In this document: one piece after another, positions 1-23,694 of the stretch
Position numbering within the stretch: position 1 is the first letter of the stretch
Layout: every line of letters begins with the position of its first letter
IMG/VR virus record: IMGVR_UViG_3300005859_000281
Span: 1 to 23,694 of that record
DNA length: 23,694 bases
Reading direction: 5' to 3' (one strand)
The notes under the pieces: model-generated
Databases searched by the model: none
What the model saw: only the letters and a program-made list of their open reading frames with translations
What the model was told of the DNA's origin: nothing
Translations under genes and position numbers: made by a program

Positions 1-1
1 A

Positions 2-124
2 GTGCCAGGGCGTTCAGCTGTTTTTTTACTCGATTACGAACCGTATTTAGACCCAACCAATAAGGTAATCGTTTTCCGACCTAAACAAAACAACACCCAA
101 AGTCAACAACCACAAAGCCAATAA
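2..124 (+). CDS. 3' end of a gene truncated by the window edge; probable paralogue of 7284..8252
   Basis: Open frame VPGRSAVFLLDYEPYLDPTNKVIVFRPKQNNTQSQQPQSQ* followed by a T-rich tract; resembles the C-terminus of 7284..8252. Confidence 0.7.
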   Translation: MPGRSAVFLLDYEPYLDPTNKVIVFRPKQNNTQSQQPQSQ

Positions 125-147
125 TTCTTTTTCTCTTTCTCTTTCTA
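125..147 (+). terminator. Pyrimidine/oligo-T tract, probable archaeal terminator between convergent genes
   Basis: TTCTTTTTCTCTTTCTCTTTCT directly after the stop codon. Confidence 0.45.
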
Positions 148-153
148 GAAAGT

Positions 154-1113
154 CTAAGCTAAGATAATCCTATTTAATATATTATTTAATTTCAACCTCG
201 GAAAGTCAGCCAAGTATCTTGGCGATATTTTATTTAACATTTCGTTGTGCTGATACACGATACTTAGCATGAAATTTGCTATGTCTAATTCTAATAAGCC
301 TGGAGAATAGCTTCTGTCCCCGCCATATCTCGAATAGATAGACATTGGGGATTCATTTACAAGCCCAGATATATTTTTGACAATAAATTTATGTAAATCG
401 AATATATTATTCATGTTGCGTATTAATTCTTTATAACTTGCCTTATCCAGGGTATACGCATTATGAGATTTTAAGAAATTAATAATGTATAATCCTAACC
501 CCGTAGTCGTATACTTTCTCTTCTTCCCCTCGTTCAAGTTGATTTCACTGCTTAGACCCATTAACGAAAGAGGGACAAGCACATAGCGGAGATCTGTCTC
601 AACAGATAAATTATTGCAGGCGTCCCCGCACACCTCCTTCGCAAACCTTAGAATATCTTCTATTTCCGCGTTCAGCAAGGGAAGTTGAGAGTTGTAAATG
701 TAAAGGTATTCACGCAAAGTTAATTTATTTATTGGGTTGTTTAGCTTATCAATTATTTTTAGAGATTTCAAAGCGTCTGTTAATACTAAAAAGGAGAATA
801 TTGAGGCTTCCCTGACCCTGTAATATTTATCATCAATCAACTCAGCTCCTGTAAATTCCGATATTGAATTAGCATACTTGTCAGCCTTTTCCGCAAGCTT
901 ATCAAATATCTCTGGAAAACCCCAAGCAGTCAAAGTTCTAATTTTTGCTGGTACGACAAAACCGTTTTTAGCTAATTCAATAACCTTAAGCGACGTTTTC
1001 TCAGTCTTAGTGTGTTTTGGACTCGTCATGTTTACAAGATCGGCGAAGAATTCTAGCGAGTCGTTGACCACGTTTTTATCGCCTTCTTGATGAGCAATAA
1101 AATCCATAGCCAT
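154..1113 (-). CDS. Hypothetical protein (319 aa)
   Basis: Long ORF; TATA-like CTTAAAA ~30 nt upstream on the minus strand. Confidence 0.85.
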   Translation of the reverse strand: MAMDFIAHQEGDKNVVNDSLEFFADLVNMTSPKHTKTEKTSLKVIELAKNGFVVPAKIRTLTAWGFPEIFDKLAEKADKYANSISEFTGAELIDDKYYRVREASIFSFLVLTDALKSLKIIDKLNNPINKLTLREYLYIYNSQLPLLNAEIEDILRFAKEVCGDACNNLSVETDLRYVLVPLSLMGLSSEINLNEGKKRKYTTTGLGLYIINFLKSHNAYTLDKASYKELIRNMNNIFDLHKFIVKNISGLVNESPMSIYSRYGGDRSYSPGLLELDIANFMLSIVYQHNEMLNKISPRYLADFPRLKLNNILNRIILA

Positions 1114-1149
1114 GCTTTAATTTATGGGAAACACGATTTTAAGCTTAAA

Positions 1150-1218
1150 CAACAGCTGTTTTAGGCGTCTCCAGCTCATCATTTCCAGTCTAACCAGTTG
1201 TGCAGAAAACTTAAATAC
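1150..1218 (+). promoter_or_regulatory. Two-box promoter module copy 1 (CAACAGCTGTTT, CTAACCAGTTG, BRE/TATA TTAAATA)
   Basis: Boxes at 1150-1161 and 1190-1200, TATA 1211-1217, ATG 1243. Confidence 0.75.
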
Positions 1219-1242
1219 CAGCCTTAACAATAGCTAGATACG

Positions 1243-1437
1243 ATGAATCCACAACAAATACTACAGGAAGAAATAATAAAGATGTTAGAGAAGGACTTCA
1301 GTGAACTACAGAAACTAATTGATGAGATTGTGAAAACGAAAGATAACCCTGGTTTTGACAAAAAGAAGTTGGGGGAAGCCCATTTTGCCGTACAAAAAAT
1401 CCAAATGGAACTGTACAGGTTAATTCTCACAATGTGA
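1243..1437 (+). CDS. Small helical/coiled-coil hypothetical protein (64 aa)
   Basis: ORF with its own conserved promoter and a downstream T tract. Confidence 0.75.
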   Translation: MNPQQILQEEIIKMLEKDFSELQKLIDEIVKTKDNPGFDKKKLGEAHFAVQKIQMELYRLILTM

Positions 1438-1475
1438 CCTAAAAGCTAACCCGTTTTTTATTTACTTCTTCTTTC

Positions 1476-1551
1476 AAACGGCTGTTTTAGAGTTTTAGGC
1501 TTCTCCAGCCCTTCGTTTTCCGTCTAACTAGTTGGGTAGAAGATTTAAATA
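1476..1551 (+). promoter_or_regulatory. Two-box promoter module copy 2
   Basis: AAACGGCTGTTT 1476-1487, CTAACTAGTTG 1524-1534, TTTAAATA 1544-1551; spacer visibly homologous to copy 1 (TTTTAGGC.TCTCCAGC). Confidence 0.75.
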
Positions 1552-1583
1552 CCTCGATAACGAATCATATATTGGGAGGGAAT

Positions 1584-1925
1584 ATGAAAAGACAAACAAA
1601 AGACAAAGACGAAAATAGATTGTATTTTTGTTCACTATGCGAGTTTACCGCTACAAGTTACGAAGAATTGGACGTGCATTATTCGTTAGCACATGATGAT
1701 ACGGATCTTTCATATGAATTGGAAGCAATTGTGAATAAGAAAACGAAAAAACAAAAAAGAAAAGACCTCAAAGGGAAAGCTATTGAGCAACTGTCACTGA
1801 TGGTTAAGGGAATTAGTTATAAAAATGAGTATGTCGGATGGTGTGAAACGAGATACGAATTATATAGCGAAAAAATAGGTAACAAATACATTATTGAACT
1901 TGTGCCAGGAATTACAGTTTGTTAA
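1584..1925 (+). CDS. C2H2 zinc-finger protein
   Basis: YFCSLCEFTATSYEELDVHYSLAH = CxxC-x12-HxxxxH, then a basic patch; ATG 1584 follows SD-like GGGAGGG. Confidence 0.8.
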   Translation: MKRQTKDKDENRLYFCSLCEFTATSYEELDVHYSLAHDDTDLSYELEAIVNKKTKKQKRKDLKGKAIEQLSLMVKGISYKNEYVGWCETRYELYSEKIGNKYIIELVPGITVC

Positions 1926-1949
1926 TTATTTATTTTATTTTTCCCTCCT

Positions 1950-2033
1950 AAACAGCTGTTTGAGACCTCCTTTCTTTCCTCCCCACCGCCCGCCCAACCT
2001 CGCTTTCCTAACTGGTTAGACAAAACTTAAATA
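1950..2033 (+). promoter_or_regulatory. Two-box promoter module copy 3
   Basis: AAACAGCTGTTT 1950-1961, CTAACTGGTTAG 2008-2019, TTAAATA 2027-2033. Confidence 0.75.
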
Positions 2034-2064
2034 TCTGGGTTAGCACACATATGATTGACCAAAT

Positions 2065-2628
2065 ATGTCCTCTCCACAACCACAAGTTAAGCAAACAAAT
2101 TCAAATCAAGCAAATAATAATTCATCTACTCAAACAATGTCCTGGGAGACAATATTGAAGACTTCAAGGATTGAGAGGCAACATATTGAATATGCAATAT
2201 CTCATTCTGAGGATGCACCGATGTTGCCTTATGAGTTTGTTTACAGTCAAGTTGATTCGAATATGAAAATTTTTCCCCCTACATCGATCGCTATAAGCGG
2301 GGTAGGGGGAGTAATCGGAGCCATTTTAGCAATGAAGTACGCAAAAGGTAACATAAGATTCATAACGACGAAAGAAGTTATCAATGCTGATGAGAAATCC
2401 CCGTTATTTTTATCGAACTACGCCTTAGAATTACTAAAGAAAAAATACAACGCACAAGTGATTACGTTAGAACTAAACGAATTTGAGAAAATTAAGTTAT
2501 TGTTAAGTCAAGGTGGGGTCTATATTTCTGGATTGCCGTACGAGATCACTATTCAATTTGCACAGTTAGCTGGTTTCGGCAGATTATGGCATTATTCGCC
2601 AATACAGAGAAAGTTCTATGTATTCTAG
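2065..2628 (+). CDS. Hypothetical protein (187 aa) with Q/N/S-rich N-terminus
   Basis: ORF downstream of the conserved promoter. Confidence 0.8.
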   Translation: MSSPQPQVKQTNSNQANNNSSTQTMSWETILKTSRIERQHIEYAISHSEDAPMLPYEFVYSQVDSNMKIFPPTSIAISGVGGVIGAILAMKYAKGNIRFITTKEVINADEKSPLFLSNYALELLKKKYNAQVITLELNEFEKIKLLLSQGGVYISGLPYEITIQFAQLAGFGRLWHYSPIQRKFYVF

Positions 2629-2641
2629 GTGGTGGTGACCA

Positions 2642-3373
2642 ATGAACGATCACCAACAGTTTGAGCCAGAAGTAAAGAAATTCAAATGGTTATTGCAACA
2701 AGGGTATATAACACCTACAGAAATATCGTTTTACAGTAATTTCTACGACATTGAGATGACAAGTACTGTGAATTTTGAAGGAAAGGAAATATTAACACCA
2801 CTAATAATTATAGCAAGACCCAGCAGGTTTAAAAATATCGAAAAGCAATTACCTCAAGCAGAAATTGCAGATCCATACAGCAAAAAATTCCCGCTAATTT
2901 CATTGATAAGTGTCGAAAAGTTCATTAACAGTCTGGTTAATCTGAAAATACCATACTTCTTCTTCTCGTTATTTCTACACGAGTCATACAACGATGCTCC
3001 ATCACAAGTTCACGCACTTTTGCACACACTTTTACAACTAGCAAACAGTTCAAACAAGTATGTCATAAAATATTACAACATTTTAGAAGAACCTCTGCCA
3101 GTAAGCAGTGATTTGCAAAAAATAGTATGCCATTTTAGGAAAATGCTCGGCGAGGATAGTAATTGCGACGATAATGATTGGTGGAAGTATAATCTCTGGG
3201 GCAAAAGTACTACCAATACCAGTGCAATTGACAGAAAAATGATAGAGAAATTAGCATTACAATATAACATATCGCCGATTTGTGTTCACTACGTTTTAGC
3301 ATATAACAAAAACCCGTGTCACCTTTCATCAGATACTGTGGAAAAAATAAAATCAGACCTCTCTTCTTCATAA
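2642..3373 (+). CDS. Hypothetical protein (243 aa)
   Basis: ORF preceded by SD GGTGGTGA; probably co-transcribed with 2065..2628. Confidence 0.85.
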   Translation: MNDHQQFEPEVKKFKWLLQQGYITPTEISFYSNFYDIEMTSTVNFEGKEILTPLIIIARPSRFKNIEKQLPQAEIADPYSKKFPLISLISVEKFINSLVNLKIPYFFFSLFLHESYNDAPSQVHALLHTLLQLANSSNKYVIKYYNILEEPLPVSSDLQKIVCHFRKMLGEDSNCDDNDWWKYNLWGKSTTNTSAIDRKMIEKLALQYNISPICVHYVLAYNKNPCHLSSDTVEKIKSDLSSS

Positions 3374-3382
3374 TTTTTCTCT

Positions 3383-3880
3383 CTATAGGGCATTCGTATT
3401 CTCCTTTTTCTCTCTTTTCTTCTTTATCGTTTTTGCGTCTATCGTCTCTATCCCCTCTTCTTCCAGATATTTTAGCACTGCGTCACTATCATCTATCACT
3501 GTTACCTTATCCTGATCGTATTTTTCCATGAGCTTCCTTATGGCATCCCTCTTAAACTCATGGTCTTTCCTGAAGTCCTTCTCGCCCCTCAGCACGACCT
3601 CGGTGGGCTCTATCCCTATCTCTGACAGCTGTTTGAGAGTATCTTCACGTTGTTTTTCCGAACGTCCGCTAACTACTGCTATCGCTTCTGGTTTTTTCTC
3701 TTCAATTAACTGTTGGACAAACGTGATAACTTCCCGTTTGGGCTTGTCCATGTTCATGAACCTCGGCGATTGGAAGCATTCCCAAAACATACGTTTATTT
3801 CCGTTGGCTAGCTTCTCGCATTCGTTCCACCTGGCAGAAATATCGAAAAGCGTGCCGTCCAAATCTAGGATTAACATCAC
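3383..3880 (-). CDS. HAD-superfamily phosphatase, polynucleotide kinase 3'-phosphatase-like
   Basis: Motif I DLDGTL, motif II SGR, R..D...K, motif IV IDDSD; layout like the T4 Pnkp phosphatase domain. Confidence 0.85.
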   Translation of the reverse strand: MMLILDLDGTLFDISARWNECEKLANGNKRMFWECFQSPRFMNMDKPKREVITFVQQLIEEKKPEAIAVVSGRSEKQREDTLKQLSEIGIEPTEVVLRGEKDFRKDHEFKRDAIRKLMEKYDQDKVTVIDDSDAVLKYLEEEGIETIDAKTIKKKREKKENTNAL

Positions 3881-4458
3881 TTGGCTTCACTCTCTTTTGT
3901 TTGTTTTAAACCTAGTATTGCTATTTCTCCATTCTCTTCTTTGAAGTTTACCTCCTTAGCTTTTCCCTGGCGATTATACACGAGCCAAAATACATCTACA
4001 CCATTTTCGTCTTTTCCCCATTTTAGTTTGCTACATTCCCCATCAAATTTAGTACGAAAGTAGTTTCTCGCTTCTTGGTCGTTTTCTTCTTTTTGTAGTC
4101 CGTCTAACGTCTCCGGGTCAAACGGTTCAGTAAATAGGTAGATCTTCCTATTGTTTTTCCCGTCATCAAAAATGAAATATATCCCGAATTTGGAAATGTT
4201 AAGGTGCGAATTTATCATTAAGTCGCGATGTATATTTATAAATTCATTATCCACAACAGTAGAAATATTAACAGTGGTATGACCGTCAGTTATGTCTATA
4301 CATAATAAGTTTGCGTGCGGTAAGCGTGCGTGCGTGGCTTTGTCGGGTCTGAGGTAGAAAGAGACGTATGTTACAGCTATGGTTGGTGTAGTTTCGGGTA
4401 TGAACCCGTGGACACGCACTGTGAAATACTTATCAATGCTGATTCTCGAGCTTAGCAT
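3877..4458 (-). CDS. Hypothetical protein (~193 aa)
   Basis: Start moved to ATG 4458 because TATA TTTTTTAA (4489-4482) lies ~30 nt upstream; stop overlaps the HAD gene start. Confidence 0.75.
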   Translation of the reverse strand: MLSSRISIDKYFTVRVHGFIPETTPTIAVTYVSFYLRPDKATHARLPHANLLCIDITDGHTTVNISTVVDNEFINIHRDLMINSHLNISKFGIYFIFDDGKNNRKIYLFTEPFDPETLDGLQKEENDQEARNYFRTKFDGECSKLKWGKDENGVDVFWLVYNRQGKAKEVNFKEENGEIAILGLKQTKESEAK

Positions 4459-4481
4459 GGTAAATTCTTCACGCGATACTC

Positions 4482-4549
4482 TTAAAAAAGTCGAATTAGT
4501 TCTCAAACATATGTTTAAGAAACGAGATTCGTTTTGGCTTATTTTTAAA
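4482..4549. promoter_or_regulatory. Divergent promoter pair with central palindrome TCTCAAACATATGTTTAAGA
   Basis: TATA boxes 4482-4489 (-) and 4542-4549 (+); palindrome 4501-4520. Confidence 0.7.
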
Positions 4550-4572
4550 CCTTTTTGCGACAAGTTAAACCC

Positions 4573-4866
4573 ATGAAGCCGGAGTGTAAAGTTCTTTTGA
4601 AGGCATTCGAAAATCTTTCGTCTATTGAAAGTAAATACTATGAGGAAGATTTTCCTGAAATGCTGTCATTTATGTATCTTTTGGTAAAAGGTTACTGGAG
4701 AGTTAATGAGGAGGACGGAGTAATCGAAGAAGTAAAAATACCGCCATTCACGACTATATCCCTGCTAAATACCATGAGAGCAATCACGGCAAGAATTAGG
4801 AACGGTACCACAATCGAAGAAATCATAACCGAAAAGGAACTGTGCGGAGATGTTGAGGAGGTATGA
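4573..4866 (+). CDS. Hypothetical acidic protein (~97 aa)
   Basis: ATG 4573 is 31 nt after TATA; ATGA overlap with the next gene. Confidence 0.75.
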   Translation: MKPECKVLLKAFENLSSIESKYYEEDFPEMLSFMYLLVKGYWRVNEEDGVIEEVKIPPFTTISLLNTMRAITARIRNGTTIEEIITEKELCGDVEEV

Positions 4867-5270
4867 CAACAAATTCAACCGTAATAAATGCGTTACCCCC
4901 ATTTTTCTACACCCAAGTCTTTCTTGTTGACGTTGCAGTTGGGTTCATAATCATGACCGTAATTGAGCTGTTTCTGCTAAGAAACAGTAGCTTAACCCAT
5001 CTGCGACTCGCTCTGCCGTTTCTAACGTTTTCTGTAGGGTTTACTCTAATTTCCCTATATCTTTCTCCGTACATAACGTACAACCCAGTATACACAACAC
5101 CATTCAATGTCACGTACAGGGTCACGCCTTACAGTACCGACGGTGCTGTGCTTTTATACGTCAGCTTCGCAATCCTTGGACTATCTGCAGTATACTTTAT
5201 TTACGCGTTTGCGGTCGACGTGTTGCACCTTTCTGGTGGTAGTAAAGATGATGGTTATTTCGTGCCTTAG
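4863..5270 (+). CDS. Membrane protein (~3 TM helices)
   Basis: Three hydrophobic segments; SD GAGGAGG. Confidence 0.8.
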   Translation: MTTNSTVINALPPFFYTQVFLVDVAVGFIIMTVIELFLLRNSSLTHLRLALPFLTFSVGFTLISLYLSPYITYNPVYTTPFNVTYRVTPYSTDGAVLLYVSFAILGLSAVYFIYAFAVDVLHLSGGSKDDGYFVP

Positions 5271-5293
5271 TTCGTACCTTAGGGGTAATACAC

Positions 5294-5884
5294 ATGTCCA
5301 TGAAAATATCCCTGTTTAAGAAAAAAGCGTTGCCAAGCGTCTATAAGAATTACGACGCACTATTACTTTTGCCCCCAGCCACAGTCAAAACTGATAAAAA
5401 AACGAGTATAATAGAAAAAAACGGTGTGCATGTCGCTATAATGTATTCTGAAACCAACGGTATTTCTGTGATGTTGGATTTGCCCATTGATTTCTTAAAA
5501 CTATACTATAAGATGACTACACAAGTAAACCAGGGGAATCCGAGAGATAGGATGGTCTATTTTGCCATAGTTCACATTTCTTCGCAAGCATATGCAATAC
5601 AAAGAGCAAAAGTGCAAAAAATGAATGAGAGCACTAAAAGGAAGTTTTTCATTTTCCCCAGGTGGATTTGGCTCAGCCTAGAACGAAATGACGGTGTGAC
5701 GAATTATTTCGTCATAAACAGAATTGAAGACGATAATCCTGCAAACTTCTCAAAGGAATTTGATACATTCGGTGCCGTTGGGATTACCTTCAATAATTAC
5801 TTTATTTTCGCTAGTGTGGCGAGGAAGGAGTACGTAGCTTCCATAAATAAACAAATATCCCTCGGTCTGGGGTTTGGGTCATAA
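5294..5884 (+). CDS. Hypothetical protein (196 aa)
   Basis: ORF in a coupled operon (TAATG overlap with the next gene). Confidence 0.8.
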   Translation: MSMKISLFKKKALPSVYKNYDALLLLPPATVKTDKKTSIIEKNGVHVAIMYSETNGISVMLDLPIDFLKLYYKMTTQVNQGNPRDRMVYFAIVHISSQAYAIQRAKVQKMNESTKRKFFIFPRWIWLSLERNDGVTNYFVINRIEDDNPANFSKEFDTFGAVGITFNNYFIFASVARKEYVASINKQISLGLGFGS

Positions 5885-6402
5885 TGTCTCTCTCATATTT
5901 ACAATCGCTCGTTGGGAAAAACGTGGTATTATTCAACTATCTACGTAATATATTCAAAAATAGAATATACAAAATAGTTGAAAATGGGAATGAATATACT
6001 CTTGAGGTTGATATGGGGATAGCTAGCAGGTTACAGCACAGGATCACGCACCCCGGGATTTACTTTATCACAGACGTAATGATACAAGGTACTAGCTATG
6101 TAATTTTTCTAAAAAAACAAGTCGATCTAAAGAAGTTTGCACTGGTAAGCTCGACAACAACTTCTGAATATTACATTTCCTCGTACCGTAAAATACAGTA
6201 TAAAACCGATGCGGGTGTATTCGACGCTTTAGAATTCGATACGGGAGGGTTTAAGCACCTTACGTTTAACTATAATAACTGTATTATAGCGAAAGTGAAA
6301 AGGGCTGGTCATAAGCGTATTGCGGTATGCTTAGGTGATAGTGTCGTTATACAAGATATAAACAATGTTTCGTGCAGTTGTGAGTGGTTTACGGTTGAAT
6401 GA
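5884..6402 (+). CDS. Hypothetical beta-rich protein (172 aa)
   Basis: ORF with overlapping start/stop at both ends. Confidence 0.8.
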   Translation: MSLSYLQSLVGKNVVLFNYLRNIFKNRIYKIVENGNEYTLEVDMGIASRLQHRITHPGIYFITDVMIQGTSYVIFLKKQVDLKKFALVSSTTTSEYYISSYRKIQYKTDAGVFDALEFDTGGFKHLTFNYNNCIIAKVKRAGHKRIAVCLGDSVVIQDINNVSCSCEWFTVE

Positions 6403-7067
6403 GGTGGTGGATAACGGTATATACTAAAAAAGACGAAGTCCCTTCTGCCGAGCAGTTTCAATTCATCGTGTATAAAGAGGTATGTATGGGGAACAGTAGT
6501 ATGGTGTATCCTACTTTAGCTATAGAGAGGCTGAACACTGTAATGCTTACCTATTACAGCGATGAGATAGAAGAATTGTGGAGGGAATTAGTCCTAAAAA
6601 AATATGAGAATGCCACATCTGAGGACGAGCTAAGGCAGATATTGAAAATCGGTTGTGATATAATGTTCATCGTAATGAATGCATCTGGTGACGATGTTAC
6701 GCCGTTGGTATCGAAGATACTAAATAGCACAAGAAAAAAACATCTGTTTTATGTCAACGAGGAAGGACTTGTCTCTGAAAGTACCTATCTCATAGGCGTA
6801 CTAACAAAATTCGTTAATCCCAACGGGTTTGATGTACTCACTGTGTTGAGCATATTGAAAGACGTACAAATAAGGACGGCTACTATGATTAGCAGTATTA
6901 AAGGCACGTCGCTGTATCAGACACTTGTCAGCGAATTAGCCATAGATGAAAATACTATCGAGAAGAGATGCACGGCAAAGTACTATAGAGAATGCGTAAC
7001 AGAGAAGAAAACACAATTATTGAAAGCATTGCAGTTTATCAGGATGAATATAAATATTCCGCGTTAG
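6399..7067 (+). CDS. Hypothetical protein (222 aa)
   Basis: ORF with ATGA overlap. Confidence 0.8.
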   Translation: MRWWITVYTKKDEVPSAEQFQFIVYKEVCMGNSSMVYPTLAIERLNTVMLTYYSDEIEELWRELVLKKYENATSEDELRQILKIGCDIMFIVMNASGDDVTPLVSKILNSTRKKHLFYVNEEGLVSESTYLIGVLTKFVNPNGFDVLTVLSILKDVQIRTATMISSIKGTSLYQTLVSELAIDENTIEKRCTAKYYRECVTEKKTQLLKALQFIRMNINIPR

Positions 7068-7123
7068 AGCGACAAGGGTTTTCAGTTCCAAAAGAAATTT
7101 GCGGACGAAAGATAAAATAATAC

Positions 7124-7212
7124 AAACAGCTGTTTCAAGACTTTATCCTTCCCTTTATCGCCCTCCATCACGCTACTCATTGCCTAACTGGTTAGGCAGA
7201 AAGCTTAAAATA
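7124..7212 (+). promoter_or_regulatory. Two-box promoter module copy 4
   Basis: AAACAGCTGTTT 7124-7135; inverted repeat TGCCTAAC-TG-GTTAGGCA 7181-7198; TTAAAATA 7205-7212. Confidence 0.75.
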
Positions 7213-7283
7213 CTGATGTTTGGCATAAAAATGTACTGATCAAAAATGCCAAAAGTAAAAGTTAGGTTTGAGGGGTGTGGAAA

Positions 7284-8252
7284 ATGAGAATAGATATTAC
7301 AAAAAGTGGCGGTACTTCAATTTCGTTGTACCCGTTAGATGAATATCTCTCTTATGTTCTTTTTGATGACCTGTTTTTAAGACGAGACATTATACCTACC
7401 AAAGAACTATCAGACAAGCACGACGGATCGTTAACATTAGTTAACTATAAGCCTATGGCAACATTTAGTTTTGAGAACTCGCCAGGGTATATGCCATTTA
7501 TAATTGAAGTACGTGCTCAGTCTGAGGGAGATTCCACCTCCATCGAAAACCCAGCGGGCATAGAAGTGAGTTATGGAGAAAAAACTATACACCTCAATTT
7601 AGGTAATCTCAGCAGGGTAATTAAAGCATATGATTTTGAGATTTATAAGAGGACTGTCTATGTTAGTGTAATACAAGGTGCTACAGTTAAAGATTTTATT
7701 TTTGATGTGATCATACTAGCATACAGTGGAGGATCATACGGAGGAGCCATTGACACTGAGTTCACAAATAGGTGGGAATTCGCTGAGAAAAAAATAAAAC
7801 CATTAATTCAAACGTTAGAATCCGCTATTCCTACAATCCGAGAAGGTTTTAGGATCGAATATAAGTTTTACTATTCTCGCTATAGTGACATACTCCTATA
7901 CCCATACATTTTCCTCTTCCCTAAGGGAATTGTAAATGAAATCTCGGATTTCTTGTTATCTCTATATCAACAAACTTATGGCATCATTACAAAACTGCCA
8001 CCAGAATTTACACCTAACGAAAACGTACAATCCCCTGAGTTGCAAAAATTCCTTGAAAAGTTACCGCTCGATCTTATTGCAGAAGCGGTTATAGGCACAT
8101 ACGGTTCTTCTCCTGCGATACTTTTACCGAAAGGAGACTATTCTCAATACCTCACAGGCAATGAACGTATAATCAACCTCGAAAATAGTGATGTGATAGT
8201 CTTCGGTAATCCTCGAGCTCAAGAACAACAGACTCCCGCTCCTCAACAATAG
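7284..8252 (+). CDS. Hypothetical protein, probable member of a viral paralogous family (~320 aa)
   Basis: Long ORF; SD-like GAGGGGTG before ATG 7284 (alternative GTG 7275); C-terminus similar to ORF 2..124. Confidence 0.85.
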   Translation: MRIDITKSGGTSISLYPLDEYLSYVLFDDLFLRRDIIPTKELSDKHDGSLTLVNYKPMATFSFENSPGYMPFIIEVRAQSEGDSTSIENPAGIEVSYGEKTIHLNLGNLSRVIKAYDFEIYKRTVYVSVIQGATVKDFIFDVIILAYSGGSYGGAIDTEFTNRWEFAEKKIKPLIQTLESAIPTIREGFRIEYKFYYSRYSDILLYPYIFLFPKGIVNEISDFLLSLYQQTYGIITKLPPEFTPNENVQSPELQKFLEKLPLDLIAEAVIGTYGSSPAILLPKGDYSQYLTGNERIINLENSDVIVFGNPRAQEQQTPAPQQ

Positions 8253-8269
8253 AATGTAGGACAGAATAA

Positions 8270-9014
8270 GAAGGAGTTAAGGGCGGAAAGCCTCGCCATG
8301 GGATGGACAGCCCCTTATAGAAAGTTTCGATACCGCTTTGCTTTCTTTTTCTTTATAATTCTTTCATCTAAATAAATATTCTCATAGAAATGGCGAACTA
8401 TAATATAATCTCCTTCTTGTATCTTTTCCTTATATACTATATAAATTGATTTACTATGCTCTTCTGCTCTTATCTTATAAATTCTATAATTCATTAGGAA
8501 GAGAATAGGATTAAAGAATAAAATTTTGTTATTCTTAAATAATCCAAATATGAAGAATAAAACTATAATAAACACAATCAGTCCGATTAATGTGGCTGGA
8601 AAAACAGATAGTAACGCTAACACGTAAGTAGTCATTGTTATATTAGCGTAGTTTACACTCAGGTCTTCTATTCCAGTCACGTGATAAGTTCTCGGGCTTT
8701 CTTTGTCTTCCTCTGTCGTTATCAAGTAATAATAACCGTAATTCGAAATTATTAAAAGAGCTGATAGTATCATGTAGGGTATTAAAAGTAGGGGTATGCT
8801 AAAGGAATATATTCTAATATAAAATATAAAGAAATATTTAGAATAGGTAATCATTAGTATTATAAATACTAATGTATATTCGCTCAAGAACAATCGCAGT
8901 GAATTAAATATATGTGTACTCATGGACTGACTTACATTTATATTGTAATACAAACTAAATAAAACTTGTTTTATTGAGGGAACCAACGCCCTCCCTGGGC
9001 GAGAAGAAAGTCGG
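8270..9014 (+). mobile_element. Non-autonomous IS200/IS605-derived element carrying a passenger gene
   Basis: Left-end-like GAAGGAGTTAAGGGCGGAAAGCCTCGCC..GGATGGACAGCCCC (8270-8314) and right-end-like GGGAACCAACGCCC..GGGCGAGAAGAAAGTCGG (8978-9014) enclose one ORF; ends recognised from recalled Sulfolobales IS605-family termini. Confidence 0.6.
8315..8923 (-). CDS. Multi-pass membrane protein, KwaA (Kiwa)-like
   Basis: About 4 TM helices; TTYVLALL...FFNPILFLMNYRIYKI resembles the KwaA TY..P / NP.L...GY..Y pattern; very AT-rich; likely start ATG 8923. Confidence 0.55.
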   Translation of the reverse strand: MSTHIFNSLRLFLSEYTLVFIILMITYSKYFFIFYIRIYSFSIPLLLIPYMILSALLIISNYGYYYLITTEEDKESPRTYHVTGIEDLSVNYANITMTTYVLALLSVFPATLIGLIVFIIVLFFIFGLFKNNKILFFNPILFLMNYRIYKIRAEEHSKSIYIVYKEKIQEGDYIIVRHFYENIYLDERIIKKKKAKRYRNFL

Positions 9015-9096
9015 TTAGGTGCTCTTTAACAAACAATAAAGGAGAAATTAAACCACAAACAGAACCCTTATTAAATATTAAAACATATGTTTTTGC

Positions 9097-10455
9097 ATGG
9101 AACGTATCGAAGTAGAACTCGATGATCCTGAAATTTCAAAATATATTCAAAAATTAGGTGCAAATAACGTATATCTTGTTGGTGGCACTGTCAGGGACAT
9201 CCTGACTGGCAAGAAGCCTAAGGATTTAGATTTTGTAGTCACCGATTTCGATAAAGCGTTAAAGTTGGCAGAAGAGATGAACTTACCTATTCATGAAGAC
9301 GGCATAGATTTCGGAGTCCTTAGGATAGGAGATAAGTATGATTTTGCTTCATTGAGGAAGGAGCGATACGACACTGTTAGTAAACCTACCGTTGAGCTCG
9401 GTGCTTCTTTAGAAGAAGATGCGAGAAGGAGGGATTTTACAATTAATGACCTCTATGGCAAGATAGTAGGTATTCACGGAAATAAATTGGTAATGGAGAT
9501 CCTTGATTTCAACAACGGTTTGGAGGATCTACGTAATCATGTGTTAAGGTTTGTAGGAAACCCACAGGAGAGAATAGACGAGGATCCGCTTAGGATACTA
9601 AGGGGAATAAGGTTTAACCTTTACGGCTATAAAATGTCCCCAGACCAACTAGAAATAATGAAGAAGAACGTTGATAAGCTGGGTGGATTACCTATAGAGA
9701 GGATCAGTGATGAGATACTAAAAATACTAAAGGTTAACCCTGCGGAGGGGTTTAAACTACTCGACGAGTTCGGTCTATTAAAATATCTCTATGAAGAACA
9801 TTACGATGCATTAAAGAATACCTATCATGATAATAGGGGTGCACACCACGGCGAGAATGTTATAGAGCACACATATGAGACGTTAAAGAGGCTTAGACGC
9901 CCAGATATTGAAACGTTATTAGCAGTAATTTATCACGATGTAGGCAAACCTTATACTAGGAGCGAAAAAAACGGGAAGATAATGTTCATAGGTCATGCTA
10001 ACGAGAGTGCAGAAATTGCAAAGGAATTAATGAAGAACCTAAAGTTACCTAACAACCTGATAAAGGACGTTTCTAACCTAATAGAAATGCATATGGACTT
10101 TAATTTAGCACAGAATAACGAGAAGAACCAGGCACAATTAATTACTAAGTTAATGTCATTGTATTCTTGGAACCCTGAGAAAGCAAGAGAGATATATAAT
10201 AAACTAATAGAGCTATCTCACGCGGATACTGCAAGCGAGAATATACTTAACATGTCCGACAAGATAAAAGAGCCGATTGTAACTGGAGAAGAAATAATGA
10301 ATACTTTTGGTGTGAGCGGAAGCATATTGAAGCATTTGAAGGAGAGGGCATATACTCTACAACTCCAAGGATATGATAAAGGCGAGATACTGAAGACGTT
10401 GAAGGGTGATAACAAATTAAACGAGTTTAAGAAGGTGTTAGAAAATTGGAGCTGA
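9097..10455 (+). CDS. cca: Class II (bacterial-type) CCA tRNA nucleotidyltransferase / poly(A) polymerase family protein with HD domain
   Basis: GGTVRD..KDLDF (DxD), RKERY loop, RRDFTIN, EDPLRILRGIRF, ERISDE; HD domain EHT..YHDVGKP..GHA..HM..AD. Confidence 0.9.
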   Translation: MERIEVELDDPEISKYIQKLGANNVYLVGGTVRDILTGKKPKDLDFVVTDFDKALKLAEEMNLPIHEDGIDFGVLRIGDKYDFASLRKERYDTVSKPTVELGASLEEDARRRDFTINDLYGKIVGIHGNKLVMEILDFNNGLEDLRNHVLRFVGNPQERIDEDPLRILRGIRFNLYGYKMSPDQLEIMKKNVDKLGGLPIERISDEILKILKVNPAEGFKLLDEFGLLKYLYEEHYDALKNTYHDNRGAHHGENVIEHTYETLKRLRRPDIETLLAVIYHDVGKPYTRSEKNGKIMFIGHANESAEIAKELMKNLKLPNNLIKDVSNLIEMHMDFNLAQNNEKNQAQLITKLMSLYSWNPEKAREIYNKLIELSHADTASENILNMSDKIKEPIVTGEEIMNTFGVSGSILKHLKERAYTLQLQGYDKGEILKTLKGDNKLNEFKKVLENWS

Positions 10456-10511
10456 AAATCCTTAATAGGAAAGGTACCTCATTATTGAGGTTTCATGAAT
10501 TTGCACTCGAC

Positions 10512-11153
10512 CTATTGAGGGGTATTAGGGAGGGATGTTAGGGAGAGGAAATGAGGTATTCCAAAAGGGATACAAATATTACGTATTCCGTTGCATTCGC
10601 CTATATATGCATTTATCTCTTTATTCATATCGCAGTTCTCTTTTGAAAGCTTATGGAACACTCTTCCGTTTCCGTCTAAAATCCTGTATTTATTCCCCTC
10701 TTTAACCACAATTATCCGATCCTCTGCTAGCTTGCCCCTTCTCTTACCGTAATTCTCTCCATCTTCACAAAGTTTCCTCTTTATTTCTTCATTTTTCACG
10801 ATCTCTTCAATATTCTTGTATTTATACCCTGGAAAACCTTGTATTTCAGTTGAGATTATAAGATCCTTTAACTTAACGCTACCTTCTTCCCACGTACAAG
10901 ATTCGGCAGTTATTTCTTTTGCTATGAACTTCCTCTTAAACATTAAACTAAGCCCGTAAAATAAATCATAAATCTCCTTACAGTCCTCTTCTATTCCTTT
11001 CTTATGCTCACGGCACTTTTTGACTAGCCCATCTATATTAATTATATCAGGGGTTTTATCGCGAGTTAACGATGCTAATTCGTGCAATATATAACTTTTT
11101 ACAACCTCTAATCGCGACTCTTGAGTTAAATGCTCAGGATATTTTGTTATCAT
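10512..11153 (-). CDS. ParB/Sulfiredoxin-like domain protein
   Basis: IIVVKEGNKYRILDGNGRV resembles the ParB/Srx I.V....Y.I.DGxHR signature (H replaced by G). Confidence 0.55.
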   Translation of the reverse strand: MITKYPEHLTQESRLEVVKSYILHELASLTRDKTPDIINIDGLVKKCREHKKGIEEDCKEIYDLFYGLSLMFKRKFIAKEITAESCTWEEGSVKLKDLIISTEIQGFPGYKYKNIEEIVKNEEIKRKLCEDGENYGKRRGKLAEDRIIVVKEGNKYRILDGNGRVFHKLSKENCDMNKEINAYIGECNGIRNICIPFGIPHFLSLTSLPNTPQ

Positions 11154-11310
11154 ACATTACCTTTTTGATGTTTTTGTTTAAAAAGAAAAGGTGTTTATCC
11201 ATCAACAATAAACCTCAAACAGCTGTTTATGAGAGCGGAATAGGATCTGACTTGCTTGAGCTTGCCTTACCAACAGTCAGCTTTATTTGCCGTAGTTCTA
11301 AGGGTATAAT

Positions 11311-11652
11311 ATGATTACCCAAAAAGAAATGGTTTCGGCAATTTATAATTGTGTTAAGAAACGTGAAAAACATCTTATTGAGGAAAAGTCTTTCTTAATT
11401 TCCCTCTCTGTAGGAATCCCTGCAGACGACTTTTATGAAGTCGATGAACATCTTACTTATCGCGGTTTGGCAAACGATTACGTTGCTTACTGCGAAAATT
11501 ATTTGCCTATATTAGATAAATACGACAAGAAAACGATTTTAGAGGCTTCCCTGTACATGTTTAACCTAATAAGGAGAGGAGTGCGTGGTAAATTAAACGA
11601 AAAAGCCTCAAAATTGCTCTCGGAACTTAATCTATTCCAAGGCTATTCTTAA
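11311..11652 (+). CDS. Hypothetical protein (113 aa)
   Basis: ORF with TTTATTT ~30 nt upstream and a T-rich tract downstream. Confidence 0.75.
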   Translation: MITQKEMVSAIYNCVKKREKHLIEEKSFLISLSVGIPADDFYEVDEHLTYRGLANDYVAYCENYLPILDKYDKKTILEASLYMFNLIRRGVRGKLNEKASKLLSELNLFQGYS

Positions 11653-11710
11653 TTTCTTTAATAACCTCTTCTTTCTTTCTTCAATTTACTGTTCCCAATG
11701 ACGAAACGAA

Positions 11711-11878
11711 CGGCAAGCCTCGTCTCAGTCCTTAACGAGGTTTTAATTTAGTACTGACGAAACTAGAAGAAGGAGAGAAAAAGAGGGAAAAAGTACGAAA
11801 TGCTATATAGGAGAAAAAGTACGAAATAAGGGAAAAAAGATAACGGTAATTCGAACTGAACTGCGGGGAGGAGGTTAG
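11711..11878 (+). mobile_element. Degenerate IS200/IS605-end remnant
   Basis: CGGCAAGCCTCGTC..CAGTCCTTA (left-end-like, 11711-11734) and GCGGGGAGGAGGTTAG (right-end-like, 11863-11878). Confidence 0.45.
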
Positions 11879-12529
11879 AATCACCGAGAAGATTACAGTA
11901 TTCTTTGCGTATATAACTATAGTATTATCGTATATGGACGATTTTACTTCTCCACCATCATGTACCACTATTATGCTTCCATTTATTGGGTAGTATAATG
12001 TCTGTTCTATCAGTGCTGTTCCATTTATTGTGATTTTTCCTTTTTGCACTGTTACATTCCCGTTGTATAGTATCTGCCAACCGTATTCCGATACCCCATA
12101 CGATGAGTTGTATATTACAGTAAAATAAGCATTTATGATCGGATATATCGTCCCTGCAGGGGCGAATCCGCTTATAGATAAGACAGCAGTTTGAGTGTTA
12201 TATAAATATAATGTAATTACATAGGGAGAGTCTTGCGGAATAGCAACAGTAGGATCTGGTGCTGTAACGTTTACTATAACATATTCGTGCGGTTTTATGA
12301 TTATTATGGTTGGGTACCAACGATGGCTATTAATTATAGGCACCAATACATATGTTTTATTGGTAGGGTTTTGTATGCATATCGTTATCACGTTGTACTT
12401 ATTTATTTCTCCTACGTCGTAAAAATCCAATACCTTTGCATGCAATTGCGGGTGATAGAAAAAAATAGAAAACGTGAAAAGAGATGGTATTATAACTGCT
12501 AACATTAGTACGATTTCAAACTTTTCCAT
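11732..12529 (-). CDS. Membrane-anchored/secreted beta-rich probable glycoprotein
   Basis: N-terminal TM; several N-x-S/T sequons (NKT, NVT, NSS, NGT, NGS); likely start ATG 12529 with GGTG SD. Confidence 0.75.
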   Translation of the reverse strand: MEKFEIVLMLAVIIPSLFTFSIFFYHPQLHAKVLDFYDVGEINKYNVITICIQNPTNKTYVLVPIINSHRWYPTIIIIKPHEYVIVNVTAPDPTVAIPQDSPYVITLYLYNTQTAVLSISGFAPAGTIYPIINAYFTVIYNSSYGVSEYGWQILYNGNVTVQKGKITINGTALIEQTLYYPINGSIIVVHDGGEVKSSIYDNTIVIYAKNTVIFSVILTSSPQFSSNYRYLFSLISYFFSYIAFRTFSLFFSPSSSFVSTKLKPR

Positions 12530-13565
12530 CTTGCACCATCCATTCAGCATACTGTAACGCAAAATAAAATGTAAAATACCCCAAATCTCTAAAAGAGAAT
12601 ATCCATATTAACGCGGGAAGACCCCAAGCTAATTCTTTCTTATTATTATATAATAGGATTAATGCGAAAAGAGGCATCTCAAGCACGGTGTACACGAACG
12701 AGGGTATAGGTAACCCGAATGCGGTAAGAAATGAAAACGAAATGCCCTGATGTGCAACCGGTTGTGTAATAGTTATAACGGACGCAAGATATTGCTTTGA
12801 AATGAAGGGTATTGATGAGAGCAGTAACGGTAACGTGAATTCTGTTATCTTTCTAAGTTTTTGCTTTTCAAATTTAATTAGAAGAATAGCTATCAATATT
12901 GCAAACTGCTTTACGTCTGCAGAGATTCCCAGGAGCAGGTATCTGAATCTCTCATTAAATATTGCAAGAAACGCAATAGAATATGCGAAAAGGTTCAGTT
13001 CTTGCCCTGTCGCAAAATCGTACGAAAGTGCAGGAAATAGGAAAAAAGATGCGATGAAAACGTTTTCGCGTCTTTTGATGAAGGAATAGGTAAAAGCTAA
13101 AACAGCTGTTATTACGTCTACTGTTTCAAGGTTATGCAGAATTGCAACACTGATGAACGATAATGGAGGGTAAATATAGACGGACGGTAAAAATGAGTTT
13201 GACGTAGTGCCGGTCACAACGTTATACGGAACGTGATATATGGAAAACGCTTTAGCCATTGAGTAAAGGTACGGATTTTTTCCGTCTAGGAATAAGTGTG
13301 ACGCATATAATATTATTGCTTCTTCATCCGTCAGGATAGGTAATCCCGTCATGATGTTCACTACAGCTGTAATAGTTGCAATAGCAAAAGCCGAAACAAT
13401 GAGTATTCTTTGCCTTACGAAGATAGAGAGCATACCTAGAGCAACAACGAGAAATGCCGTAGGCAATAAATACGGTTTTCCGTCACCTAAAAACGCTGTT
13501 CCTATGCTGATTAAACCTAGCCCTGCCAAAAACCATGATATATTATCTTTCAATTTTTGTTCCAT
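12516..13565 (-). CDS. GT-C fold integral membrane glycosyltransferase (GT87/DUF2029-like)
   Basis: About 10 TM segments; TDE acidic motif, GKNPY, YIYPPL, VKQF. Confidence 0.65.
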   Translation of the reverse strand: MEQKLKDNISWFLAGLGLISIGTAFLGDGKPYLLPTAFLVVALGMLSIFVRQRILIVSAFAIATITAVVNIMTGLPILTDEEAIILYASHLFLDGKNPYLYSMAKAFSIYHVPYNVVTGTTSNSFLPSVYIYPPLSFISVAILHNLETVDVITAVLAFTYSFIKRRENVFIASFFLFPALSYDFATGQELNLFAYSIAFLAIFNERFRYLLLGISADVKQFAILIAILLIKFEKQKLRKITEFTLPLLLSSIPFISKQYLASVITITQPVAHQGISFSFLTAFGLPIPSFVYTVLEMPLFALILLYNNKKELAWGLPALIWIFSFRDLGYFTFYFALQYAEWMVQDGKV

Positions 13566-13577
13566 AACCGACTCCTG

Positions 13578-14237
13578 CTACAATCTGTCGGTACTTATCG
13601 GAGTAATACCTAACGTCTGTGCTATTTCGAGTGGAGATAACATTTCCACTCTCATTTTCGATGTGCTTACTCCTGCAACTTCCATGATACTCCTTTCAAA
13701 CGCTAACAAAAGTAACACTACTAGTTTATGTGCATCATTAAGCTTAGCTATTATATCATCATAATTTGCATCGATTGATATCAAACTATGAAGCTCTGAA
13801 AACTTTTCAGACAATTCGTCAATGGAAAGACTTGAAAACCTATCAGTCAAAATCGATAATAAAATCTGGAAATTATCATCTACGTTAAATGGAGTGCCGT
13901 AGAACTGGAGAGACCCGCTCTTAAGATCTTTTGTTAAAATCAAGACGTAATTGTTTAGGATTTCTTGCACAGTTGTTATTTTGATGGCTTCTTTTTGGGT
14001 CACCTGCCTTGTCGGTATGATAGCTTTTTCCCTGATTGCTTGCCTGACCAGGTTTGGGTCAACTTTTACAATGTTTCTCTTCCCAAGTGGCGATAATTGA
14101 GGTTGTTGTTGGGTTTGTTGTATTTGTTGAAACAGTTGTGGTGGTGCAGGCGTTGTCGTGCTTGGTATTTCATAAGTGGGTTCTTGTTGCTGTTGTTGTT
14201 TTTTAGTATTGGAGTTATTGGAGTTATTTAGGCTCAT
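13578..14237 (-). CDS. Hypothetical protein with N/Q/P-rich N-terminus
   Basis: 219-aa ORF divergent from moxR; TATA 14269-14262. Confidence 0.85.
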   Translation of the reverse strand: MSLNNSNNSNTKKQQQQQEPTYEIPSTTTPAPPQLFQQIQQTQQQPQLSPLGKRNIVKVDPNLVRQAIREKAIIPTRQVTQKEAIKITTVQEILNNYVLILTKDLKSGSLQFYGTPFNVDDNFQILLSILTDRFSSLSIDELSEKFSELHSLISIDANYDDIIAKLNDAHKLVVLLLLAFERSIMEVAGVSTSKMRVEMLSPLEIAQTLGITPISTDRL

Positions 14238-14261
14238 ACTACTTTCTTGTCCCGGAAGACG

Positions 14262-14319
14262 TTTAAAAAGTGGGTTTTGACGTTCAAACAGGTGTTTGAG
14301 GAAACTTTTTAAGTTTCCT
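14262..14319. promoter_or_regulatory. Divergent promoter with TCAAACAGGTGTTTGA palindrome and an inverted repeat around the TATA box
   Basis: Palindrome 14284-14299; AGGAAACTT-TTT-AAGTTTCCT 14299-14319. Confidence 0.7.
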
Positions 14320-14335
14320 ACACCAGATGTTTTTT

Positions 14336-16099
14336 ATGCAAATACAAGAACAACAGGGACAGAACAGTGAGAATTTGTCGTCTTCTGCCGATGTCTCTAC
14401 TATTGCTAGGCGTTTGAAGGACGAGTTAGATAAATATGTTGTCGGAAATGAAGACGTCAAAACGGCTGTGATAACAGGACTTTTGACGGGATTTCCTACA
14501 CTGCTCATCGGAGACCCAGGTACTGCAAAAACGTATACCATCGAAATCCTCTCGAAAATGATCGATGGGGTTAAACCAGAAGAGCTTTTCATAGTACTCG
14601 CTCATGAGGCAATGACACCAGAAGACATTTTTGGAAATACAAACCTCAAAAAATTGAGAGAAGAAGGAGTACTAGAATACATTACTGAAGGCTTCTTGCC
14701 TTCTGCTAAGCTGGTTTTCATAGATGAGATTTTCAAGGGCAACAAAGTCCTTGCCGAATCGTTGTTTAGAGCGATCAATGAAAAGAAGTTCAGAAATGGA
14801 AGTAAAGAGATCTCGTTACCGTGGCTAGCGTTCTTTTCTGCCTCAAACGAGGTGAGGGTAAATACACAAGCGGACAGAGCATTCCTAGATAGGTTCAAGA
14901 TATTTGCTACCGTTCTTTCGCCTGACTTGGAAGATGTGCAAAACCTAAGCTCAATTGCAGAACGGTATCATAAAGTTCTTACAGCAACTAAGCCGAGTTC
15001 CATCCCAACTGTAACGAGTTATGACGAAGTTAAAAAAATACAGGAGAAAATTCTTTCAGATTACACCAAATACACAACACAAGATATTGTGCTCGAAGCG
15101 GTGAAGCAGGGTAATCTCATCCTAGGTGCAATAGCACAGGCTTTGCAAAATCCAAGAGCGTTTAGCGATTCCGGAATTGTCAGGTCATACTTCAGATCGA
15201 TGGGCGGATATTTGACAATCAGCGAGAGAAAATTCAAAAGTATAATGCAAGTCGCTAACGCGTTACGTGACATGTTCGGCAATTCAACAATTACACCAGT
15301 GCATACTGCATTAGCATTCTATCTTACAATTCCATTCACACCCGACCTAAAGAATATAGTATCTTCTCTAGTCCCGACATTGATCAAATCATATTTCGAT
15401 ACAAGTGGGTCGAAGAATAATTCCTCTATTGATATTTATAGCTTGATAAATAGCATTTCTAAAACGGCAGAGAAAATATTGAGGAACAAAAACCTAAATG
15501 ACTTGTTAGTCAAAACGTCGACATACGCTGTAGATGTTATCGCTAAAGCATTTCCAGCGACATCGCCCGAGTTAGCACGATATAAAGCAGATCTCGTTAA
15601 GAAATTTTCTGCGGTAACGAATAATAGTGATGACACACAACAGAAGCTGACTAATTTTAAGGAAGCTGTAGGTATCCTGGTCGATATTGAAACCAAGTAT
15701 GCCAGTAATATTAAAATCAGGACTTTAGTAGAGAAACTACTTGAAAATATTGTATCTACTGTCTCCAAGCAGATAGATGTAAATCGTATAACGTCTGATG
15801 CGATGGACGAGCTTCAGAAAGCTTATGAAAAGATAAAAGCCGAAATTGAAAGTAAATATAACGAACTAATGAAACTAGGAGGGAGCGACGAGAACAGCAA
15901 ACTCATCGCCGGGATACAAAAATTCTTCCCGCAATTTTCGGACGCATTACCAAAAGGAGTGGTAGACCAAGAGCAGAAAGAAGTAATAATGGAGCAAGTT
16001 GACACTGCTGTAAGGCGGGCGAAGATTAAGATATTAGAGTTCACAAACGCACTAGAAAAAACTAAGAATGAACTTTTACAATTGACACAAGGGAAGTGA
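14336..16099 (+). CDS. MoxR/RavA-family AAA+ ATPase (ATV p618-like)
   Basis: Walker A GDPGTAKT, Walker B LVFIDE, ASNE, AFLDRF; helical C-terminus; adjacent VWA gene; alternative start 14327. Confidence 0.92.
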   Translation: MQIQEQQGQNSENLSSSADVSTIARRLKDELDKYVVGNEDVKTAVITGLLTGFPTLLIGDPGTAKTYTIEILSKMIDGVKPEELFIVLAHEAMTPEDIFGNTNLKKLREEGVLEYITEGFLPSAKLVFIDEIFKGNKVLAESLFRAINEKKFRNGSKEISLPWLAFFSASNEVRVNTQADRAFLDRFKIFATVLSPDLEDVQNLSSIAERYHKVLTATKPSSIPTVTSYDEVKKIQEKILSDYTKYTTQDIVLEAVKQGNLILGAIAQALQNPRAFSDSGIVRSYFRSMGGYLTISERKFKSIMQVANALRDMFGNSTITPVHTALAFYLTIPFTPDLKNIVSSLVPTLIKSYFDTSGSKNNSSIDIYSLINSISKTAEKILRNKNLNDLLVKTSTYAVDVIAKAFPATSPELARYKADLVKKFSAVTNNSDDTQQKLTNFKEAVGILVDIETKYASNIKIRTLVEKLLENIVSTVSKQIDVNRITSDAMDELQKAYEKIKAEIESKYNELMKLGGSDENSKLIAGIQKFFPQFSDALPKGVVDQEQKEVIMEQVDTAVRRAKIKILEFTNALEKTKNELLQLTQGK

Positions 16100-16106
16100 G
16101 TATCTT

Positions 16107-18467
16107 ATGCAAAGCTTCTTTCATGATAACGAAGATGATGAGAGACAACTGACTGAACTAACAAACACTATTTTTGAAACAGTGGTAAATGAACTTGGAC
16201 ATTTGTCTGATTATCTTTCACTTACACCAGACGTTATGGATAGTTTAAGAGATACTGTATATAAACTTGTCAAGATAGCATCGCAACAAAACAAACTTCT
16301 TTTGCAATTCCCAGCAGTCCTCGCTTATTTCGTTTATAATTTTTTAAAAAATATCGATTTAGATAGGATAAAAGACATAAACGAAAAATTAGACAATATT
16401 CAGCGTCTGATACAACGTAAAAACTTGCAGGGTTTATCATTCAGCACTATCAAACAGCTGTTACAACAAGAATTGCAGGAGAAAAAATTCAGACGCAACA
16501 GACCCAATAAAGCAGAAAAACAAAAAGAAGAGCAGAAACAAAGCGGAAAAGAAGAAAAACAACAAGAACAGCAGAAGCAAGGTGGAAAAAGATCCAACAA
16601 AGTAGAAAAACAACAACAAGAAGGAGAAAAACAAGAAGAGGGAAAAGAAGGGCAGGAAAGTGAAAGCGAAGAGAGCCAAGGACAACAAGGACAGGAATCG
16701 GGAGAAGAAAGCCAGGAGGGTAACGAGCAGGAAAGCGGTGAGGAACAGGGGCAACAAGAAGGTGGAGAAGGAAACCAAGGAGAAGAAACACAACAAGAAG
16801 GACAAGAAGGAGGACAGCAAAGTGAAAGCGAAGGCAACCAAGAGGAGGGAGAAGAAGGGGAGTCACAAGAAGGTGGAGAAGGAGAACAGGGAAACGGAGA
16901 AGAGGGCGAGGAACGGGGAAACGAAAACCAAGGGGAACACGGACAGGAATCAGGAGGAGAAGAAGGGCAACAAAGCAAAAACGAAGGAGAACAGCAAAGT
17001 GGAGAAGAAGGAAACGAAGGAGAACGTGGCAATGCCCAAGAAGGACAGGAATCAGAAGGTGAAAGCGGGAATGAAGAAAGTCAAAGTGGAGAAGAAGGTG
17101 GAGAACAACAACAAGGGCAGGAATCAGAAGTGGAAAGTGAAAACGAAGGAAACGAAGGTCAAAATAGTGAGGGACAAGAAGGTCAAAACGGTGAACAAGG
17201 AGGAGGACAGGGAAACGAAAACGAAGAGAATCAAAGCGGAGAAGAAAGCGGAGAAGGTCAAAATGGCGAACAAGGAGAAGGAAGCGGAATGAACCAGGAG
17301 GGTAACGAGCAGGAAAATGAGGGACAAAGCGGAAATGAAGGGAATGAGGGAGAACAACAAGGAGAAGGGAGTCAAAGTGGAGAAGAAGGTGAGGGACAGG
17401 AATCAGGAGAAGGGCAGGAAAGTGAAAGCGAGGGGAGCCAAAATGGGGAAGGAGAAACCCAAGAAGGTGAAGGAGGAGGACAGCAAAGTGGAGAAGAAGG
17501 CAACCAAGGTCAAAGTGGAGAAGAAGGAGGACAGGAATCAGGAGGAGAAGAAGGGCAACAAAGTGAAAACGAAGATATTATAGAAGACCTCGAAAATAAC
17601 ATAGATGAAGAATCAAAGATTTTAGACGGATTGCAAGAAAGCCTTCAAGAGTCCTTAACAGCTTTATCTATTGGGAAAGGCTCAGGAGGAGGAGTATTAA
17701 AGGATATCAATCCTAGAGTTTTAGAATTATTAGAGAGTGCTAACAGGCTTTTGGCTTTGGCTAACCAAGTTGATTTACAGTACGCTAACAGAGGCGTTAA
17801 AGATCAGGGAGGGGTGATGAGGGGGATAACAACTGGAAATAATGTCAAACATATGTTTAAGAGTCAACTAGTTTTACCGGATGAGATTTTCCTCGAACGG
17901 TATACTAACAGAGCCTTACTGCAAAGGGCGGTAGAAAATGAGGGCGTTGGGGACTTATATTTCATGATAGATAAAAGCGGGTCTATGGGGAATTTTATGC
18001 CGAACGGGTATACTGCGTTTGAAAATGTTTCGGCTGTAGCCTTAGCTTCTGCTATGGAGGCAGAAAAGAACAGTAAGAAGGTGTTTGTACAATACTTCGA
18101 TTCTTCGTCAACCGAGCCTATAGATGTTAACAACGTTTTCGAAGTAGCTCAGACCCAACCCGGAGGAGGAACGGACATGATGGTTGCATTACAAGACTTC
18201 ATGGAATATTATAATAACTATCCCGGGTTAAAGGACGTAAGACAGATCTTCATACTATCTGATTTTGAGACGAACTATGATACTACGCTTTATTATTTCA
18301 AGAACTTTGCAAGAAATAATGGCTTAGTAGTTACGTGCATACATGTATATAATGATGAAGTGCCTGCTCGTATGCAAACCATAATAGACGAAATCTGTGA
18401 TGAATATTATAAATTTAATAATTATGATGCAGGCGAATTATTTTCAGCCGTGTATTCAAAGATTTAG
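16107..18467 (+). CDS. VWA-domain co-chaperone with long E/G/Q-rich linker (ATV p892-like)
   Basis: MIDAS DKSGS...GGGT...ILSD at the C-terminus; directly downstream of the MoxR ATPase. Confidence 0.9.
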   Translation: MQSFFHDNEDDERQLTELTNTIFETVVNELGHLSDYLSLTPDVMDSLRDTVYKLVKIASQQNKLLLQFPAVLAYFVYNFLKNIDLDRIKDINEKLDNIQRLIQRKNLQGLSFSTIKQLLQQELQEKKFRRNRPNKAEKQKEEQKQSGKEEKQQEQQKQGGKRSNKVEKQQQEGEKQEEGKEGQESESEESQGQQGQESGEESQEGNEQESGEEQGQQEGGEGNQGEETQQEGQEGGQQSESEGNQEEGEEGESQEGGEGEQGNGEEGEERGNENQGEHGQESGGEEGQQSKNEGEQQSGEEGNEGERGNAQEGQESEGESGNEESQSGEEGGEQQQGQESEVESENEGNEGQNSEGQEGQNGEQGGGQGNENEENQSGEESGEGQNGEQGEGSGMNQEGNEQENEGQSGNEGNEGEQQGEGSQSGEEGEGQESGEGQESESEGSQNGEGETQEGEGGGQQSGEEGNQGQSGEEGGQESGGEEGQQSENEDIIEDLENNIDEESKILDGLQESLQESLTALSIGKGSGGGVLKDINPRVLELLESANRLLALANQVDLQYANRGVKDQGGVMRGITTGNNVKHMFKSQLVLPDEIFLERYTNRALLQRAVENEGVGDLYFMIDKSGSMGNFMPNGYTAFENVSAVALASAMEAEKNSKKVFVQYFDSSSTEPIDVNNVFEVAQTQPGGGTDMMVALQDFMEYYNNYPGLKDVRQIFILSDFETNYDTTLYYFKNFARNNGLVVTCIHVYNDEVPARMQTIIDEICDEYYKFNNYDAGELFSAVYSKI
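16500..17575 (+). repeat. Intragenic purine-rich imperfect repeats encoding GQESGEE/GEQQ units
   Basis: For example a 35-bp exact repeat at 16941-16975 and 17529-17563. Confidence 0.85.
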
Positions 18468-18501
18468 CTCTTTTTTAACCTCATGACTCCAAGTTAGAAT
18501 T

Positions 18502-18861
18502 ATGAAATATTATGAAGTTAGTACGAGGGTGTATTTACCGGAGCCTATAGCACAATATTTCGTAAACTGTTTTTTCCTAAAATTGCCGAACAAGTATTAC
18601 GAGGTTAGTAATGTAATAACATATAGAGATGAGGAGAACAAGGTAAGCGTCAACGTGCCGGCAGACCAAGTCAGAGGCATTACAGACGCATTATTGGCAT
18701 CTGCGTTAGATTTTTATATGGCTCTCGCCGTTTGCACCGACAACAGTCTTTCGCTATACCGCATGATAAAAAAGGCGAGAGCGAAAGTAAAGGAAACGCT
18801 AAAAATAGATAATATAAACCTCGACCCTGAGTTTCCAATTTGTTTAAAGGGTGGTAAATAA
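18502..18861 (+). CDS. Hypothetical protein (119 aa)
   Basis: ORF with TAATG overlap to the next gene. Confidence 0.8.
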   Translation: MKYYEVSTRVYLPEPIAQYFVNCFFLKLPNKYYEVSNVITYRDEENKVSVNVPADQVRGITDALLASALDFYMALAVCTDNSLSLYRMIKKARAKVKETLKIDNINLDPEFPICLKGGK

Positions 18862-19304
18862 TGCAACCTGAACTTACACCGTCTGATATGATTGCATTAA
18901 TATCCGAAGCTTTAGGGGAAAAAGATGAGGATGGCGACCCGGAGACCTTGATAAAACTATTACTACGCGATGATTTGCCTAAACAAACGAGGTTAATTAT
19001 TCTTAACTGTATCGTGAAAAACTGCGGGTTGCAGAAAAGTTTATCCATATTAGATCCCTTCGTTCCAATAGACGACATACAATCATTAGAGGCATTGAAA
19101 ATCGAAGGGACGAAAATACTTGTATGCATTAATTACACAAAAGTTAGAGATTGTTATTTGATAATTTTAGCGAATAGACAGTTCCATATAAAAAGAGTAA
19201 CTAATCCTAACGAATTATTACAGAAGATGAAGCAACAACAAGGAGGAGGAAAGAGACAAAACAAGGATCTTATTTTAAGTAAGCTCGGCGGTGAGGATCT
19301 CTGA
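18861..19304 (+). CDS. Hypothetical protein (147 aa)
   Basis: ORF with SD GGTGG. Confidence 0.8.
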   Translation: MQPELTPSDMIALISEALGEKDEDGDPETLIKLLLRDDLPKQTRLIILNCIVKNCGLQKSLSILDPFVPIDDIQSLEALKIEGTKILVCINYTKVRDCYLIILANRQFHIKRVTNPNELLQKMKQQQGGGKRQNKDLILSKLGGEDL

Positions 19305-19333
19305 CGGCTTCCCGCACTAAAGGGCGAGTCTTC
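19301..19333 (-). mobile_element. IS200/IS605 right-end remnant associated with a 15-bp direct repeat
   Basis: Reverse complement GAAGACTCGCCCTTTAGTGCGGGAAGCCGTCAG; GGTGAGGATCTCTGA at 19290-19304 and 19343-19357. Confidence 0.6.
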
Positions 19334-19353
19334 ATAAGACGGGGTGAGGATCT

Positions 19354-20865
19354 CTGATATGCGAAGTCGTTGCCAGTTCGTTCAAGCCACGCGACGGTGA
19401 CGTTGTGAACGCTGACATATCAAACATACGTTTTGCATACCCACCAAACTGTATCTTCTCGTCTCAGTACACTCAATTCATTCATGTTGATCATCCTTTG
19501 CCGAAGATAAGCCGACTAAGGTTTAAGAGAGAGAATGGGGAAGAAGTGAAGGATGACAATTACGTAGTAATAGATATTGGAGACGACTTCTTAGTTTTAC
19601 CAATAGAAGTTTGGAATAAACTGAAGGAGCTTATATCGACTTATTTGAGTGAAGGAACTTTGCACGGAGGCATCCTATTGTACGGCGTCCCCGGCACCGG
19701 TAAATCATACATTGCTACTAAATTACTTACAAGGATTCTGGGGTTGAAAGCAATTGTTAAGCAACCTACCGATTTCTTGACGAAATACGTCGGTGAACCT
19801 TATCAATTACTAAACGATTTCATAAATAAACAACTATTTTCCAACAAACCTTCCGTCATAGTTTTTGACGAGGGAGAAAGGTTTTTACTAAAAAGAGGTG
19901 GAGGCGGTGAAGCTGAAAAATTGGTAGAGGACAATATGAAGAATATATTATTAGAAAAATTGCAGGAATTTGCGGATTCGCAATATCCTTCGATTCTTGC
20001 ATTAACTACTAACGCTTCAATAAACGATATGGACGACGCAATGCTGAGGAGGTTTCCCTGGAAAATTTATTTTCCTCCTTATTCGCATACCGTTTACGAG
20101 TACATAGCCAGGAAGATAACTACACAAAGAACTTTCAAAATTGAGGACAAGGAATATGATGTACAGAAACTATCGTTTTATGCATCTGCTACAGGCATTT
20201 CTGTAGCTGAGTTCAGGACTATAATACAGACTGGGACTACCTCTTTTCTCAGGTCAAAAAGTAACTTCCCGAGGAGACTTGTGCCATTCGAATTACAAGA
20301 TAAGGAAAGTATTTTAGATATAACGAAATTGCCCCAACTCAGGCGTTTTGATATCAAAAATAAGAACGTAAAAATGTTATGCGAAGGAGCATTATACACC
20401 ATGACTGCAGTAGTAACAAGCTATTTTCTTACGAGTGAGAATAGACCCGTTTACCTTATAGATTTACAAGAGTCCACTTCCTTGAGGTATGGAAGCGACG
20501 ATATCATAACGTTACTCAAGCAGGAAAACAAACCGGTCGGTATAATTCACATGCATGGCAACCTCAACATCAACAAACAGCTGTTAATAGAGCGTCTACT
20601 GGAAGAGGATAACGTTAGTTTTGTGGTAATAACGAGTTTTGATAGTTCATTATTACAAGTACAAACATTGAAGCTTCTACCTAGGATTGATATAACACAA
20701 TTACCTGCAACTGACACAGACATTTTGAAAAAAATATTGTACACGGTAAACACATTTTACGGGCTGAAGTTGGACATGCAAAAAACGATGAATGAACTAC
20801 ATAGAGAAATGGATTTTAGAAAAGCTATGGATGTGTTGGAGAAAATGATCGCCATGACAATCTAA
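19354..20865 (+). CDS. AAA+ ATPase, CDC48/FtsH-like clade (ATV p529-like)
   Basis: Walker A GVPGTGKS, pore loop KYVGE, Walker B VIVFDE, TTN, DDAMLRRF; start either CTG 19354 (good SD) or GTG 19405. Confidence 0.9.
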   Translation: MICEVVASSFKPRDGDVVNADISNIRFAYPPNCIFSSQYTQFIHVDHPLPKISRLRFKRENGEEVKDDNYVVIDIGDDFLVLPIEVWNKLKELISTYLSEGTLHGGILLYGVPGTGKSYIATKLLTRILGLKAIVKQPTDFLTKYVGEPYQLLNDFINKQLFSNKPSVIVFDEGERFLLKRGGGGEAEKLVEDNMKNILLEKLQEFADSQYPSILALTTNASINDMDDAMLRRFPWKIYFPPYSHTVYEYIARKITTQRTFKIEDKEYDVQKLSFYASATGISVAEFRTIIQTGTTSFLRSKSNFPRRLVPFELQDKESILDITKLPQLRRFDIKNKNVKMLCEGALYTMTAVVTSYFLTSENRPVYLIDLQESTSLRYGSDDIITLLKQENKPVGIIHMHGNLNINKQLLIERLLEEDNVSFVVITSFDSSLLQVQTLKLLPRIDITQLPATDTDILKKILYTVNTFYGLKLDMQKTMNELHREMDFRKAMDVLEKMIAMTI

Positions 20866-20949
20866 AAGGGGGATCGAGGTTGCTCTGAAAAGCAGGAAAT
20901 CCTCACCGCGAGGTGGGGATGCCCCGTCCGTAAGGACGGGATAGTTCAT
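20866..20949 (+). mobile_element. IS200/IS605 remnant with right-end hairpins
   Basis: Hairpins ATCCTCACC-GCGA-GGTGGGGAT and CCCGTCC-GTAA-GGACGGG followed by TAGTTCA. Confidence 0.65.
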
Positions 20950-21896
20950 GCATTACCCAATACCTCAGGGAAAGTAGGTATACCGTCCTTCACGTATTTT
21001 ATCATCATATCCGCTACATCCCACCACATGTATTTAGGTCTTATAGGTACCTCACTAACGTCGCAAGTCATGCCTTCGGCGTCGAGGGGTCTATATAAAT
21101 CCGGGTCTATCTCATAAGTACCACCTACTTTCTCCATTACGTACTTCAAAAAGTCTTCCACACTCGCTATAACACCAGTGCAGAGGATATACCTTTTCGG
21201 CTCCTCTCCTTCCATAACTTTATTGAATATCTTCACATATTCTCCCGCGTATCCCCAATCTTTTTCAGCCTTGATATTACCTAATTTCACATGCTCCTTT
21301 TCCACTAAGTTCTTAACTATTTTCATGGTCACAAACTCTTCGCCCCTCAACTCGCTCTCGTGATTAAACGTTACAAAATCATAAACCTTAAGCCCCCATA
21401 CTTTACGGTAATAAGTAGCGATATACATTAATGAAACTTTACTTATTGCGTAAGGTGTAACGGGAGCCAGCGGTGTAGAAAGGGTTTGAGGGCGTTCCAA
21501 CGGGTGACCGAATACCTCACTCGAAGCAGGTAAAAATACTTTAGTCTCAGGCGTATGTTTCCTAACAGCCTCCAATATAGCATAAGCCGAAAGCTCGTTC
21601 ACCTGAGCCGTATAGATGGGGTTATTATAGCTATACGGAACGAAGCTCATAGCACCATAATGATATATCATGTCGGGCTTTAGCTCACGTACTATGTCGA
21701 AGACGTTTTCATATTCTGTAAGGTCAGCATAGACAAATTTAGGAGATACACCAAGAATTTCAATGACAGTCCGCATCTGGTTAGTCAACCCGTCTGCTCT
21801 ATGCCTGGTTAATACATATAACTCATCTCCCTTCTTTATATGAAGGAAGGTAGAAAGACTTGAGTCCTGACCCGCACCTGTAATTAAAACCTTCAT
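20946..21896 (-). CDS. gmd: GDP-mannose 4,6-dehydratase
   Basis: ITGAGQD, ASSEVFG, YAISK (YxxxK), FNHES.LRGEEFVT.KI, LGN...KDWG, YRP. Confidence 0.9.
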   Translation of the reverse strand: MKVLITGAGQDSSLSTFLHIKKGDELYVLTRHRADGLTNQMRTVIEILGVSPKFVYADLTEYENVFDIVRELKPDMIYHYGAMSFVPYSYNNPIYTAQVNELSAYAILEAVRKHTPETKVFLPASSEVFGHPLERPQTLSTPLAPVTPYAISKVSLMYIATYYRKVWGLKVYDFVTFNHESELRGEEFVTMKIVKNLVEKEHVKLGNIKAEKDWGYAGEYVKIFNKVMEGEEPKRYILCTGVIASVEDFLKYVMEKVGGTYEIDPDLYRPLDAEGMTCDVSEVPIRPKYMWWDVADMMIKYVKDGIPTFPEVLGNA

Positions 21897-21973
21897 AAGA
21901 TCATCTTCATGTAAAGATATATAAGCCTTGAGTTAAGAGTACTCTCTACTCTAGAGTACCCAAAAAATTATAA

Positions 21974-22033
21974 ATTTAGGGGTTCCAAGGGGGCGTAAGA
22001 TTCCGACTGACCAATTCTAGGGGAGGAAGCCAG
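21974..22033 (+). mobile_element. Mini IS200/IS605-derived element (fused left and right ends, ~60 bp)
   Basis: TATAA then ATTTAGGGGTTCCAAGGGGGCGTAAG...GGGGAGGAAGCCAG. Confidence 0.6.
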
Positions 22034-22042
22034 CTAAATAAC

Positions 22043-22063
22043 TTTTTAAACAGCTGTTTGAGA
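22043..22063 (+). promoter_or_regulatory. TATA box overlapped by the AAACAGCTGTTTGAGA palindrome
   Basis: TTTTTAAA 22043-22050, palindrome 22048-22059, ATG 22074. Confidence 0.7.
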
Positions 22064-22073
22064 GGTATATATA

Positions 22074-22538
22074 ATGAGTGAAAATAATCGTAATAAGCGT
22101 CTTTCTTCATTCGAGACGTATGCAGAAGCTATAGCGAAAATACTAAACTTAATATATACACTTGACCAACTTTCGCAATATTATGACCTTAACCAACTCT
22201 CTACACAGTACCTTAACCAGCCATTTACTCCTATTTCACCTAAAAAACTTGTAAATTATTTTGGTGTTCAGTACAACAAAATACCAAGCCTAGTTCAGCA
22301 AACACAATACAATCCTGTGGCATTGGTAACGAAGGCAAATCAAATTGCCCAGCAAATTGAACCAGATGTAATAAATTCCCTTGCGTCAATGTACGGCGTC
22401 GAACCAAGTATAGTTAGATCGTTACAAGTATATTTGCAGTTGGCACAGGTTTTACCAAAGGTAGTGAGTAGCCAGACCGTTCAAGTCACCAATAATCAAC
22501 AATATACTGCGTCGCCCTACGTGATGGAAAACTACTGA
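22074..22538 (+). CDS. Hypothetical Q-rich protein (154 aa)
   Basis: ORF with a clear promoter. Confidence 0.8.
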   Translation: MSENNRNKRLSSFETYAEAIAKILNLIYTLDQLSQYYDLNQLSTQYLNQPFTPISPKKLVNYFGVQYNKIPSLVQQTQYNPVALVTKANQIAQQIEPDVINSLASMYGVEPSIVRSLQVYLQLAQVLPKVVSSQTVQVTNNQQYTASPYVMENY

Positions 22539-22583
22539 ACTAACCTACCTCGAGGCTTTCTGCCCCCTTAACCCCCCAGAAAG
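22535..22583 (-). mobile_element. Mini IS200/IS605-derived element (49 bp)
   Basis: CTGAACTA...GAGGCTTTCTGCCCCCTTAACCCCCCAGAAAG followed by TTAAA; homologous to 23059-23113. Confidence 0.7.
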
Positions 22584-22615
22584 TTAAAAATCGTTATAAT
22601 ATCAAGAATCTATTG

Positions 22616-23062
22616 ATGTCGAGATTCTTGGTGTCAAGATTGCTGAAATTTGCCGTGGTCGGGGGGCTAGGCACGTTCGTGAATGAACTAGTATTTTTAT
22701 CTACTACTAAGCTTTTATCCATATCGATATCATTAGCATTAGCAATAGAGCTTTCAATAATATTTAATTTTATACTAAATGATATTTGGACTTTTAAGGA
22801 TAAAAGAGTAGGAAGTTTTATTAAGAGACTACTTAAATTTCATATGTCGTCAGCTAGTGGAGGAATTATTCAGTATATTGTGGTAATTTCCATTATTGTA
22901 ATCATGTTTCATTTTAGTAATGCTTCGGAAATAGTGGCAATATTGTTTTTTACGTCTTATTTAAAACTTCAGTCTTTAGTACTTGGCATAATCAATTTCA
23001 TAGGAATAATTTCTGGGTTCATCGTAAGATTTATAACAAGTATAAAGTTGGTATGGACGTGA
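22616..23062 (+). CDS. gtrA: GtrA-family protein (putative lipid-linked sugar flippase)
   Basis: KFAVVGGLGTFVN...SIIFNFILNDIWTFKD; four TM helices. Confidence 0.88.
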   Translation: MSRFLVSRLLKFAVVGGLGTFVNELVFLSTTKLLSISISLALAIELSIIFNFILNDIWTFKDKRVGSFIKRLLKFHMSSASGGIIQYIVVISIIVIMFHFSNASEIVAILFFTSYLKLQSLVLGIINFIGIISGFIVRFITSIKLVWT

Positions 23063-23113
23063 ACTACCACGCCCTCACGGAGGGGGACTTTCGCCCCCTC
23101 AACCCCCAGAAAT
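23059..23113 (-). mobile_element. Mini IS200/IS605-derived element (55 bp)
   Basis: GTGAACTACCACGCCCTCACGGAGGGGGACTTTCGCCCCCTCAACCCCCAGAAAT followed by TTAAA. Confidence 0.75.
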
Positions 23114-23141
23114 TTAAACATGTAAAACATATGTTTTTATG

Positions 23142-23694
23142 ATGGTTTTAATGGTGAGAGTTAACAGAGTGAGAGTTAACAGAAAGACCATATTTCTAAT
23201 CCTGCTATACTTATTTTTCTTTATCTTACCGTTTTTCCTGTTAACAGCAAAAGCTAGTCTTATCCAACAAGAAGTACCTATCTCAGTTAATGTAAACGCA
23301 AACATTTCGCAAGGGCTAATTTACATTGCTCCACTCCCACAACAAACCCAAGTGTTCGGTCAAAATTACTACGTATCAAACTCCTTGGGTTATTATGAAT
23401 ATTCATATTTGTTCTCAGCAACACCACCACTGCTGGTATGGTACGAGCCAGCTCCTTCATCACAAACTTATTATTTCGTTTACGGGGGAAATACTCAAGC
23501 TAGTGCCGTAACGACGGGCGTGTTTAGTTTTTACACTCAGTTCTATTATCTCAACACATCTATCTTCAATGTATCAGGTGTTTCGTTACTGGGTGGGTCA
23601 TTGGTACTAAACGGGCAAAATAGCCTTGTAACGTTCACAACGACTGCGTTGCGTTATACATCTGCAGTTATGCTTTACACCTTTCAGTCTTCAG
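23142..23694 (+). CDS. 5' part of a secreted/virion-type glycoprotein (runs off the window; absent from the ORF track)
   Basis: Open frame MVLMVRVNRVRVNRKTIFLILLYLFFFILPFFLLTAKASLIQQEVPISVNV... to the window end; signal-peptide-like start; S/T/Y-rich; NIS, NTS, NVS sequons. Confidence 0.85.
   Translation, partial: MVLMVRVNRVRVNRKTIFLILLYLFFFILPFFLLTAKASLIQQEVPISVNVNANISQGLIYIAPLPQQTQVFGQNYYVSNSLGYYEYSYLFSATPPLLVWYEPAPSSQTYYFVYGGNTQASAVTTGVFSFYTQFYYLNTSIFNVSGVSLLGGSLVLNGQNSLVTFTTTALRYTSAVMLYTFQSS
23154..23183 (+). repeat. 15-bp perfect tandem duplication (VRVNR x2)
   Basis: GTGAGAGTTAACAGA twice. Confidence 0.9.

What the first reader, a model, noticed from the sequence alone, without database searches (positions are those of the whole stretch)
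1150..23136. Strongly over-represented palindrome AAACA-NN-TGTTT (extended TCTCAAACAGCTGTTTGAGA) across the whole window
Seen: perfect AAACA-NN-TGTTT at 1950, 4505, 6738, 7124, 9081, 11217, 14286, 17847, 22048 and 23125. Near matches occur at 12, 1150, 1476, 3623, 3785, 12346, 13100, 13361, 16452, 19422 and 20575. A rough composition estimate (~37% GC assumed) gives about 0.1 perfect copies by chance. Contexts fall into four classes: between divergent TATA boxes (1150, 4505, 11217, 14286), between TATA and start (9081, 22048, 23125), upstream of the CTAAC box, and inside CDSs. An 18-bp identity links 4503-4520 with 17845-17862 inside the VWA gene. Inference: this is the site for a dimeric viral protein, either a master regulator or a genome-organising, partition or packaging signal.
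Basis: partly seen in the sequence, partly recalled or inferred. Interest (0 to 1): 0.8.

Follow-up and report, generated by a model that had tools for sequence, protein, structure and literature searches.

The report
Dispersed palindromic protein-binding sites, archaeal virus
A 12-18 bp palindrome (CTCAAACA-NN-TGTTTGAG) is scattered about once per 2 kb through this Sulfolobus tailed-spindle virus genome and its closest relatives, is kept by selection mostly just upstream of genes, and is most likely the docking site of a still unidentified dimeric regulator that controls many viral promoters at once.

Summary
AAACA-NN-TGTTT occurs 10 times in the window, against 0.1-0.3 expected under dinucleotide, Markov-3 and Markov-5 backgrounds. 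The window is a partial genome of an SMV4-like Sulfolobus monocaudavirus. The same motif occurs 28-31 times in SMV1, SMV3 and SMV4. Its core, ACAGCTGT, occurs 44 times in ATV and is weakly enriched in ATSV, but not in STSV2. SMV2, a close relative, has only 3 copies.

Between SMV1, SMV3, SMV4 and the window, motif positions are 96-100% identical while flanks are 78-86% identical. In SMV2 they drift almost like the flanks. Site density is about 3.1-3.4 per kb in promoter-bearing spacers, 0.8 per kb in convergent spacers and 0.17 per kb in genes. Of 57 intergenic copies, 22 lie 10-14 nt before the start codon, just after a TATA-like box. Copies inside genes still exceed synonymous-codon shuffles 5-12 fold and fill spacing gaps.

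Best reading: a dispersed operator array for a dimeric regulator, probably a repressor. The binder is not identified, and no gene in the window fits. A tandem ribbon-helix-helix protein encoded elsewhere in related genomes is only a weak lead. The main rival is an architectural or packaging tag. I found no description of the motif in the papers searched.

The parts
1950..1961 (.). Perfect copy AAACAGCTGTTT. It lies in the spacer between the zinc-finger ORF (1572-1925) and the virion-protein gene (2065-2628), 103 nt before that ATG.
   Evidence: SMV3 has AAACAACTGTTT at the aligned place. SMV4 has a perfect copy upstream of the corresponding virion-protein gene, 111 nt before its ATG.
4505..4516 (.). 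Perfect copy AAACATATGTTT in an intergenic spacer. A TATA-like box lies downstream of it (class II geometry).
   Evidence: The site is kept in SMV4 and SMV1, and in SMV3 as AAACATCTGTTT, although the flanks carry indels. Promoter context in relatives is shown.
6738..6749 (.). Perfect copy AAACATCTGTTT inside ORF 6399-7067, in frame 0 (K-H-L-F).
   Evidence: It is identical in SMV1, SMV3 and SMV4. Frame and peptide in relatives are given.
7124..7135 (.). Perfect copy AAACAGCTGTTT in the spacer after ORF 6399-7067 and before ORF 7275-8252.
   Evidence: No relative aligns across this spacer.
9081..9092 (.). Perfect copy AAACATATGTTT, between a TATA-like TTAAATATT and the ATG at 9097 of the tRNA nucleotidyltransferase gene (class I). 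The same spacer also faces the divergent ORF 8315-8986.
   Evidence: The 91%-identical ATSV gene has AAACGTTTGTTT at this place, with two mismatches.
11217..11228 (.). Perfect copy AAACAGCTGTTT in the divergent spacer between 10512-11153 (-) and 11311-11652 (+).
   Evidence: It is kept in SMV4 within a 45-bp island of similarity.
14286..14297 (.). Perfect copy AAACAGGTGTTT in the divergent spacer between 13578-14237 (-) and the MoxR-type ATPase gene 14327-16099 (+). TATA-like boxes lie on both sides.
   Evidence: SMV1 and SMV4 have CTCAAACAGATGTTTGAG here. SMV2 has the decayed form AAACAGCTGTAT.
17847..17858 (.). Perfect copy AAACATATGTTT inside the VWA-domain gene 16107-18467, in frame 0 (K-H-M-F).
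   Evidence: It is kept in SMV1 and SMV4. SMV2 has AAGCATCTGTTC, which keeps K-H-(L)-F but breaks the motif at silent positions.
22048..22059 (.). Perfect copy AAACAGCTGTTT, 14 nt before the ATG at 22074 and just after a TATA-like CTAAATAAC (class I). The spacer is shared with the divergent epimerase-like gene 20946-21896.
   Evidence: It is kept in SMV1, SMV3 and SMV4. SMV2 has AAACACCTCTTT.
23125..23136 (.). Perfect copy AAACATATGTTT, 2-5 nt before the ATG (23139/23142) of the large transmembrane-protein gene and after a TATA-like ATTTAAAC (class I).
   Evidence: It is kept in SMV4 and SMV3 although the flanks diverge. ATV has ACAGCTGT 33 nt before the orthologous gene gp60.
1150..1161 (.). 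One-mismatch copy CAACAGCTGTTT in the divergent spacer between 154-1113 (-) and a small ORF at 1243-1437 (+).
1476..1487 (.). One-mismatch copy AAACGGCTGTTT in the spacer before the zinc-finger ORF.
3623..3634 (.). Two-mismatch copy TGACAGCTGTTT that matches 16 of 18 positions of the extended consensus. It lies inside the polynucleotide kinase-phosphatase gene 3383-3880.
3785..3796 (.). One-mismatch copy AAACATACGTTT inside gene 3383-3880.
   Evidence: The same form occurs in SMV4 and SMV3.
12346..12357 (.). One-mismatch copy ATACATATGTTT inside gene 11732-12562. It is probably weak or not functional.
   Evidence: It is kept only in SMV1 and is degraded in SMV4 and SMV3.
13100..13111 (.). One-mismatch copy AAACAGCTGTTA inside the membrane-protein gene 12516-13565.
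   Evidence: It is identical in SMV1, SMV3 and SMV4.
16452..16463 (.). One-mismatch copy AAACAGCTGTTA inside the VWA gene.
   Evidence: Relatives have AAACAGATGTTA.
19422..19433 (.). One-mismatch copy AAACATACGTTT at the 5' end of the AAA+ ATPase gene 19405-20865.
   Evidence: It is identical in SMV1, SMV3 and SMV4.
19828..19839 (.). Decayed copy AAACAACTATTT inside the ATPase gene (one mismatch in the 10 fixed positions). The orthologous place is a perfect AAACAGCTGTTT in SMV1 and SMV4.
   Evidence: This shows turnover of copies inside genes.
20575..20586 (.). One-mismatch copy AAACAGCTGTTA inside the ATPase gene.
   Evidence: It is identical in SMV1 and SMV4.

Best explanation
The palindrome is the binding site of a sequence-specific protein that binds as a 2-fold symmetric dimer, or as two ribbon-helix-helix modules. 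It has about 30-45 sites per genome in SMV1/3/4-type monocaudaviruses. A shorter core, ACAGCTGT, is shared with ATV and ATSV.

Most copies sit in promoter-bearing spacers. About 40% of intergenic copies lie directly after the TATA-like box and 10-14 nt before the start codon. Sulfolobus mRNAs mostly have very short or no leaders (general knowledge, not tested here). That position therefore corresponds to the stretch between TATA and the transcription start, where a bound protein blocks recruitment of RNA polymerase.

I therefore read the sites as a dispersed operator array. One regulator, probably a repressor and probably virus-encoded, would set the transcription of roughly half of the viral transcription units together. 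Copies inside long genes would act as extra roadblocks or anchor points that keep the array evenly spaced.

Shown here: the enrichment, the selection, the positional geometry, and the loss of constraint in SMV2. Inferred: protein binding, repression, and a viral origin for the binder. Unknown: the identity of the binder. It is not encoded in this window. The tandem-RHH protein of the SMV1 gp50 family is only a weak lead.
For: Enrichment: 10 copies against 0.1-0.3 expected in the window. SMV1, SMV4 and SMV3 have 28, 30 and 31 copies against about 0.3 expected from half-site counts.

Symmetry: the consensus is an 18-bp palindrome with a strict 2-bp spacer.

Purifying selection: 17-20 of about 22 aligned sites are fully kept between SMV1, SMV3 and SMV4, against 2.4-4.8 expected from flank divergence. 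Motif positions are 96-98% identical and flanks 79-85% identical. All aligned window sites are kept in SMV1 and SMV4. Intergenic copies are islands of identity among indels.

Link to promoters: density is 3.1 per kb in divergent spacers, 3.4 in tandem spacers, 0.8 in convergent spacers and 0.165 in genes. Of 57 intergenic copies, 22 lie 10-14 nt before the annotated start codon, with an AT-rich TATA-like box 0-9 nt upstream of the motif.

Accessory nature: SMV2 shares the genes and the TATA words but has only 3 copies. Its orthologous sites have decayed about as fast as their flanks, some by silent changes, and no replacement motif appears.

Apparent gain at an acquired gene: the nucleotidyltransferase promoter carries a perfect copy here, but a two-mismatch version in ATSV.

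Precedent: small RHH regulators of Sulfolobales and their viruses bind between the TATA box and the start codon (aCcr1, PMC9976878). Tandem-RHH chains exist in these viruses (PMC9976892).

The gp50 family has two beta-alpha-alpha units and matches phrog_876, annotated 'transcriptional repressor'. It is present in SMV1, SMV3, SMV4 and ATSV, and in ATV by HMM.
Against: No binder is identified and no binding was tested.

SMV2 has lost the motif but keeps an ordinary orthologue of gp50 (63% identity, not an outlier) and an aCcr1-like RHH. Presence or absence therefore does not point to any predicted DNA-binding protein. The only families shared by SMV1, SMV3 and SMV4 and missing from SMV2 are an acidic protein of unknown fold and a Phd-like antitoxin.

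In ATV the 44 core copies show no fixed distance to start codons. Convergent spacers there are as dense as the others.

Copies inside genes are 5-12 times above synonymous-codon shuffles. They make the spacing more even than chance would (SMV4 p 0.003, ATV 0.015, SMV1 0.04, SMV3 0.38). That pattern suits an architectural array as well as roadblocks.

The published SMV1a time course places virion genes in both early and full-time classes (PMC12199143). I could not map its gene numbers to motif-bearing promoters, and nothing there shows a motif-linked switch.

Transcription start sites were not available. 'Between TATA and start site' is inferred from start codons.
Confidence: 0.5

Rival explanations
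1. Architectural or 'self' tag. The sites would be nucleation or anchor points for a protein that condenses, segregates or packages the viral genome, or that marks it as viral. The promoter location would then be secondary, because spacers tolerate the motif best.
For: Copies inside genes are selected at the DNA level. Observed against synonymous-codon shuffles: SMV1 12 vs 1.8, SMV4 6 vs 0.8, SMV3 5 vs 0.9, ATV 28 vs 2.3.

Spacing is more even than random (CV 0.54-0.71). The copies inside genes fill gaps between intergenic ones.

ATV shows no promoter geometry, and its density is equal in convergent spacers. About one site per 1.4-2 kb over the whole genome resembles known genome-wide tags.
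Against: The sharp 10-14 nt peak before start codons and the fixed order TATA-motif-ATG in the SMVs are not expected for a mere tag. Convergent spacers in the SMVs are 4 times poorer than promoter spacers. SMV2 has the same capsid genes without the motif. No DNA-binding virion protein with a matching distribution was found.
Confidence: 0.22
2. Host factor site. A Sulfolobales transcription factor would bind the motif and the virus would borrow it. The half-sites equal those of the host Ara-box AACATGTT, which is read by XylR.
For: The Ara-box is an 8-bp palindrome with the same AACA/TGTT halves. It acts at Sulfolobales promoters through the HTH activator XylR (PMC7264815). Loss of the motif in SMV2 without loss of any obvious viral DNA-binding gene would fit a change of host.
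Against: The viral motif has a strict 2-bp spacer, and the 0-bp AAACATGTTT form is absent. The shorter Ara-box AACATGTT occurs 0-2 times per genome, no more than in motif-poor viruses.

The Ara-box lies upstream of BRE/TATA as an activator site, unlike the class I copies. SMV2 and STSV2, also recorded from Sulfolobus, lack the motif.

Among the first 120 metagenome contigs with the 18-mer, 81 carry bicaudavirus-like genes and hold 179 copies between them. The other 39 carry single copies, mostly at 45-72% GC. The host chromosome itself could not be scanned.
Confidence: 0.12
3. Transcript-end or RNA-level signal. The site would act as a bidirectional terminator, or as a hairpin in the 5' leader.
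For: In ATV the core is flanked by A-runs upstream and T-runs downstream. Several copies there sit a few nt after stop codons or in convergent spacers.
Against: In the SMVs only 2 of 20 convergent spacers carry a copy. The T-run is only 3-5 long. Folded on itself, the 12-mer leaves room for only a stem of about 4 bp around a 4-nt loop (reasoned from the sequence, not computed), which should not hold at 75-85 C. Class I copies lie downstream of a TATA box and upstream of the start codon.
Confidence: 0.05
4. Nuclease- or immunity-related signal. The motif would be a Chi-like or methylation-type mark that shields viral DNA from a host nuclease or from CRISPR spacer uptake.
For: The cores CAGCTG and CATATG are typical type II restriction-modification target shapes. 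SMV1 is reported not to yield CRISPR spacers (PMC12199143). STSV2, which lacks the motif, is reported to yield them; that second point is from my own knowledge and was not checked here.
Against: Restriction targets are usually avoided in viral genomes, not enriched. SMV1 and SMV4 carry no annotated methyltransferase. The promoter geometry is left unexplained. The spacer-uptake link rests on two viruses only.
Confidence: 0.04

Closest known systems
Stoperators of mycobacteriophage L5 and other cluster A phages, bound by the gp71 immunity repressor
   Same: Some 20-35 copies of one 12-13 bp site are dispersed through a genome of about 50 kb, mostly in short spacers. They are read by one repressor that silences the whole genome. 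The site sets differ between related phages.
   Different: Stoperators are asymmetric and oriented with transcription, are read by an HTH repressor, and belong to bacterial viruses. The present sites are palindromic, many lie between TATA and the start codon, and about a quarter (SMVs) to two thirds (ATV) lie inside genes. The binder is unknown.
aCcr1-box of Sulfolobales and their viruses (PMC9976878, PMC9976892)
   Same: A short motif lies between the TATA box and the start codon and is bound by a small RHH repressor. Homologues are encoded by ATV and SMV3.
   Different: The sequence is different (AGTATTA-type). It acts on host cell-division genes. The aCcr1 homologue is also present in SMV2, which lacks the palindrome.
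Operators of the RHH regulators SSV1 F55 and SIRV1 SvtR (from my own knowledge; not checked here)
   Same: These are virus-encoded RHH proteins of Sulfolobus viruses that bind at core promoters and repress them.
   Different: They have a handful of sites at a few promoters, and F55's are direct repeats. They are not a conserved palindrome present 30-45 times, including inside genes.
Ara-box AACATGTT, read by XylR, in Sulfolobales (PMC7264815)
   Same: It is palindromic, has identical half-sites and is promoter-linked in the same host order.
   Different: The spacer is 0 bp rather than 2 bp. It lies upstream of BRE/TATA as an activator site and belongs to a small host sugar regulon.
Genome-wide palindromic or tag sequences in bacteria: Noc and SlmA binding sites, matS, uptake sequences and Chi (from my own knowledge)
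   Same: Tens to thousands of copies of one short sequence are spread over a replicon, in genes as well as spacers. One protein reads them for organisation or for self-recognition.
   Different: None of these shows a fixed position relative to the core promoter. No such system is known for an archaeal virus.

Membership tests
Dispersed operator ('stoperator'-type) array of a viral repressor | Twenty or more copies of one site spread over the whole viral genome | tested here: met
   There are 28-31 perfect copies in SMV1, SMV3 and SMV4, and 10 in the 23.7-kb window. Counting the cores ACAGCTGT and ACATATGT gives 34-43 per genome.
Dispersed operator ('stoperator'-type) array of a viral repressor | Sites lie mainly in spacers next to transcription units | tested here: met
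   62 of 85 copies lie in spacers, which make up about 13% of the DNA. Density is 3.1-3.4 per kb in promoter spacers against 0.165 per kb in genes.
Dispersed operator ('stoperator'-type) array of a viral repressor | Asymmetric site with an orientation bias relative to transcription | tested here: not met
   The site is a palindrome, so it has no orientation.
Dispersed operator ('stoperator'-type) array of a viral repressor | Bound by a repressor encoded in the same genome, and binding silences transcription | not testable with these tools
   No binding or expression data are available. The candidate gp50 family does not track the motif in SMV2.
RHH-protein operator (Arc, CopG, aCcr1 type) | Two subsites about one helical turn apart on one face of the DNA | tested here: inconclusive
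   The half-sites CTCAAACA and TGTTTGAG have centres 8-10 bp apart. This is compatible with two RHH modules, but equally with an HTH dimer.
RHH-protein operator (Arc, CopG, aCcr1 type) | An RHH protein whose presence tracks the motif across genomes | tested here: not met
   The tandem-RHH gp50 family is present in SMV1, SMV3, SMV4, ATSV and ATV, but also in the motif-poor SMV2. Single-RHH aCcr1 homologues are also in SMV2 and STSV2.
aCcr1-box | Sequence of the AGTATTA / A(T/G)G(A)TA(G)A(T/G)TACN type | tested here: not met
   The motif sequence is different.
Ara-box (XylR site) | AACATGTT, with no spacer between the half-sites | tested here: not met
   AAACA-N0-TGTTT occurs 0 times in every genome, and AACATGTT 0-2 times. 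The spacer is strictly 2 bp.
Mobile repeat (MITE or REP-like) or duplicated promoter cassette | Similarity extends beyond the core into the flanks of the copies | tested here: not met
   Base frequencies return to background beyond 3 bp on each side. One exception is a duplicated stretch of about 100 bp upstream of two SMV4 genes.
Intrinsic or oligo-T terminator | Location at the 3' ends of genes, with a T-run of five or more | tested here: not met
   In the SMVs 2 of 20 convergent spacers carry a copy, and the T-run is 3-5 long. ATV is less clear.
Centromere (parS-like) site | Copies clustered near partition genes | tested here: not met
   Copies are spread evenly, with a largest gap of 3.8-5 kb in SMV1, SMV4 and ATV.
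Known RNA family | A match to an Rfam model | tested here: not met
   There is no Rfam match at gathering score, and no tRNA, in the window.

The most novel reading that the evidence does not exclude
The palindrome may not be an ordinary operator. It may be an evenly spaced genome-wide identity array, read by a virus-specific DNA-coating or bridging protein. That protein would mark SMV/ATV-type DNA as 'self' for condensation and packaging into the spindle, or would shield it from host nucleases and CRISPR spacer uptake. Shutting promoters while bound would be a side effect. This would be the first Chi-, uptake-sequence- or Noc-like genome tag in an archaeal virus. It could explain why SMV1 is reported not to yield CRISPR spacers.
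Probability: 0.13. Interest if true: 0.85.

Novelty: new variant of a known kind. Interest (0 to 1): 0.6.

Why it matters
Gene control in the large tailed spindle viruses of Sulfolobales is almost unknown. Most of their genes have no assigned function, and no genome-wide cis-element turned up for them in the papers I could search.

This motif is a single, sharply defined 18-bp site that touches about half of the promoters of SMV1, SMV3, SMV4 and this virus. A related core runs through ATV. A close relative, SMV2, has let it decay. Together these give a direct experimental handle.

- One oligonucleotide can be used to fish out the binder.
- SMV1 can be grown in S. islandicus laboratory strains, and a public RNA-seq time course already exists.
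- The SMV1/SMV2 pair offers a natural comparison with and without the motif.

If the array is a silencing system, it would bear on how these viruses persist chronically without killing the host, and on exclusion between related viruses. If it is an identity or packaging tag, it would be a new kind of signal for archaeal viruses.

The 18-mer is also a practical marker. In the metagenome scan, two thirds of the first 120 contigs that carried it had bicaudavirus-like genes.

Tried and rejected
1. Tandem-RHH gp50 as the binder, argued from presence and absence. I first concluded that SMV2 lacks it. That was an artefact of fetching only bases 1-50000 of a 50918-bp record. The last 918 bp encode clear orthologues of gp50 and gp51. 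The argument was withdrawn and gp50 is kept only as a weak lead.

2. Window-encoded candidates (zinc finger at 1572-1925, virion proteins at 2065-3373, others). None is present in all motif-rich genomes and absent from SMV2.

3. The acidic gp01/gp02 family, one of two families missing from SMV2. The AlphaFold model has pLDDT 73 and finds no significant PDB match. The protein has pI 4.3-5. Weak, non-significant resemblance to DNA-mimic proteins and to a PUR repeat makes it unlikely as a reader of double-stranded DNA.

4. AlphaFold model of gp50. Confidence is low (pLDDT 62) and Foldseek finds nothing significant. Only the secondary structure (beta-alpha-alpha twice) and the Pfam and PHROG matches are used.

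5. Identity with the aCcr1-box or the Ara-box: rejected.

6. A replacement motif in SMV2: none was found among palindromes or among promoter 6-mers.

The single genome-contig scan, run with the epimerase-like protein, returned one unrelated archaeal contig. No host chromosome was therefore scanned.

8. Wider relatives. Scans of viral contigs with the AAA+ ATPase found only known bicaudaviruses and close SMV-like contigs. The gp50 family has only 13 representatives among 1.8 billion proteins.

9. Literature. There were no archaeal hits for AAACAGCTGTTT or ACAGCTGT. The SMV papers read do not describe the palindrome. No supplementary expression table was held.

Full report
WHAT THE WINDOW IS

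The window is the whole of IMG/VR contig IMGVR_UViG_3300005859_000281. It is a partial genome of a large tailed spindle virus of Sulfolobales (Bicaudaviridae). Where it aligns, it is about 88% identical to Sulfolobus monocaudavirus SMV4, 89% to SMV1 and 81% to SMV3.

Recognisable genes include:
- two virion proteins (2065-3373);
- a polynucleotide kinase-phosphatase (3383-3880);
- a tRNA nucleotidyltransferase that is 91% identical in DNA to the ATSV gene (9097-10455);
- a MoxR-type ATPase (14327-16099) and its VWA partner (16107-18467);
- a conserved AAA+ ATPase (19405-20865);
- an epimerase/dehydratase-like gene (20946-21896).

The window has no tRNA and no Rfam match.

THE OBSERVATION

Chance gives 0.11 copies under dinucleotide shuffles and 0.08-0.33 under Markov-1 to Markov-5 models. 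With one mismatch allowed there are 19 sites against 2.0 expected.

Among all 5-mer dyads with spacers of 0-8 bp, this one stands alone. The spacer is strictly 2 bp. The centre is GC or TA in 8 of 10 copies, so most copies are full 12-bp palindromes.

Over 99 copies from four genomes the consensus extends three more bases on each side, to CTCAAACA-KM-TGTTTGAG. Beyond that it falls to background, so the copies are not pieces of a longer repeat. The 18-bp identity between 4503-4520 and 17845-17862 is exact.

THE MOTIF BELONGS TO A VIRUS LINEAGE, NOT TO THIS WINDOW ALONE

Copy numbers across relatives:

| Genome | AAACA-NN-TGTTT copies | Note on the core ACAGCTGT |
|---|---|---|
| SMV1 | 28 | top enriched palindromic 8-mer |
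| SMV4 | 30 | top enriched palindromic 8-mer |
| SMV3 | 31 | top enriched palindromic 8-mer |
| ATV | 0 | 44 copies in the genome (33 in the first 50 kb against 1.1 expected) |
| ATSV | 2 | 9 copies against 0.7 expected, mostly as ATCACAGCTGTGAT |
| STSV2 | 0 | none |
| STSV1 (20-kb locus) | 0 | none |
| SMV2 | 3 | 6 copies against 0.8 expected |

About 0.3 copies per genome are expected from half-site counts in the SMVs. SMV2 is the key contrast. Its genes are mostly 60-90% identical in protein to those of SMV1.

In a metagenome scan for the 18-mer, 81 of the first 120 contigs carried bicaudavirus-like genes. Those held 179 copies, or 0.55 per kb. The other 39 had a single copy each and mostly 45-72% GC, as expected for chance hits.

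THE SITES ARE UNDER SELECTION

At aligned places between SMV1, SMV3, SMV4 and the window, the ten fixed motif positions are 96-100% identical, while the 240 flanking bases are 78-86% identical. Between SMV1, SMV3 and SMV4, 17-20 of about 22 aligned sites are fully kept. If they drifted like their flanks, 2.4-4.8 would be kept. In diverged spacers the motif is an island of identity among indels, for example at 4505, 14286 and 23125.

Against SMV2 the motif positions are 78-84% identical and the flanks 73-76%. Only 2-3 of 12-14 sites are kept, against about 1 expected. One example lies in the VWA gene. AAA CAT ATG TTT here corresponds to AAG CAT CTG TTC in SMV2. The peptide is kept, but the motif is broken at silent positions.

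Copies inside genes are also selected at the DNA level:

| Genome | Motif counted | Observed inside genes | Synonymous-codon shuffle mean |
|---|---|---|---|
| SMV1 | AAACA-NN-TGTTT | 12 | 1.8 |
| SMV4 | AAACA-NN-TGTTT | 6 | 0.8 |
| SMV3 | AAACA-NN-TGTTT | 5 | 0.9 |
| ATV | ACAGCTGT | 28 | 2.3 |

These copies use all three reading frames but favour frame 0, which reads K-Q/H-L/M-F.

WHERE THE SITES LIE

In SMV1, SMV3 and SMV4 together, the densities are as follows:

| Compartment | Copies per kb |
|---|---|
| Divergent spacers | 3.1 |
| Tandem spacers | 3.4 |
| Convergent spacers | 0.8 |
| Genes | 0.165 |

About 46% of the promoter-bearing spacers hold a copy.

The distance from the end of the motif to the next start codon has a sharp peak. 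In 22 of 57 intergenic copies it is 10-14 nt. In nearly all of these an AT-rich TATA-like box ends 0-9 nt upstream of the motif. In the window, the copies at 9081, 22048 and 23125 are of this class I type.

Sulfolobus mRNAs mostly have very short or no leaders, and the TATA box is centred about 26 nt before the start site. Both points are general knowledge, not tested here. On that basis, class I copies occupy roughly -20 to -5.

The remaining intergenic copies are class II. They lie 0-30 nt or more upstream of a TATA-like box, often between divergent promoters. In the window these include 4505, 11217 and 14286.

ATV differs. Its 16 intergenic copies show no fixed distance to start codons, and its convergent spacers are as dense as the others.

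Spacing is more even than random (CV 0.54-0.71 against 0.95), except in SMV3. Re-dealing only the in-gene copies within coding DNA makes the spacing less even than observed. The fraction of re-deals at least as even as observed was 0.04 for SMV1, 0.003 for SMV4, 0.015 for ATV and 0.38 for SMV3. The three SMV values are not independent, because many of their sites are orthologous.

WHO READS THE MOTIF

No gene in the window is present in SMV1, SMV3 and SMV4 and absent from SMV2.

Across whole genomes, only two families are shared by SMV1, SMV3 and SMV4 and missing from SMV2. Both also occur in ATSV.
- An acidic paralogous family, SMV1 gp01/gp02. It has pI 4.3-5, its model has pLDDT 73, and it has no significant structural match.
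- The Phd-like antitoxin gp44, which PMC11065993 shows to neutralise a host Doc toxin.

The most plausible DNA binder by fold is SMV1 gp50, with SMV4 gp67, SMV3 gp86 and ATSV gp35. ATV gp28 joins the family by HMM at E 2.5e-10. It is a chain of about 106 residues with two ribbon-helix-helix units. It matches Pfam RHH_1 and PHROG 876, annotated 'transcriptional repressor'. The model shows beta-alpha-alpha twice but with low confidence, and Foldseek finds nothing significant.

I first thought SMV2 lacked gp50, which was wrong. The gene lies in the last 918 bp of the SMV2 record, which my first fetch had cut off. Its divergence there is ordinary. So gp50 fits by fold and by precedent, but not by distribution. 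For example, the Q that precedes the second strand's SVK in SMV1, SMV3 and SMV4 is T in SMV2. That idea is speculation.

The aCcr1-type single RHH proteins recognise a different sequence and are also present in SMV2.

HOW IT MOST LIKELY WORKS

A 2-fold symmetric 18-bp site with a rigid spacer, held by selection, is best explained as the site of a dimeric DNA-binding protein. The class I geometry places it where archaeal repressors block polymerase recruitment.

The motif is accessory, because SMV2 runs the same promoters without it. One site type occurs at about half of the transcription units. I therefore favour a dispersed operator array that lets one regulator, probably a repressor, tune or silence most of the genome at once. 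The nearest known analogue is the stoperator system of mycobacteriophage L5 (my own knowledge). I give this reading a confidence of about 0.5.

The even spacing, the selected in-gene copies and the ATV pattern keep an architectural, packaging or identity-tag role alive, at about 0.2. The two roles are not mutually exclusive.

A borrowed host factor is less likely, at about 0.1. The Ara-box of Sulfolobales has the same half-sites but no spacer, and it lies at a different place in the promoter. Terminator, RNA-level and nuclease-shield readings are weak.

NOVELTY

Full-text searches found no archaeal paper that contains AAACAGCTGTTT or ACAGCTGT. The SMV1, aCcr1, anti-defence-gene and SMV1a papers do not describe the palindrome. 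The anti-defence paper reports conserved regulatory sequences around some SMV promoters without naming this element.

The kind of element is known: a regulator site repeated through a viral genome. The symmetry, the strict promoter geometry, the selected in-gene copies, the core shared with ATV and ATSV, and the clean loss in SMV2 together make it a new variant worth bench work.

LIMITS

- No binding, expression or start-site data were available.
- The host chromosome was not scanned.
- Gene starts are annotations, not mapped starts.
- Counts from SMV1, SMV3, SMV4 and the window are not independent, because many sites are orthologous.

Noticed in passing
window 9057-10457: The tRNA nucleotidyltransferase (CCA-adding type) gene is 91% identical in DNA to the ATSV gene and is absent from SMV1-4. 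This points to recent exchange between distant bicaudavirus lineages. In this genome its promoter carries a perfect motif copy, whereas in ATSV the corresponding copy has two mismatches.
   Followed up: partly
window 20946-21896 (-): This ORF is a GDP-mannose 4,6-dehydratase / NAD-dependent epimerase-like gene (Pfam E 3e-61). SMV1-4 have no counterpart, and it finds only a weak match in STSV2 (E 8e-05), which has an annotated nucleotide-sugar epimerase. It is probably an acquired glycan-modification gene.
   Followed up: partly
window 16509-16802 and 17469-17532: The VWA-domain gene contains purine-rich, low-complexity tandem repeats with periods of 15-39 bp. They account for the extreme GC and AT skew of the 16-18 kb stretch.
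   Followed up: partly
window 23154-23183: An exact 15-bp tandem duplication (GTGAGAGTTAACAGA, two copies) lies just inside the 5' end of the large transmembrane-protein gene.
   Followed up: no
window 1572-1925: This small ORF has weak C2H2 zinc-finger matches and is shared only with SMV3. ATV gp28 combines a tandem RHH with a C2H2 finger in one chain.
   Followed up: partly
SMV2 (NC_029020; L087, L095, L022): SMV2 keeps nearly all core genes of SMV1, SMV3 and SMV4 but has let the palindrome decay almost neutrally. The only families it lacks are the acidic gp01/gp02 family and the Phd-like antitoxin gp44.
   Followed up: yes
99 sites in window, SMV1, SMV3, SMV4 (counts): The two central bases are correlated. 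GC (42 sites) and TA (32) far outnumber the mixed centres GA and TC (18). Independent half-sites would give about 45% mixed centres. Either the centre is read as one step, or shared descent inflates the count.
   Followed up: partly
L001 9135 and 10768 (SMV4): Two SMV4 genes (gp53 and gp50) have nearly identical upstream regions of about 100 bp that include the motif. This is a duplicated promoter cassette, and may be one of the conserved regulatory sequences reported for anti-defence genes in PMC11065993.
   Followed up: no
L061, L092, L093 (SMV-like contigs): The acidic gp01 family occurs as single-unit and as two-unit proteins, with a conserved C-terminal NNMLQNY. Foldseek gives only non-significant hits, among them DNA-mimic proteins and a PUR repeat. 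It may be an anti-defence protein.
   Followed up: partly
ATSV L007 997-11987 and L006 183, 45521: ATSV carries its own longer palindrome, ATCACAGCTGTGAT (CACAGCTGTG occurs 7 times against 0.02 expected), built on the same ACAGCTGT core. Most copies lie within one region of about 11 kb.
   Followed up: partly

What the first reader, a model, noticed from the sequence alone, without database searches (positions are those of the whole stretch)
1150..7212. Four-copy two-box promoter module driving small unknown genes: candidate early or anti-defence regulon
Seen: the order [AAACAGCTGTTT]-pyrimidine-rich spacer-[CTAAC-NN-GTTRG]-BRE-TTAAA(A)TA precedes ORFs 1243, 1584, 2065 and 7246/7284. The CTAAC box starts a near-constant 19-21 nt before the TATA box, while the box-to-box distance varies (40, 48, 58, 60 nt). 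Known: archaeal activators bind just upstream of BRE, and anti-defence genes of Sulfolobales viruses are often small single genes with shared strong promoters. Inference: these are co-regulated genes, possibly uncharacterised anti-CRISPR or host-takeover factors.
Basis: partly seen in the sequence, partly recalled or inferred. Interest (0 to 1): 0.65.

Follow-up and report, generated by a model that had tools for sequence, protein, structure and literature searches.

The report
Shared early-type promoter cassette, monocaudavirus
Four genes of this hot-spring archaeal virus share a conserved two-palindrome promoter cassette of a kind already used in its relatives to predict anti-defence genes, and one of the two palindromes is in fact a genome-wide control site found at most of the virus's promoters.

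Summary
The window is about 44% of an uncultivated relative of Sulfolobus monocaudavirus SMV4. None occurred in 300 surrogate sequences.

The cassette is conserved across SMV1/3/4-like viruses, where it precedes 38 ORFs of 15 families. These include an AcrIII-1 homologue (SMV4 gp61) and aCcr1-type ribbon-helix-helix (RHH) proteins. One of these, SMV3 gp63, is a published cell-division arrest factor.

Bhoobalan-Chitty et al. (2024) already listed SMV3 gp46/47/48 and SMV4 gp40/gp61 as anti-defence candidates on regulatory-sequence grounds. Three of these are orthologues of window genes, so this is a new member of a known kind.

Three corrections apply:
- Box 1 is not specific to the module. [quoted passage not shown]
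- Two of the four transcription units encode homologues of virion proteins, and only two of the first genes are small.
- Early timing and anti-defence function remain untested, and no RNA data exist for this virus.

The proteins that bind the two boxes are unknown.

The parts
1150..1161 (.). Box 1, copy 1 (CAACAGCTGTTT). It lies between the divergent gene 154-1113(-) and ORF 1243, and directly abuts the TATA-like TTTAAGCTTAAAAT of the minus-strand gene.
1190..1217 (+). Box 2, copy 1 (CTAACCAGTTGT), BRE GCAGAAAAC and TATA TTAAATA.
1243..1437 (+). Module gene 1: a 64-aa protein of the SSV1 D-63 family. The mRNA is probably leaderless. The gene is followed by a T6 terminator-like run at 1454-1459.
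   Evidence: Pfam PF20940, 1.4e-17. PDB 1SKV, 8.6e-11. 57% identical to SMV3 gp48.
1476..1487 (.). Box 1, copy 2 (AAACGGCTGTTT).
1524..1551 (+). Box 2, copy 2 (CTAACTAGTTGG), BRE GTAGAAGA and TATA TTTAAATA.
1584..1925 (+). Module gene 2: a 113-aa C2H2 zinc-finger protein (alternative TTG start at 1572).
   Evidence: Weak Pfam C2H2 hits below the curated cut-offs. phrog_18124. 50% identical to SMV3 gp47, which is ADG.04 in PMC11065993.
1950..1961 (.). Box 1, copy 3 (exact; in context cctAAACAGCTGTTTgag). It is preceded by a T-rich run at 1927-1943.
2008..2033 (+). Box 2, copy 3 (CTAACTGGTTAG, a perfect palindrome), BRE ACAAAAC and TATA TTAAATA.
2065..3373 (+). Module genes 3a (2065-2628, 187 aa) and 3b (2642-3373, 243 aa). 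This two-gene unit is homologous to ATV ORF187 and ORF326a, which are annotated as virion structural proteins.
   Evidence: phrog_17386, 9e-82, and phrog_16306, 1e-93. tblastn hits to ATV, SMV3 and SMV4. AlphaFold2 model of low confidence with only weak Rossmann-like matches.
7124..7135 (.). Box 1, copy 4 (exact).
7184..7212 (+). Box 2, copy 4 (CTAACTGGTTAG), BRE GCAGAAAGC and TATA TTAAAATA.
   Evidence: A homologous promoter drives three unrelated genes in other contigs.
7246..8252 (+). Module gene 4: a 13-codon uORF (7246-7287) whose stop overlaps the ATG of the 322-aa ORF 7284-8252. That ORF is homologous to the N-terminal ~310 aa of SMV1a gp05 and SMV4 gp04. It is absent from the syntenic place in SMV4.
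4505..4516 (.). Box 1 variant AAACATATGTTT between divergent TATA-like boxes (minus-strand gene ending near 4460, plus-strand operon 4555-7067).
14286..14297 (.). Box 1 variant AAACAGGTGTTT between the divergent promoters of 13578-14237(-) and the MoxR ATPase gene 14327-16099(+).
22048..22059 (.). Box 1 (exact). It lies 5 nt after the TATA-like TAAATAAC and 14 nt before ATG 22074, the TATA-box1-ATG arrangement typical of SMV virion-gene promoters.
9081..9092 (.). Box 1 variant AAACATATGTTT, 4 nt before ATG 9097 (tRNA nucleotidyltransferase-like gene).
11217..11228 (.). Box 1 (exact) in the divergent intergenic region between 10512-11153(-) and 11311-11652(+).
23125..23136 (.). Box 1 variant AAACATATGTTT, 2 nt before ATG 23139 and preceded by TTTAAAC.

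Best explanation
The four copies are instances of a conserved promoter cassette, roughly 90-140 bp long, found in SMV1/3/4-type monocaudaviruses (Bicaudaviridae).

Anatomy:
- The core is a near-consensus strong Sulfolobales promoter: a purine-rich BRE (GCAGAAAR) followed by TTTAAATA.
- The BRE is directly preceded, at a fixed offset of 1-2 nt, by a 12-bp palindromic site, box 2 (CTAAC-NN-GTTRG).
- A copy of box 1 lies 30-114 nt further upstream, usually just after the T-run terminator of the preceding gene.

Inferred mechanism:
- Host TBP, TFB and RNA polymerase fire these promoters without any viral help as soon as the genome enters the cell.
- Box 2 is the regulon-specific operator for a dimeric DNA-binding protein that controls all cassette genes together. 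The most likely role is later shut-off, as proposed for Aca8 in rudiviruses and for Aca proteins in bacteriophages.
- Box 1 (full form CTCAAACA[GC/TA/GA]TGTTTGAG) is a separate, genome-wide operator for a second regulator. [quoted passage not shown] In the cassette it lies upstream, where it cannot block initiation. There it may insulate against read-through or cooperate with box 2.

Gene content: the cassette is attached to a changing set of mostly accessory genes. In relatives these include anti-CRISPR and host cell-cycle takeover factors. In this window they are a D-63-like protein, a C2H2 zinc-finger protein, an ORF187/ORF326a pair and a truncated gp05-like protein.

What is shown and what is inferred: the anatomy, the conservation and the gene content are shown. 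The timing, the binding proteins and the sign of regulation are inferred.
For: Conservation:
- The cassette is found only in SMV-like contigs. The module pattern gave 11 IMG/VR stretches, all with high box 1 density, and 0 hits in 185,579 GTDB genomes.
- Of 40 distinct box 2-TATA promoters, 38 have a box 1 core within 140 nt upstream.
- Starting instead from the BRE/TATA core, 28 of 40 cores have an exact CTAACNNGTT at the same offset, and about 9 more have variants with 1-2 mismatches.
- In alignments of orthologous promoters, both boxes and the BRE/TATA are invariant islands, while the spacers and upstream contexts differ.

Gene content:
- 38 ORFs fall into 15 families.
- These include AcrIII-1/STIV_B116 and aCcr1-like RHH genes in SMV3 (gp63), SMV4 (gp58), SMV1a, L040 and L059.
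- The same promoter subtype drives four unrelated genes.

Published parallel: PMC11065993 describes strong BRE + TTTAWATA promoters with shared flanking sequence as markers of early and anti-defence genes. It lists SMV3 gp46/47/48/62/69/71 and SMV4 gp40/gp61.

SMV2 carries the same BRE/TATA with a diverged operator, CCTTACYAGKCAGG, in the same place. This is what one expects of an operator co-evolving with a virus-encoded factor.

Box 1 is genome-wide:
- It has 10 copies in the window, 30 in SMV4, 31 in SMV3 and 27 in SMV1a, and 0 in unrelated contigs.
- About 70% of copies are intergenic in SMV3 and SMV4 (5 of 10 in the window), although 86-89% of the DNA is coding.
- The TATA-box1-ATG arrangement occurs at SMV1a gp03, 05, 06, 09, 11, 13, 14, 16 and 51.
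Against: - There are no expression data for this virus, so 'early' rests on analogy.
- Box 2 lies just upstream of the BRE. That is the classical position of archaeal activators, not repressors.
- In SMV1a the only two genes of the 'early region' reported as full-time/late (gp03 and gp11; PMC12199143) are also the only ones there with a box 2-like element upstream. This fits a positive role for box 2.
- Two of the four window units encode homologues of virion proteins.
- The right half of box 2 is less conserved than the left, so symmetric binding by a dimer is not assured.
- No binding protein has been identified. The obvious candidate, the aCcr1-like RHH, is published as binding a different motif (AGTAATACN-like). 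That motif, as GTAATAC, occurs in the RHH genes' own promoters downstream of the TATA box.
Confidence: 0.6

Rival explanations
1. Box 2 is an upstream activating site. A factor present throughout infection (host-encoded or carried in the virion) binds next to the BRE and recruits TFB and TBP. The cassette would then mark very high or sustained expression, including structural proteins, rather than an early anti-defence regulon that is later shut off.
For: - Box 2 lies immediately upstream of the BRE, the position typical of archaeal activators such as the Ara-box/XylR system (PMC7264815).
- SMV1a gp03 (major capsid protein, the most highly expressed gene at all times) and gp11 are the full-time/late exceptions in the early region. 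They are also the only genes there with CTAACTG(C/A)TTGGGCAGAAA upstream. The same element lies upstream of SMV4 gp02 and of the gp14 head-protein gene.
- ORF 2065, ORF 2642 and ORF 7284 are homologues of virion proteins.
Against: - The BRE/TATA is already near-consensus, so an activator seems unnecessary.
- The cassette also drives AcrIII-1, RHH and many tiny orphan genes.
- In the capsid-gene promoters the box 2-like element lies about 60 nt from the TATA box and is imperfect in SMV1a. It may be a decayed cassette.
- The correlation rests on only two genes.
Confidence: 0.28
2. The repeats are promoter cassettes copied by recombination, with no dedicated regulators. The boxes persist because the whole cassette is young and is repeatedly exchanged, and box 1 acts mainly as a short homology patch at cassette boundaries.
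For: - Homology between cassettes in different contexts begins exactly at box 1.
- One promoter subtype is attached to four unrelated genes.
- Some spacer sequence is shared between paralogous cassettes.
Against: - The boxes stay invariant while the spacers diverge and change length, from 28 to more than 100 nt.
- Box 1 occurs about 30 times per genome at fixed positions relative to TATA boxes in promoters that are otherwise unrelated.
- SMV2 has a coherent variant operator in five promoters.
Confidence: 0.08
3. The module is a chance co-occurrence of short AT-rich motifs, or an assembly artefact of the metagenomic contig.
For: None beyond the fact that the contig comes from a metagenome.
Against: - There were 0 composite modules in 300 surrogates, against 4 observed.
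- The same gene order with the same cassettes (D-63, zinc finger, ORF187) is present in L017, and in the isolates SMV3 and SMV4.
Confidence: 0.01

Closest known systems
Virus-specific 'early / anti-defence gene (ADG) regulatory sequences' of archaeal viruses (Bhoobalan-Chitty et al., Nat Commun 2024, PMC11065993)
   Same: - Both have a strong promoter (purine-rich BRE plus TTTAWATA) embedded in a longer sequence shared by several, mostly single, genes of one genome.
- That paper applied the approach to SMV2, SMV3 and SMV4.
- SMV3 gp46, gp47 and gp48 (orthologues of window ORFs 2065, 1584 and 1243) and SMV4 gp40 and gp61 are on its list.
   Different: - This contig was not analysed there.
- In the text held here, the paper does not resolve the sequence into two palindromes, and does not note that the distal one is genome-wide.
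- No SMV promoter, and none of these gene families, was tested experimentally.
- Its SMV4 list includes gp02. The counterpart of gp02 in the same position and with the same promoter in SMV1a is gp03, the major capsid protein. Protein homology between the two was not checked.
Aca-controlled anti-CRISPR promoters (bacteriophage Aca1/Aca2; proposed Aca8 in rudiviruses)
   Same: Both combine a strong early promoter, a palindromic operator and a small DNA-binding protein encoded within the same regulon. Here that protein would be an RHH gene, which carries the cassette in SMV1a, SMV3, SMV4, L040 and L059 and lies in an ADG-type operon in SMV2.
   Different: - The operator lies upstream of the BRE rather than over the promoter.
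- The binder is unidentified.
- The RHH is published as binding a different motif.
aCcr1 and its viral homologues (ATV gp29, SMV3 gp63), RHH repressors of cdvA (PMC9976878)
   Same: - SMV3 gp63 itself is driven by the cassette.
- SMV4 gp58 is 46% identical to it.
   Different: [quoted passage not shown]
- The window itself holds no RHH gene.
SSV1 early transcripts T5/T6/Tind with F55 operator repeats; SSV1 D-63
   Same: It is a spindle-shaped Sulfolobus virus. ORF 1243 belongs to the D-63 family. [quoted passage not shown]
   Different: From my own knowledge, F55 sites are tandem direct repeats overlapping the TATA box and the TSS. This was not tested here.
Ara-box (AACATGTT) / XylR activation in Sulfolobales (PMC7264815)
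   Same: It is a palindromic upstream element with the same AACA/TGTT half-sites as box 1.
   Different: The Ara-box has no 2-nt central spacer and controls a host sugar regulon. No evidence links XylR to box 1.

Membership tests
ADG-type early regulatory sequence (PMC11065993) | Predicted strong core promoter: a purine-rich BRE directly upstream of TTTAWATA | tested here: met
   GCAGAAAAC-TTAAATA, GTAGAAGA-TTTAAATA, ACAAAAC-TTAAATA and GCAGAAAGC-TTAAAATA.
ADG-type early regulatory sequence (PMC11065993) | A longer regulatory sequence around the promoter shared by several genes of the same genome | tested here: met
   Four copies in the window, with 0 in surrogates. The consensus was built from 40 promoters in relatives.
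ADG-type early regulatory sequence (PMC11065993) | Expression immediately after infection | not testable with these tools
   No RNA run holds the sequence. The SMV1a time course exists, but gene-level tables are not held.
ADG-type early regulatory sequence (PMC11065993) | Association with known Acr or Aca genes | tested here: inconclusive
   There is none in this 44% fragment. In SMV4 the same cassette precedes AcrIII-1 (gp61) and an RHH (gp58).
Known archaeal anti-CRISPR protein families (only AcrIII-1/PF08960 has a model in the libraries searched) | Sequence membership of the window's module-driven proteins | tested here: not met
   Pfam and PHROGs give D-63, a C2H2 finger, 'virion structural protein' families and phrog_20664. 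There is no PF08960 hit or other Acr hit.
SSV1 D-63 family (PF20940) | Match above the Pfam gathering score and similarity to the solved structure | tested here: met
   ORF 1243 scores 63.9 bits against a cut-off of 27. PDB 1SKV, 8.6e-11.
ATV ORF187 / ORF326a virion structural proteins | Sequence homology | tested here: met
   56% identity to ATV gp32. phrog_17386, 9e-82, and phrog_16306, 1e-93.
ATV ORF187 / ORF326a virion structural proteins | Presence of the protein in virions | not testable with these tools
   This rests on the RefSeq and PHROG labels only. No paper could be retrieved.
Aca-type autoregulated operon | A regulator encoded in the regulon binds the palindromic operator at its own promoter | not testable with these tools
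   RHH genes carry the cassette in five viruses. Binding to box 2 is untested, and the published specificity of the RHH differs.

The most novel reading that the evidence does not exclude
Monocaudaviruses of the SMV1/3/4 type run their whole transcription programme on a two-operator code that has not been described.

- Box 1 is an 18-bp palindrome, CTCAAACA(GC/TA/GA)TGTTTGAG, present about 30 times per genome. Its 10-bp core also occurs 10 times in ATV.
- It is bound by a global virus-encoded regulator. One candidate is the tandem-RHH protein conserved in SMV1-4 (SMV1a gp50, SMV4 gp67, SMV3 gp86).
- Box 2, next to the BRE, overrides or complements this and defines the strongly and persistently expressed set: accessory or anti-defence genes plus the capsid protein.
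- The position of box 1 relative to the TATA box, and the presence or absence of box 2, would then predict the temporal class of every gene.
Probability: 0.3. Interest if true: 0.6.

Novelty: new member of a known kind. Interest (0 to 1): 0.45.

Why it matters
If the reading is right, the cassette is a practical marker for the accessory, immediately expressed genes of a whole clade of large spindle-shaped archaeal viruses. It picked out 15 gene families here, most of them uncharacterised, alongside an AcrIII-1 homologue and proven cell-cycle hijackers.

The analysis also calls for caution. The same signals precede homologues of virion proteins and, in weakened form, the major capsid gene. Promoter similarity alone therefore over-predicts anti-defence genes.

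The genome-wide box 1 operator gives a concrete and testable handle on how these viruses time their genes. Very little is known about this for Bicaudaviridae.

Tried and rejected
- **RNA evidence.** The look-up of sequencing runs found only DNA metagenome runs, with one strong holder that is probably the source sample.
- **Host use of the motifs.**
  - The module pattern gave 0 hits in the GTDB genome collection.
  - I could not obtain a Sulfolobales genome handle to count the single boxes.
  - The one remaining genome scan, with the epimerase protein, returned only a DHVE2 archaeon.
- **Is box 2 the aCcr1-box?** Rejected, because the published motif differs. A GTAATAC element matching that motif lies downstream of the TATA box in the RHH promoters instead.
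- **Is box 1 the Ara-box?** Rejected. The half-sites are the same but the spacing differs.
- **Helical phasing of the box 1 to box 2 distance.**
  - The distances cluster at 30, 38-40, 46-51 and 58-65 nt. The Rayleigh R is 0.49-0.70 near 10-10.5 bp (p about 0.001-0.003 against a uniform null).
  - R is equally high at 12-13 bp, and the promoters are not independent. I make no claim.
- **Fold of ORF 2065.** The AlphaFold2 model had mean pLDDT 59.6. Foldseek gave only weak generic Rossmann or PP-loop matches (E >= 0.003, TM 0.2-0.3). This is inconclusive.
- **Phyletic profiling for the box 1 binder.**
  - The tandem-RHH protein (SMV1a gp50) occurs in SMV1-4 but was not detected in ATV, which still has 10 box 1 cores.
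  - It is only a weak candidate.
- **Literature.** Searches for the motif sequence, and for descriptions of a conserved palindrome in SMV genomes, found nothing. The library lacks most subscription-journal papers.
- **Scope.** The large protein searches were not needed. Table 11 was the only genetic code used.

Full report
**What the window is.** The 23,694-base window is a whole IMG/VR virus record that CheckV estimates as 44% complete. It matches Sulfolobus monocaudavirus SMV4 over 59% of its length at about 88% identity, and matches SMV3 and SMV1 more weakly. These are Bicaudaviridae, large tailed spindle-shaped viruses of Sulfolobales.

Recognisable genes in the window are:
- a HAD-type polynucleotide-kinase phosphatase (3383-3880, minus strand);
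- a class II tRNA nucleotidyltransferase/poly(A) polymerase with an HD domain (9097-10455);
- the MoxR ATPase and VWA pair known from ATV tail development (14327-18467);
- an AAA ATPase (19405-20865);
- a sugar epimerase/dehydratase (20946-21896, minus strand);
- a GtrA-like membrane protein (22613-23062).

**Check of the observation.**
- Box 1 lies at 1150, 1476, 1950 and 7124. Two copies are exact and two have one mismatch.
- Box 2 lies at 1190, 1524, 2008 and 7184.
- TTAAATA or TTAAAATA begins 21, 21, 19 and 21 nt after the start of box 2.
- The box-to-box distances are 40, 48, 58 and 60 nt.
- The spacers are 64-78% pyrimidine, against 47% for the window.
- Each motif is over-represented.
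- The composite arrangement occurs four times, all on the + strand, and never in 300 Markov surrogates.
- A T-run terminator-like stretch precedes box 1 in the tandem copies (1454-1459 and 1927-1943).

AAACANNTGTTT occurs 10 times in the window, 30 times in SMV4, 31 in SMV3 and 27 in SMV1a. My estimate from base composition is roughly 0.1-0.2 per genome.
- Its full form is the 18-bp palindrome CTCAAACA(GC/TA/GA)TGTTTGAG.
- In all of IMG/VR the exact 18-mer occurs only in SMV-like contigs.
- Unrelated viral contigs of the same GC content have none.
- The strict 12-mer is rare in SMV2 (3 copies) and ATSV (2), and absent from ATV and STSV1.
- The 10-bp core AACAKMTGTT is nevertheless enriched in ATV (10 copies against 0 for the control pattern) and in SMV2 (5).
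- About 70% of copies are intergenic in SMV3 and SMV4, and 5 of 10 in the window, although 86-89% of the DNA is coding.

Box 1 appears in three placements:
1. *Downstream of a TATA box.* It starts within about 10 nt of a TATA-like box and ends 2-17 nt upstream of the start codon, so it spans roughly -17 to -6 relative to the expected TSS. Examples are SMV1a gp03 (major capsid protein), gp05, 06, 09, 11, 13, 14, 16 and 51, and window sites 22048, 9081 and 23125.
2. *Between two divergent TATA boxes.* Examples are window sites 4505, 14286 and 11217.
3. *Far upstream.* It lies 30-114 nt upstream of box 2 in the cassette.

**The cassette in relatives.**
- A scan of IMG/VR for box 2 plus BRE/TATA returned 11 stretches, all SMV-like.
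- With SMV1a, SMV3, SMV4 and further contigs I collected 40 non-identical box 2-TATA promoters. Of these, 38 have a box 1 core within 140 nt upstream, although box 1 was not part of that search pattern.
- Starting instead from the BRE/TATA core alone, 28 of 40 cores have an exact CTAACNNGTT ending 1-2 nt before the BRE. About nine more have variants with one or two mismatches at the same offset.
- The left half-site is more conserved than the right.
- In alignments of orthologous promoters, the boxes and the BRE/TATA are invariant islands. The spacers vary in sequence and length, and the upstream contexts are unrelated. Homology begins at box 1.
- SMV2 has the same BRE/TATA preceded by a coherent variant operator, CCTTACYAGKCAGG, at five genes: gp37, gp39, gp41, gp51 and gp52. 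The retrieved supplement text lists gp39, gp41, gp51 and gp52 as ADGs, and a figure legend treats gp37 under 'ADGs in SMV2'.
- The module pattern is absent from 185,579 prokaryotic species genomes.

**Which genes it drives.** Across the set, 38 cassette-driven ORFs fall into 15 families.
- D-63-like proteins occur in 9 contigs. SMV4 gp40 and a homologue in contig L013 (145-147 aa) cluster with them.
- ORF187-like proteins occur in 7.
- C2H2 zinc-finger proteins occur in 3.
- aCcr1-type RHH proteins are found in SMV3 (gp63), SMV4 (gp58, 46% identical), an unannotated gene in SMV1a, L040, and a tandem-RHH in L059.
- A family that includes SMV3 gp69 has 3 members.
- SMV4 gp61 is AcrIII-1/STIV_B116-like (PF08960, 6e-18).
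- SMV3 gp62 is a ZapB-like coiled coil.
- The rest are several orphans.

SMV3 gp63 was shown experimentally to arrest cell division when expressed in S. islandicus (PMC9976878). The promoter subtype of window copy 4 is 72% identical over about 145 nt to promoters that drive three unrelated genes in other contigs. The cassette is therefore a portable promoter for accessory genes.

**The window's own four units.**
- *ORF 1243 (64 aa).* It is an SSV1 D-63 family protein (PF20940, 1.4e-17; PDB 1SKV, 8.6e-11). It is 57% identical to SMV3 gp48, which PMC11065993 labels 'ADa' (ADG.67).
- *ORF 1584 (113 aa).* It is a C2H2 zinc-finger protein, 50% identical to SMV3 gp47, which is ADG.04.
- *ORF 2065 and ORF 2642.* These are homologues of ATV ORF187 and ORF326a, which RefSeq and PHROGs call virion structural proteins. 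SMV3 gp46 is ADG.71 in the same paper. An AlphaFold2 model of ORF 2065 was of low confidence (pLDDT 59.6) and gave only weak Rossmann-like matches.
- *ORF 7284 (322 aa).* It matches the N-terminal ~310 residues of a ~750-aa protein (SMV1a gp05, SMV4 gp04; phrog_20664). PMC12199143 reports this protein as abundant in virions and expressed early. It is missing from the syntenic site of SMV4.

None of the four matches a known Acr family.

**Relation to published work.** Bhoobalan-Chitty et al. (PMC11065993) showed that SIRV2 early genes share a regulatory sequence built around a strong BRE + TTTAWATA promoter. These early genes include acrID1, acrIIIB1 and aca8. The authors proposed shut-off by Aca8 and used per-virus MEME motifs to predict anti-defence genes in many viruses, among them SMV2, SMV3 and SMV4.

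Their lists contain SMV4 gp40, gp61 and gp02, and SMV3 gp46, 47, 48, 62, 69 and 71. My scan finds the cassette at all of these except SMV4 gp02 and SMV3 gp71, which carry variant forms (box 2 far upstream at gp02; ATAACctGTTAGG at gp71). None of these SMV families has been tested experimentally.

One caution follows. SMV4 gp02 (ADG.73) occupies the same position, and has the same promoter architecture, as SMV1a gp03. PMC12199143 identifies gp03 as the major capsid protein and the most highly expressed gene throughout infection. I did not compare the two proteins directly.

**How it probably works.**

*Shown:* the anatomy, the conservation, the fixed offset of box 2 from the BRE, the genome-wide use of box 1 and the gene content.

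*Inferred:*
- The near-consensus BRE/TATA lets host TBP, TFB and RNA polymerase transcribe these genes at once after entry.
- Box 2 is the site of a regulon-wide regulator.
- Box 1 is the site of a second, global regulator.

The sign of box 2 regulation is open.
- *For repression (Aca-like shut-off):* the strong core promoter, the published model, and the fact that an RHH gene is itself under the cassette in five viruses. In SMV1a the RHH gene carries the only box 2 in the genome.
- *For activation:* the position just upstream of the BRE. In addition, the two 'full-time/late' genes inside SMV1a's early region (gp03 and gp11) are the only ones there with a box 2-like element upstream.

For box 1, the TATA-box1-ATG genes gp05, 06 and 09 are 'early'. 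The MoxR/VWA operon (gp24-gp23), where box 1 lies upstream of the TATA box, is 'full-time/late'. This fits a repressor that acts only where box 1 overlaps the initiation region. The sample is small.

Candidate binding proteins, all unproven, are:
- the aCcr1-like RHH. Its published target differs, and a matching GTAATAC lies downstream of the TATA box in its own promoters;
- a tandem-RHH protein conserved in SMV1-4;
- the C2H2 zinc-finger protein;
- a host factor.

**Limits.**
- No RNA run holds this virus, so neither timing nor TSS could be checked.
- Host genomes could not be scanned for the single boxes.
- An apparent ~10-bp periodicity in the box 1 to box 2 distance is not separable from simple clustering.
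- Read laying, complex prediction and the large protein searches were not used.

**Verdict.** This is a real, conserved, co-regulated promoter family whose members in relatives include anti-CRISPR and host-takeover genes. The idea is already published for SMV2-4, box 1 is not module-specific, two of the four units encode homologues of virion proteins, and nothing shows that the window's genes are anti-defence factors. The feature is a new member of a known kind. The genome-wide box 1 operator and the combinatorial arrangement of the two boxes are the parts that appear undescribed and are worth testing.

Noticed in passing
L022 (SMV1a, PQ221053.1) 38603-38894: The annotated 'gp40' (38603-38872, + strand, GTG start, low complexity) lies antisense to an unannotated 67-aa RHH gene (38626-38829, minus strand; Pfam RHH_1, 1.3e-07). 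That RHH gene carries the only box 2/BRE/TATA cassette of the genome. 'gp40' is probably a mis-call.
   Followed up: partly
SMV3 (L020) about 49745-49790; L022 about 38835-38875; L040 about 3085-3125; L059 about 9735-9770: [quoted passage not shown] This matches the published aCcr1-box consensus and suggests the RHH autoregulates through that site rather than through box 2. SMV4 gp58 lacks a clear copy (there is an N in the sequence).
   Followed up: partly
L064 (SMV2, NC_029020.1) upstream of gp37, gp39, gp41, gp51 and gp52: SMV2 has the same BRE/TATA (GCAGAAAGCTTAAATATC) preceded by a different near-palindrome, CCTTACYAGKCAGG, where SMV1/3/4 have box 2. [quoted passage not shown]
   Followed up: partly
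SMV1a (L022) upstream of gp03 (627) and gp11 (15775); SMV4 656 and 15720: Capsid-gene promoters have the reverse order of elements: a box 2-like CTAACTG(G/C/A)TTGGGC(A/T)GAAA about 60 nt upstream of the TATA box, then the TATA box, then box 1, then the ATG. SMV4 gp02, listed as anti-defence candidate ADG.73, occupies the same position and has the same promoter architecture as SMV1a gp03, the major capsid protein. Protein homology between the two was not checked.
   Followed up: partly
window 3383-3880 (-) and 9097-10455 (+): The virus encodes a HAD-type PNKP phosphatase domain protein and a class II tRNA nucleotidyltransferase/poly(A) polymerase with an HD domain. The latter is 91% identical at DNA level to ATSV. 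Together they look like an RNA or tRNA repair set, possibly a counter to host RNases.
   Followed up: no
window 16107-18467: The 786-aa VWA-domain ORF lies in a stretch with extreme strand composition (AT skew about 0.46-0.49, GC skew 0.25-0.47). It contains long lysine/glutamate/glutamine-rich low-complexity sequence.
   Followed up: no
window 7246-7287: A 13-codon uORF (MPKVKVRFEGCGK) ends in an ATGA overlap with the start codon of ORF 7284. This suggests translational coupling downstream of cassette 4.
   Followed up: no
window 6738-6749; SMV4 31428; SMV1a 31644: A box 1 copy (AAACATCTGTTT) lies inside the coding sequence of ORF 6399-7067 and is conserved at the same place in SMV4 and SMV1a. 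It may be an internal regulatory site or simply conserved coding sequence.
   Followed up: no
L022 44918-45238 (SMV1a gp50); SMV4 51090-51389; SMV3 63702-64010; SMV2 50282-50590: A roughly 106-aa protein appears to have two RHH repeats in one chain. Pfam detects only the C-terminal one; the N-terminal one was seen by eye. It is conserved in SMV1-4 and was not detected in other phage or archaeal virus records. It is a candidate binder of the genome-wide box 1.
   Followed up: partly
window 2065-2628: The ORF187-like 'virion structural protein' has an invariant GxGGxxG motif (ISGVGGVIGA) within a predicted beta-alpha-beta core. This suggests a nucleotide-binding Rossmann-like domain rather than a typical capsid fold. 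The model confidence was too low to decide.
   Followed up: partly
window 154-1113 (-) versus SMV4 gp41 and gp42: The 319-aa gene divergent from cassette 1 appears to correspond, by position and size, to two adjacent ORFs in SMV4 (gp42 and gp41). It would be either fused here or split there. It has no family match, and no protein comparison was run.
   Followed up: no

What the first reader, a model, noticed from the sequence alone, without database searches (positions are those of the whole stretch)
8270..23118. Candidate gene-capture system: IS200/IS605-end mini-elements bracket accessory genes as antisense cassettes
Seen: related GC-rich hairpin elements at 8270-8314, 8978-9014, 11711-11878, 19301-19333, 20866-20949, 21974-22033, 22535-22583 and 23059-23113, with no transposase or TnpB in the window. 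Three foreign-looking genes are enclosed. The KwaA-like gene lies between a left and a right end, gmd between two plus-oriented remnants, and gtrA between two minus-oriented mini-elements. In all three the cargo is antisense to the element. Known: IS200/IS605 HUH transposases recognise subterminal hairpins, act in trans and insert 3' of a short AT-rich motif without target duplication. Inference: the outermost ends act as composite transposons that import host genes into the virus, like an integron or REP system built from minimal IS ends.
Basis: partly seen in the sequence, partly recalled or inferred. Interest (0 to 1): 0.85.

Follow-up and report, generated by a model that had tools for sequence, protein, structure and literature searches.

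The report
Decayed transposon-end remnants between virus genes
The GC-rich islands in this Sulfolobus spindle-virus fragment are real, mostly decayed, protein-less leftovers of IS200/IS605 (TnpB-type) insertion sequences that fill the gaps between operons. The evidence indicates they did not carry the three accessory genes in.

Summary
The window is a Yellowstone-type Sulfolobus monocaudavirus relative, closest to SMV4. All eight listed islands exist. They belong to non-autonomous IS200/IS605 (IS1341/TnpB-type) derivatives: solo right ends (E2, E4), a 180-nt MITE (E3), about 50-nt single-hairpin mini-elements (E1, E6, E7, E8), and the last 80 nt of an omega-RNA-bearing element (E5). Their core matches the right end of the IS annotated in SMV1 and the Rfam families HgcC and sot0042. 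E7 and E8 sit directly 3' of a TTTAA motif, and E3 sits 3' of TGAC. The window has no tnpA or tnpB. The kwaA, gmd and gtrA identities are confirmed.

The gene-capture reading fails its own tests. gtrA sits at the same locus in four relatives with no flanking elements, and a backbone tree indicates a single gain. gmd and kwaA occur at 80-90% identity elsewhere without elements. Relatives lacking the cargo still keep a solo element at the same boundaries. Only E5 still folds significantly.

The best reading is that trans-mobilised, decaying PATE/MITE-like elements saturate the few inter-operon boundaries that tolerate insertions, which are also the boundaries where accessory genes turn over. One point is unexplained. 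E4 is a clean 53-nt insertion polymorphism with a 15-nt target duplication, which this family should not make.

The parts
8262..8314 (+). E1: a 'B-type' mini-element (GGAGTTAAGGGCGGAAAGCCTCGCC...GACAGCCCC). Its 5' tip and its TTTAC flank were removed by a roughly 450-nt deletion. Its 3' end abuts the kwaA stop codon.
   Evidence: nhmmer E=0.009. L019 keeps the intact version with its TTTAC flank and a longer upstream ORF. No significant hairpin, z=+0.25.
8315..8986 (-). kwaA-like 4-TM membrane protein gene. The likely start is the ATG at 8923, giving 202 aa. There is no kwaB partner.
   Evidence: PADLOC KwaA at 6e-9 over 25-207. Homologues carry a precomputed PF28043:KwaA label. The homology block to L170 is 8337-8975 only.
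8978..9014 (+). E2: a solo right-end (RE) remnant, GGGAACCAACGCCC-TCCCT-GGGCGAGAAGAAAGTCGG, preceded by ATTGA.
   Evidence: nhmmer E=0.23. By eye it shares about 28 of 37 positions with the last 37 nt of the SMV1 IS right end. It is absent from L019 and ATSV at the orthologous spot.
11699..11878 (+). E3: a roughly 180-nt MITE/PATE. It consists of TGAC (11699-11702), a left end GAAACGAACGGCAAGCCTCG plus hairpin, an AT-rich interior, and a right end GCGGGGAGGAGGTTAG.
   Evidence: The left end is 87.5% identical over 24 aligned positions to the SMV1 IS left end. Exact pattern hits. nhmmer E=0.007. The interior is shared with L042 at another site, and the right end is shared with SMV1 at the orthologous site. 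The minus-strand ORF 11732-12562 reads about 45 codons into it.
19290..19357 (-). E4: a 38-nt solo right end (19305-19342) flanked by a perfect 15-nt direct duplication, GGTGAGGATCTCTGA (19290-19304 and 19343-19357). The duplication holds the upstream gene's last codons and stop, and the GGTGAGG box ahead of the AAA ATPase start.
   Evidence: 12 relatives have the empty site with one copy of the 15-mer. The window and L007 are filled. L169, whose AAA gene is identical, lacks it. nhmmer E=0.007.
20866..20948 (+). E5: the 5'-truncated last 80 nt (two stem-loops) of an omega-RNA-bearing protein-less IS200/IS605 element. Its end ...GGGATAGTTCA overlaps the gmd stop codon.
   Evidence: 96% identical to L166 1313-1387 and L036. 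The L166 copy aligns end to end with sot0042 at E=0.038. Fold z=-4.1.
20946..21966 (-). gmd (GDP-mannose 4,6-dehydratase family) with its own promoter of about 70 nt. This is the unit shared with other contigs.
   Evidence: PF16363 at 2.6e-61. The homology block to L015-L018 is 20955-21966. Present only in the window, L169 and L167 among 15 relatives.
21972..22034 (+). E6: a decayed whole B-type mini-element. Its right part, TTCTAGGGGAGGAAGCCAG, is orthologous to the solo elements that relatives carry between the AAA gene and gp154.
   Evidence: Positional alignment with L007, L009, SMV3 and L042. The RE pattern matches with 2 mismatches. No hairpin, z=+1.05. Not recovered by nhmmer.
22539..22588 (-). 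E7: a B-type mini-element (22539-22583) with TTTAA on its own strand at 22584-22588. Its 3' end abuts the gp154 stop codon.
   Evidence: nhmmer E=0.015. AAGCCTCG on the minus strand. Absent upstream of gtrA in L009 and L010, and partial in L007.
22613..23062 (+). gtrA (GtrA/DPMS transmembrane family).
   Evidence: PF04138 at 1e-18. Present at the same locus in SMV1, L007, L008, L009, L010 and L167. The AAA-gene tree indicates a single gain.
23063..23118 (-). E8: a B-type left part fused to an RE-2-type right end (23063-23113), with TTTAA on its own strand at 23114-23118. Its 3' end abuts the gtrA stop codon.
   Evidence: 82% identical to E7 over 28 nt (D17). 92-98% identical copies in L007 and L008. 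SMV4 and L012 have a positional orthologue without gtrA.
1962..2016 (-).
   Evidence: A GC island at 73%. The resemblance (GGAAAGCGAGG...GGGGAGGAAAG...GGAGGTCTC on the minus strand) was judged by eye only and is not recovered by nhmmer. It lies inside the stretch that aligns with SMV4.

Best explanation
The islands are non-autonomous, mostly decayed derivatives of IS1341-type IS200/IS605 insertion sequences. They include solo right ends, single-hairpin mini-elements of 38-55 nt, one 180-nt MITE, and a fragment of an omega-RNA-bearing PATE.

Inferred mechanism. A Y1 (HUH) TnpA made in trans mobilised them as single strands. That TnpA would come from full IS copies in the host chromosome, in pMGB1-like plasmids or in SMV1-like viruses. 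The elements inserted 3' of TTTAA/TTTAC (B-type) or TGAY (A-type) motifs, which lie in AT-rich promoter regions and at stop codons.

Insertions survive only at the few boundaries between operons, because most genes here overlap. Those boundaries therefore fill up with elements in either orientation, which then decay. The same boundaries are the only places where extra promoter-plus-ORF units (kwaA, gmd, gtrA, and a zinc-finger gene, small ORFs, an IS or a tnpB in relatives) are tolerated. Cargo genes therefore end up 'bracketed'.

The cargo genes were gained separately, by recombination with other viruses or plasmids, and not by transposition between the element ends.

Shown here: homology to IS ends, multi-copy dispersal, flank motifs, presence/absence patterns, and decay.
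Inferred: trans-mobilisation by TnpA, and tolerance as the reason for co-location.
For: 1. Homology to IS ends. The SMV1 record annotates an IS200/605 and two SMN2 MITEs. Its right end, CCTCGCCCTTTAGGGCGGGGAGGAAGTCAG, matches HgcC (2e-6) and sot0042 (6e-11). The 21-mer core occurs more than 120 times across archaea and bacteria, including 45-nt TGAC/TTGAT-flanked mini-elements in Sulfolobales chromosomes.

2. The window elements hit a profile built from relatives' elements. E5 and the E3 interior have copies at unrelated sites. SMV1 holds two near-identical 45-nt copies.

3. Flank motifs. TTTAA flanks E7 and E8 and TGAC flanks E3. These agree with the published S. islandicus LE-side motif TTTAA/TTTAT (PMC10640517).

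4. Clean filled and empty sites without duplication in relatives: L038 against L042, and SMV4 against L043.

5. Both orientations occur at the same boundary in different relatives.

6. Occupancy is at least as high without cargo. All six cargo-free lineages at AAA|gp154 and 3 of 4 gtrA-less lineages at gp154|TM carry an element. By contrast, about 4 of 6 upstream and 3 of 7 downstream gtrA junctions do.

7. gtrA was gained once, and its flanks differ among descendants. The positional orthologue of E8 is present in gtrA-less SMV4 and L012.

8. The gmd and kwaA units occur elsewhere with no element.

9. Seven of the eight islands have lost a significant hairpin.

10. PATEs mobilised in trans are described in the literature (PMC10055086; PMC3839810).
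Against: E4 carries a perfect 15-nt target duplication, which peel-and-paste insertion should not produce.

For kwaA and gmd, the blocks shared with other genomes stop within about 25 nt of the inner edges of the flanking elements. E5 and E1 are clipped exactly at junctions. Several insertions in this virus group carry duplications of the neighbouring gene end: about 15-21 nt next to gtrA in L009 and SMV1, and 116 nt in ATSV. These patterns could mean that the elements take part in the rearrangements themselves.

No transposition event was observed directly, and the cognate TnpA was not tested.
Confidence: 0.68

Rival explanations
1. Recombination hot-spot reading. The mini-elements do not transpose the cargo, but they are the preferred breakpoints. 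Hairpin-induced fork stalling, TnpA nicking, or TnpB/omega-RNA cleavage next to right ends would create breaks. At these breaks, promoter-plus-ORF units are swapped among co-infecting viruses and plasmids. Direct repeats of the element then allow cassettes to be deleted or re-integrated.
For: All six cargo junctions in the window carry an element, and the shared blocks of gmd and kwaA end at the elements' inner edges.

E5 is truncated exactly at the AAA stop codon, and E1 exactly at a 450-nt deletion end.

In SMV4 a small ORF sits between the first 5 nt and the rest of the mini-element seen intact in L007 and L009.

gtrA is flanked by direct E7/E8 copies, while SMV4 and L012 keep one copy.

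Four boundaries each hold several alternative cargos across relatives.
Against: Occupancy is as high or higher at cargo-free boundaries.

gtrA has element-free junctions in four relatives.

The single copy in SMV4 looks E8-like along its whole length, not like an E7/E8 hybrid.

The left edge of the 4.8-kb block (7067/7068) has no element.

Co-location is expected from shared tolerance alone, because the elements themselves create most of the non-coding gaps.
Confidence: 0.2
2. Pairs of ends act as composite IS200/IS605 transposons that import host genes as antisense cassettes.
For: In the window, the flanking elements of each cargo gene share one orientation and the cargo is antisense. TnpA acts in trans according to the literature (PMC10055086).
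Against: Neither flank pair is a left end plus a right end. Both members are whole or right-end-type remnants, and most have lost their hairpins.

No unit recurs elsewhere.

The empty sites keep a solo element.

gtrA was gained once and its flanks vary.

The antisense rule breaks in SMV1 and L008. Three concordant cases have a chance probability of about 1 in 8.
Confidence: 0.04
3. Exapted regulatory hairpins. The islands are kept because they act as 3'-end stabilisers or terminators, or supply stop codons and spacing between convergent or tandem genes. This would make them analogous to bacterial REP sequences.
For: The 3' ends of E1, E5, E7 and E8 abut or overlap the stop codon of a gene. B-type elements in SMV1 and L008 supply the TAA stop of gp154. 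The E4 duplication keeps both the upstream stop codon and the downstream GGTGAGG box.
Against: Orientation flips between relatives. Sequences decay, and only one of the eight islands still folds significantly. Close relatives do without them (L009, L010, L042, L169).
Confidence: 0.08

Closest known systems
PATEs (palindrome-associated transposable elements), the protein-less derivatives of IS200/IS605 described in Haloquadratum and Geobacillus stearothermophilus (PMC3119063; PMC10055086)
   Same: No coding capacity. Ends homologous to those of a co-occurring IS. Some carry an omega-RNA (the parent of E5 in L166). Presumed mobilisation in trans. No target duplication at the clean sites in relatives.
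   Different: Most copies here are far shorter (38-55 nt, a single hairpin or a solo right end) and decayed. They sit in a virus genome, and one (E4) has a 15-nt duplication.
SMN1/SMN2 'Sulfolobus miniature non-inverted repeat' elements and the IS200/IS605 element annotated in SMV1 and pMGB1 (PMC3839810)
   Same: The same virus group and host order. The SMV1 IS ends are the closest full-length relatives of the window's elements. The authors already proposed mobilisation by the IS200 transposase.
   Different: The window's elements show no sequence similarity to SMN2 itself. They derive from the IS ends and from a different omega-RNA-bearing element.
HgcC / sotRNA (sot0042), the 3' sense-overlapping RNA of IS1341-type tnpB, now called omega-RNA (PMC4615843; Rfam RF00062, RF02656)
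   Same: The conserved core hairpin plus GGAGGAAGTCAG of E2, E4 and the relatives' mini-elements is the 3' end of this RNA. E5 equals its last two stem-loops.
   Different: The window copies lack the remaining roughly 100 nt of scaffold. The whole window gave no Rfam hit at E<=1, so a functional guide RNA is unlikely.
REP/BIME sequences with RAYT transposases
   Same: Short intergenic palindromic units derived from the IS200/IS605 world, often found just after stop codons.
   Different: No RAYT-like gene was seen, copy number is low, and the sequences are heterogeneous and decaying.
Integron gene cassettes (attC)
   Same: Single promoter/ORF units are flanked by imperfect hairpin repeats at a hot spot where several alternative cassettes occur.
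   Different: There is no integron integrase or attI, no conserved attC-like structure, cassettes occur without the repeats, and the repeats occur without cassettes.

Membership tests
Non-autonomous IS200/IS605 derivative (PATE/MITE/solo end) | Ends homologous to the left or right end of an autonomous IS200/IS605 element | tested here: met
   The E3 left end is 87.5% identical over 24 aligned positions to the SMV1 IS left end. Profile hits for E1, E3, E4 and E7, with E2 borderline. The relatives' elements are up to 26 nt identical to the IS right end. The right end matches HgcC and sot0042.
Non-autonomous IS200/IS605 derivative (PATE/MITE/solo end) | Subterminal imperfect hairpins recognisable by TnpA | tested here: inconclusive
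   The hairpin is strong in E5 (z=-4.1) and intact in relatives' copies (L007 E4, the SMV1 and SMV3 mini-elements). In E1, E2, E3, E4, E6, E7 and E8 of the window it is not better than shuffles.
Non-autonomous IS200/IS605 derivative (PATE/MITE/solo end) | Insertion 3' of a short conserved motif (TAM) without target duplication | tested here: inconclusive
   Met for E7 and E8 (TTTAA), for E3 (TGAC), and for clean filled/empty pairs in relatives (motif as in PMC10640517). Not met for E4, which has a perfect 15-nt duplication and no such motif.
Non-autonomous IS200/IS605 derivative (PATE/MITE/solo end) | Dispersed multiple copies at unrelated sites | tested here: met
   E5 copies in L166, L036 and L089. 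The E3 interior in L042. Two 45-nt copies in SMV1. Mini-elements in Sulfolobales chromosomes.
Non-autonomous IS200/IS605 derivative (PATE/MITE/solo end) | Mobilisation by a cognate TnpA supplied in trans | not testable with these tools
   There is no tnpA in the window. A tnpA-tnpB IS exists in SMV1. Activity would need a biochemical or in vivo assay.
Composite / cargo-carrying IS200/IS605 transposon | One left end and one right end in the same orientation at the outer borders, with intact hairpins | tested here: not met
   E1, E6, E7 and E8 are whole mini-elements, E2 is a solo right end, and E5 is a right-end fragment. No cargo has a left-end/right-end pair, and the hairpins are decayed.
Composite / cargo-carrying IS200/IS605 transposon | The whole unit recurs at other sites, or is precisely absent from empty sites | tested here: not met
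   gmd and kwaA occur elsewhere without elements. Relatives keep solo elements where the cargo is absent. gtrA occurs without elements in L009 and L010.
Integron-like cassette platform | Dedicated tyrosine integrase with an attI next to the cassette array, and conserved attC structure | tested here: not met
   No integrase domain was found among the scanned ORFs around the cassettes. The SSV-type integrase of relatives lies elsewhere. The flanking repeats have no conserved structure.
Kiwa defence system (KwaA + KwaB) | kwaA adjacent to kwaB | tested here: not met
   KwaA profiles are hit at 6e-9. The neighbours are E1 with a truncated structural-gene copy on one side and a CCA-adding enzyme on the other. 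The 351-aa ORF overlapping kwaA in L170 gave no PADLOC hit.

The most novel reading that the evidence does not exclude
The mini-elements are the actual breakpoints of gene turnover. Breaks made at or beside them, by TnpA nicking, TnpB/omega-RNA cleavage or hairpin stalling, let promoter-plus-ORF units be exchanged among co-infecting large spindle viruses and plasmids. Variable-length duplications of the neighbouring gene end (15 nt at E4, about 15-21 nt beside gtrA, 116 nt in ATSV) would be the repair scar. That would make an IS200/IS605-derived hot-spot system that works like an integron without an integrase.
Probability: 0.12. Interest if true: 0.7.

Novelty: new member of a known kind. Interest (0 to 1): 0.3.

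Why it matters
If the main reading holds, this is ordinary mobile-element litter. It is useful mainly for annotation, because the islands should not be called genes, att sites or regulatory RNAs. It also shows how densely 40-55-nt single-hairpin IS200/IS605 derivatives can populate the inter-operon boundaries of archaeal viruses, sometimes supplying stop codons or C-terminal tails.

It would matter more if the hot-spot reading were right. That would link TnpA/TnpB-family elements to modular gene exchange in archaeal viruses. The E4 polymorphism between near-identical strains offers a concrete and testable case of very recent gain or precise loss.

Tried and rejected
- tRNA fragments or att sites: no tRNA or tmRNA, and no Rfam hit in the window at E<=1.
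- Similarity to the SMN2 MITE of SMV1: none beyond 8-9-mers.
- CRISPR repeat remnants in the window: the CTATAGAAGTGCGGG repeat seen in L008 and SMV1 is absent.
- A fuzzy-regex scan for the right-end core timed out and was replaced by nhmmer profiles.
- Looking for gmd in the viral collection found only the window itself and a 32%-identity hit. Contexts came instead from the protein database.
- Searching for the kwaA unit in the viral collection gave only one relative.
- The L008 array region has no match in the phage collection.
- The KwaB search was negative.
- Deletion of gtrA by E7 x E8 recombination, giving the single copy in SMV4, was considered. The SMV4 copy looks E8-like throughout rather than hybrid, so it was not adopted.
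- Reading E4 in the plus orientation, to place TGAC at its left, was considered. It was rejected because the minus strand matches the IS right end over 26 nt in the L007 copy.

Full report
**What the window is.** Megablast places the 23.7-kb window among the Sulfolobus monocaudaviruses (Bicaudaviridae-like large spindle viruses). SMV4 covers 59% at 88% identity, and SMV3 and SMV1 cover less. Acidianus tailed spindle virus matches only the CCA-adding enzyme gene. The window is the IMG/VR contig 3300005859_000281.

Synteny mapping against SMV4, SMV3 and SMV1 shows a colinear backbone interrupted at a few places:
- A 4.8-kb block, 7068-11874, holds a truncated structural-gene copy, kwaA, the CCA enzyme and small ORFs.
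- gmd lies at 20866-22036.
- gtrA lies at 22589-23059.

Eighteen further relatives were fetched from the viral collection. Three near-identical or related assemblies came from the protein-context index.

**Are the elements there?** A 30-nt GC scan finds islands at all eight listed places, against a 38% GC background. I collected clean elements from relatives, aligned them and built nhmmer profiles. Against the window alone, the profile hits E3-left, E4, E1 and E7 at E=0.007-0.015 and E2 at 0.23.

The other three islands are tied in by other evidence:
- E5 is not found by that profile. It is 96% identical to the 3' 75 nt of a roughly 310-nt GC-rich, protein-less element in another viral contig (L166), and to a copy in L036.
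- E8 resembles E7 and has 92-98% identical copies in L007 and L008.
- E6's right part is the positional orthologue of solo elements in relatives.

Only E5 folds significantly better than shuffled sequence (z=-4.1). The rest range from z=+1.05 to -1.6. So the hairpin description applies to the family, not to most copies in the window.

**What they are.** The SMV1 record annotates an IS200/IS605 element with tnpA and tnpB, plus two SMN2 MITEs (described in PMC3839810). The IS right end, CCTCGCCCTTTAGGGCGGGGAGGAAGTCAG, matches the Rfam families sot0042 and HgcC. These are the 3' sense-overlapping RNA of IS1341-type tnpB, now called omega-RNA (PMC4615843).

The 21-nt hairpin core occurs more than 120 times in genomes of archaea and bacteria. 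In Sulfolobales and other Thermoproteota chromosomes, many copies are 40-45-nt units lying directly after TGAC, TTGAT or TTAC.

Several forms occur in the window and its relatives:
- A-type: TGAY | AAATGAACGACAAGCCTCGCCC-loop-GGGCGGGGAGGAGGTCAG. There are two near-identical copies in SMV1 and one in SMV3. E3 is a 180-nt version with an AT-rich interior.
- B-type: TTTAA/TTTAC | about 9 nt, GGGGGTTAAGGGGGCG-AAAGCCTCG.... This covers E1, E6, E7 and E8.
- Solo right ends: E2 and E4.
- A second right-end type ending GGGGTAGTTCA: E5 and the 3' half of E8.

The L166 parent of E5 aligns end to end with sot0042 (E=0.038), and E5 corresponds to its last two stem-loops. E7 and E8 have TTTAA on their own strand directly 5' of the element. 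This is the LE-side motif (TAM) reported for S. islandicus IS200/IS605 (PMC10640517).

The window has no tnpA or tnpB.

**Cargo identities.** ORF 8315-8986(-) matches seven PADLOC KwaA profiles, the best at 6e-9 over nearly full length. Its homologues carry a precomputed PF28043:KwaA label. gmd and gtrA are clear Pfam matches.

**Test of gene capture: gtrA.** Junction sequences show several states.
- L009 and L010 have gtrA with no element on either side.
- L042 is fully empty, with neither gtrA nor an element.
- SMV4 and L012 have one minus-oriented element and no gtrA.
- SMV3 has a plus-oriented A-type element and no gtrA.
- SMV1 and L008 have a plus-oriented B-type element upstream of gtrA.
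- L007 is like the window.

An AAA-ATPase gene tree places all gtrA carriers in one clade with 100/99 support. SMV2, L042, SMV3, SMV4 and L012, which lack gtrA, are basal. That indicates one gain followed by variable element occupancy. The positional orthologue of E8 exists in gtrA-less SMV4 and L012, so E8 appears to predate gtrA at this boundary.

**Test of gene capture: gmd.** Only the window, L169 and L167 carry gmd. Relatives have a solo mini-element or remnant at that boundary: L007, L008, L009, L010, SMV3 and L042. Others have different cargo: a small ORF in SMV4 and L012, and a zinc-finger gene in SMV1.

gmd homologues at 82-87% protein identity lie on other metagenomic contigs. The shared block there is only the gene plus about 70 nt of promoter (window 20955-21966). 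No family element lies within 5 kb. The first hit from a source with an NCBI record is at 37% identity, so a recent import from a sequenced host is not indicated.

**Test of gene capture: kwaA.** The relative L019/L030 has the same block order with E1 but no E2. A 90%-identical kwaA sits in a host- or plasmid-like context (L170), overlapping a 351-aa ORF. No element is present there, and the shared block is window 8337-8975.

**Elements next to core genes.** All six cargo-free lineages have an element or remnant at AAA|gp154, and 3 of 4 gtrA-less lineages have one at gp154|TM. The vWA|gp119 boundary carries elements, in either orientation, in SMV1, L010/L030, L042 and L037. E4 lies between two core genes whose stop and start normally overlap. 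Occupancy at gtrA junctions across lineages is about 4 of 6 upstream and 3 of 7 downstream. So elements are not enriched at cargo junctions.

In the window, 9 of the 14 intergenic gaps of 40 nt or more contain an element (counting the tentative island at 1962-2016), largely because the elements create the gaps.

**Verdict on the mechanism.** The composite-transposon model fails on four counts:
- No cargo has a left-end/right-end pair.
- The hairpins have decayed.
- No unit recurs elsewhere.
- The empty sites are not the predicted ones.

The antisense geometry is true in the window but breaks in SMV1 and L008. It is explained simply. TTTAA-like motifs occur on either strand of AT-rich promoters. 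An element inserted from a promoter-side motif points its right end at the stop codon of the upstream gene.

I commit to the reading of trans-mobilised, decaying PATE/MITE-like elements that saturate the insertion-tolerant inter-operon boundaries, which are the same places where accessory genes turn over (confidence about 0.68).

**What keeps the hot-spot rival alive (about 0.2).**
- The blocks shared with other genomes stop within about 25 nt of the inner edges of the elements.
- E5 and E1 are clipped exactly at junctions.
- In SMV4 a small ORF sits inside a mini-element.
- Several insertions in this group carry duplications of the neighbouring gene end.

**The unexplained item: E4.** It is a 38-nt solo right end flanked by a perfect 15-nt duplication, GGTGAGGATCTCTGA. 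Twelve relatives have the empty site with one copy. L169, whose AAA gene is identical to the window's, also lacks the 53 nt. L167 and the more distant L007 carry it. This points to a very recent precise loss in L169, by TnpA excision or by slippage between the repeats.

The duplication preserves both the upstream stop codon and the GGTGAGG box in front of the AAA ATPase start, so selection for it is understandable. How it arose is not explained, because IS200/IS605 insertion should not duplicate the target.

**Novelty.** MITE/PATE derivatives of IS200/IS605 in Sulfolobus viruses and plasmids are already on record (PMC3839810). These are new members, notable mainly for their very small size and density. 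Interest is modest.

Noticed in passing
L008 4466-6760 (IMGVR_UViG_3300005861_000260), between the gp154 homologue and gtrA: A 2.4-kb insert holds a 508-aa TnpB (Cas12f1-like_TNB, OrfB_IS605), a 59-aa RHH protein and a four-repeat CRISPR array with 64-66-nt spacing. The repeat, GCCACAGCTCTATAGAAGTGCGGG, differs by 2 nt from a repeat that forms arrays of up to 16 copies in the same metagenomes. Spacer 1 matches the gp154 3' end plus the E7-type element of window-like viruses (33 nt at 91% to window 22527-22558). This looks like a virus-borne mini-CRISPR array of the kind in PMC6858448, here aimed at this hypervariable junction.
   Followed up: partly
L183 (metagenome CRISPR array) against SMV1 L003 775-805 and 14821-14851: One spacer of a host-type array with the GCTGCAGCTCTATAGAAGTGCGGG repeat matches the end of the SMV1 SMN2 MITE at 30 of 31 positions. 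So the mobile elements carried by these viruses are themselves CRISPR targets.
   Followed up: no
window 19290-19357; L169; L007: The E4 mini-element comes with a perfect 15-nt target duplication and is missing from a strain with an identical AAA gene. This is atypical for IS200/IS605.
   Followed up: yes
window 8315-8986 (-); L170 133-1771: The virus carries a solo kwaA, a membrane component of the Kiwa defence system, with no kwaB. A 90%-identical kwaA in a host- or plasmid-like contig overlaps a 351-aa ORF that has no PADLOC hit. The last roughly 7 codons of the viral gene differ and lie next to E1.
   Followed up: partly
window 7275-8252 (+): This 325-aa ORF is a truncated, relocated copy of a gene that is 731 aa in SMV4 (gp04, at the other side of that genome). 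Compared with L019, the window has lost about 450 nt, and the deletion ends at the 5' tip of E1.
   Followed up: partly
L004 (ATSV) 4001-4720: In Acidianus tailed spindle virus, a minus-strand ORF (gp82) plus a minus-oriented right-end remnant is inserted upstream of the CCA-enzyme gene. The insert is flanked by a 116-bp direct duplication of that gene's promoter and start.
   Followed up: no
L167 (ENA k141_124306, 32.4 kb): A window-like viral segment (vWA to gtrA, 97.8% identity) is joined to cellular genes (aminoacyl-tRNA synthetase-type, ParA, rhomboid and others) directly after the gtrA stop codon, with no E8. It could be a provirus remnant or an assembly chimera. The junction is not at an integrase gene.
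   Followed up: partly
window 11732-12562 (-): The ORF homologous to SMV4 gp27 reads about 45 codons into the E3 MITE before reaching a stop codon, so the element supplies a new C-terminal tail.
   Followed up: no
window 1151-1169, 1949-1965, 4503-4520, 9079-9094, 11215-11232, 17845-17862, 22047-22063, 23123-23138: Palindromic boxes AAACAGCTGTTT and AAACATATGTTT recur just upstream of many genes (repeat families D9, D11, D12, D13). They are probably promoter or regulator sites. Elements often lie right beside them, and the SMV1 IS is inserted directly after one.
   Followed up: no
window 16500-17600, within ORF 16107-18467: The vWA-domain protein has a roughly 350-residue E/Q/G/S-rich low-complexity stretch with strong purine skew and many imperfect repeats. 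Assemblies of relatives break there.
   Followed up: no
L015-L017, first 100-290 nt: Three independent contigs that carry gmd end within 300 nt upstream of it, in a region of tandem TCTAGAGT-type repeats. This could be a repeat or strain-variable region, or a genome terminus.
   Followed up: no
By eye it resembles a decayed minus-oriented element, but the profile does not recover it.
   Followed up: partly

What the first reader, a model, noticed from the sequence alone, without database searches (positions are those of the whole stretch)
8315..8923. Orphan KwaA-like (Kiwa defence) membrane protein carried inside IS ends
Seen: an AT-rich ~4-TM protein with a TY...NP.L...Y..Y pattern and a small beta-rich C-terminal domain; no kwaB (DUF4868)-like neighbour is present. 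Known: Kiwa is a two-gene kwaAB anti-phage system. Inference: a captured defence component reused for superinfection exclusion or as a dominant-negative decoy.
Basis: inference. Interest (0 to 1): 0.6.

Follow-up and report, generated by a model that had tools for sequence, protein, structure and literature searches.

The report
Partner-less KwaA gene in archaeal virus
A spindle-shaped virus of hot-spring archaea carries an intact, conserved copy of KwaA, the membrane sensor of the Kiwa anti-virus system, without its partner gene, whereas its closest relatives on plasmids and in cells keep a two-gene operon, so the virus may use the sensor to sabotage or imitate host immunity.

Summary

The window is a fragment of an uncultivated SMV-like Sulfolobales virus. 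It contains neither KwaB (DUF4868) nor any other candidate partner.

The nearest homologues (90% aa, 91% DNA) sit in a two-gene operon, kwaA plus an overlapping 351-aa gene. This operon occurs on conjugative-plasmid-like contigs, in Stygiolobus and Sulfurisphaera tokodaii, and in a CRISPR/SIR2 island of Sulfolobales HS-7. Window-to-operon homology (8337..8975) ends exactly at the partner's ATG. I could not show that the partner is KwaB-like.

Partner-less copies occur in at least 10 flank contexts on virus-like contigs, and dN/dS is about 0.1-0.25. The "IS ends" are not supported: there is no transposase and no target duplication, only a short GC-rich junction element.

Function is untested. 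I rate a dominant-negative decoy against the cellular KwaA-partner system as most likely (about 0.4), ahead of superinfection exclusion. The finding is a new variant of a known kind and is testable in Sulfolobus.

The parts
8315..8923 (-). kwaA-like CDS, 202 aa (P0001): four TM helices, an intracellular loop and a C-terminal cytosolic beta-rich domain; stop TAA at 8315-8317, start ATG at 8921-8923
8924..8975 (-). Conserved AT-rich upstream block, the presumed promoter. It is shared with the plasmid and cellular operon copies and with orphan copies in other contexts, and it carries 3- and 6-nt indels typical of non-coding DNA
8337..8975 (.). Block of 90-91% DNA identity to the kwaA half of the two-gene operon (L010-L014). 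Identity ends at the position of the partner gene's ATG (L010:716)
8275..8320 (+). GC-rich junction element, full copy, just downstream of kwaA. Related copies lie downstream of the paired operon (L012, L013, L040), in L085 and L049, inverted in L050, and (core only) at the SMV4 variable-region border
8989..9012 (+). Half copy of the same GC-rich element, just upstream of the kwaA promoter block
9097..10455 (+). Divergent neighbour: class II CCA-adding tRNA nucleotidyltransferase with an HD domain. It co-occurs with orphan kwaA in several different arrangements (window, L015, L021, L046)
7275..8252 (+). Convergent neighbour, 325 aa, phrog_20664 (function unknown). It is present, diverged or deleted in sister contigs, so it is not a fixed partner
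7068..11731 (.). Hypervariable accessory region of this virus lineage. SMV4 has only two small ORFs at this position

Best explanation
Shown: the gene encodes a genuine but divergent member of the KwaA family, the four-TM tetrameric membrane sensor and scaffold of the Kiwa defence system. It sits in the hypervariable accessory region of an uncultivated SMV-like (bicaudavirus-like) virus of Sulfolobales. It belongs to a Sulfolobales-specific KwaA clade. In cells and plasmids, members of this clade form a two-gene operon with an overlapping gene of 351-357 aa. On virus-like contigs they are almost always partner-less, intact and under purifying selection. Inferred mechanism (about 0.4): during infection the viral protein inserts into the host membrane. 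Its transmembrane and cytosolic surfaces show no orphan-specific substitutions, so it could co-assemble with the cellular or plasmid KwaA, or titrate the partner protein. This would yield sensor complexes that cannot signal, acting as a dominant-negative decoy against a Kiwa-like system carried by competing plasmids and some hosts. The neighbouring CCA-adding enzyme and a PNKP-like phosphatase elsewhere in the window suggest that this virus keeps counter-defence genes.
Against: There are no functional data. The paired system is rare in sampled genomes (3 of 301), which weakens the selective case for a dedicated decoy that is so widespread in viruses. The partner is not demonstrably KwaB, so the operon's defence role rests on architecture and on one defence-island context. 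The complex prediction gave no verdict. The tree backbone is unresolved, so the direction and number of transfers are not established. The contig is estimated at about 44% complete, so an unlinked partner elsewhere in the virus cannot be excluded.
Confidence: 0.45

Rival explanations
1. Superinfection exclusion or stand-alone membrane defence. The viral KwaA tetramer alone, or with a host factor, blocks entry or DNA delivery by competing viruses or conjugative plasmids, protecting the infected or carrier-state cell for the resident virus.
For: The protein is a membrane protein of a sensor family that acts at virus attachment sites. It sits in a variable accessory region typical of moron-type genes. 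Orphans are widespread and conserved even though the paired system is rare in genomes.
Against: In E. coli, KwaA without KwaB gives no protection. No effector domain is fused to the protein. No conserved neighbour could supply an effector.
Confidence: 0.25
2. A structural or membrane-remodelling protein of the virus's own cycle (channel or viroporin, entry, assembly or egress factor) that shares ancestry with KwaA. Under this view the cellular defence operon could even derive from the viral gene.
For: The KwaA tetramer has a central channel-like pore. Orphans outnumber paired copies and are more diverse than them. The direction of transfer is unresolved.
Against: tblastn at E<=0.01 finds no homologue in any deposited phage or archaeal virus genome searched, including SMV1, SMV3, SMV4 and ATSV, so the gene is dispensable for this virion type. 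It lies in the hypervariable region, not among core genes. Remnants of the partner's start codon after orphan genes argue that the operon is ancestral.
Confidence: 0.15
3. One half of a complete system whose effector is unlinked. The effector would be encoded in the missing part of the viral genome, or the virus would recruit the host or plasmid partner protein for its own benefit.
For: The contig is estimated at about 44% complete. The cytosolic docking domain is conserved.
Against: Kiwa genes and the Sulfolobales pairs are always adjacent and overlapping. No partner is found in the syntenic 25.9-kb contig or within several kb of any orphan.
Confidence: 0.1
4. A passenger of an IS or MITE, or a decaying remnant with no function.
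For: Short GC-rich repeats flank the gene, and the cassette occurs in many contexts.
Against: There is no transposase, no clear TIR or TSD (my reading), and no Rfam match or significant fold. The ORFs are intact and dN/dS is about 0.1-0.25.
Confidence: 0.05

Closest known systems
E. coli Kiwa KwaA (PDB 9mrg, 9mrr, 9mrx, 9o0i; bioRxiv 10.1101/2023.02.26.530102)
   Different: Only 13-16% identity. The score is below the NCBIfam equivalog cut-off (45.9 against 100 bits). It is encoded by an archaeal virus and has no KwaB. In the HMM alignment, the KwaB-contacting residues named in the paper (H156, Y181, F183, K194) do not line up with identical residues.
Canonical kwaA-kwaB operons of Thermoproteota (L029-L032)
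   Same: Archaeal, with KwaA of 186-201 aa. hhalign gives 97.6% probability.
   Different: Those KwaA genes lie directly upstream of a PF16162 KwaB of 299-330 aa. In the tree the window's clade is separated from them by a long branch.
Sulfolobales kwaA plus 351-357-aa partner operon (Stygiolobus sp. CP850M; S. tokodaii, partner STK_13050; Sulfolobales archaeon HS-7, partner HS7_14360; plasmid-like metagenome contigs)
   Same: Same KwaA clade, with 43-90% aa identity to the window protein. The promoter block is shared, and DNA identity reaches 91%.
   Different: These loci carry the overlapping partner gene, which the window lacks. They lie in conjugative-plasmid-like, integrated-element or CRISPR-island contexts, not in a virus.
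Viral homologues of host immune components used as inhibitors, and phage membrane superinfection-exclusion proteins such as T4 Imm or Sie-type proteins (from general knowledge; not tested here)
   Same: A virus-encoded copy of one piece of a host defence complex, or a small viral membrane protein kept in an accessory region.
   Different: I found no precedent for an anti-Kiwa sensor mimic. The known anti-Kiwa factor is the DNA mimic Gam, which acts on KwaB.

Membership tests
KwaA (Pfam PF28043, NCBIfam NF041622, PADLOC KwaA) | Significant full-length match to KwaA sequence profiles | tested here: met
   PADLOC gives 9 models, best E 4.8e-9 covering residues 4-186. NCBIfam gives E 5.5e-12. Precomputed Pfam PF28043 is recorded. 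The only PDB profile hits are KwaA. hhalign against canonical archaeal KwaA gives 97.6%.
KwaA (Pfam PF28043, NCBIfam NF041622, PADLOC KwaA) | Score above NCBIfam's curated equivalog cut-off (100 bits) | tested here: not met
   The score is 45.9 bits. The protein is a distant member, not an equivalog.
KwaA (Pfam PF28043, NCBIfam NF041622, PADLOC KwaA) | [quoted passage not shown] | tested here: met
KwaA (Pfam PF28043, NCBIfam NF041622, PADLOC KwaA) | Homotetramer in the membrane | not tested
   No oligomer prediction or experiment was done.
Complete Kiwa system (kwaAB) | Adjacent kwaB with a DUF4868 (PF16162) domain | tested here: not met
   PF16162 has no six-frame match in the window at E<=10. 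The flanking genes are phrog_20664 and a CCA-adding enzyme.
Complete Kiwa system (kwaAB) | Protection against viruses or plasmids | not testable with these tools
   This needs expression and challenge in a Sulfolobales host.
Sulfolobales KwaA-partner operon | KwaA of this clade followed by an overlapping 351-357-aa partner gene | tested here: not met
   The KwaA half is met, with 90% aa identity to L010-L014 and L022. The partner is absent by tblastn and by HMM, and homology stops at the partner's ATG.
Sulfolobales KwaA-partner operon | The partner is a KwaB homologue | tested here: inconclusive
   There is no Pfam, PADLOC, NCBIfam or PDB match. Only Sulfolobales relatives appear among 1.84 billion representatives. 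hhalign against KwaB gives below 1%. The AF2 model has pLDDT 36. ESM feature neighbours of P0069 are KwaB clusters at 0.80-0.81, which is a lead only. Those of P0065 are unnamed and GAPS4b_N clusters.
Insertion sequence or MITE | Transposase, terminal inverted repeats and a target-site duplication | tested here: not met
   There is no transposase domain in any ORF of 90 aa or more. The repeat finder reports no TIR. Only a post-hoc 15-nt core (12 of 15 positions) occurs in inverted orientation. I saw no TSD.

The most novel reading that the evidence does not exclude
Sulfolobales carry a Kiwa-like membrane defence whose effector is unrelated, or unrecognisably related, to KwaB. Several lineages of their viruses have taken only the sensor gene and keep it as an anti-defence decoy that poisons the host or plasmid sensor complex. 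This would be the first viral counter-measure aimed at the KwaA side of Kiwa, and the first Kiwa-type arms race described in archaea.
Probability: 0.3. Interest if true: 0.8.

Novelty: new variant of a known kind. Interest (0 to 1): 0.62.

Why it matters
The published Kiwa survey considered only complete bacterial kwaAB operons, and the full-text searches I ran found no report of partner-less KwaA genes or of KwaA in archaeal viruses. This locus shows three things. A KwaA clade circulates among Sulfolobales viruses, plasmids and cells. In cells it is wired to a partner that standard profiles do not recognise. Viruses repeatedly keep the sensor alone under purifying selection. This gives a concrete, genetically tractable test of whether viruses can disarm a membrane-sensing defence by mimicking its sensor. 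It also points to a possible new effector family for KwaA-type sensors.

Tried and rejected
1. AF2 of the partner family (6 sequences) gave pLDDT 36 and was unusable, so no fold comparison with KwaB was possible.
2. Complex prediction of viral KwaA with the partner gave no verdict (score 0.00, controls not run). This is not evidence either way.
3. hhalign of the partner against two KwaB alignments gave below 1% probability.
4. The exhaustive representative search with the partner profile found only its own Sulfolobales family.
5. tblastn of P0001 against 50,697 phage and archaeal virus records found nothing. Megablast of the L007-type and L004-type contigs also found nothing, so I call those contexts 'virus-like' only on the basis of gene content.
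6. The IS or MITE idea was rejected.
7. The flanking GC-rich blocks have no Rfam match and no significant fold.
8. The exact 17-nt core of the junction element occurs in only 5 IMG/VR contigs, and only one of them (L085) is related, so it is not a widespread repeat.
9. The ML tree backbone was unresolved, so I make no claim about the number or direction of captures.
11. The 46.9-kb contig carrying an identical gene (L037) is not held and could not be scanned as a whole.
12. A fixed functional link to the 325-aa neighbour was rejected, because that gene is deleted or displaced in sister contigs.

Full report
WHAT THE WINDOW IS

The 23,694-base window is the entire record held for this 'genome'. 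It is an IMG/VR-type virus contig (Ga0080003_1000571) that CheckV estimates at about 44% complete. Its best DNA matches are Sulfolobus monocaudaviruses: SMV4 at 88% over 59% of the window, then SMV3 and SMV1. The window carries the MoxR-type ATPase and vWA gene pair, an AAA ATPase, and many PHROG families of archaeal tailed-spindle viruses.

Relative to SMV4, the stretch 7068..11731 is a hypervariable accessory region, where SMV4 has only two small ORFs. In the window this region holds:
- a phrog_20664 gene at 7275..8252 (+);
- the target ORF at 8315..8923 (-);
- a class II CCA-adding enzyme at 9097..10455 (+), 91% identical in DNA to Acidianus tailed spindle virus;
- an unknown 213-aa gene at 10512..11153 (-);
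- a 113-aa gene.

THE OBSERVATION

The ORF is intact at 202 aa from the ATG at 8923. All 29 aligned homologues start at the equivalent Met. The 52 nt upstream of it are a conserved AT-rich non-coding block with indels that are multiples of three. The longer TTG start at 8986 is therefore unlikely.

The gene is AT-rich. Hydropathy gives four TM segments. The AF2 secondary structure places strands in the TM2-TM3 loop and after TM4.

IS IT KwaA?

Five independent profile resources agree:
- PADLOC: nine KwaA models, best E 4.8e-9, covering 4-186 of 202 residues.
- NCBIfam NF041622 'anti-phage protein KwaA': E 5.5e-12, although its 45.9 bits is below the 100-bit equivalog cut-off.
- Precomputed Pfam PF28043:KwaA is recorded for this protein and for nearly all of its 63 homologues.
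- A profile of the family finds only two sequences in the whole PDB at E<=10. Both are 'Kiwa protein KwaA' and both align end to end.
- hhalign gives 97.6% probability (E 4.8e-12, 166 columns) against four canonical Thermoproteota KwaA proteins. I recovered these by first searching for their PF16162 KwaB neighbours.

IS IT AN ORPHAN?

PF16162 (KwaB) has no six-frame match in the window even at E<=10, and neither flanking gene resembles KwaB.

THE CLOSEST RELATIVES ARE PAIRED

The word search found 63 homologues (51-90% identity), nearly all from hot-spring metagenomes. The nearest ones (90% aa, 91% DNA) are each followed by a 351-352-aa gene whose ATG overlaps the end of kwaA by 8 nt. This is seen in L010-L014, in a Stygiolobus sp. 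CP850M contig (L022), and in L039-L043 and L080.

The same pair, much more diverged (KwaA 54% and 43%; partner 51% and 46%), occurs in two further genomes:
- Sulfurisphaera tokodaii 7, where the partner is STK_13050, in an integrated-element-like stretch with ParB, an XPD-like helicase and a pRN protein.
- Sulfolobales archaeon HS-7, where the pair lies between cas1/cas4 and cas2/cas3 and close to a SIR2 gene.

L011 carries a VirB4/TraG-like ATPase typical of Sulfolobus conjugative plasmids. In a sample of 301 genomes of the order, only three carry a KwaA of this clade, and all three have it paired. The gene order, overlap and sizes mirror the canonical kwaA-kwaB operons I recovered from other Thermoproteota.

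IS THE PARTNER KwaB?

I could not show it.
- It has no Pfam, PADLOC, NCBIfam or PDB match.
- An exhaustive HMM search of 1.84 billion representatives found only its own family.
- hhalign against two KwaB alignments gives below 1%.
- The AF2 model is unusable.
- Language-model feature neighbours of the S. tokodaii partner are three KwaB clusters at 0.80-0.81, below the tool's reliability mark. Those of the plasmid-type partner are unnamed and GAPS4b_N clusters.

These are leads only. The operon is therefore either a very divergent Kiwa or a KwaA sensor coupled to a different effector.

HOW THE VIRAL COPY RELATES TO THE OPERON

DNA identity between the window and the operon copies covers only 8337..8975, that is kwaA plus its promoter block. 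It stops at the base corresponding to the partner's ATG. As a result, the last residues of the viral protein differ from those of the operon versions. Several other orphans (L021, L047, L045, L054) still read the first two codons of the partner gene immediately after kwaA before diverging. This is most simply explained if orphans descend from the paired arrangement.

ORPHANS ARE A FAMILY, NOT AN ACCIDENT

A metagenome scan returned 45 loci. Only six have the partner, and the rest are partner-less, many with 1-4 kb of downstream sequence. Clustering the flanks gives at least ten distinct contexts:
- The window's own lineage: L015, L016, L021/L048 and an identical copy on a 46.9-kb contig, L037. 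L021 is syntenic with the window from 3447 to 15417.
- Other SMV-like arrangements in the same accessory region, with KwaA variants down to 55% identity.
- 37-46-kb contigs with a family B DNA polymerase.
- Contigs with MoxR, vWA and a helicase.

Pairwise dN/dS against the window copy is 0.09-0.26, including orphan-versus-orphan pairs. Among orphans the cytosolic C-terminal domain is the most conserved part, with mean column identity 0.86. No column in that domain separates orphans from paired copies. The ML tree shows one tight Sulfolobales clade far from canonical KwaA. Its backbone is unresolved, so I do not claim a number or direction of transfers.

THE 'IS ENDS'

No ORF resembles a transposase, and the repeat finder gives no terminal inverted repeat.

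The gene is bracketed by a GC-rich element: a full copy at about 8275-8320 and a half copy at about 8989-9012. A 15-nt core occurs exactly twice in the window, in inverted orientation, but I defined that pattern from these two sites. Related copies lie downstream of the paired operon at points where contigs diverge (L012, L013, L040). Others are found in L085 and L049, inverted in L050, and (core only) at the SMV4 border of the variable region.

The element has no Rfam match and no significant fold. I read it as a junction or recombination element of these mobile genomes, not as IS ends. That reading is inference.

MECHANISM

Published work on E. coli Kiwa shows the following:
- KwaA tetramers bind KwaB dimers through ICL1 and the C-terminal barrel.
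- The supercomplex senses membrane disturbance at infection sites.
- Deleting either gene abolishes defence.

By analogy, a KwaA without an effector should not defend on its own. A conserved, effector-less sensor expressed by a virus that shares hot springs with plasmids carrying the paired system is most simply a dominant-negative or titrating decoy. I put this at about 0.4.

The main counter-argument is that the paired system is rare in sampled genomes. Superinfection exclusion (0.25), a role in the virus's own membrane biology (0.15) and an unlinked effector (0.1) remain open. A functionless remnant is disfavoured by the selection signal.

NOVELTY

The full-text searches I ran found no report of KwaA in Sulfolobales or in archaeal viruses, and none of partner-less KwaA. 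The main Kiwa study analysed only complete operons. I class this as a new variant of a known kind.

Noticed in passing
window 9097..10455 (+) and 3383..3880 (-): A bacterial-type (class II, HD-domain) CCA-adding tRNA nucleotidyltransferase lies next to kwaA, and a HAD/PNKP-type phosphatase lies elsewhere in the window. Together they look like an RNA-repair kit that could counter tRNA-targeting host defences. The CCA gene is itself an indel: present in the window, L015, L021 and L046, and absent in L016.
   Followed up: partly
window 8275-8320 and 8989-9012; L012:2650-2680, L040:5825-5860, L085:6780-6830, L050:776-825, L001:7259-7273: A GC-rich element of about 45 nt recurs, in either orientation, at points where related virus and plasmid contigs diverge. 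It may be a recombination hotspot for cassette exchange among Sulfolobales mobile elements.
   Followed up: partly
L010:716-1771, L017:8001-9056, L019:8001-9074: The 351-357-aa partner of Sulfolobales KwaA is a family restricted to Sulfolobales. It forms two clusters among 1.84 billion representatives and has no recognisable domain. In HS-7 it lies inside a CRISPR-Cas/SIR2 island, which makes it a candidate new defence effector.
   Followed up: partly
window 16501-17500, inside ORF 16107..18467: Extreme strand composition (AT skew 0.75-0.90, GC skew 0.43-0.57), that is a long purine-rich tract inside the 786-aa vWA-domain gene. Several spurious antisense ORFs overlap it.
   Followed up: no
window 10512..11153 (-): A 213-aa protein with no family match apart from weak PD-Lambda-5_A hits (E 0.008) around a D-G-N-G-R motif. 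It is partly deleted in sister contigs L016 and L021.
   Followed up: no
window 20946..21896 (-) and 22613..23062 (+): An NAD-dependent sugar epimerase/dehydratase (GDP-mannose dehydratase-like) and a GtrA-family membrane protein. These are glycosylation genes carried by the virus.
   Followed up: no
L021:8155-8215 versus L021:6588-6655: In the sister contig, a 61-nt copy of the 3' end of kwaA lies inverted on the far side of the phrog_20664 gene, so that gene is bracketed by an inverted repeat. The window has only weak traces of this (repeat finder I2 and I9).
   Followed up: no
L046:292-897 and downstream: An orphan kwaA whose upstream flank is the plasmid-type one, but which is followed 13 nt later by a CCA-adding enzyme gene. 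It appears to be a recombinant between the plasmid and virus arrangements.
   Followed up: no

What the first reader, a model, noticed from the sequence alone, without database searches (positions are those of the whole stretch)
9097..10455. Bacterial-type class II CCA-adding/HD enzyme in an archaeal virus context
Seen: complete class II nucleotidyltransferase motifs (DxD, RRD, EDxxR, flexible loop) plus an intact HD domain. Known: archaea normally use class I CCA enzymes, and the HD domain of E. coli Cca removes 2',3'-cyclic and other terminal phosphates. Inference: the virus may repair tRNA 3' ends damaged by host RNases (toxins, CRISPR type III ancillary nucleases) or tag RNAs. Its promoter carries the AAACATATGTTT site (9081), suggesting integration into the viral regulon.
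Basis: partly seen in the sequence, partly recalled or inferred. Interest (0 to 1): 0.75.

Follow-up and report, generated by a model that had tools for sequence, protein, structure and literature searches.

The report
Bacterial-type tRNA CCA enzyme in archaeal virus
A hot-spring archaeal spindle virus carries an intact, selectively maintained bacterial-type tRNA tail-building (CCA-adding) enzyme fused to a phosphate-removing HD domain, most likely to mend host tRNA 3' ends, but a 90% identical gene is already annotated in a published relative (Acidianus tailed spindle virus), so it is a new member of a known kind.

Summary
ORF 9097-10455 (+) encodes a 452-aa class II (Pol-beta) tRNA nucleotidyltransferase with every catalytic motif plus an HDIG-type HD domain. 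Its AlphaFold model (pLDDT 94.8) matches only class II CCA/A/CC-adding enzymes and poly(A) polymerase. Published sequence criteria favour CCA-adding: no PAP signature, flexible loop present, ERxxxExxxhh present.

The window is an IMG/VR contig of a Sulfolobus monocaudavirus SMV4-like virus. The gene is a single-gene cassette in a variable locus and recurs at that locus in five independent assemblies. It also occurs in Acidianus tailed spindle virus (gp83, 90% aa, already annotated) and in a third, unrelated 33-kb contig. dN/dS is 0.09-0.24, so it is neither a chimera nor decaying.

No archaeal genome among 185,579 species carries a close relative. The 80 best cellular relatives are all bacterial (26-35% identity). 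The nearest sister lineages sit on other hot-spring contigs with archaeal-type genes.

The most likely role is tRNA 3'-end healing and CCA rebuilding. The counter-defence purpose is inferred only. The AAACATATGTTT palindrome is real and over-represented, but what it regulates is unknown.

Verdict: new member of a known kind, moderate interest.

The parts
9097..10455 (+). Gene for a 452-aa class II tRNA nucleotidyltransferase fused to an HD phosphohydrolase. It is the orthologue of ATSV gp83.
   Evidence: ORF listing. Pfam, NCBIfam and PHROG hits. 90% aa identity to ATSV gp83. dN/dS 0.09-0.24. AF2 pLDDT 94.8, with all 46 significant PDB fold hits being class II enzymes.
9169..9549 (+). Catalytic head domain (residues 25-151). 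It holds motif A (G29-D45, nt 9181-9231), the B/A element plus flexible loop (R87 to about T101, nt 9355-9399), motif B RRDFTIN (nt 9427-9447) and motif C.
   Evidence: PF01743 over 1-126 of 126 profile positions. Invariant columns G29 G30 R33 D45 R87 D108 R111 R112 D113 N117 D144. The loop block has pLDDT 70.
9580..9801 (+). Neck region. It holds motif D EDPLR (E162-R166, nt 9580-9594), motif E (R169/R172/F173), the PolyA_pol_RNAbd domain (residues 177-235) and the CCA-type ERxxxExxxhh motif (E201-L211, nt 9697-9729).
   Evidence: PF12627. Regex test with E. coli PcnB and Cca as controls. Criterion taken from PMC10673834.
9862..10227 (+). HD / HDIG phosphohydrolase domain (residues 256-377), with ligands H258, H280-D281, H300, H332 and D377.
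   Evidence: PF01966 42.7 bits. TIGR00277 HDIG above its cutoff. The ligand columns are invariant or nearly so, and align to E. coli Cca.
10264..10452 (+). C-terminal helical tail (about residues 390-452). It aligns with the C-terminal region of bacterial HD-containing CCA enzymes.
   Evidence: Alignment consensus P..G....G..G....L.LQL shared with bacterial relatives, many of which carry PF13735. The model is confidently helical here.
9040..9096 (+). Cassette-borne promoter. It has a TATA-like box (about 9067-9079), then the 14-nt palindrome AAAACATATGTTTT (9080-9093, core 9081-9092), then the ATG 4 nt later. The transcript is probably leaderless.
   Evidence: Sequence. Similarity between contigs starts at about 9040, and the palindrome is exact in the window, L004 and L005 but degenerate in L006 and ATSV. 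Site statistics.
7068..11874 (.). Variable accessory locus that interrupts collinearity with SMV4, which has only 0.84 kb here. It holds the CCA gene and four ORFs of unknown function: 7275-8252 (+), 8315-8986 (-), 10512-11153 (-) and 11311-11652 (+).
   Evidence: blastn of the window against SMV4. Comparison with L004-L007. No Pfam hits for the neighbours. PHROG hits are to families of unknown function only.
3383..3880 (-). Stand-alone HAD-family polynucleotide 3'-phosphatase, i.e. the phosphatase half of T4 Pnkp. It has the DxDxT motif (DLDGT) and no kinase domain. It is a possible partner in RNA end healing, but it belongs to the SMV backbone.
   Evidence: PF25109 HAD_PNKP 43.8 bits. phrog_505 positions 163-288 of 295 only. 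80% identity to ATSV gp80. Also present in SMV3, SMV4, YNP1 and YNP2, which lack the CCA gene.

Best explanation
The gene encodes a working two-activity tRNA 3'-end enzyme of the bacterial (class II) kind.

Proposed mechanism:
- The N-terminal Pol-beta head and neck add C, C and A without a template to tRNAs whose 3' tail is missing or shortened.
- The C-terminal HD domain first removes a blocking 2',3'-cyclic, 3'- or 2'-phosphate. Such ends are left by metal-independent RNases or by heat and acid damage, and cannot be extended until the phosphate is gone.

How the virus carries it: as an optional single-gene cassette with its own short promoter. The cassette has moved between large spindle viruses of Sulfolobales (SMV-like viruses, ATSV, and one other element).

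Why it would help: the host makes CCA tails with an unrelated class I enzyme, which as far as is known has no phosphoesterase domain. The viral enzyme would therefore add an end-healing step and extra CCA capacity. That keeps host tRNAs chargeable during infection, plausibly in the face of tRNA-tail-damaging host nucleases. The backbone HAD 3'-phosphatase may help.

Shown: gene integrity, family, fold, motif set, purifying selection, mobility, and absence from archaeal genomes.
Inferred: substrate (tRNA), CCA specificity, HD activity, and the counter-defence purpose.
For: Family and fold:
- Domain architecture and all catalytic motifs are present.
- The protein matches phage tRNA nucleotidyltransferase family phrog_2244 over its full length (274 bits).
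- The AF2 model (pLDDT 94.8) hits only class II CCA-, CC- and A-adding enzymes and PAP in the PDB.

CCA-adding versus other class II activities:
- The criteria used for M. tuberculosis Rv3907c are all met: PAP signature absent, flexible loop present, ERxxxExxxhh present. Rv3907c has the same three-domain layout, was also first annotated as a PAP, and was then shown to be CCA-adding with an HD-dependent phosphohydrolase (PMC10673834).
- In the tree the clade sits among HD-bearing CCA-type enzymes, not with PcnB.

Maintenance and spread:
- dN/dS is 0.09-0.24 across six copies.
- The gene is kept at the same locus in five assemblies and is present in two further genomic contexts.
- Its GC content (38.3%) equals that of the window (38.2%), so it is not a recent import.

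No viral substrate: there are no tRNA genes or Rfam RNAs in the window or related loci, so the substrate must be host RNA.

Possible partner: a PNKP-type HAD 3'-phosphatase is encoded in the same genomes.

Literature context:
- tRNA CCA-tail cleavage is a demonstrated immune strategy, for which viral counter-measures are 'yet unknown' (PMC12851939).
- Phage CCA enzymes are read as RNA repair (PMC7824862).
- Sulfolobus genomes carry HEPN/minimal-nucleotidyltransferase pairs (supplement of PMC11065993).
Against: - There is no biochemical or expression data for any member of this viral clade.
- The protein scores far below every NCBIfam equivalog cutoff (best 171 against 438.8). Specificity therefore cannot be transferred by curated rule.
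- The loop is one residue shorter than the bacterial consensus (S-KP instead of SRKP).
- SMV1-4 lack the gene, so it is dispensable.
- The host already has a CCA enzyme.
- No RNA ligase or 5'-kinase is present in the window.
- The HAD phosphatase does not co-vary with the gene.
- The one characterised Sulfolobus ancillary RNase, SisCsx1, cuts C-C poorly at RNA ends (PMC6754442).
- A nuclease that also removes the discriminator base could not be reversed by CCA addition alone.
Confidence: 0.55

Rival explanations
1. It is a poly(A) or oligonucleotide tailing polymerase. It would mark host or viral RNAs, for example for exosome decay, rather than act on tRNA.
For: The best PDB sequence hit is E. 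coli poly(A) polymerase I (5e-25). GenBank calls the ATSV orthologue 'poly-A polymerase'. Class II PAP and CCA catalytic cores are very similar, and TIGR01942 pcnB scores 121 bits.
Against: The PAP-specific signature between motif A and the loop is absent, while the PcnB control has it. The CCA-type ERxxxExxxhh motif is present. PAPs lack the HD domain (PMC10673834). TIGR01942 scores well below its cutoff (121 against 305.65). PcnB lies on a long separate branch. Foldseek ranks CCA enzymes first.
Confidence: 0.1
2. It is a CCA-adding enzyme used simply to boost or replace host tRNA maturation. Sulfolobales tRNA genes mostly lack an encoded CCA, and spindle-virus infection remodels the cell. 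On this reading there is no link to defence, and the HD domain is a housekeeping accessory, as in bacteria.
For: The enzymology evidence is the same as for the best explanation. No defence or anti-defence gene is recognisably linked in the window. The gene was not among the anti-defence candidates listed for SMV or ATSV genomes by promoter motif (supplement search of PMC11065993).
Against: It is an optional cassette, absent from SMV1-4, which is unusual for a general replication need. The host class I enzyme is essential and already present (textbook knowledge). This reading does not explain retention of all HD ligands under purifying selection.
Confidence: 0.2
3. The HD domain is the business end. 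It would hydrolyse small nucleotides or second messengers (2',3'-cyclic nucleotides, oligoadenylate products), and the transferase part would serve only as an RNA or nucleotide-binding scaffold.
For: The E. coli Cca HD domain hydrolyses free 2',3'-cNMPs and nucleotides (Yakunin 2004, cited). Hosts of these viruses use cA4 signalling, and SMV4 carries the AcrIII-1 ring nuclease (supplement of PMC11065993).
Against: Every transferase catalytic residue is invariant across the viral clade and its sisters. dN/dS is uniformly low. No HD-only derivative was seen. The one truncated relative, P0100, keeps the transferase part and has only a weak HD hit.
Confidence: 0.05
4. It is a passenger. The gene is a recently captured bacterial or phage gene with no role in the archaeal virus, or it is an assembly artefact.
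For: All cellular relatives are bacterial. The gene lies in a hypervariable locus.
Against: The same junctions occur in five assemblies from different samples, and the gene is also in the complete ATSV genome. GC and GC3 match the virus. dN/dS is 0.09-0.24 with dS up to 0.96. The clade has diverged down to 52% identity and has sister lineages on contigs with archaeal-type genes.
Confidence: 0.03

Closest known systems
Acidianus tailed spindle virus gp83 (YP_009230336.1; NC_029316 56835-58187)
   Same: Orthologue: 90% aa and 91% nt identity, including about 40 bp of promoter. Same length (450 against 452 aa) and the same three domains.
   Different: The genome backbone and neighbours differ. 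The palindrome upstream is degenerate (AAACGTTTGTTT). ATSV has a 93-nt duplicate of the promoter plus 5' coding sequence, 645 nt upstream. It has not been functionally studied, as far as the library searches found.
Actinobacterial CCA-adding enzyme with HDIG domain (TIGR02692; M. tuberculosis Rv3907c)
   Same: Best NCBIfam match (171 bits). Same arrangement: class II head, RNA-binding domain, HDIG. The loop is similar (Y.xxS(R)KP.V). Rv3907c was shown to add CCA and to have HD-dependent phosphohydrolase activity, after first being mis-annotated as a PAP (PMC10673834).
   Different: Only about 32-35% identity. The score is far under the equivalog cutoff of 438.8. Rv3907c is a housekeeping chromosomal gene of bacteria. 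The viral clade has a roughly 9-residue insertion between motifs B and C.
E. coli multifunctional Cca (NF008137) and the CCA enzymes of gamma-proteobacterial phages
   Same: Same domain logic (transferase plus HD). The HD metal ligands align one to one. This is the biochemical precedent for 2',3'-cyclic phosphodiesterase and phosphatase activity.
   Different: 25% identity. They form a separate, long-branched clade. The loop sequence is different and the N-terminus shorter. The score is 103 bits against a cutoff of 451.
Bacteriophage tRNA nucleotidyltransferases (phrog_2244)
   Same: Virus-borne accessory CCA/HD enzymes. The profile match is full length (274 bits, residues 24-449). They are interpreted in the literature as part of RNA repair against host tRNA attack (PMC7824862).
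   Different: Their hosts natively use class II enzymes. They often sit with phage tRNA genes, RNA ligases and kinases. Here there are no tRNAs, no ligase and no kinase. Identity is 25-30%.
E. coli poly(A) polymerase I (PcnB)
   Same: Same class II catalytic core. It is the top PDB sequence hit (3aqm).
   Different: The PAP signature LVGRRFRLAHV-type motif is absent from the viral protein, which instead has the ERxxxExxxhh motif and an HD domain that PcnB lacks.
Archaeal class I CCA-adding enzyme (the host's own)
   Same: Presumed same overall reaction on tRNA.
   Different: It belongs to an unrelated branch of the Pol-beta superfamily. No class I Pfam domain is detected in the viral protein. 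As far as textbook knowledge goes, it has no fused HD phosphoesterase.

Membership tests
Class II nucleotidyltransferases (tRNA CCA/CC/A-adding enzymes and bacterial PAP; Pfam PF01743 + PF12627) | Motif A: GGxVRD ... DxD catalytic carboxylates | tested here: met
   G29 G30 T V32 R33 D34 ... D43 L D45. G29, G30, R33 and D45 are invariant and D43 is at least 90% conserved.
Class II nucleotidyltransferases (tRNA CCA/CC/A-adding enzymes and bacterial PAP; Pfam PF01743 + PF12627) | Motifs B (RRD), C (D...G..DL), D (EDxxR) and E (R..RF) | tested here: met
   R111 R112 D113; D137 / G141 / D144 L145; E162 D163 P L R166; R169 / R172 F173. These columns are invariant or nearly so.
Class II nucleotidyltransferases (tRNA CCA/CC/A-adding enzymes and bacterial PAP; Pfam PF01743 + PF12627) | Pfam gathering thresholds and the overall head-neck-body fold | tested here: met
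   PF01743 scores 73 bits (cutoff 23) and PF12627 scores 41.7 (cutoff 22). AF2 pLDDT is 94.8. All 46 PDB hits with E<=1e-3 are class II enzymes, with TM up to 0.74.
CCA-adding subtype (versus PAP, CC-adding, A-adding) | Absence of the PAP-specific signature between motif A and the loop | tested here: met
   The regex [LIV][LIV]G[RK][RK]F.[LIV].[HQL][LIV] (pattern recalled from memory) hits the E. coli PcnB control. It does not hit the window protein, ATSV gp83 or any of the ten other proteins checked individually. The criterion itself is named in PMC10673834.
CCA-adding subtype (versus PAP, CC-adding, A-adding) | B/A element plus a flexible loop (deleted in CC-adding enzymes) | tested here: met
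   R87-K-E89 is followed by YDTVSKPTVE. The loop is within one residue of the length in actinobacterial CCA enzymes in the alignment. It is also the least confident internal block of the model. Loop presence does not prove A-addition.
CCA-adding subtype (versus PAP, CC-adding, A-adding) | ERxxxExxxhh motif (A-adding enzymes have a different first residue) | tested here: met
   E201 R I S D E206 I L K I L. E201 and E206 are invariant. E. coli Cca is positive and PcnB negative.
CCA-adding subtype (versus PAP, CC-adding, A-adding) | Score above a curated equivalog cutoff (NCBIfam) | tested here: not met
   The best is TIGR02692 at 171 bits against a cutoff of 438.8. All other CCA equivalogs are also far below their cutoffs. 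The protein is therefore a divergent lineage, not a member of any curated equivalog.
CCA-adding subtype (versus PAP, CC-adding, A-adding) | Template-independent addition of exactly C-C-A to tRNA | not testable with these tools
   Needs an enzyme assay.
Multifunctional Cca with HD phosphohydrolase (E. coli / actinobacterial type) | HD domain with the full H...HD...H...H...D ligand set | tested here: met
   H258, H280-D281, H300, H332 and D377. PF01966 scores 42.7 bits, and TIGR00277 HDIG 33.9 bits against a cutoff of 27.6.
Multifunctional Cca with HD phosphohydrolase (E. coli / actinobacterial type) | 2',3'-cyclic phosphodiesterase / phosphatase activity on RNA ends | not testable with these tools
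   Known for E. coli Cca and, with pNPP as substrate, for M. tuberculosis CCA. Untested here.
Bacterial poly(A) polymerase I (TIGR01942 / NF008634) | Score above the curated cutoff, plus the PAP signature | tested here: not met
   121 bits against 305.65, and 91.6 against 702. The signature is absent.
Archaeal class I CCA-adding enzyme | Class I nucleotidyltransferase domains | tested here: not met
   No class I domain appears among the Pfam hits at E<=0.01. All fold hits are class II.
T4-type RNA repair set (Pnkp + RNA ligase) | 5'-kinase and RNA ligase encoded alongside the healing phosphatase | tested here: not met
   Only the HAD phosphatase half is present. No kinase or ligase domain was found in any scanned window ORF.

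The most novel reading that the evidence does not exclude
A distinct lineage of class II CCA/HD enzymes has radiated on mobile elements of thermophilic archaea. It comprises this clade plus sister groups on contigs carrying STIV-B116-like, PCNA, L7Ae, Cren7 and Prim-Pol genes. On this reading it serves as the first known viral counter-measure to immune or toxin nucleases that clip or block tRNA 3' tails, for example the HEPN partners of the HEPN/MNT pairs abundant in Sulfolobales. It would supply the phosphate-removal step that the host's class I enzyme lacks.
Probability: 0.2. Interest if true: 0.75.

Novelty: new member of a known kind. Interest (0 to 1): 0.4.

Why it matters
Archaea build tRNA CCA tails with class I enzymes. 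A selectively maintained, mobile class II enzyme with a healing HD domain in Sulfolobales viruses is therefore a clear case of cross-domain gene flow fixed in a virus gene pool.

tRNA-tail cleavage has recently been shown to be an immune strategy in bacteria, and no viral answer to it is known (PMC12851939). These thermostable viral enzymes are cheap, testable candidates for such an answer in a genetically tractable archaeal system.

If the enzyme is only a maturation booster, the finding is ordinary auxiliary-gene biology. Either way, the RefSeq label 'polynucleotide kinase' for the neighbouring HAD gene and the GenBank label 'poly-A polymerase' for ATSV gp83 look inaccurate.

Tried and rejected
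- Viral tRNA substrates: ARAGORN found no tRNA or tmRNA gene in the window or in six related loci. Rfam found nothing at gathering thresholds. Maturation of virus-encoded tRNAs is therefore rejected.
- Co-variation of the HAD 'polynucleotide kinase' gene with the CCA gene was tested. SMV3, SMV4, YNP1 and YNP2 have the HAD gene without the CCA gene. It is not a dedicated two-gene module.
- Neighbouring ORFs of the variable locus: no Pfam hit, and PHROG families of unknown function only.
- Palindrome versus the published early/anti-defence promoter motif of SMVs (PMC11065993): the SMV4 candidates listed there (gp61, gp40, gp02) are not the genes that carry the palindrome, and no ATSV gene is listed. 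No support.
- SisCsx1 as the nuclease being countered: its C-C preference fits, but its poor activity near RNA ends and its need for at least 12 nt argue against it.
- The ATSV description paper (PMC4794678) is not held. Searches for ATSV together with nucleotidyltransferase returned nothing.
- Classifying the distant sister contigs (L008, L009, L010) by DNA or protein similarity to known viruses gave essentially nothing. Their archaeal mobile-element nature rests only on Pfam marks.
It was rerun without them.
Full report
WHAT IS THERE

ORF 9097..10455 on the + strand starts with ATG and encodes 452 aa. Pfam finds three domains:
- the class II 'PolyA_pol' head, residues 25-151, covering the full profile (73 bits)
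- PolyA_pol_RNAbd, residues 177-235
- HD, residues 256-377

NCBIfam's HDIG domain model passes its cutoff. Every full-length equivalog model falls far short: actinobacterial CCA scores 171 bits against 438.8, E. coli Cca 103 against 451, and PcnB 121 against 305.65. The phage family phrog_2244 'tRNA nucleotidyltransferase' matches end to end (274 bits).

All signature motifs are present. In alignments of 54-61 relatives they fall in invariant or nearly invariant columns:
- GGxVRD...DxD: G29-D45
- R87-x-E89 plus the loop
- RRDFTIN: 111-117
- D137 / G141 / D144
- EDPLR: 162-166
- R169 / R172 F173
- HD ligands H258, H280-D281, H300, H332, D377, which align one to one with E. coli Cca

An AlphaFold2 model built on 54 sequences has mean pLDDT 94.8. 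Its only soft internal block is residues 91-100, the flexible loop. Foldseek against the PDB returns 46 significant hits. All are class II CCA-, CC- or A-adding enzymes or E. coli PAP, with TM up to 0.74.

WHERE IT SITS

The window is the entire IMG/VR contig IMGVR_UViG_3300005859_000281. Its backbone is collinear with Sulfolobus monocaudavirus SMV4, and also matches SMV3 and SMV1 at 81-88% nucleotide identity. It includes the MoxR-type ATPase/VWA pair typical of these viruses.

Collinearity breaks between 7068 and 11874. SMV4 has 0.84 kb there, and the window has 4.8 kb with five ORFs, the CCA gene among them.

Only the stretch 9057-10457 has another match in the phage/archaeal-virus collection. 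That match is Acidianus tailed spindle virus gp83, at 91% nt and 90% aa. It is annotated 'poly-A polymerase' in GenBank and 'tRNA nucleotidyltransferase' in RefSeq.

Four further metagenomic contigs (L004-L007), from other samples, carry the gene at the same SMV-type locus with partly different neighbours. Sequence similarity between them begins about 55 bp upstream of the ATG. A 33-kb contig (L008, GC 29%) carries an 80%-identical copy in an otherwise unrelated context.

The gene is therefore a mobile single-gene cassette with its own promoter, not an assembly chimera. Pairwise dN/dS among six copies is 0.09-0.24, with dS up to 0.96. The gene's GC (38.3%) equals that of the window (38.2%). 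It is maintained by selection and is long resident.

RELATIVES

In the 5.8-billion-protein collection there are about 24 clusters at 52-93% identity, all from metagenome collections (JGI, ENA; one also in Logan). Identity then drops to 40% and below.

A single-protein scan of one genome per species (185,579 bacterial and archaeal species) found no close relative. A profile scan returned only Bacteria among the best 80, at 26-35% identity: Streptomyces and other Actinomycetota, Cloacimonadota, Verrucomicrobiota, CPR and others. It is not a common Sulfolobales chromosomal gene, and 'bacterial-type' is justified.

In a maximum-likelihood tree (114 rows, SH-aLRT support):
- The viral clade has 100% support.
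- It is sister (96%) to P0025/P0026/P0028.
- Together these are sister (98%) to a group that includes P0027 and P0100.
- E. coli Cca with gamma-proteobacterial phage enzymes forms a separate long-branched clade.
- PcnB is the outgroup.

The sister sequences lie on ORFan-rich contigs that carry archaeal-type marks:
- STIV-B116-like and VWA genes (L009)
- PCNA and L7Ae (L010, L011)
- RHH, resolvase and Prim-Pol (L020)
- Cren7, L7Ae and RIO1 (L022, an NCBI MAG)

A profile search of 1.84 billion representatives shows roughly 25 clusters above about 380 bits before the generic bacterial plateau. The class II/HD gene thus seems to have a history on archaeal mobile elements that is older than this one virus group. 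I could not classify those contigs further.

WHICH ACTIVITY

Class II enzymes with different specificities share the catalytic core, so family membership alone does not give the product. I applied the sequence criteria used for M. tuberculosis Rv3907c. That protein has the same three-domain layout, was first annotated as a PAP, and was then shown to be the CCA-adding enzyme with an HD-dependent phosphohydrolase (PMC10673834). Three criteria were checked:
- The PAP-specific signature between motif A and the loop is absent. The E. coli PcnB control has it.
- The B/A element and flexible loop are present. CC-adding enzymes lack the loop.
- The ERxxxExxxhh motif, which separates CCA-adding from A-adding enzymes, is present (E201-L211). 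It is found in E. coli Cca and not in PcnB.

PAPs also lack the HD domain. CCA addition is therefore the best-supported activity, although it is untested. The clade falls below all curated equivalog cutoffs, and its loop is one residue shorter than the bacterial consensus.

LIKELY MECHANISM AND PURPOSE

[quoted passage not shown] In M. tuberculosis the HD domain is read as clearing cyclic phosphates from tRNA 3' ends.

The window and related loci encode no tRNA and no Rfam RNA, so the substrate should be host tRNA. The host's own CCA enzyme is class I and, to my knowledge, has no phosphoesterase domain.

The simplest model has two steps. The HD domain heals blocked 3' ends, and the transferase then rebuilds CCA, keeping tRNAs chargeable during infection.

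A stand-alone HAD 3'-phosphatase is encoded at 3383-3880 (-) and also in ATSV. It corresponds to the phosphatase half of T4 Pnkp, has the DLDGT motif and has no kinase domain. It could assist. However, it is a backbone gene also present in SMV3, SMV4 and YNP1/2, which lack the CCA gene. No kinase or ligase is present.

The purpose is inference. Three points from the literature bear on it:
- Phage CCA enzymes are interpreted as RNA repair against host attack (PMC7824862).
- Cleavage of tRNA CCA tails is now a demonstrated bacterial immune mechanism. Its authors note that viral resistance mechanisms are unknown, and they cite the HEPN-MNT toxin work as another case of tail cleavage (PMC12851939).
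- Sulfolobus genomes carry HEPN/minimal-nucleotidyltransferase pairs (supplement of PMC11065993).

But it cuts such bonds poorly near RNA termini and needs at least 12 nt of single strand (PMC5737841 and PMC6754442).

The cassette is optional, being absent from SMV1-4. That pattern fits an accessory, conflict-type gene, but also a mere fitness booster.

THE PROMOTER SITE

AAACATATGTTT (9081-9092; the 14-nt palindrome spans 9080-9093) lies between a TATA-like box and the ATG four bases downstream. This covers the expected start of a leaderless transcript, which is the usual place for an archaeal repressor (inference).

The window has 4 exact and 4 one-mismatch copies, against 0.2 expected. SMV4 has exact copies at places that, by collinearity, correspond to the window's other three exact sites. 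One of them has the same TATA-palindrome-ATG layout in front of the large transmembrane protein gene (window 23125; SMV4 gp18).

Upstream of the CCA gene the site is exact in the window, L004 and L005. It is degenerate in L006 and in ATSV. In SMV-type genomes the cassette therefore shares a cis element with backbone genes.

Which factor binds the site, and when, is unknown. The genes carrying it are not among the early/anti-defence candidates that Bhoobalan-Chitty et al. list for SMV4.

COMPARISON WITH WHAT IS KNOWN, AND NOVELTY

The protein is a member of the class II nucleotidyltransferase superfamily, with all defining sequence and fold features met. It has the Cca-type HD fusion. It does not belong to any curated equivalog and is not a PAP by signature.

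It is an orthologue of an already deposited and annotated ATSV gene, so the finding is a new member of a known kind. Three things go beyond the database record:
- evidence that the gene is a mobile cassette under purifying selection in at least three element types
- evidence that it belongs to a lineage confined, so far, to hot-spring metagenomic contigs, several carrying archaeal-type genes, with only bacterial cellular relatives
- sequence criteria favouring CCA addition over polyadenylation

No functional study of any archaeal-virus homologue was found in the searchable library.

Interest is moderate at 0.4. The cross-domain enzyme class is a modest surprise, and the counter-defence idea is timely and directly testable, but it is unproven.

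Noticed in passing
window 3383-3880 (-): The gene labelled 'polynucleotide kinase' in RefSeq for its SMV3, SMV4 and ATSV orthologues is only the HAD 3'-phosphatase half of Pnkp. It hits PF25109 and phrog_505 positions 163-288 of 295, has a DLDGT motif and has no P-loop kinase. The GenBank ATSV record calls it 'phosphatase'.
   Followed up: yes
window 4505, 9081, 17847, 23125 (exact); 3785, 6738, 12346, 19422 (one mismatch): The palindrome AAACATATGTTT is about 40-fold over-represented. Three exact copies are conserved at orthologous SMV4 positions. Two copies (9081, 23125) sit between a TATA-like box and an ATG. The binding factor is unknown.
   Followed up: partly
L001 (ATSV) 5356-5448 and 6001-6093: There is a 93-nt direct repeat (86% identical) of the CCA promoter plus the first ~54 nt of its coding sequence. 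It flanks the oppositely oriented gp82. It looks like a recombination or insertion scar.
   Followed up: partly
L010 9484-9870 (-), L011 22-408 (-), L022 7602-9140 (+): In two different sister lineages of the enzyme (P0026 and P0100), an L7Ae-domain (kink-turn RNA-binding) gene lies directly next to the class II/HD gene. This may be a functional link to structured RNAs.
   Followed up: no
L103 6990-7991 and 8001-9377; 16181-17377: In another member of the extended clade (P0126), an AbiEii-family nucleotidyltransferase gene ends 10 nt before the CCA/HD gene. AbiEii is a toxin-type family related to enzymes that modify tRNA ends. A weak T4 Rnl1-like ligase hit lies 7 kb downstream.
   Followed up: no
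window 16500-17500 (inside ORF 16107-18467): Composition is extreme here: GC 0.48, GC skew 0.50 and AT skew 0.82. There is internally repetitive similarity to SMV4 gp23. This is a purine-rich repeat region in the VWA-containing protein that follows the MoxR ATPase.
   Followed up: no
window 20866-22036 and 22613-23062: This is a second insertion relative to SMV4. It carries a GDP-mannose 4,6-dehydratase/epimerase-like gene (20946-21896, -; 208 bits). Next to it is a GtrA-like membrane protein gene. The pair suggests virus-encoded glycan modification.
   Followed up: no
window 7275-8252 (+): This 325-aa ORF matches only positions 4-310 of the 746-position family phrog_20664. It may be a truncated gene at the edge of the variable locus.
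   Followed up: no
window 10512-11153 (-): This 213-aa ORF lies immediately downstream of the CCA gene on the opposite strand. It has no family hit. It contains an 'ILDGNGR' stretch reminiscent of ParB/sulfiredoxin-fold motifs (my recollection, untested). It is missing or partial in L004-L007.
   Followed up: no

What the first reader, a model, noticed from the sequence alone, without database searches (positions are those of the whole stretch)
22535..23118. Insertions that rebuild the host gene's stop codon and sit against the next TATA box
Seen: the TGA stops of four genes are the first bases of an element end: 22536 (C-TGA-ACTA), 23060 (G-TGA-ACTA), gmd at 20948 (A-TGA-ACTA on the minus strand) and 19302 (C-TGA-CGG). 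Removing 22535-22583 gives AAC TAT TAA A and removing 23059-23113 gives TGG ACT TAA A, so the last residue and stop are unchanged. The retained TTAAA (22584 and 23114) lies ~30 nt before the next start codon, and the element adds a BRE-like CAGAAA just upstream. Known: TTTAA is the target motif reported for Sulfolobus IS605/TnpB elements. Inference: the TTTAA target plus a TCAC/TCAG right end makes insertion at T-TAA-A stops silent, and the junction may create a promoter for the captured gene.
Basis: partly seen in the sequence, partly recalled or inferred. Interest (0 to 1): 0.75.

Follow-up and report, generated by a model that had tools for sequence, protein, structure and literature searches.

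The report
Tiny transposon remnants that preserve stop codons
Two 49- and 55-base relics of a known archaeal transposon family sit on either side of a sugar-transfer gene in a Sulfolobus virus. They inserted where a stop codon overlaps the next gene's TATA box, and the transposon's end replaces the displaced TAA with an in-frame TGA, so the insertion is almost silent.

Summary
The window is an SMV1-like Sulfolobus monocaudavirus. Elements A (22535-22583) and B (23059-23113) are miniature "terminal-only" derivatives of the Sulfolobus IS605-type (TnpB) insertion sequence. Published work gives this IS the target TTTAA and the right-end terminus TTCAC. The active strand is the window's minus strand.

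SMV4 has one mini there. SMV1a differs from SMV1 by a clean 55-nt insertion with no target duplication.

The stop is kept because the reverse complement of the right end (N-TGA-A) mimics that of the target (T-TAA-A). Across 136 right ends from many archaea, an intact gene stops exactly on the element's TGA in 20 cases, against 4 and 4 in the other two frames. That is about 3.5-4 times what non-disruptive TTTAA sites predict.

The retained TTAAA lies at the usual TATA distance, but the TATA box predates the insertion, so the element preserves a promoter rather than creating one. The fourth case (19302) is a different event, a 54-nt insertion with a 15-nt duplication. Gene capture is not shown.

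The element kind is already known (SMN1/SMN2, haloarchaeal 52-bp PATEs). I found no earlier description of the stop-codon rule.

The parts
22535..22583 (-). Mini element A, 49 nt: a decayed terminal-only derivative of the IS605-type IS. Its right end (rc C-TGA-ACTA) supplies the stop of ORF 22074-22538. The 3' arm of its hairpin is lost.
   Evidence: Alignment A1. Orthologous single mini in SMV4. Empty site in SMV2. 15-nt exact match to the IS left end.
22584..22588 (+). Retained TTAAA: the reverse complement of the TTTAA target of A, at the TATA position (-32) for gtrA.
   Evidence: TTAA flanks all 14 minis.
22616..23062 (+). gtrA (GtrA/DPMS transmembrane domain). Its TGA stop at 23060-23062 comes from the right end of B.
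   Evidence: Pfam PF04138, profile positions 1-117 of 117 on residues 11-147 of 148.
23059..23113 (-). Mini element B, 55 nt: 27-nt left-end tail, one hybrid hairpin, 8-nt right-end tail ending TTCAC.
   Evidence: Equals positions 1-28 plus 285-320 of the ~334-nt ATSV copy at 93-94% identity. A1. Same element in L212 and L214.
23114..23118 (+). Retained TTAAA: target of B, at the TATA position (-28 / -25) for the gene starting 23139/23142.
   Evidence: SMV2 has TTAAAC 28 nt before the orthologous ATG with no element.
22074..22538 (+). 154-aa ORF whose stop was converted from TAA to TGA. Its last codon is TAC here and TAT in SMV2.
20866..20949 (+). Right-end-only fragment (the 3' part of the guide-RNA scaffold region). 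Its TTCA-T end supplies the TGA stop of gmd on the opposite strand.
   Evidence: 94% identity to ATSV over 83 nt. Matches positions 1359-1417 of the full IS in L016.
20946..21896 (-). gmd (GDP-mannose 4,6-dehydratase), absent from SMV1-4.
   Evidence: Pfam PF16363.. No close viral relative.
21974..22003 (+). Left-end-only fragment of the same family, preceded by TATAA.
   Evidence: Inverted repeat I19 with B. Sequence read.
19305..19358 (.). NOT part of the family: a 54-nt insertion made of a 39-nt insert plus a second copy of the 15-nt GGTGAGGATCTCTGA. It separates two genes that overlap in all relatives.

Best explanation
A and B are non-autonomous, terminal-only miniatures (49 and 55 nt) of the Sulfolobus IS605-type insertion sequence that carries TnpB. 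Each is a left-end tail, one hairpin fused from the left- and right-end hairpins, and a right-end tail.

They are most likely moved in trans by a Y1 TnpA transposase through single-strand 'peel and paste'. That mechanism inserts 3' of 5'-NTTAA (here TTTAA) on the window's minus strand and makes no target duplication.

In this compact virus the target is a site where T-TAA-A is both the stop of the upstream gene and the core of the downstream gene's TATA box. The right-end cleavage site (TTCAC or TTCAG) is a near copy of the target (TTTAA). On the gene's strand, the incoming N-TGA-A therefore takes the place of the displaced T-TAA-A in the same frame. Only the third base of the last sense codon changes, and TTAAA stays at its normal distance from the next start.

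Such insertions are nearly neutral, so they survive. That is why right ends of this family coincide with stop codons more often than chance.

Shown: the family identity, the target, the absence of duplication, the empty site, the frame enrichment and the intact neighbouring genes. Inferred: TnpA dependence, neutrality for transcription, and where and when B met the gtrA stop.
For: Family and polarity.
- A full 1.4-kb copy (L016) has a 412-aa ORF with the OrfB_IS605, Cas12f1-like TNB and HTH_OrfB domains. It starts next to the TTAA-flanked end and finishes at ...GGGGTAGTTCAC.
- PMC11043419 reports TTTAA as the insertion site/TAM and TTCAC as the conserved right-end terminus of S. islandicus IS605 elements.
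- B equals the two termini of the ATSV SMN-like copy.
- All 14 minis are flanked by TTAA on the left-end side.

Natural experiments.
- SMV1a, a laboratory derivative of SMV1 (PMC12199143), has a 55-nt insertion at CATCA^TTAAT with unique boundaries and no duplication.
- SMV2 is empty, SMV4 has one mini, and the window has A + gtrA + B at the same junction.
- The left half of the SMV1a mini is 98% identical to the left end of an element in S. islandicus plasmids pARN4 and pHVE14.

Statistics.
- Of 136 unique right ends, 20 (about 15 independent events) have an ORF of at least 100 codons ending exactly on the element's TGA. The other two frames give 4 and 4 (p = 0.0017 after de-duplication).
- All 10 such ORFs tested carry a Pfam domain. 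In most it runs to or close to the protein's C-terminus; MutS_V and ABC2 are the weaker cases.
- Stop-overlapping sites are 3.0% of the non-disruptive TTTAA sites in the same loci. About 11% of right ends sit on such a site (p about 1e-4).

Selection at the junction. The base before TGA is G in 11 of 14 minis. It is C only in A and in SMV4, where G would make TAG and remove the conserved terminal Tyr.

TATA position.
Against: - No empty site was found for B. Other gtrA alleles end GCT TAA C and have different downstream sequence.
- One hairpin is fewer than the two that the IS608 model uses, and the predicted ssDNA folds are not better than shuffles.
- Only 1-2 of 9 independent mini insertions in metagenomes abut a long ORF, so the stop coincidence is a minority outcome.
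- The genome census used crude ORF calls, and the loci were chosen because they contain the element.
- No transcription data were used.
Confidence: 0.8

Rival explanations
1. Evolved stealth and cargo capture. The ends were shaped by selection to rebuild both a stop and a BRE/TATA promoter. Two minis in the same orientation (LE of B ... RE of A) act as a composite transposon that moves gtrA, and similarly gmd, between viruses.
For: - Both strain-specific glycosylation genes are bracketed the same way, with a left end upstream and a right end on the stop.
- The A + gtrA + B block sits exactly where SMV2 is empty and SMV4 has one mini.
- The left-end tail AGAAAT/AGAAAG next to TTAAA resembles native promoters of the window such as CAGAAAAC-TTAAATA.
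- The reverse complement of the target is N-TAA-N even in lineages with other targets (ATAAA, GTAAG).
Against: - gtrA is always found between the same two genes, and in SMV1, L214, L215-L217 it has different flanks.
- A has lost its hairpin arm, so the block is not mobile now.
- gmd is flanked only by half-elements, and no second copy of it was found.
- The left-end tail varies across the minis (CATAAAG, CAAAACG, CGTAATG, TAATTAAG).
- The TATA box predates the insertion.
- In a co-directional, compact genome, any gene between two occupied stop/TATA junctions will look bracketed.
Confidence: 0.2
2. B, and possibly A, did not transpose into this site. They came in with gtrA by homologous recombination between mini copies that serve as portable homology. 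The gtrA stop met the right end elsewhere or earlier.
For: - SMV4 has a single mini whose 5' flank and first base (C) match A, and whose 3' tail and flank match B.
- The junction carries many different remnants in different relatives: an internally deleted mini in L212, only CTGACCC in L215/L216, and left-end fragments in the opposite orientation in SMV1 and L217.
- SMV1a lost its IS by recombination between two hairpin copies.
Against: This does not remove the need for an original transposition that joined a right end to the gtrA stop in frame. L212 and L214 show the same gtrA-B junction with GTG or ACG as the last codon, as expected from xxT to xxG.
Confidence: 0.3
3. The GC-rich modules are host-selected functional RNA or DNA signals (terminator, insulator, small RNA) rather than transposon relics.
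For: They lie in intergenic positions, are GC-rich in an AT-rich genome, and can form short hairpins.
Against: There is no Rfam match, no T-run, and no fold better than shuffles. The sequence is homologous end to end with the IS termini. They are present or absent among close relatives without any change to the genes.
Confidence: 0.05

Closest known systems
S. islandicus IS605-type TnpB elements (SisTnpB1 / TnpB7)
   Same: Target/TAM TTTAA (NTTAA tolerated), right end ending TTCAC, tnpB reading toward the right end (PMC11043419; bioRxiv 10.1101/2023.03.06.531077). A, B and the 20866-20949 fragment carry these termini.
   Different: A and B have no tnpB and no guide-RNA scaffold, and they are 49-55 nt long. 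The papers I read do not discuss stop codons or TATA boxes.
SMN1 / SMN2 (Sulfolobus miniature non-inverted-repeat transposable elements)
   Same: Non-autonomous IS200/IS605 derivatives in Sulfolobus hosts, plasmids and SMV1. SMN2 is annotated twice in SMV1 (PMC3839810, PMC3718332).
   Different: SMN1 and SMN2 are 320 and 251 bp and keep internal sequence. A and B keep only the termini.
Terminal-only PATEs of Haloquadratum (52-bp derivative of ISHwa23)
   Same: A 1.5-kb IS605-type transposon reduced to about 52 bp by deletion between its two near-terminal palindromes. There is no target duplication, and strain-specific insertions suggest the tiny form is mobile (PMC3119063).
   Different: A haloarchaeal host, a different sequence and target, and no link to stop codons or promoters reported in the passages I read.
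IS608 of Helicobacter pylori (reference mechanism for IS200/IS605)
   Same: Strand-specific insertion 3' of a short target, no duplication, and subterminal hairpins about 19 nt from the left end and about 10 nt from the right end. Here the distances are 27 nt and 8 nt. From memory, its target TTAC and right-end site TCAA give G-TAA and T-TGA on the other strand, so the same in-frame rule would apply.
   Different: IS608 has two hairpins and is autonomous with tnpA. The IS608 figures are recalled, not tested here.
Bacterial small mobile repeats that overlap the 3' ends of genes (for example IS605 stem-loops next to Borrelia lipoprotein genes)
   Same: Transposon-end sequence overlaps the last codons and stop of a neighbouring gene (PMC2775950).
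   Different: There it is the left stem-loop region with a TAA stop, and the account is descriptive. No frame rule or enrichment is given.

Membership tests
IS200/IS605 family, non-autonomous derivative (PATE / SMN type) | No target-site duplication on insertion | tested here: met
   SMV1 versus SMV1a: a 55-nt insertion with unique boundaries at CATCA^TTAAT and no repeated flank.
IS200/IS605 family, non-autonomous derivative (PATE / SMN type) | Insertion 3' of a fixed tetra- or pentanucleotide that abuts the left end only | tested here: met
   TTAA(A) flanks the left-end side of 14 of 14 minis. The right-end flank is variable. In genome loci the flank is TTAAA in 13 of 20, with variants that also read N-TAA-N.
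IS200/IS605 family, non-autonomous derivative (PATE / SMN type) | No terminal inverted repeats; subterminal hairpins at asymmetric distances from the ends | tested here: inconclusive
   The ends are not inverted repeats. The full copy has hairpins 27 nt from the left end and 8 nt from the right end. The minis have one hybrid hairpin, and predicted folds are not better than shuffles.
IS200/IS605 family, non-autonomous derivative (PATE / SMN type) | Termini homologous to those of an autonomous or TnpB-bearing element | tested here: met
   B matches the termini of L016 and of the ATSV copy at 93-94%. The L016 ORF has the TnpB Pfam domains.
IS200/IS605 family, non-autonomous derivative (PATE / SMN type) | Mobilisation by a Y1 (HUH) TnpA through a single-stranded intermediate | not testable with these tools
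   The window has no tnpA. SMV1 carries an IS200/605 with OrfA. Dependence on TnpA is inferred.
S. islandicus IS605-type subgroup | Right end terminating in TTCAC | tested here: met
   TTCA is invariant. The last base is C in 11 of 14 minis, G in A and SMV4, and T in one, compared with PMC11043419.
TnpB guide-RNA (omega/reRNA) locus | Guide-RNA scaffold upstream of the right end | tested here: not met
   A and B keep only 8-20 nt of the right end. Only 20866-20949 keeps 83 nt of the scaffold region, and no tnpB is present in the window.
Composite transposon carrying gtrA | The same block bounded by the same two ends found at a second, non-orthologous target site | tested here: not met
   All 7 gtrA loci in the viral collection lie between the same two genes. 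Their flanks differ.

The most novel reading that the evidence does not exclude
The similarity between the target (N-TTA-N) and the right-end cleavage site (TTCAC) may be a selected 'stealth' design of this widespread IS605 lineage, not just a mechanical by-product. It would allow silent colonisation of stop-codon/TATA junctions in compact archaeal and viral genomes. Tandem minis would then work as portable ends that shuttle accessory genes such as gtrA and gmd between viruses.
Probability: 0.15. Interest if true: 0.75.

Novelty: new member of a known kind. Interest (0 to 1): 0.5.

Why it matters
It explains how a very abundant transposon family (IS605/TnpB) can persist in gene-dense archaeal and viral genomes. 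One class of its target sites is a stop codon, and the transposon's own end restores that stop in frame.

This gives annotators a simple rule: a TGA followed by ACTACC... may come from a transposon. It also means that in roughly a tenth of copies the guide segment of the transposon RNA is antisense to the 3' end of a neighbouring gene.

It points to a ready-made natural test pair, SMV1 and SMV1a, for asking whether a 55-nt mini placed in a TATA box changes expression. And it marks the variable glycosylation genes of these viruses as lying between transposon relics.

Tried and rejected
- C/D-box small RNA: I considered this on first reading of 22520-22540. The spacing is wrong, and Rfam gives no match anywhere in the window.
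- ssDNA folding of the minis on both strands: short hairpins only, z-scores from -0.3 to -2.7, not informative.
- Empty site for B: a search among 7 gtrA loci found none.
- Relatives of the gmd cassette: only the window itself and one 32%-identity hit.
- B-type minis in the viral collection: only the window and one relative. The metagenome scan gave 9 independent sites.
- Orientation bias of right ends relative to downstream gene starts: too noisy to use.
- A second mini family (SMV3 L003:3859-3912, derived from the ends of the SMV1 IS200/605). I could not settle its polarity. The terminal TGAY may belong to the element or may be a TTGAY-type target. Hairpin geometry and gene orientation argue one way, and the SMV2/SMV4 junction comparison argues the other.
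- 19302 as a member of either family: rejected.
- Berkner & Lipps 2007 (SMN1) could not be read.

Full report
WHAT THE WINDOW IS. Window 19000-23694 matches Sulfolobus monocaudaviruses SMV1, SMV1a, SMV4, SMV3 and SMV2 at 76-88% identity over the conserved genes. The window is itself an IMG/VR contig of 23,694 bp. The relatives give orthologous junctions to compare.

OBSERVATION.
- The four TGAs are stops of real ORFs.
- The ORF ending at 23062 is a full-length GtrA. Its Pfam profile is covered 1-117 of 117, up to residue 147 of 148.
- The ORF ending at 20946 on the minus strand is a GDP-mannose 4,6-dehydratase.
- The sequences after the stops at 22536, 23060 and 20948(-) all begin TGAACTA.
- A (22535-22583) and B (23059-23113) both end in CCCCCAGAAA(G/T), followed by TTAAA.

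WHAT THE ELEMENTS ARE.
- Scanning the viral collection with the shared core found longer repeats with the same two ends. These are copies of about 330 nt, and 1.4-kb copies that encode a protein.
- In L016 the 1,418-nt element carries a 412-aa ORF with the OrfB_IS605, Cas12f1-like TNB and HTH_OrfB_IS605 domains, that is, a TnpB.
- tnpB starts next to the TTAA-flanked end and stops just inside ...GGGGTAGTTCAC. The active (tnpB-sense) strand of A and B is therefore the window's minus strand: TTTAA | left end ... right end TTCAC.
- This matches what is published for S. islandicus IS605 elements. The insertion site/TAM is TTTAA, the right end terminates in a conserved TTCAC, and NTTAA is tolerated (PMC11043419 and the bioRxiv SisTnpB1 paper).
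- B equals positions 1-28 plus 285-320 of the ~334-nt ATSV copy at 93-94% identity.
- Window 20866-20948 equals positions 2-84 of that copy at 94%. It is a right-end-only fragment on the plus strand.
- A left-end-only fragment lies at about 21974-22003.
- The minis therefore consist of a 27-nt left tail, one hairpin built from the 5' arm of the left hairpin and the 3' arm of the right hairpin, and an 8-nt right tail.
- Fourteen such minis of 49-61 nt, from this virus group and from nine independent metagenome sites, align with an invariant TGAACTA, and each has TTAA beyond the left end.
- A has lost the G-rich hairpin arm and looks decayed.

WHAT IS ALREADY KNOWN.
- SMV1's annotation lists two SMN2 elements ('Sulfolobus miniature noninverted repeat transposable element') and an IS200/605.
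- SMN1 (320 bp) is reported as mobilised by the ISC1733 transposase (PMC3718332; PMC3839810).
- A 1.5-kb IS605-type transposon collapsing to a 52-bp terminal-only element through recombination between its palindromes, and apparently still moving, was described in Haloquadratum (PMC3119063).
- The kind of element is therefore known. These copies are new members.

NATURAL EXPERIMENTS.
(1) SMV1a is the laboratory descendant of SMV1 (PMC12199143). Upstream of the SWIM-finger gene, SMV1 reads CATCA-TTAATTTTT. SMV1a has 55 extra bases (L005:3361-3415) exactly between A and T. They begin GTGAACTACC, and there is no duplication. The passages of that paper returned by my term search do not mention this insertion. 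Its left half is 98% identical to the left end of an element in S. islandicus plasmids pARN4 and pHVE14.
(2) At the junction after the 154-aa ORF, SMV2 reads GAA AAC TAT TAA ACC, with the next ATG 28 nt after TTAAAC. SMV4 has a single 52-nt mini there and no gtrA. The window has A, gtrA and B. L212 has an internally deleted A. L215 and L216 keep only C-TGA-CCC.

WHY THE STOP SURVIVES.
- On the gene's strand the target reads T-TAA-A and the incoming right end reads N-TGA-A. The insertion point lies before the T.
- So TGA lands where TAA was, and only the third base of the last sense codon changes: TAT to TAC for A, and ACT to ACG inferred for B.
- The reason is that the two cleavage sites, TTTAA and TTCAC, are near copies. 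The T/C difference at position 3 becomes A/G inside the stop codon.
- Where other targets occur they still read N-TAA-N (ATAAA, ATAAT, GTAAG).
- One detail points to selection. The base before TGA is G in 11 of 14 minis. It is C only in A and SMV4, where G would make TAG and delete the terminal Tyr. That Tyr is conserved in all nine relatives.

IS IT MORE THAN CHANCE?
- The right-end motif occurs in more than 120 genome loci from many archaeal phyla and a few bacteria.
- Among 136 unique right ends, an ORF of at least 100 codons ends exactly on the element's TGA in 20 cases (about 15 independent events). ORFs abutting the end in the other two frames number 4 and 4 (binomial p = 0.0017 after de-duplication).
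- Ten of these ORFs were scanned and all carry a Pfam domain. In most it runs to or close to the protein's C-terminus. They are ribosomal protein S2, DUF2666, ABC-2, MOSC, MutS_V, subtilase, AHSA1, PhoU_div, peptidase M54 and HxlR; MutS_V and ABC-2 are the weaker cases.
- A census of TTTAA sites in the same loci gives 33 stop-rebuilding sites, 41 sites just after a stop, 1042 non-coding and 1649 coding.
- About 11% of right ends sit on a stop. That compares with 3.0% of non-disruptive sites (3.4-4.0-fold, p about 1e-4) and 1.2% of all sites.
- In the virus loci the figures are 3 of about 16 against 5.4% (p = 0.05).
- The excess is what purifying selection would produce if these insertions are silent. 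It does not require targeting of stops.
- Most copies do not sit on stops. Only 1-2 of the 9 metagenome minis do.

TATA BOX.
- Eight native genes of the window have a TATA-like motif at -26 to -32 from the start. A's TTAAA is at -32, and B's is at -28 or -25.
- In AT-rich loci, about 6 of 17 independent left ends lie 25-37 nt upstream of a co-oriented ORF start. pHVE14 gives another case, at 30 nt.
- The target is simply the core of a Sulfolobus TATA box. In this orientation that core stays attached to its gene.
- Since SMV2 has the same TATA at the same distance without any element, the insertion preserves a promoter rather than making one.
- The AGAAA(T/G) tail resembles native upstream sequence such as CAGAAAAC-TTAAATA and the RNWAAW BRE consensus as I recall it. 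But the tail varies among minis, and no transcription data were examined.

CARGO GENES.
- gtrA and gmd are both absent from SMV2-4. Each has a left end upstream and a right end on its stop.
- A composite transposon (left end of B to right end of A) is formally possible.
- Against it: gtrA is always between the same two genes and has other flanks in SMV1, L214 and L215-L217. A is decayed. gmd has only half-elements and no second copy.
- Recombination between minis is an equally good account.

THE FOURTH CASE AND A SECOND FAMILY.
- At 19302 the window has a 39-nt insert followed by a second copy of the 15-nt GGTGAGGATCTCTGA. All relatives have the two genes overlapping at TTATGA/ATATGA.
- There the stop is rebuilt by duplication of host sequence, not by an IS605 right end, and the ATPase loses its ATG.
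- SMV3 carries at the 154-aa ORF stop a different mini derived from the ends of the SMV1 IS200/605. In SMV1 another copy supplies the TGA of an RHH gene.
- I could not settle whether its terminal TGAY is element or target.

LIMITS. ORF calls in the census are mechanical. The genome loci were selected through the element. TnpA dependence and transcriptional neutrality are inferred. The IS608 comparison (TTAC / TCAA) is from memory.

Noticed in passing
window 19305-19358: A 54-nt insertion with a 15-nt direct duplication splits two genes that overlap (TTATGA/ATATGA) in SMV1-4. It also changes the ATPase start ATG to CTG, so the first listed start becomes GTG at 19405.
   Followed up: partly
window 1147-1158, 1482-1493, 1950-1961, 7124-7135, 11219-11230, 22048-22059; also SMV1 L210:47713-47724: The palindrome AAACAGCTGTTT (or close variants) recurs just upstream or downstream of promoter TATA boxes of several genes. 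It is conserved at the same places in SMV1-4, so it is a likely operator for a viral regulator. In SMV1 and L037 an SMN right end abuts it directly.
   Followed up: no
window 1158-1219 and 1492-1553: Two 62-nt direct repeats (82% identical), each ending in a BRE/TATA-like (C/T)AGAA(A/G)A(C/T)TTAAATA about 30 nt before a start codon. They look like duplicated promoter modules rather than IS relics.
   Followed up: partly
L005:3361-3415 (SMV1a) versus L001:3360-3375 (SMV1): The laboratory strain SMV1a has gained a 55-nt mini in the TATA region of gp17. The passages of the SMV1a paper returned by my term search do not mention it. SMV1a lost its IS200/605 by recombination between two hairpin copies, not by precise excision.
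   Followed up: yes
genome loci L090-L209: The 21-nt right-end motif TGAACTACCCCGCCCTNACGG is conserved almost unchanged in Thermococci, methanogens, Marsarchaeota, Nitrososphaeria, Micrarchaeota, Jordarchaeia and some bacterial MAGs. This is an unusually wide spread for one IS terminus.
   Followed up: partly
L003:3859-3912 (SMV3); L210:48368-48416 (SMV1): A second family of ~50-nt minis comes from the ends of the SMV1 IS200/605 (ISC1467-type). Both of its ends read TGA on one strand, and copies supply the stops of the 154-aa ORF (SMV3) and of an RHH gene (SMV1). Its polarity and target are unresolved.
   Followed up: partly
window 16500-17600: The 786-aa ORF (16107-18467), orthologous by position to SMV1's von Willebrand A protein, contains a long, highly degenerate Glu/Gly/Gln/Ser-rich repeat region.
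   Followed up: no
L243:601-650 (pARN4) and L244:601-680 (pHVE14): The same left end occurs in two S. islandicus plasmids at different sites. In pARN4 the target's TAA is the stop of a co-oriented gene (insertion just after the stop). In pHVE14 the retained TTAAAA lies 30 nt before an AAA ATPase start.
   Followed up: partly
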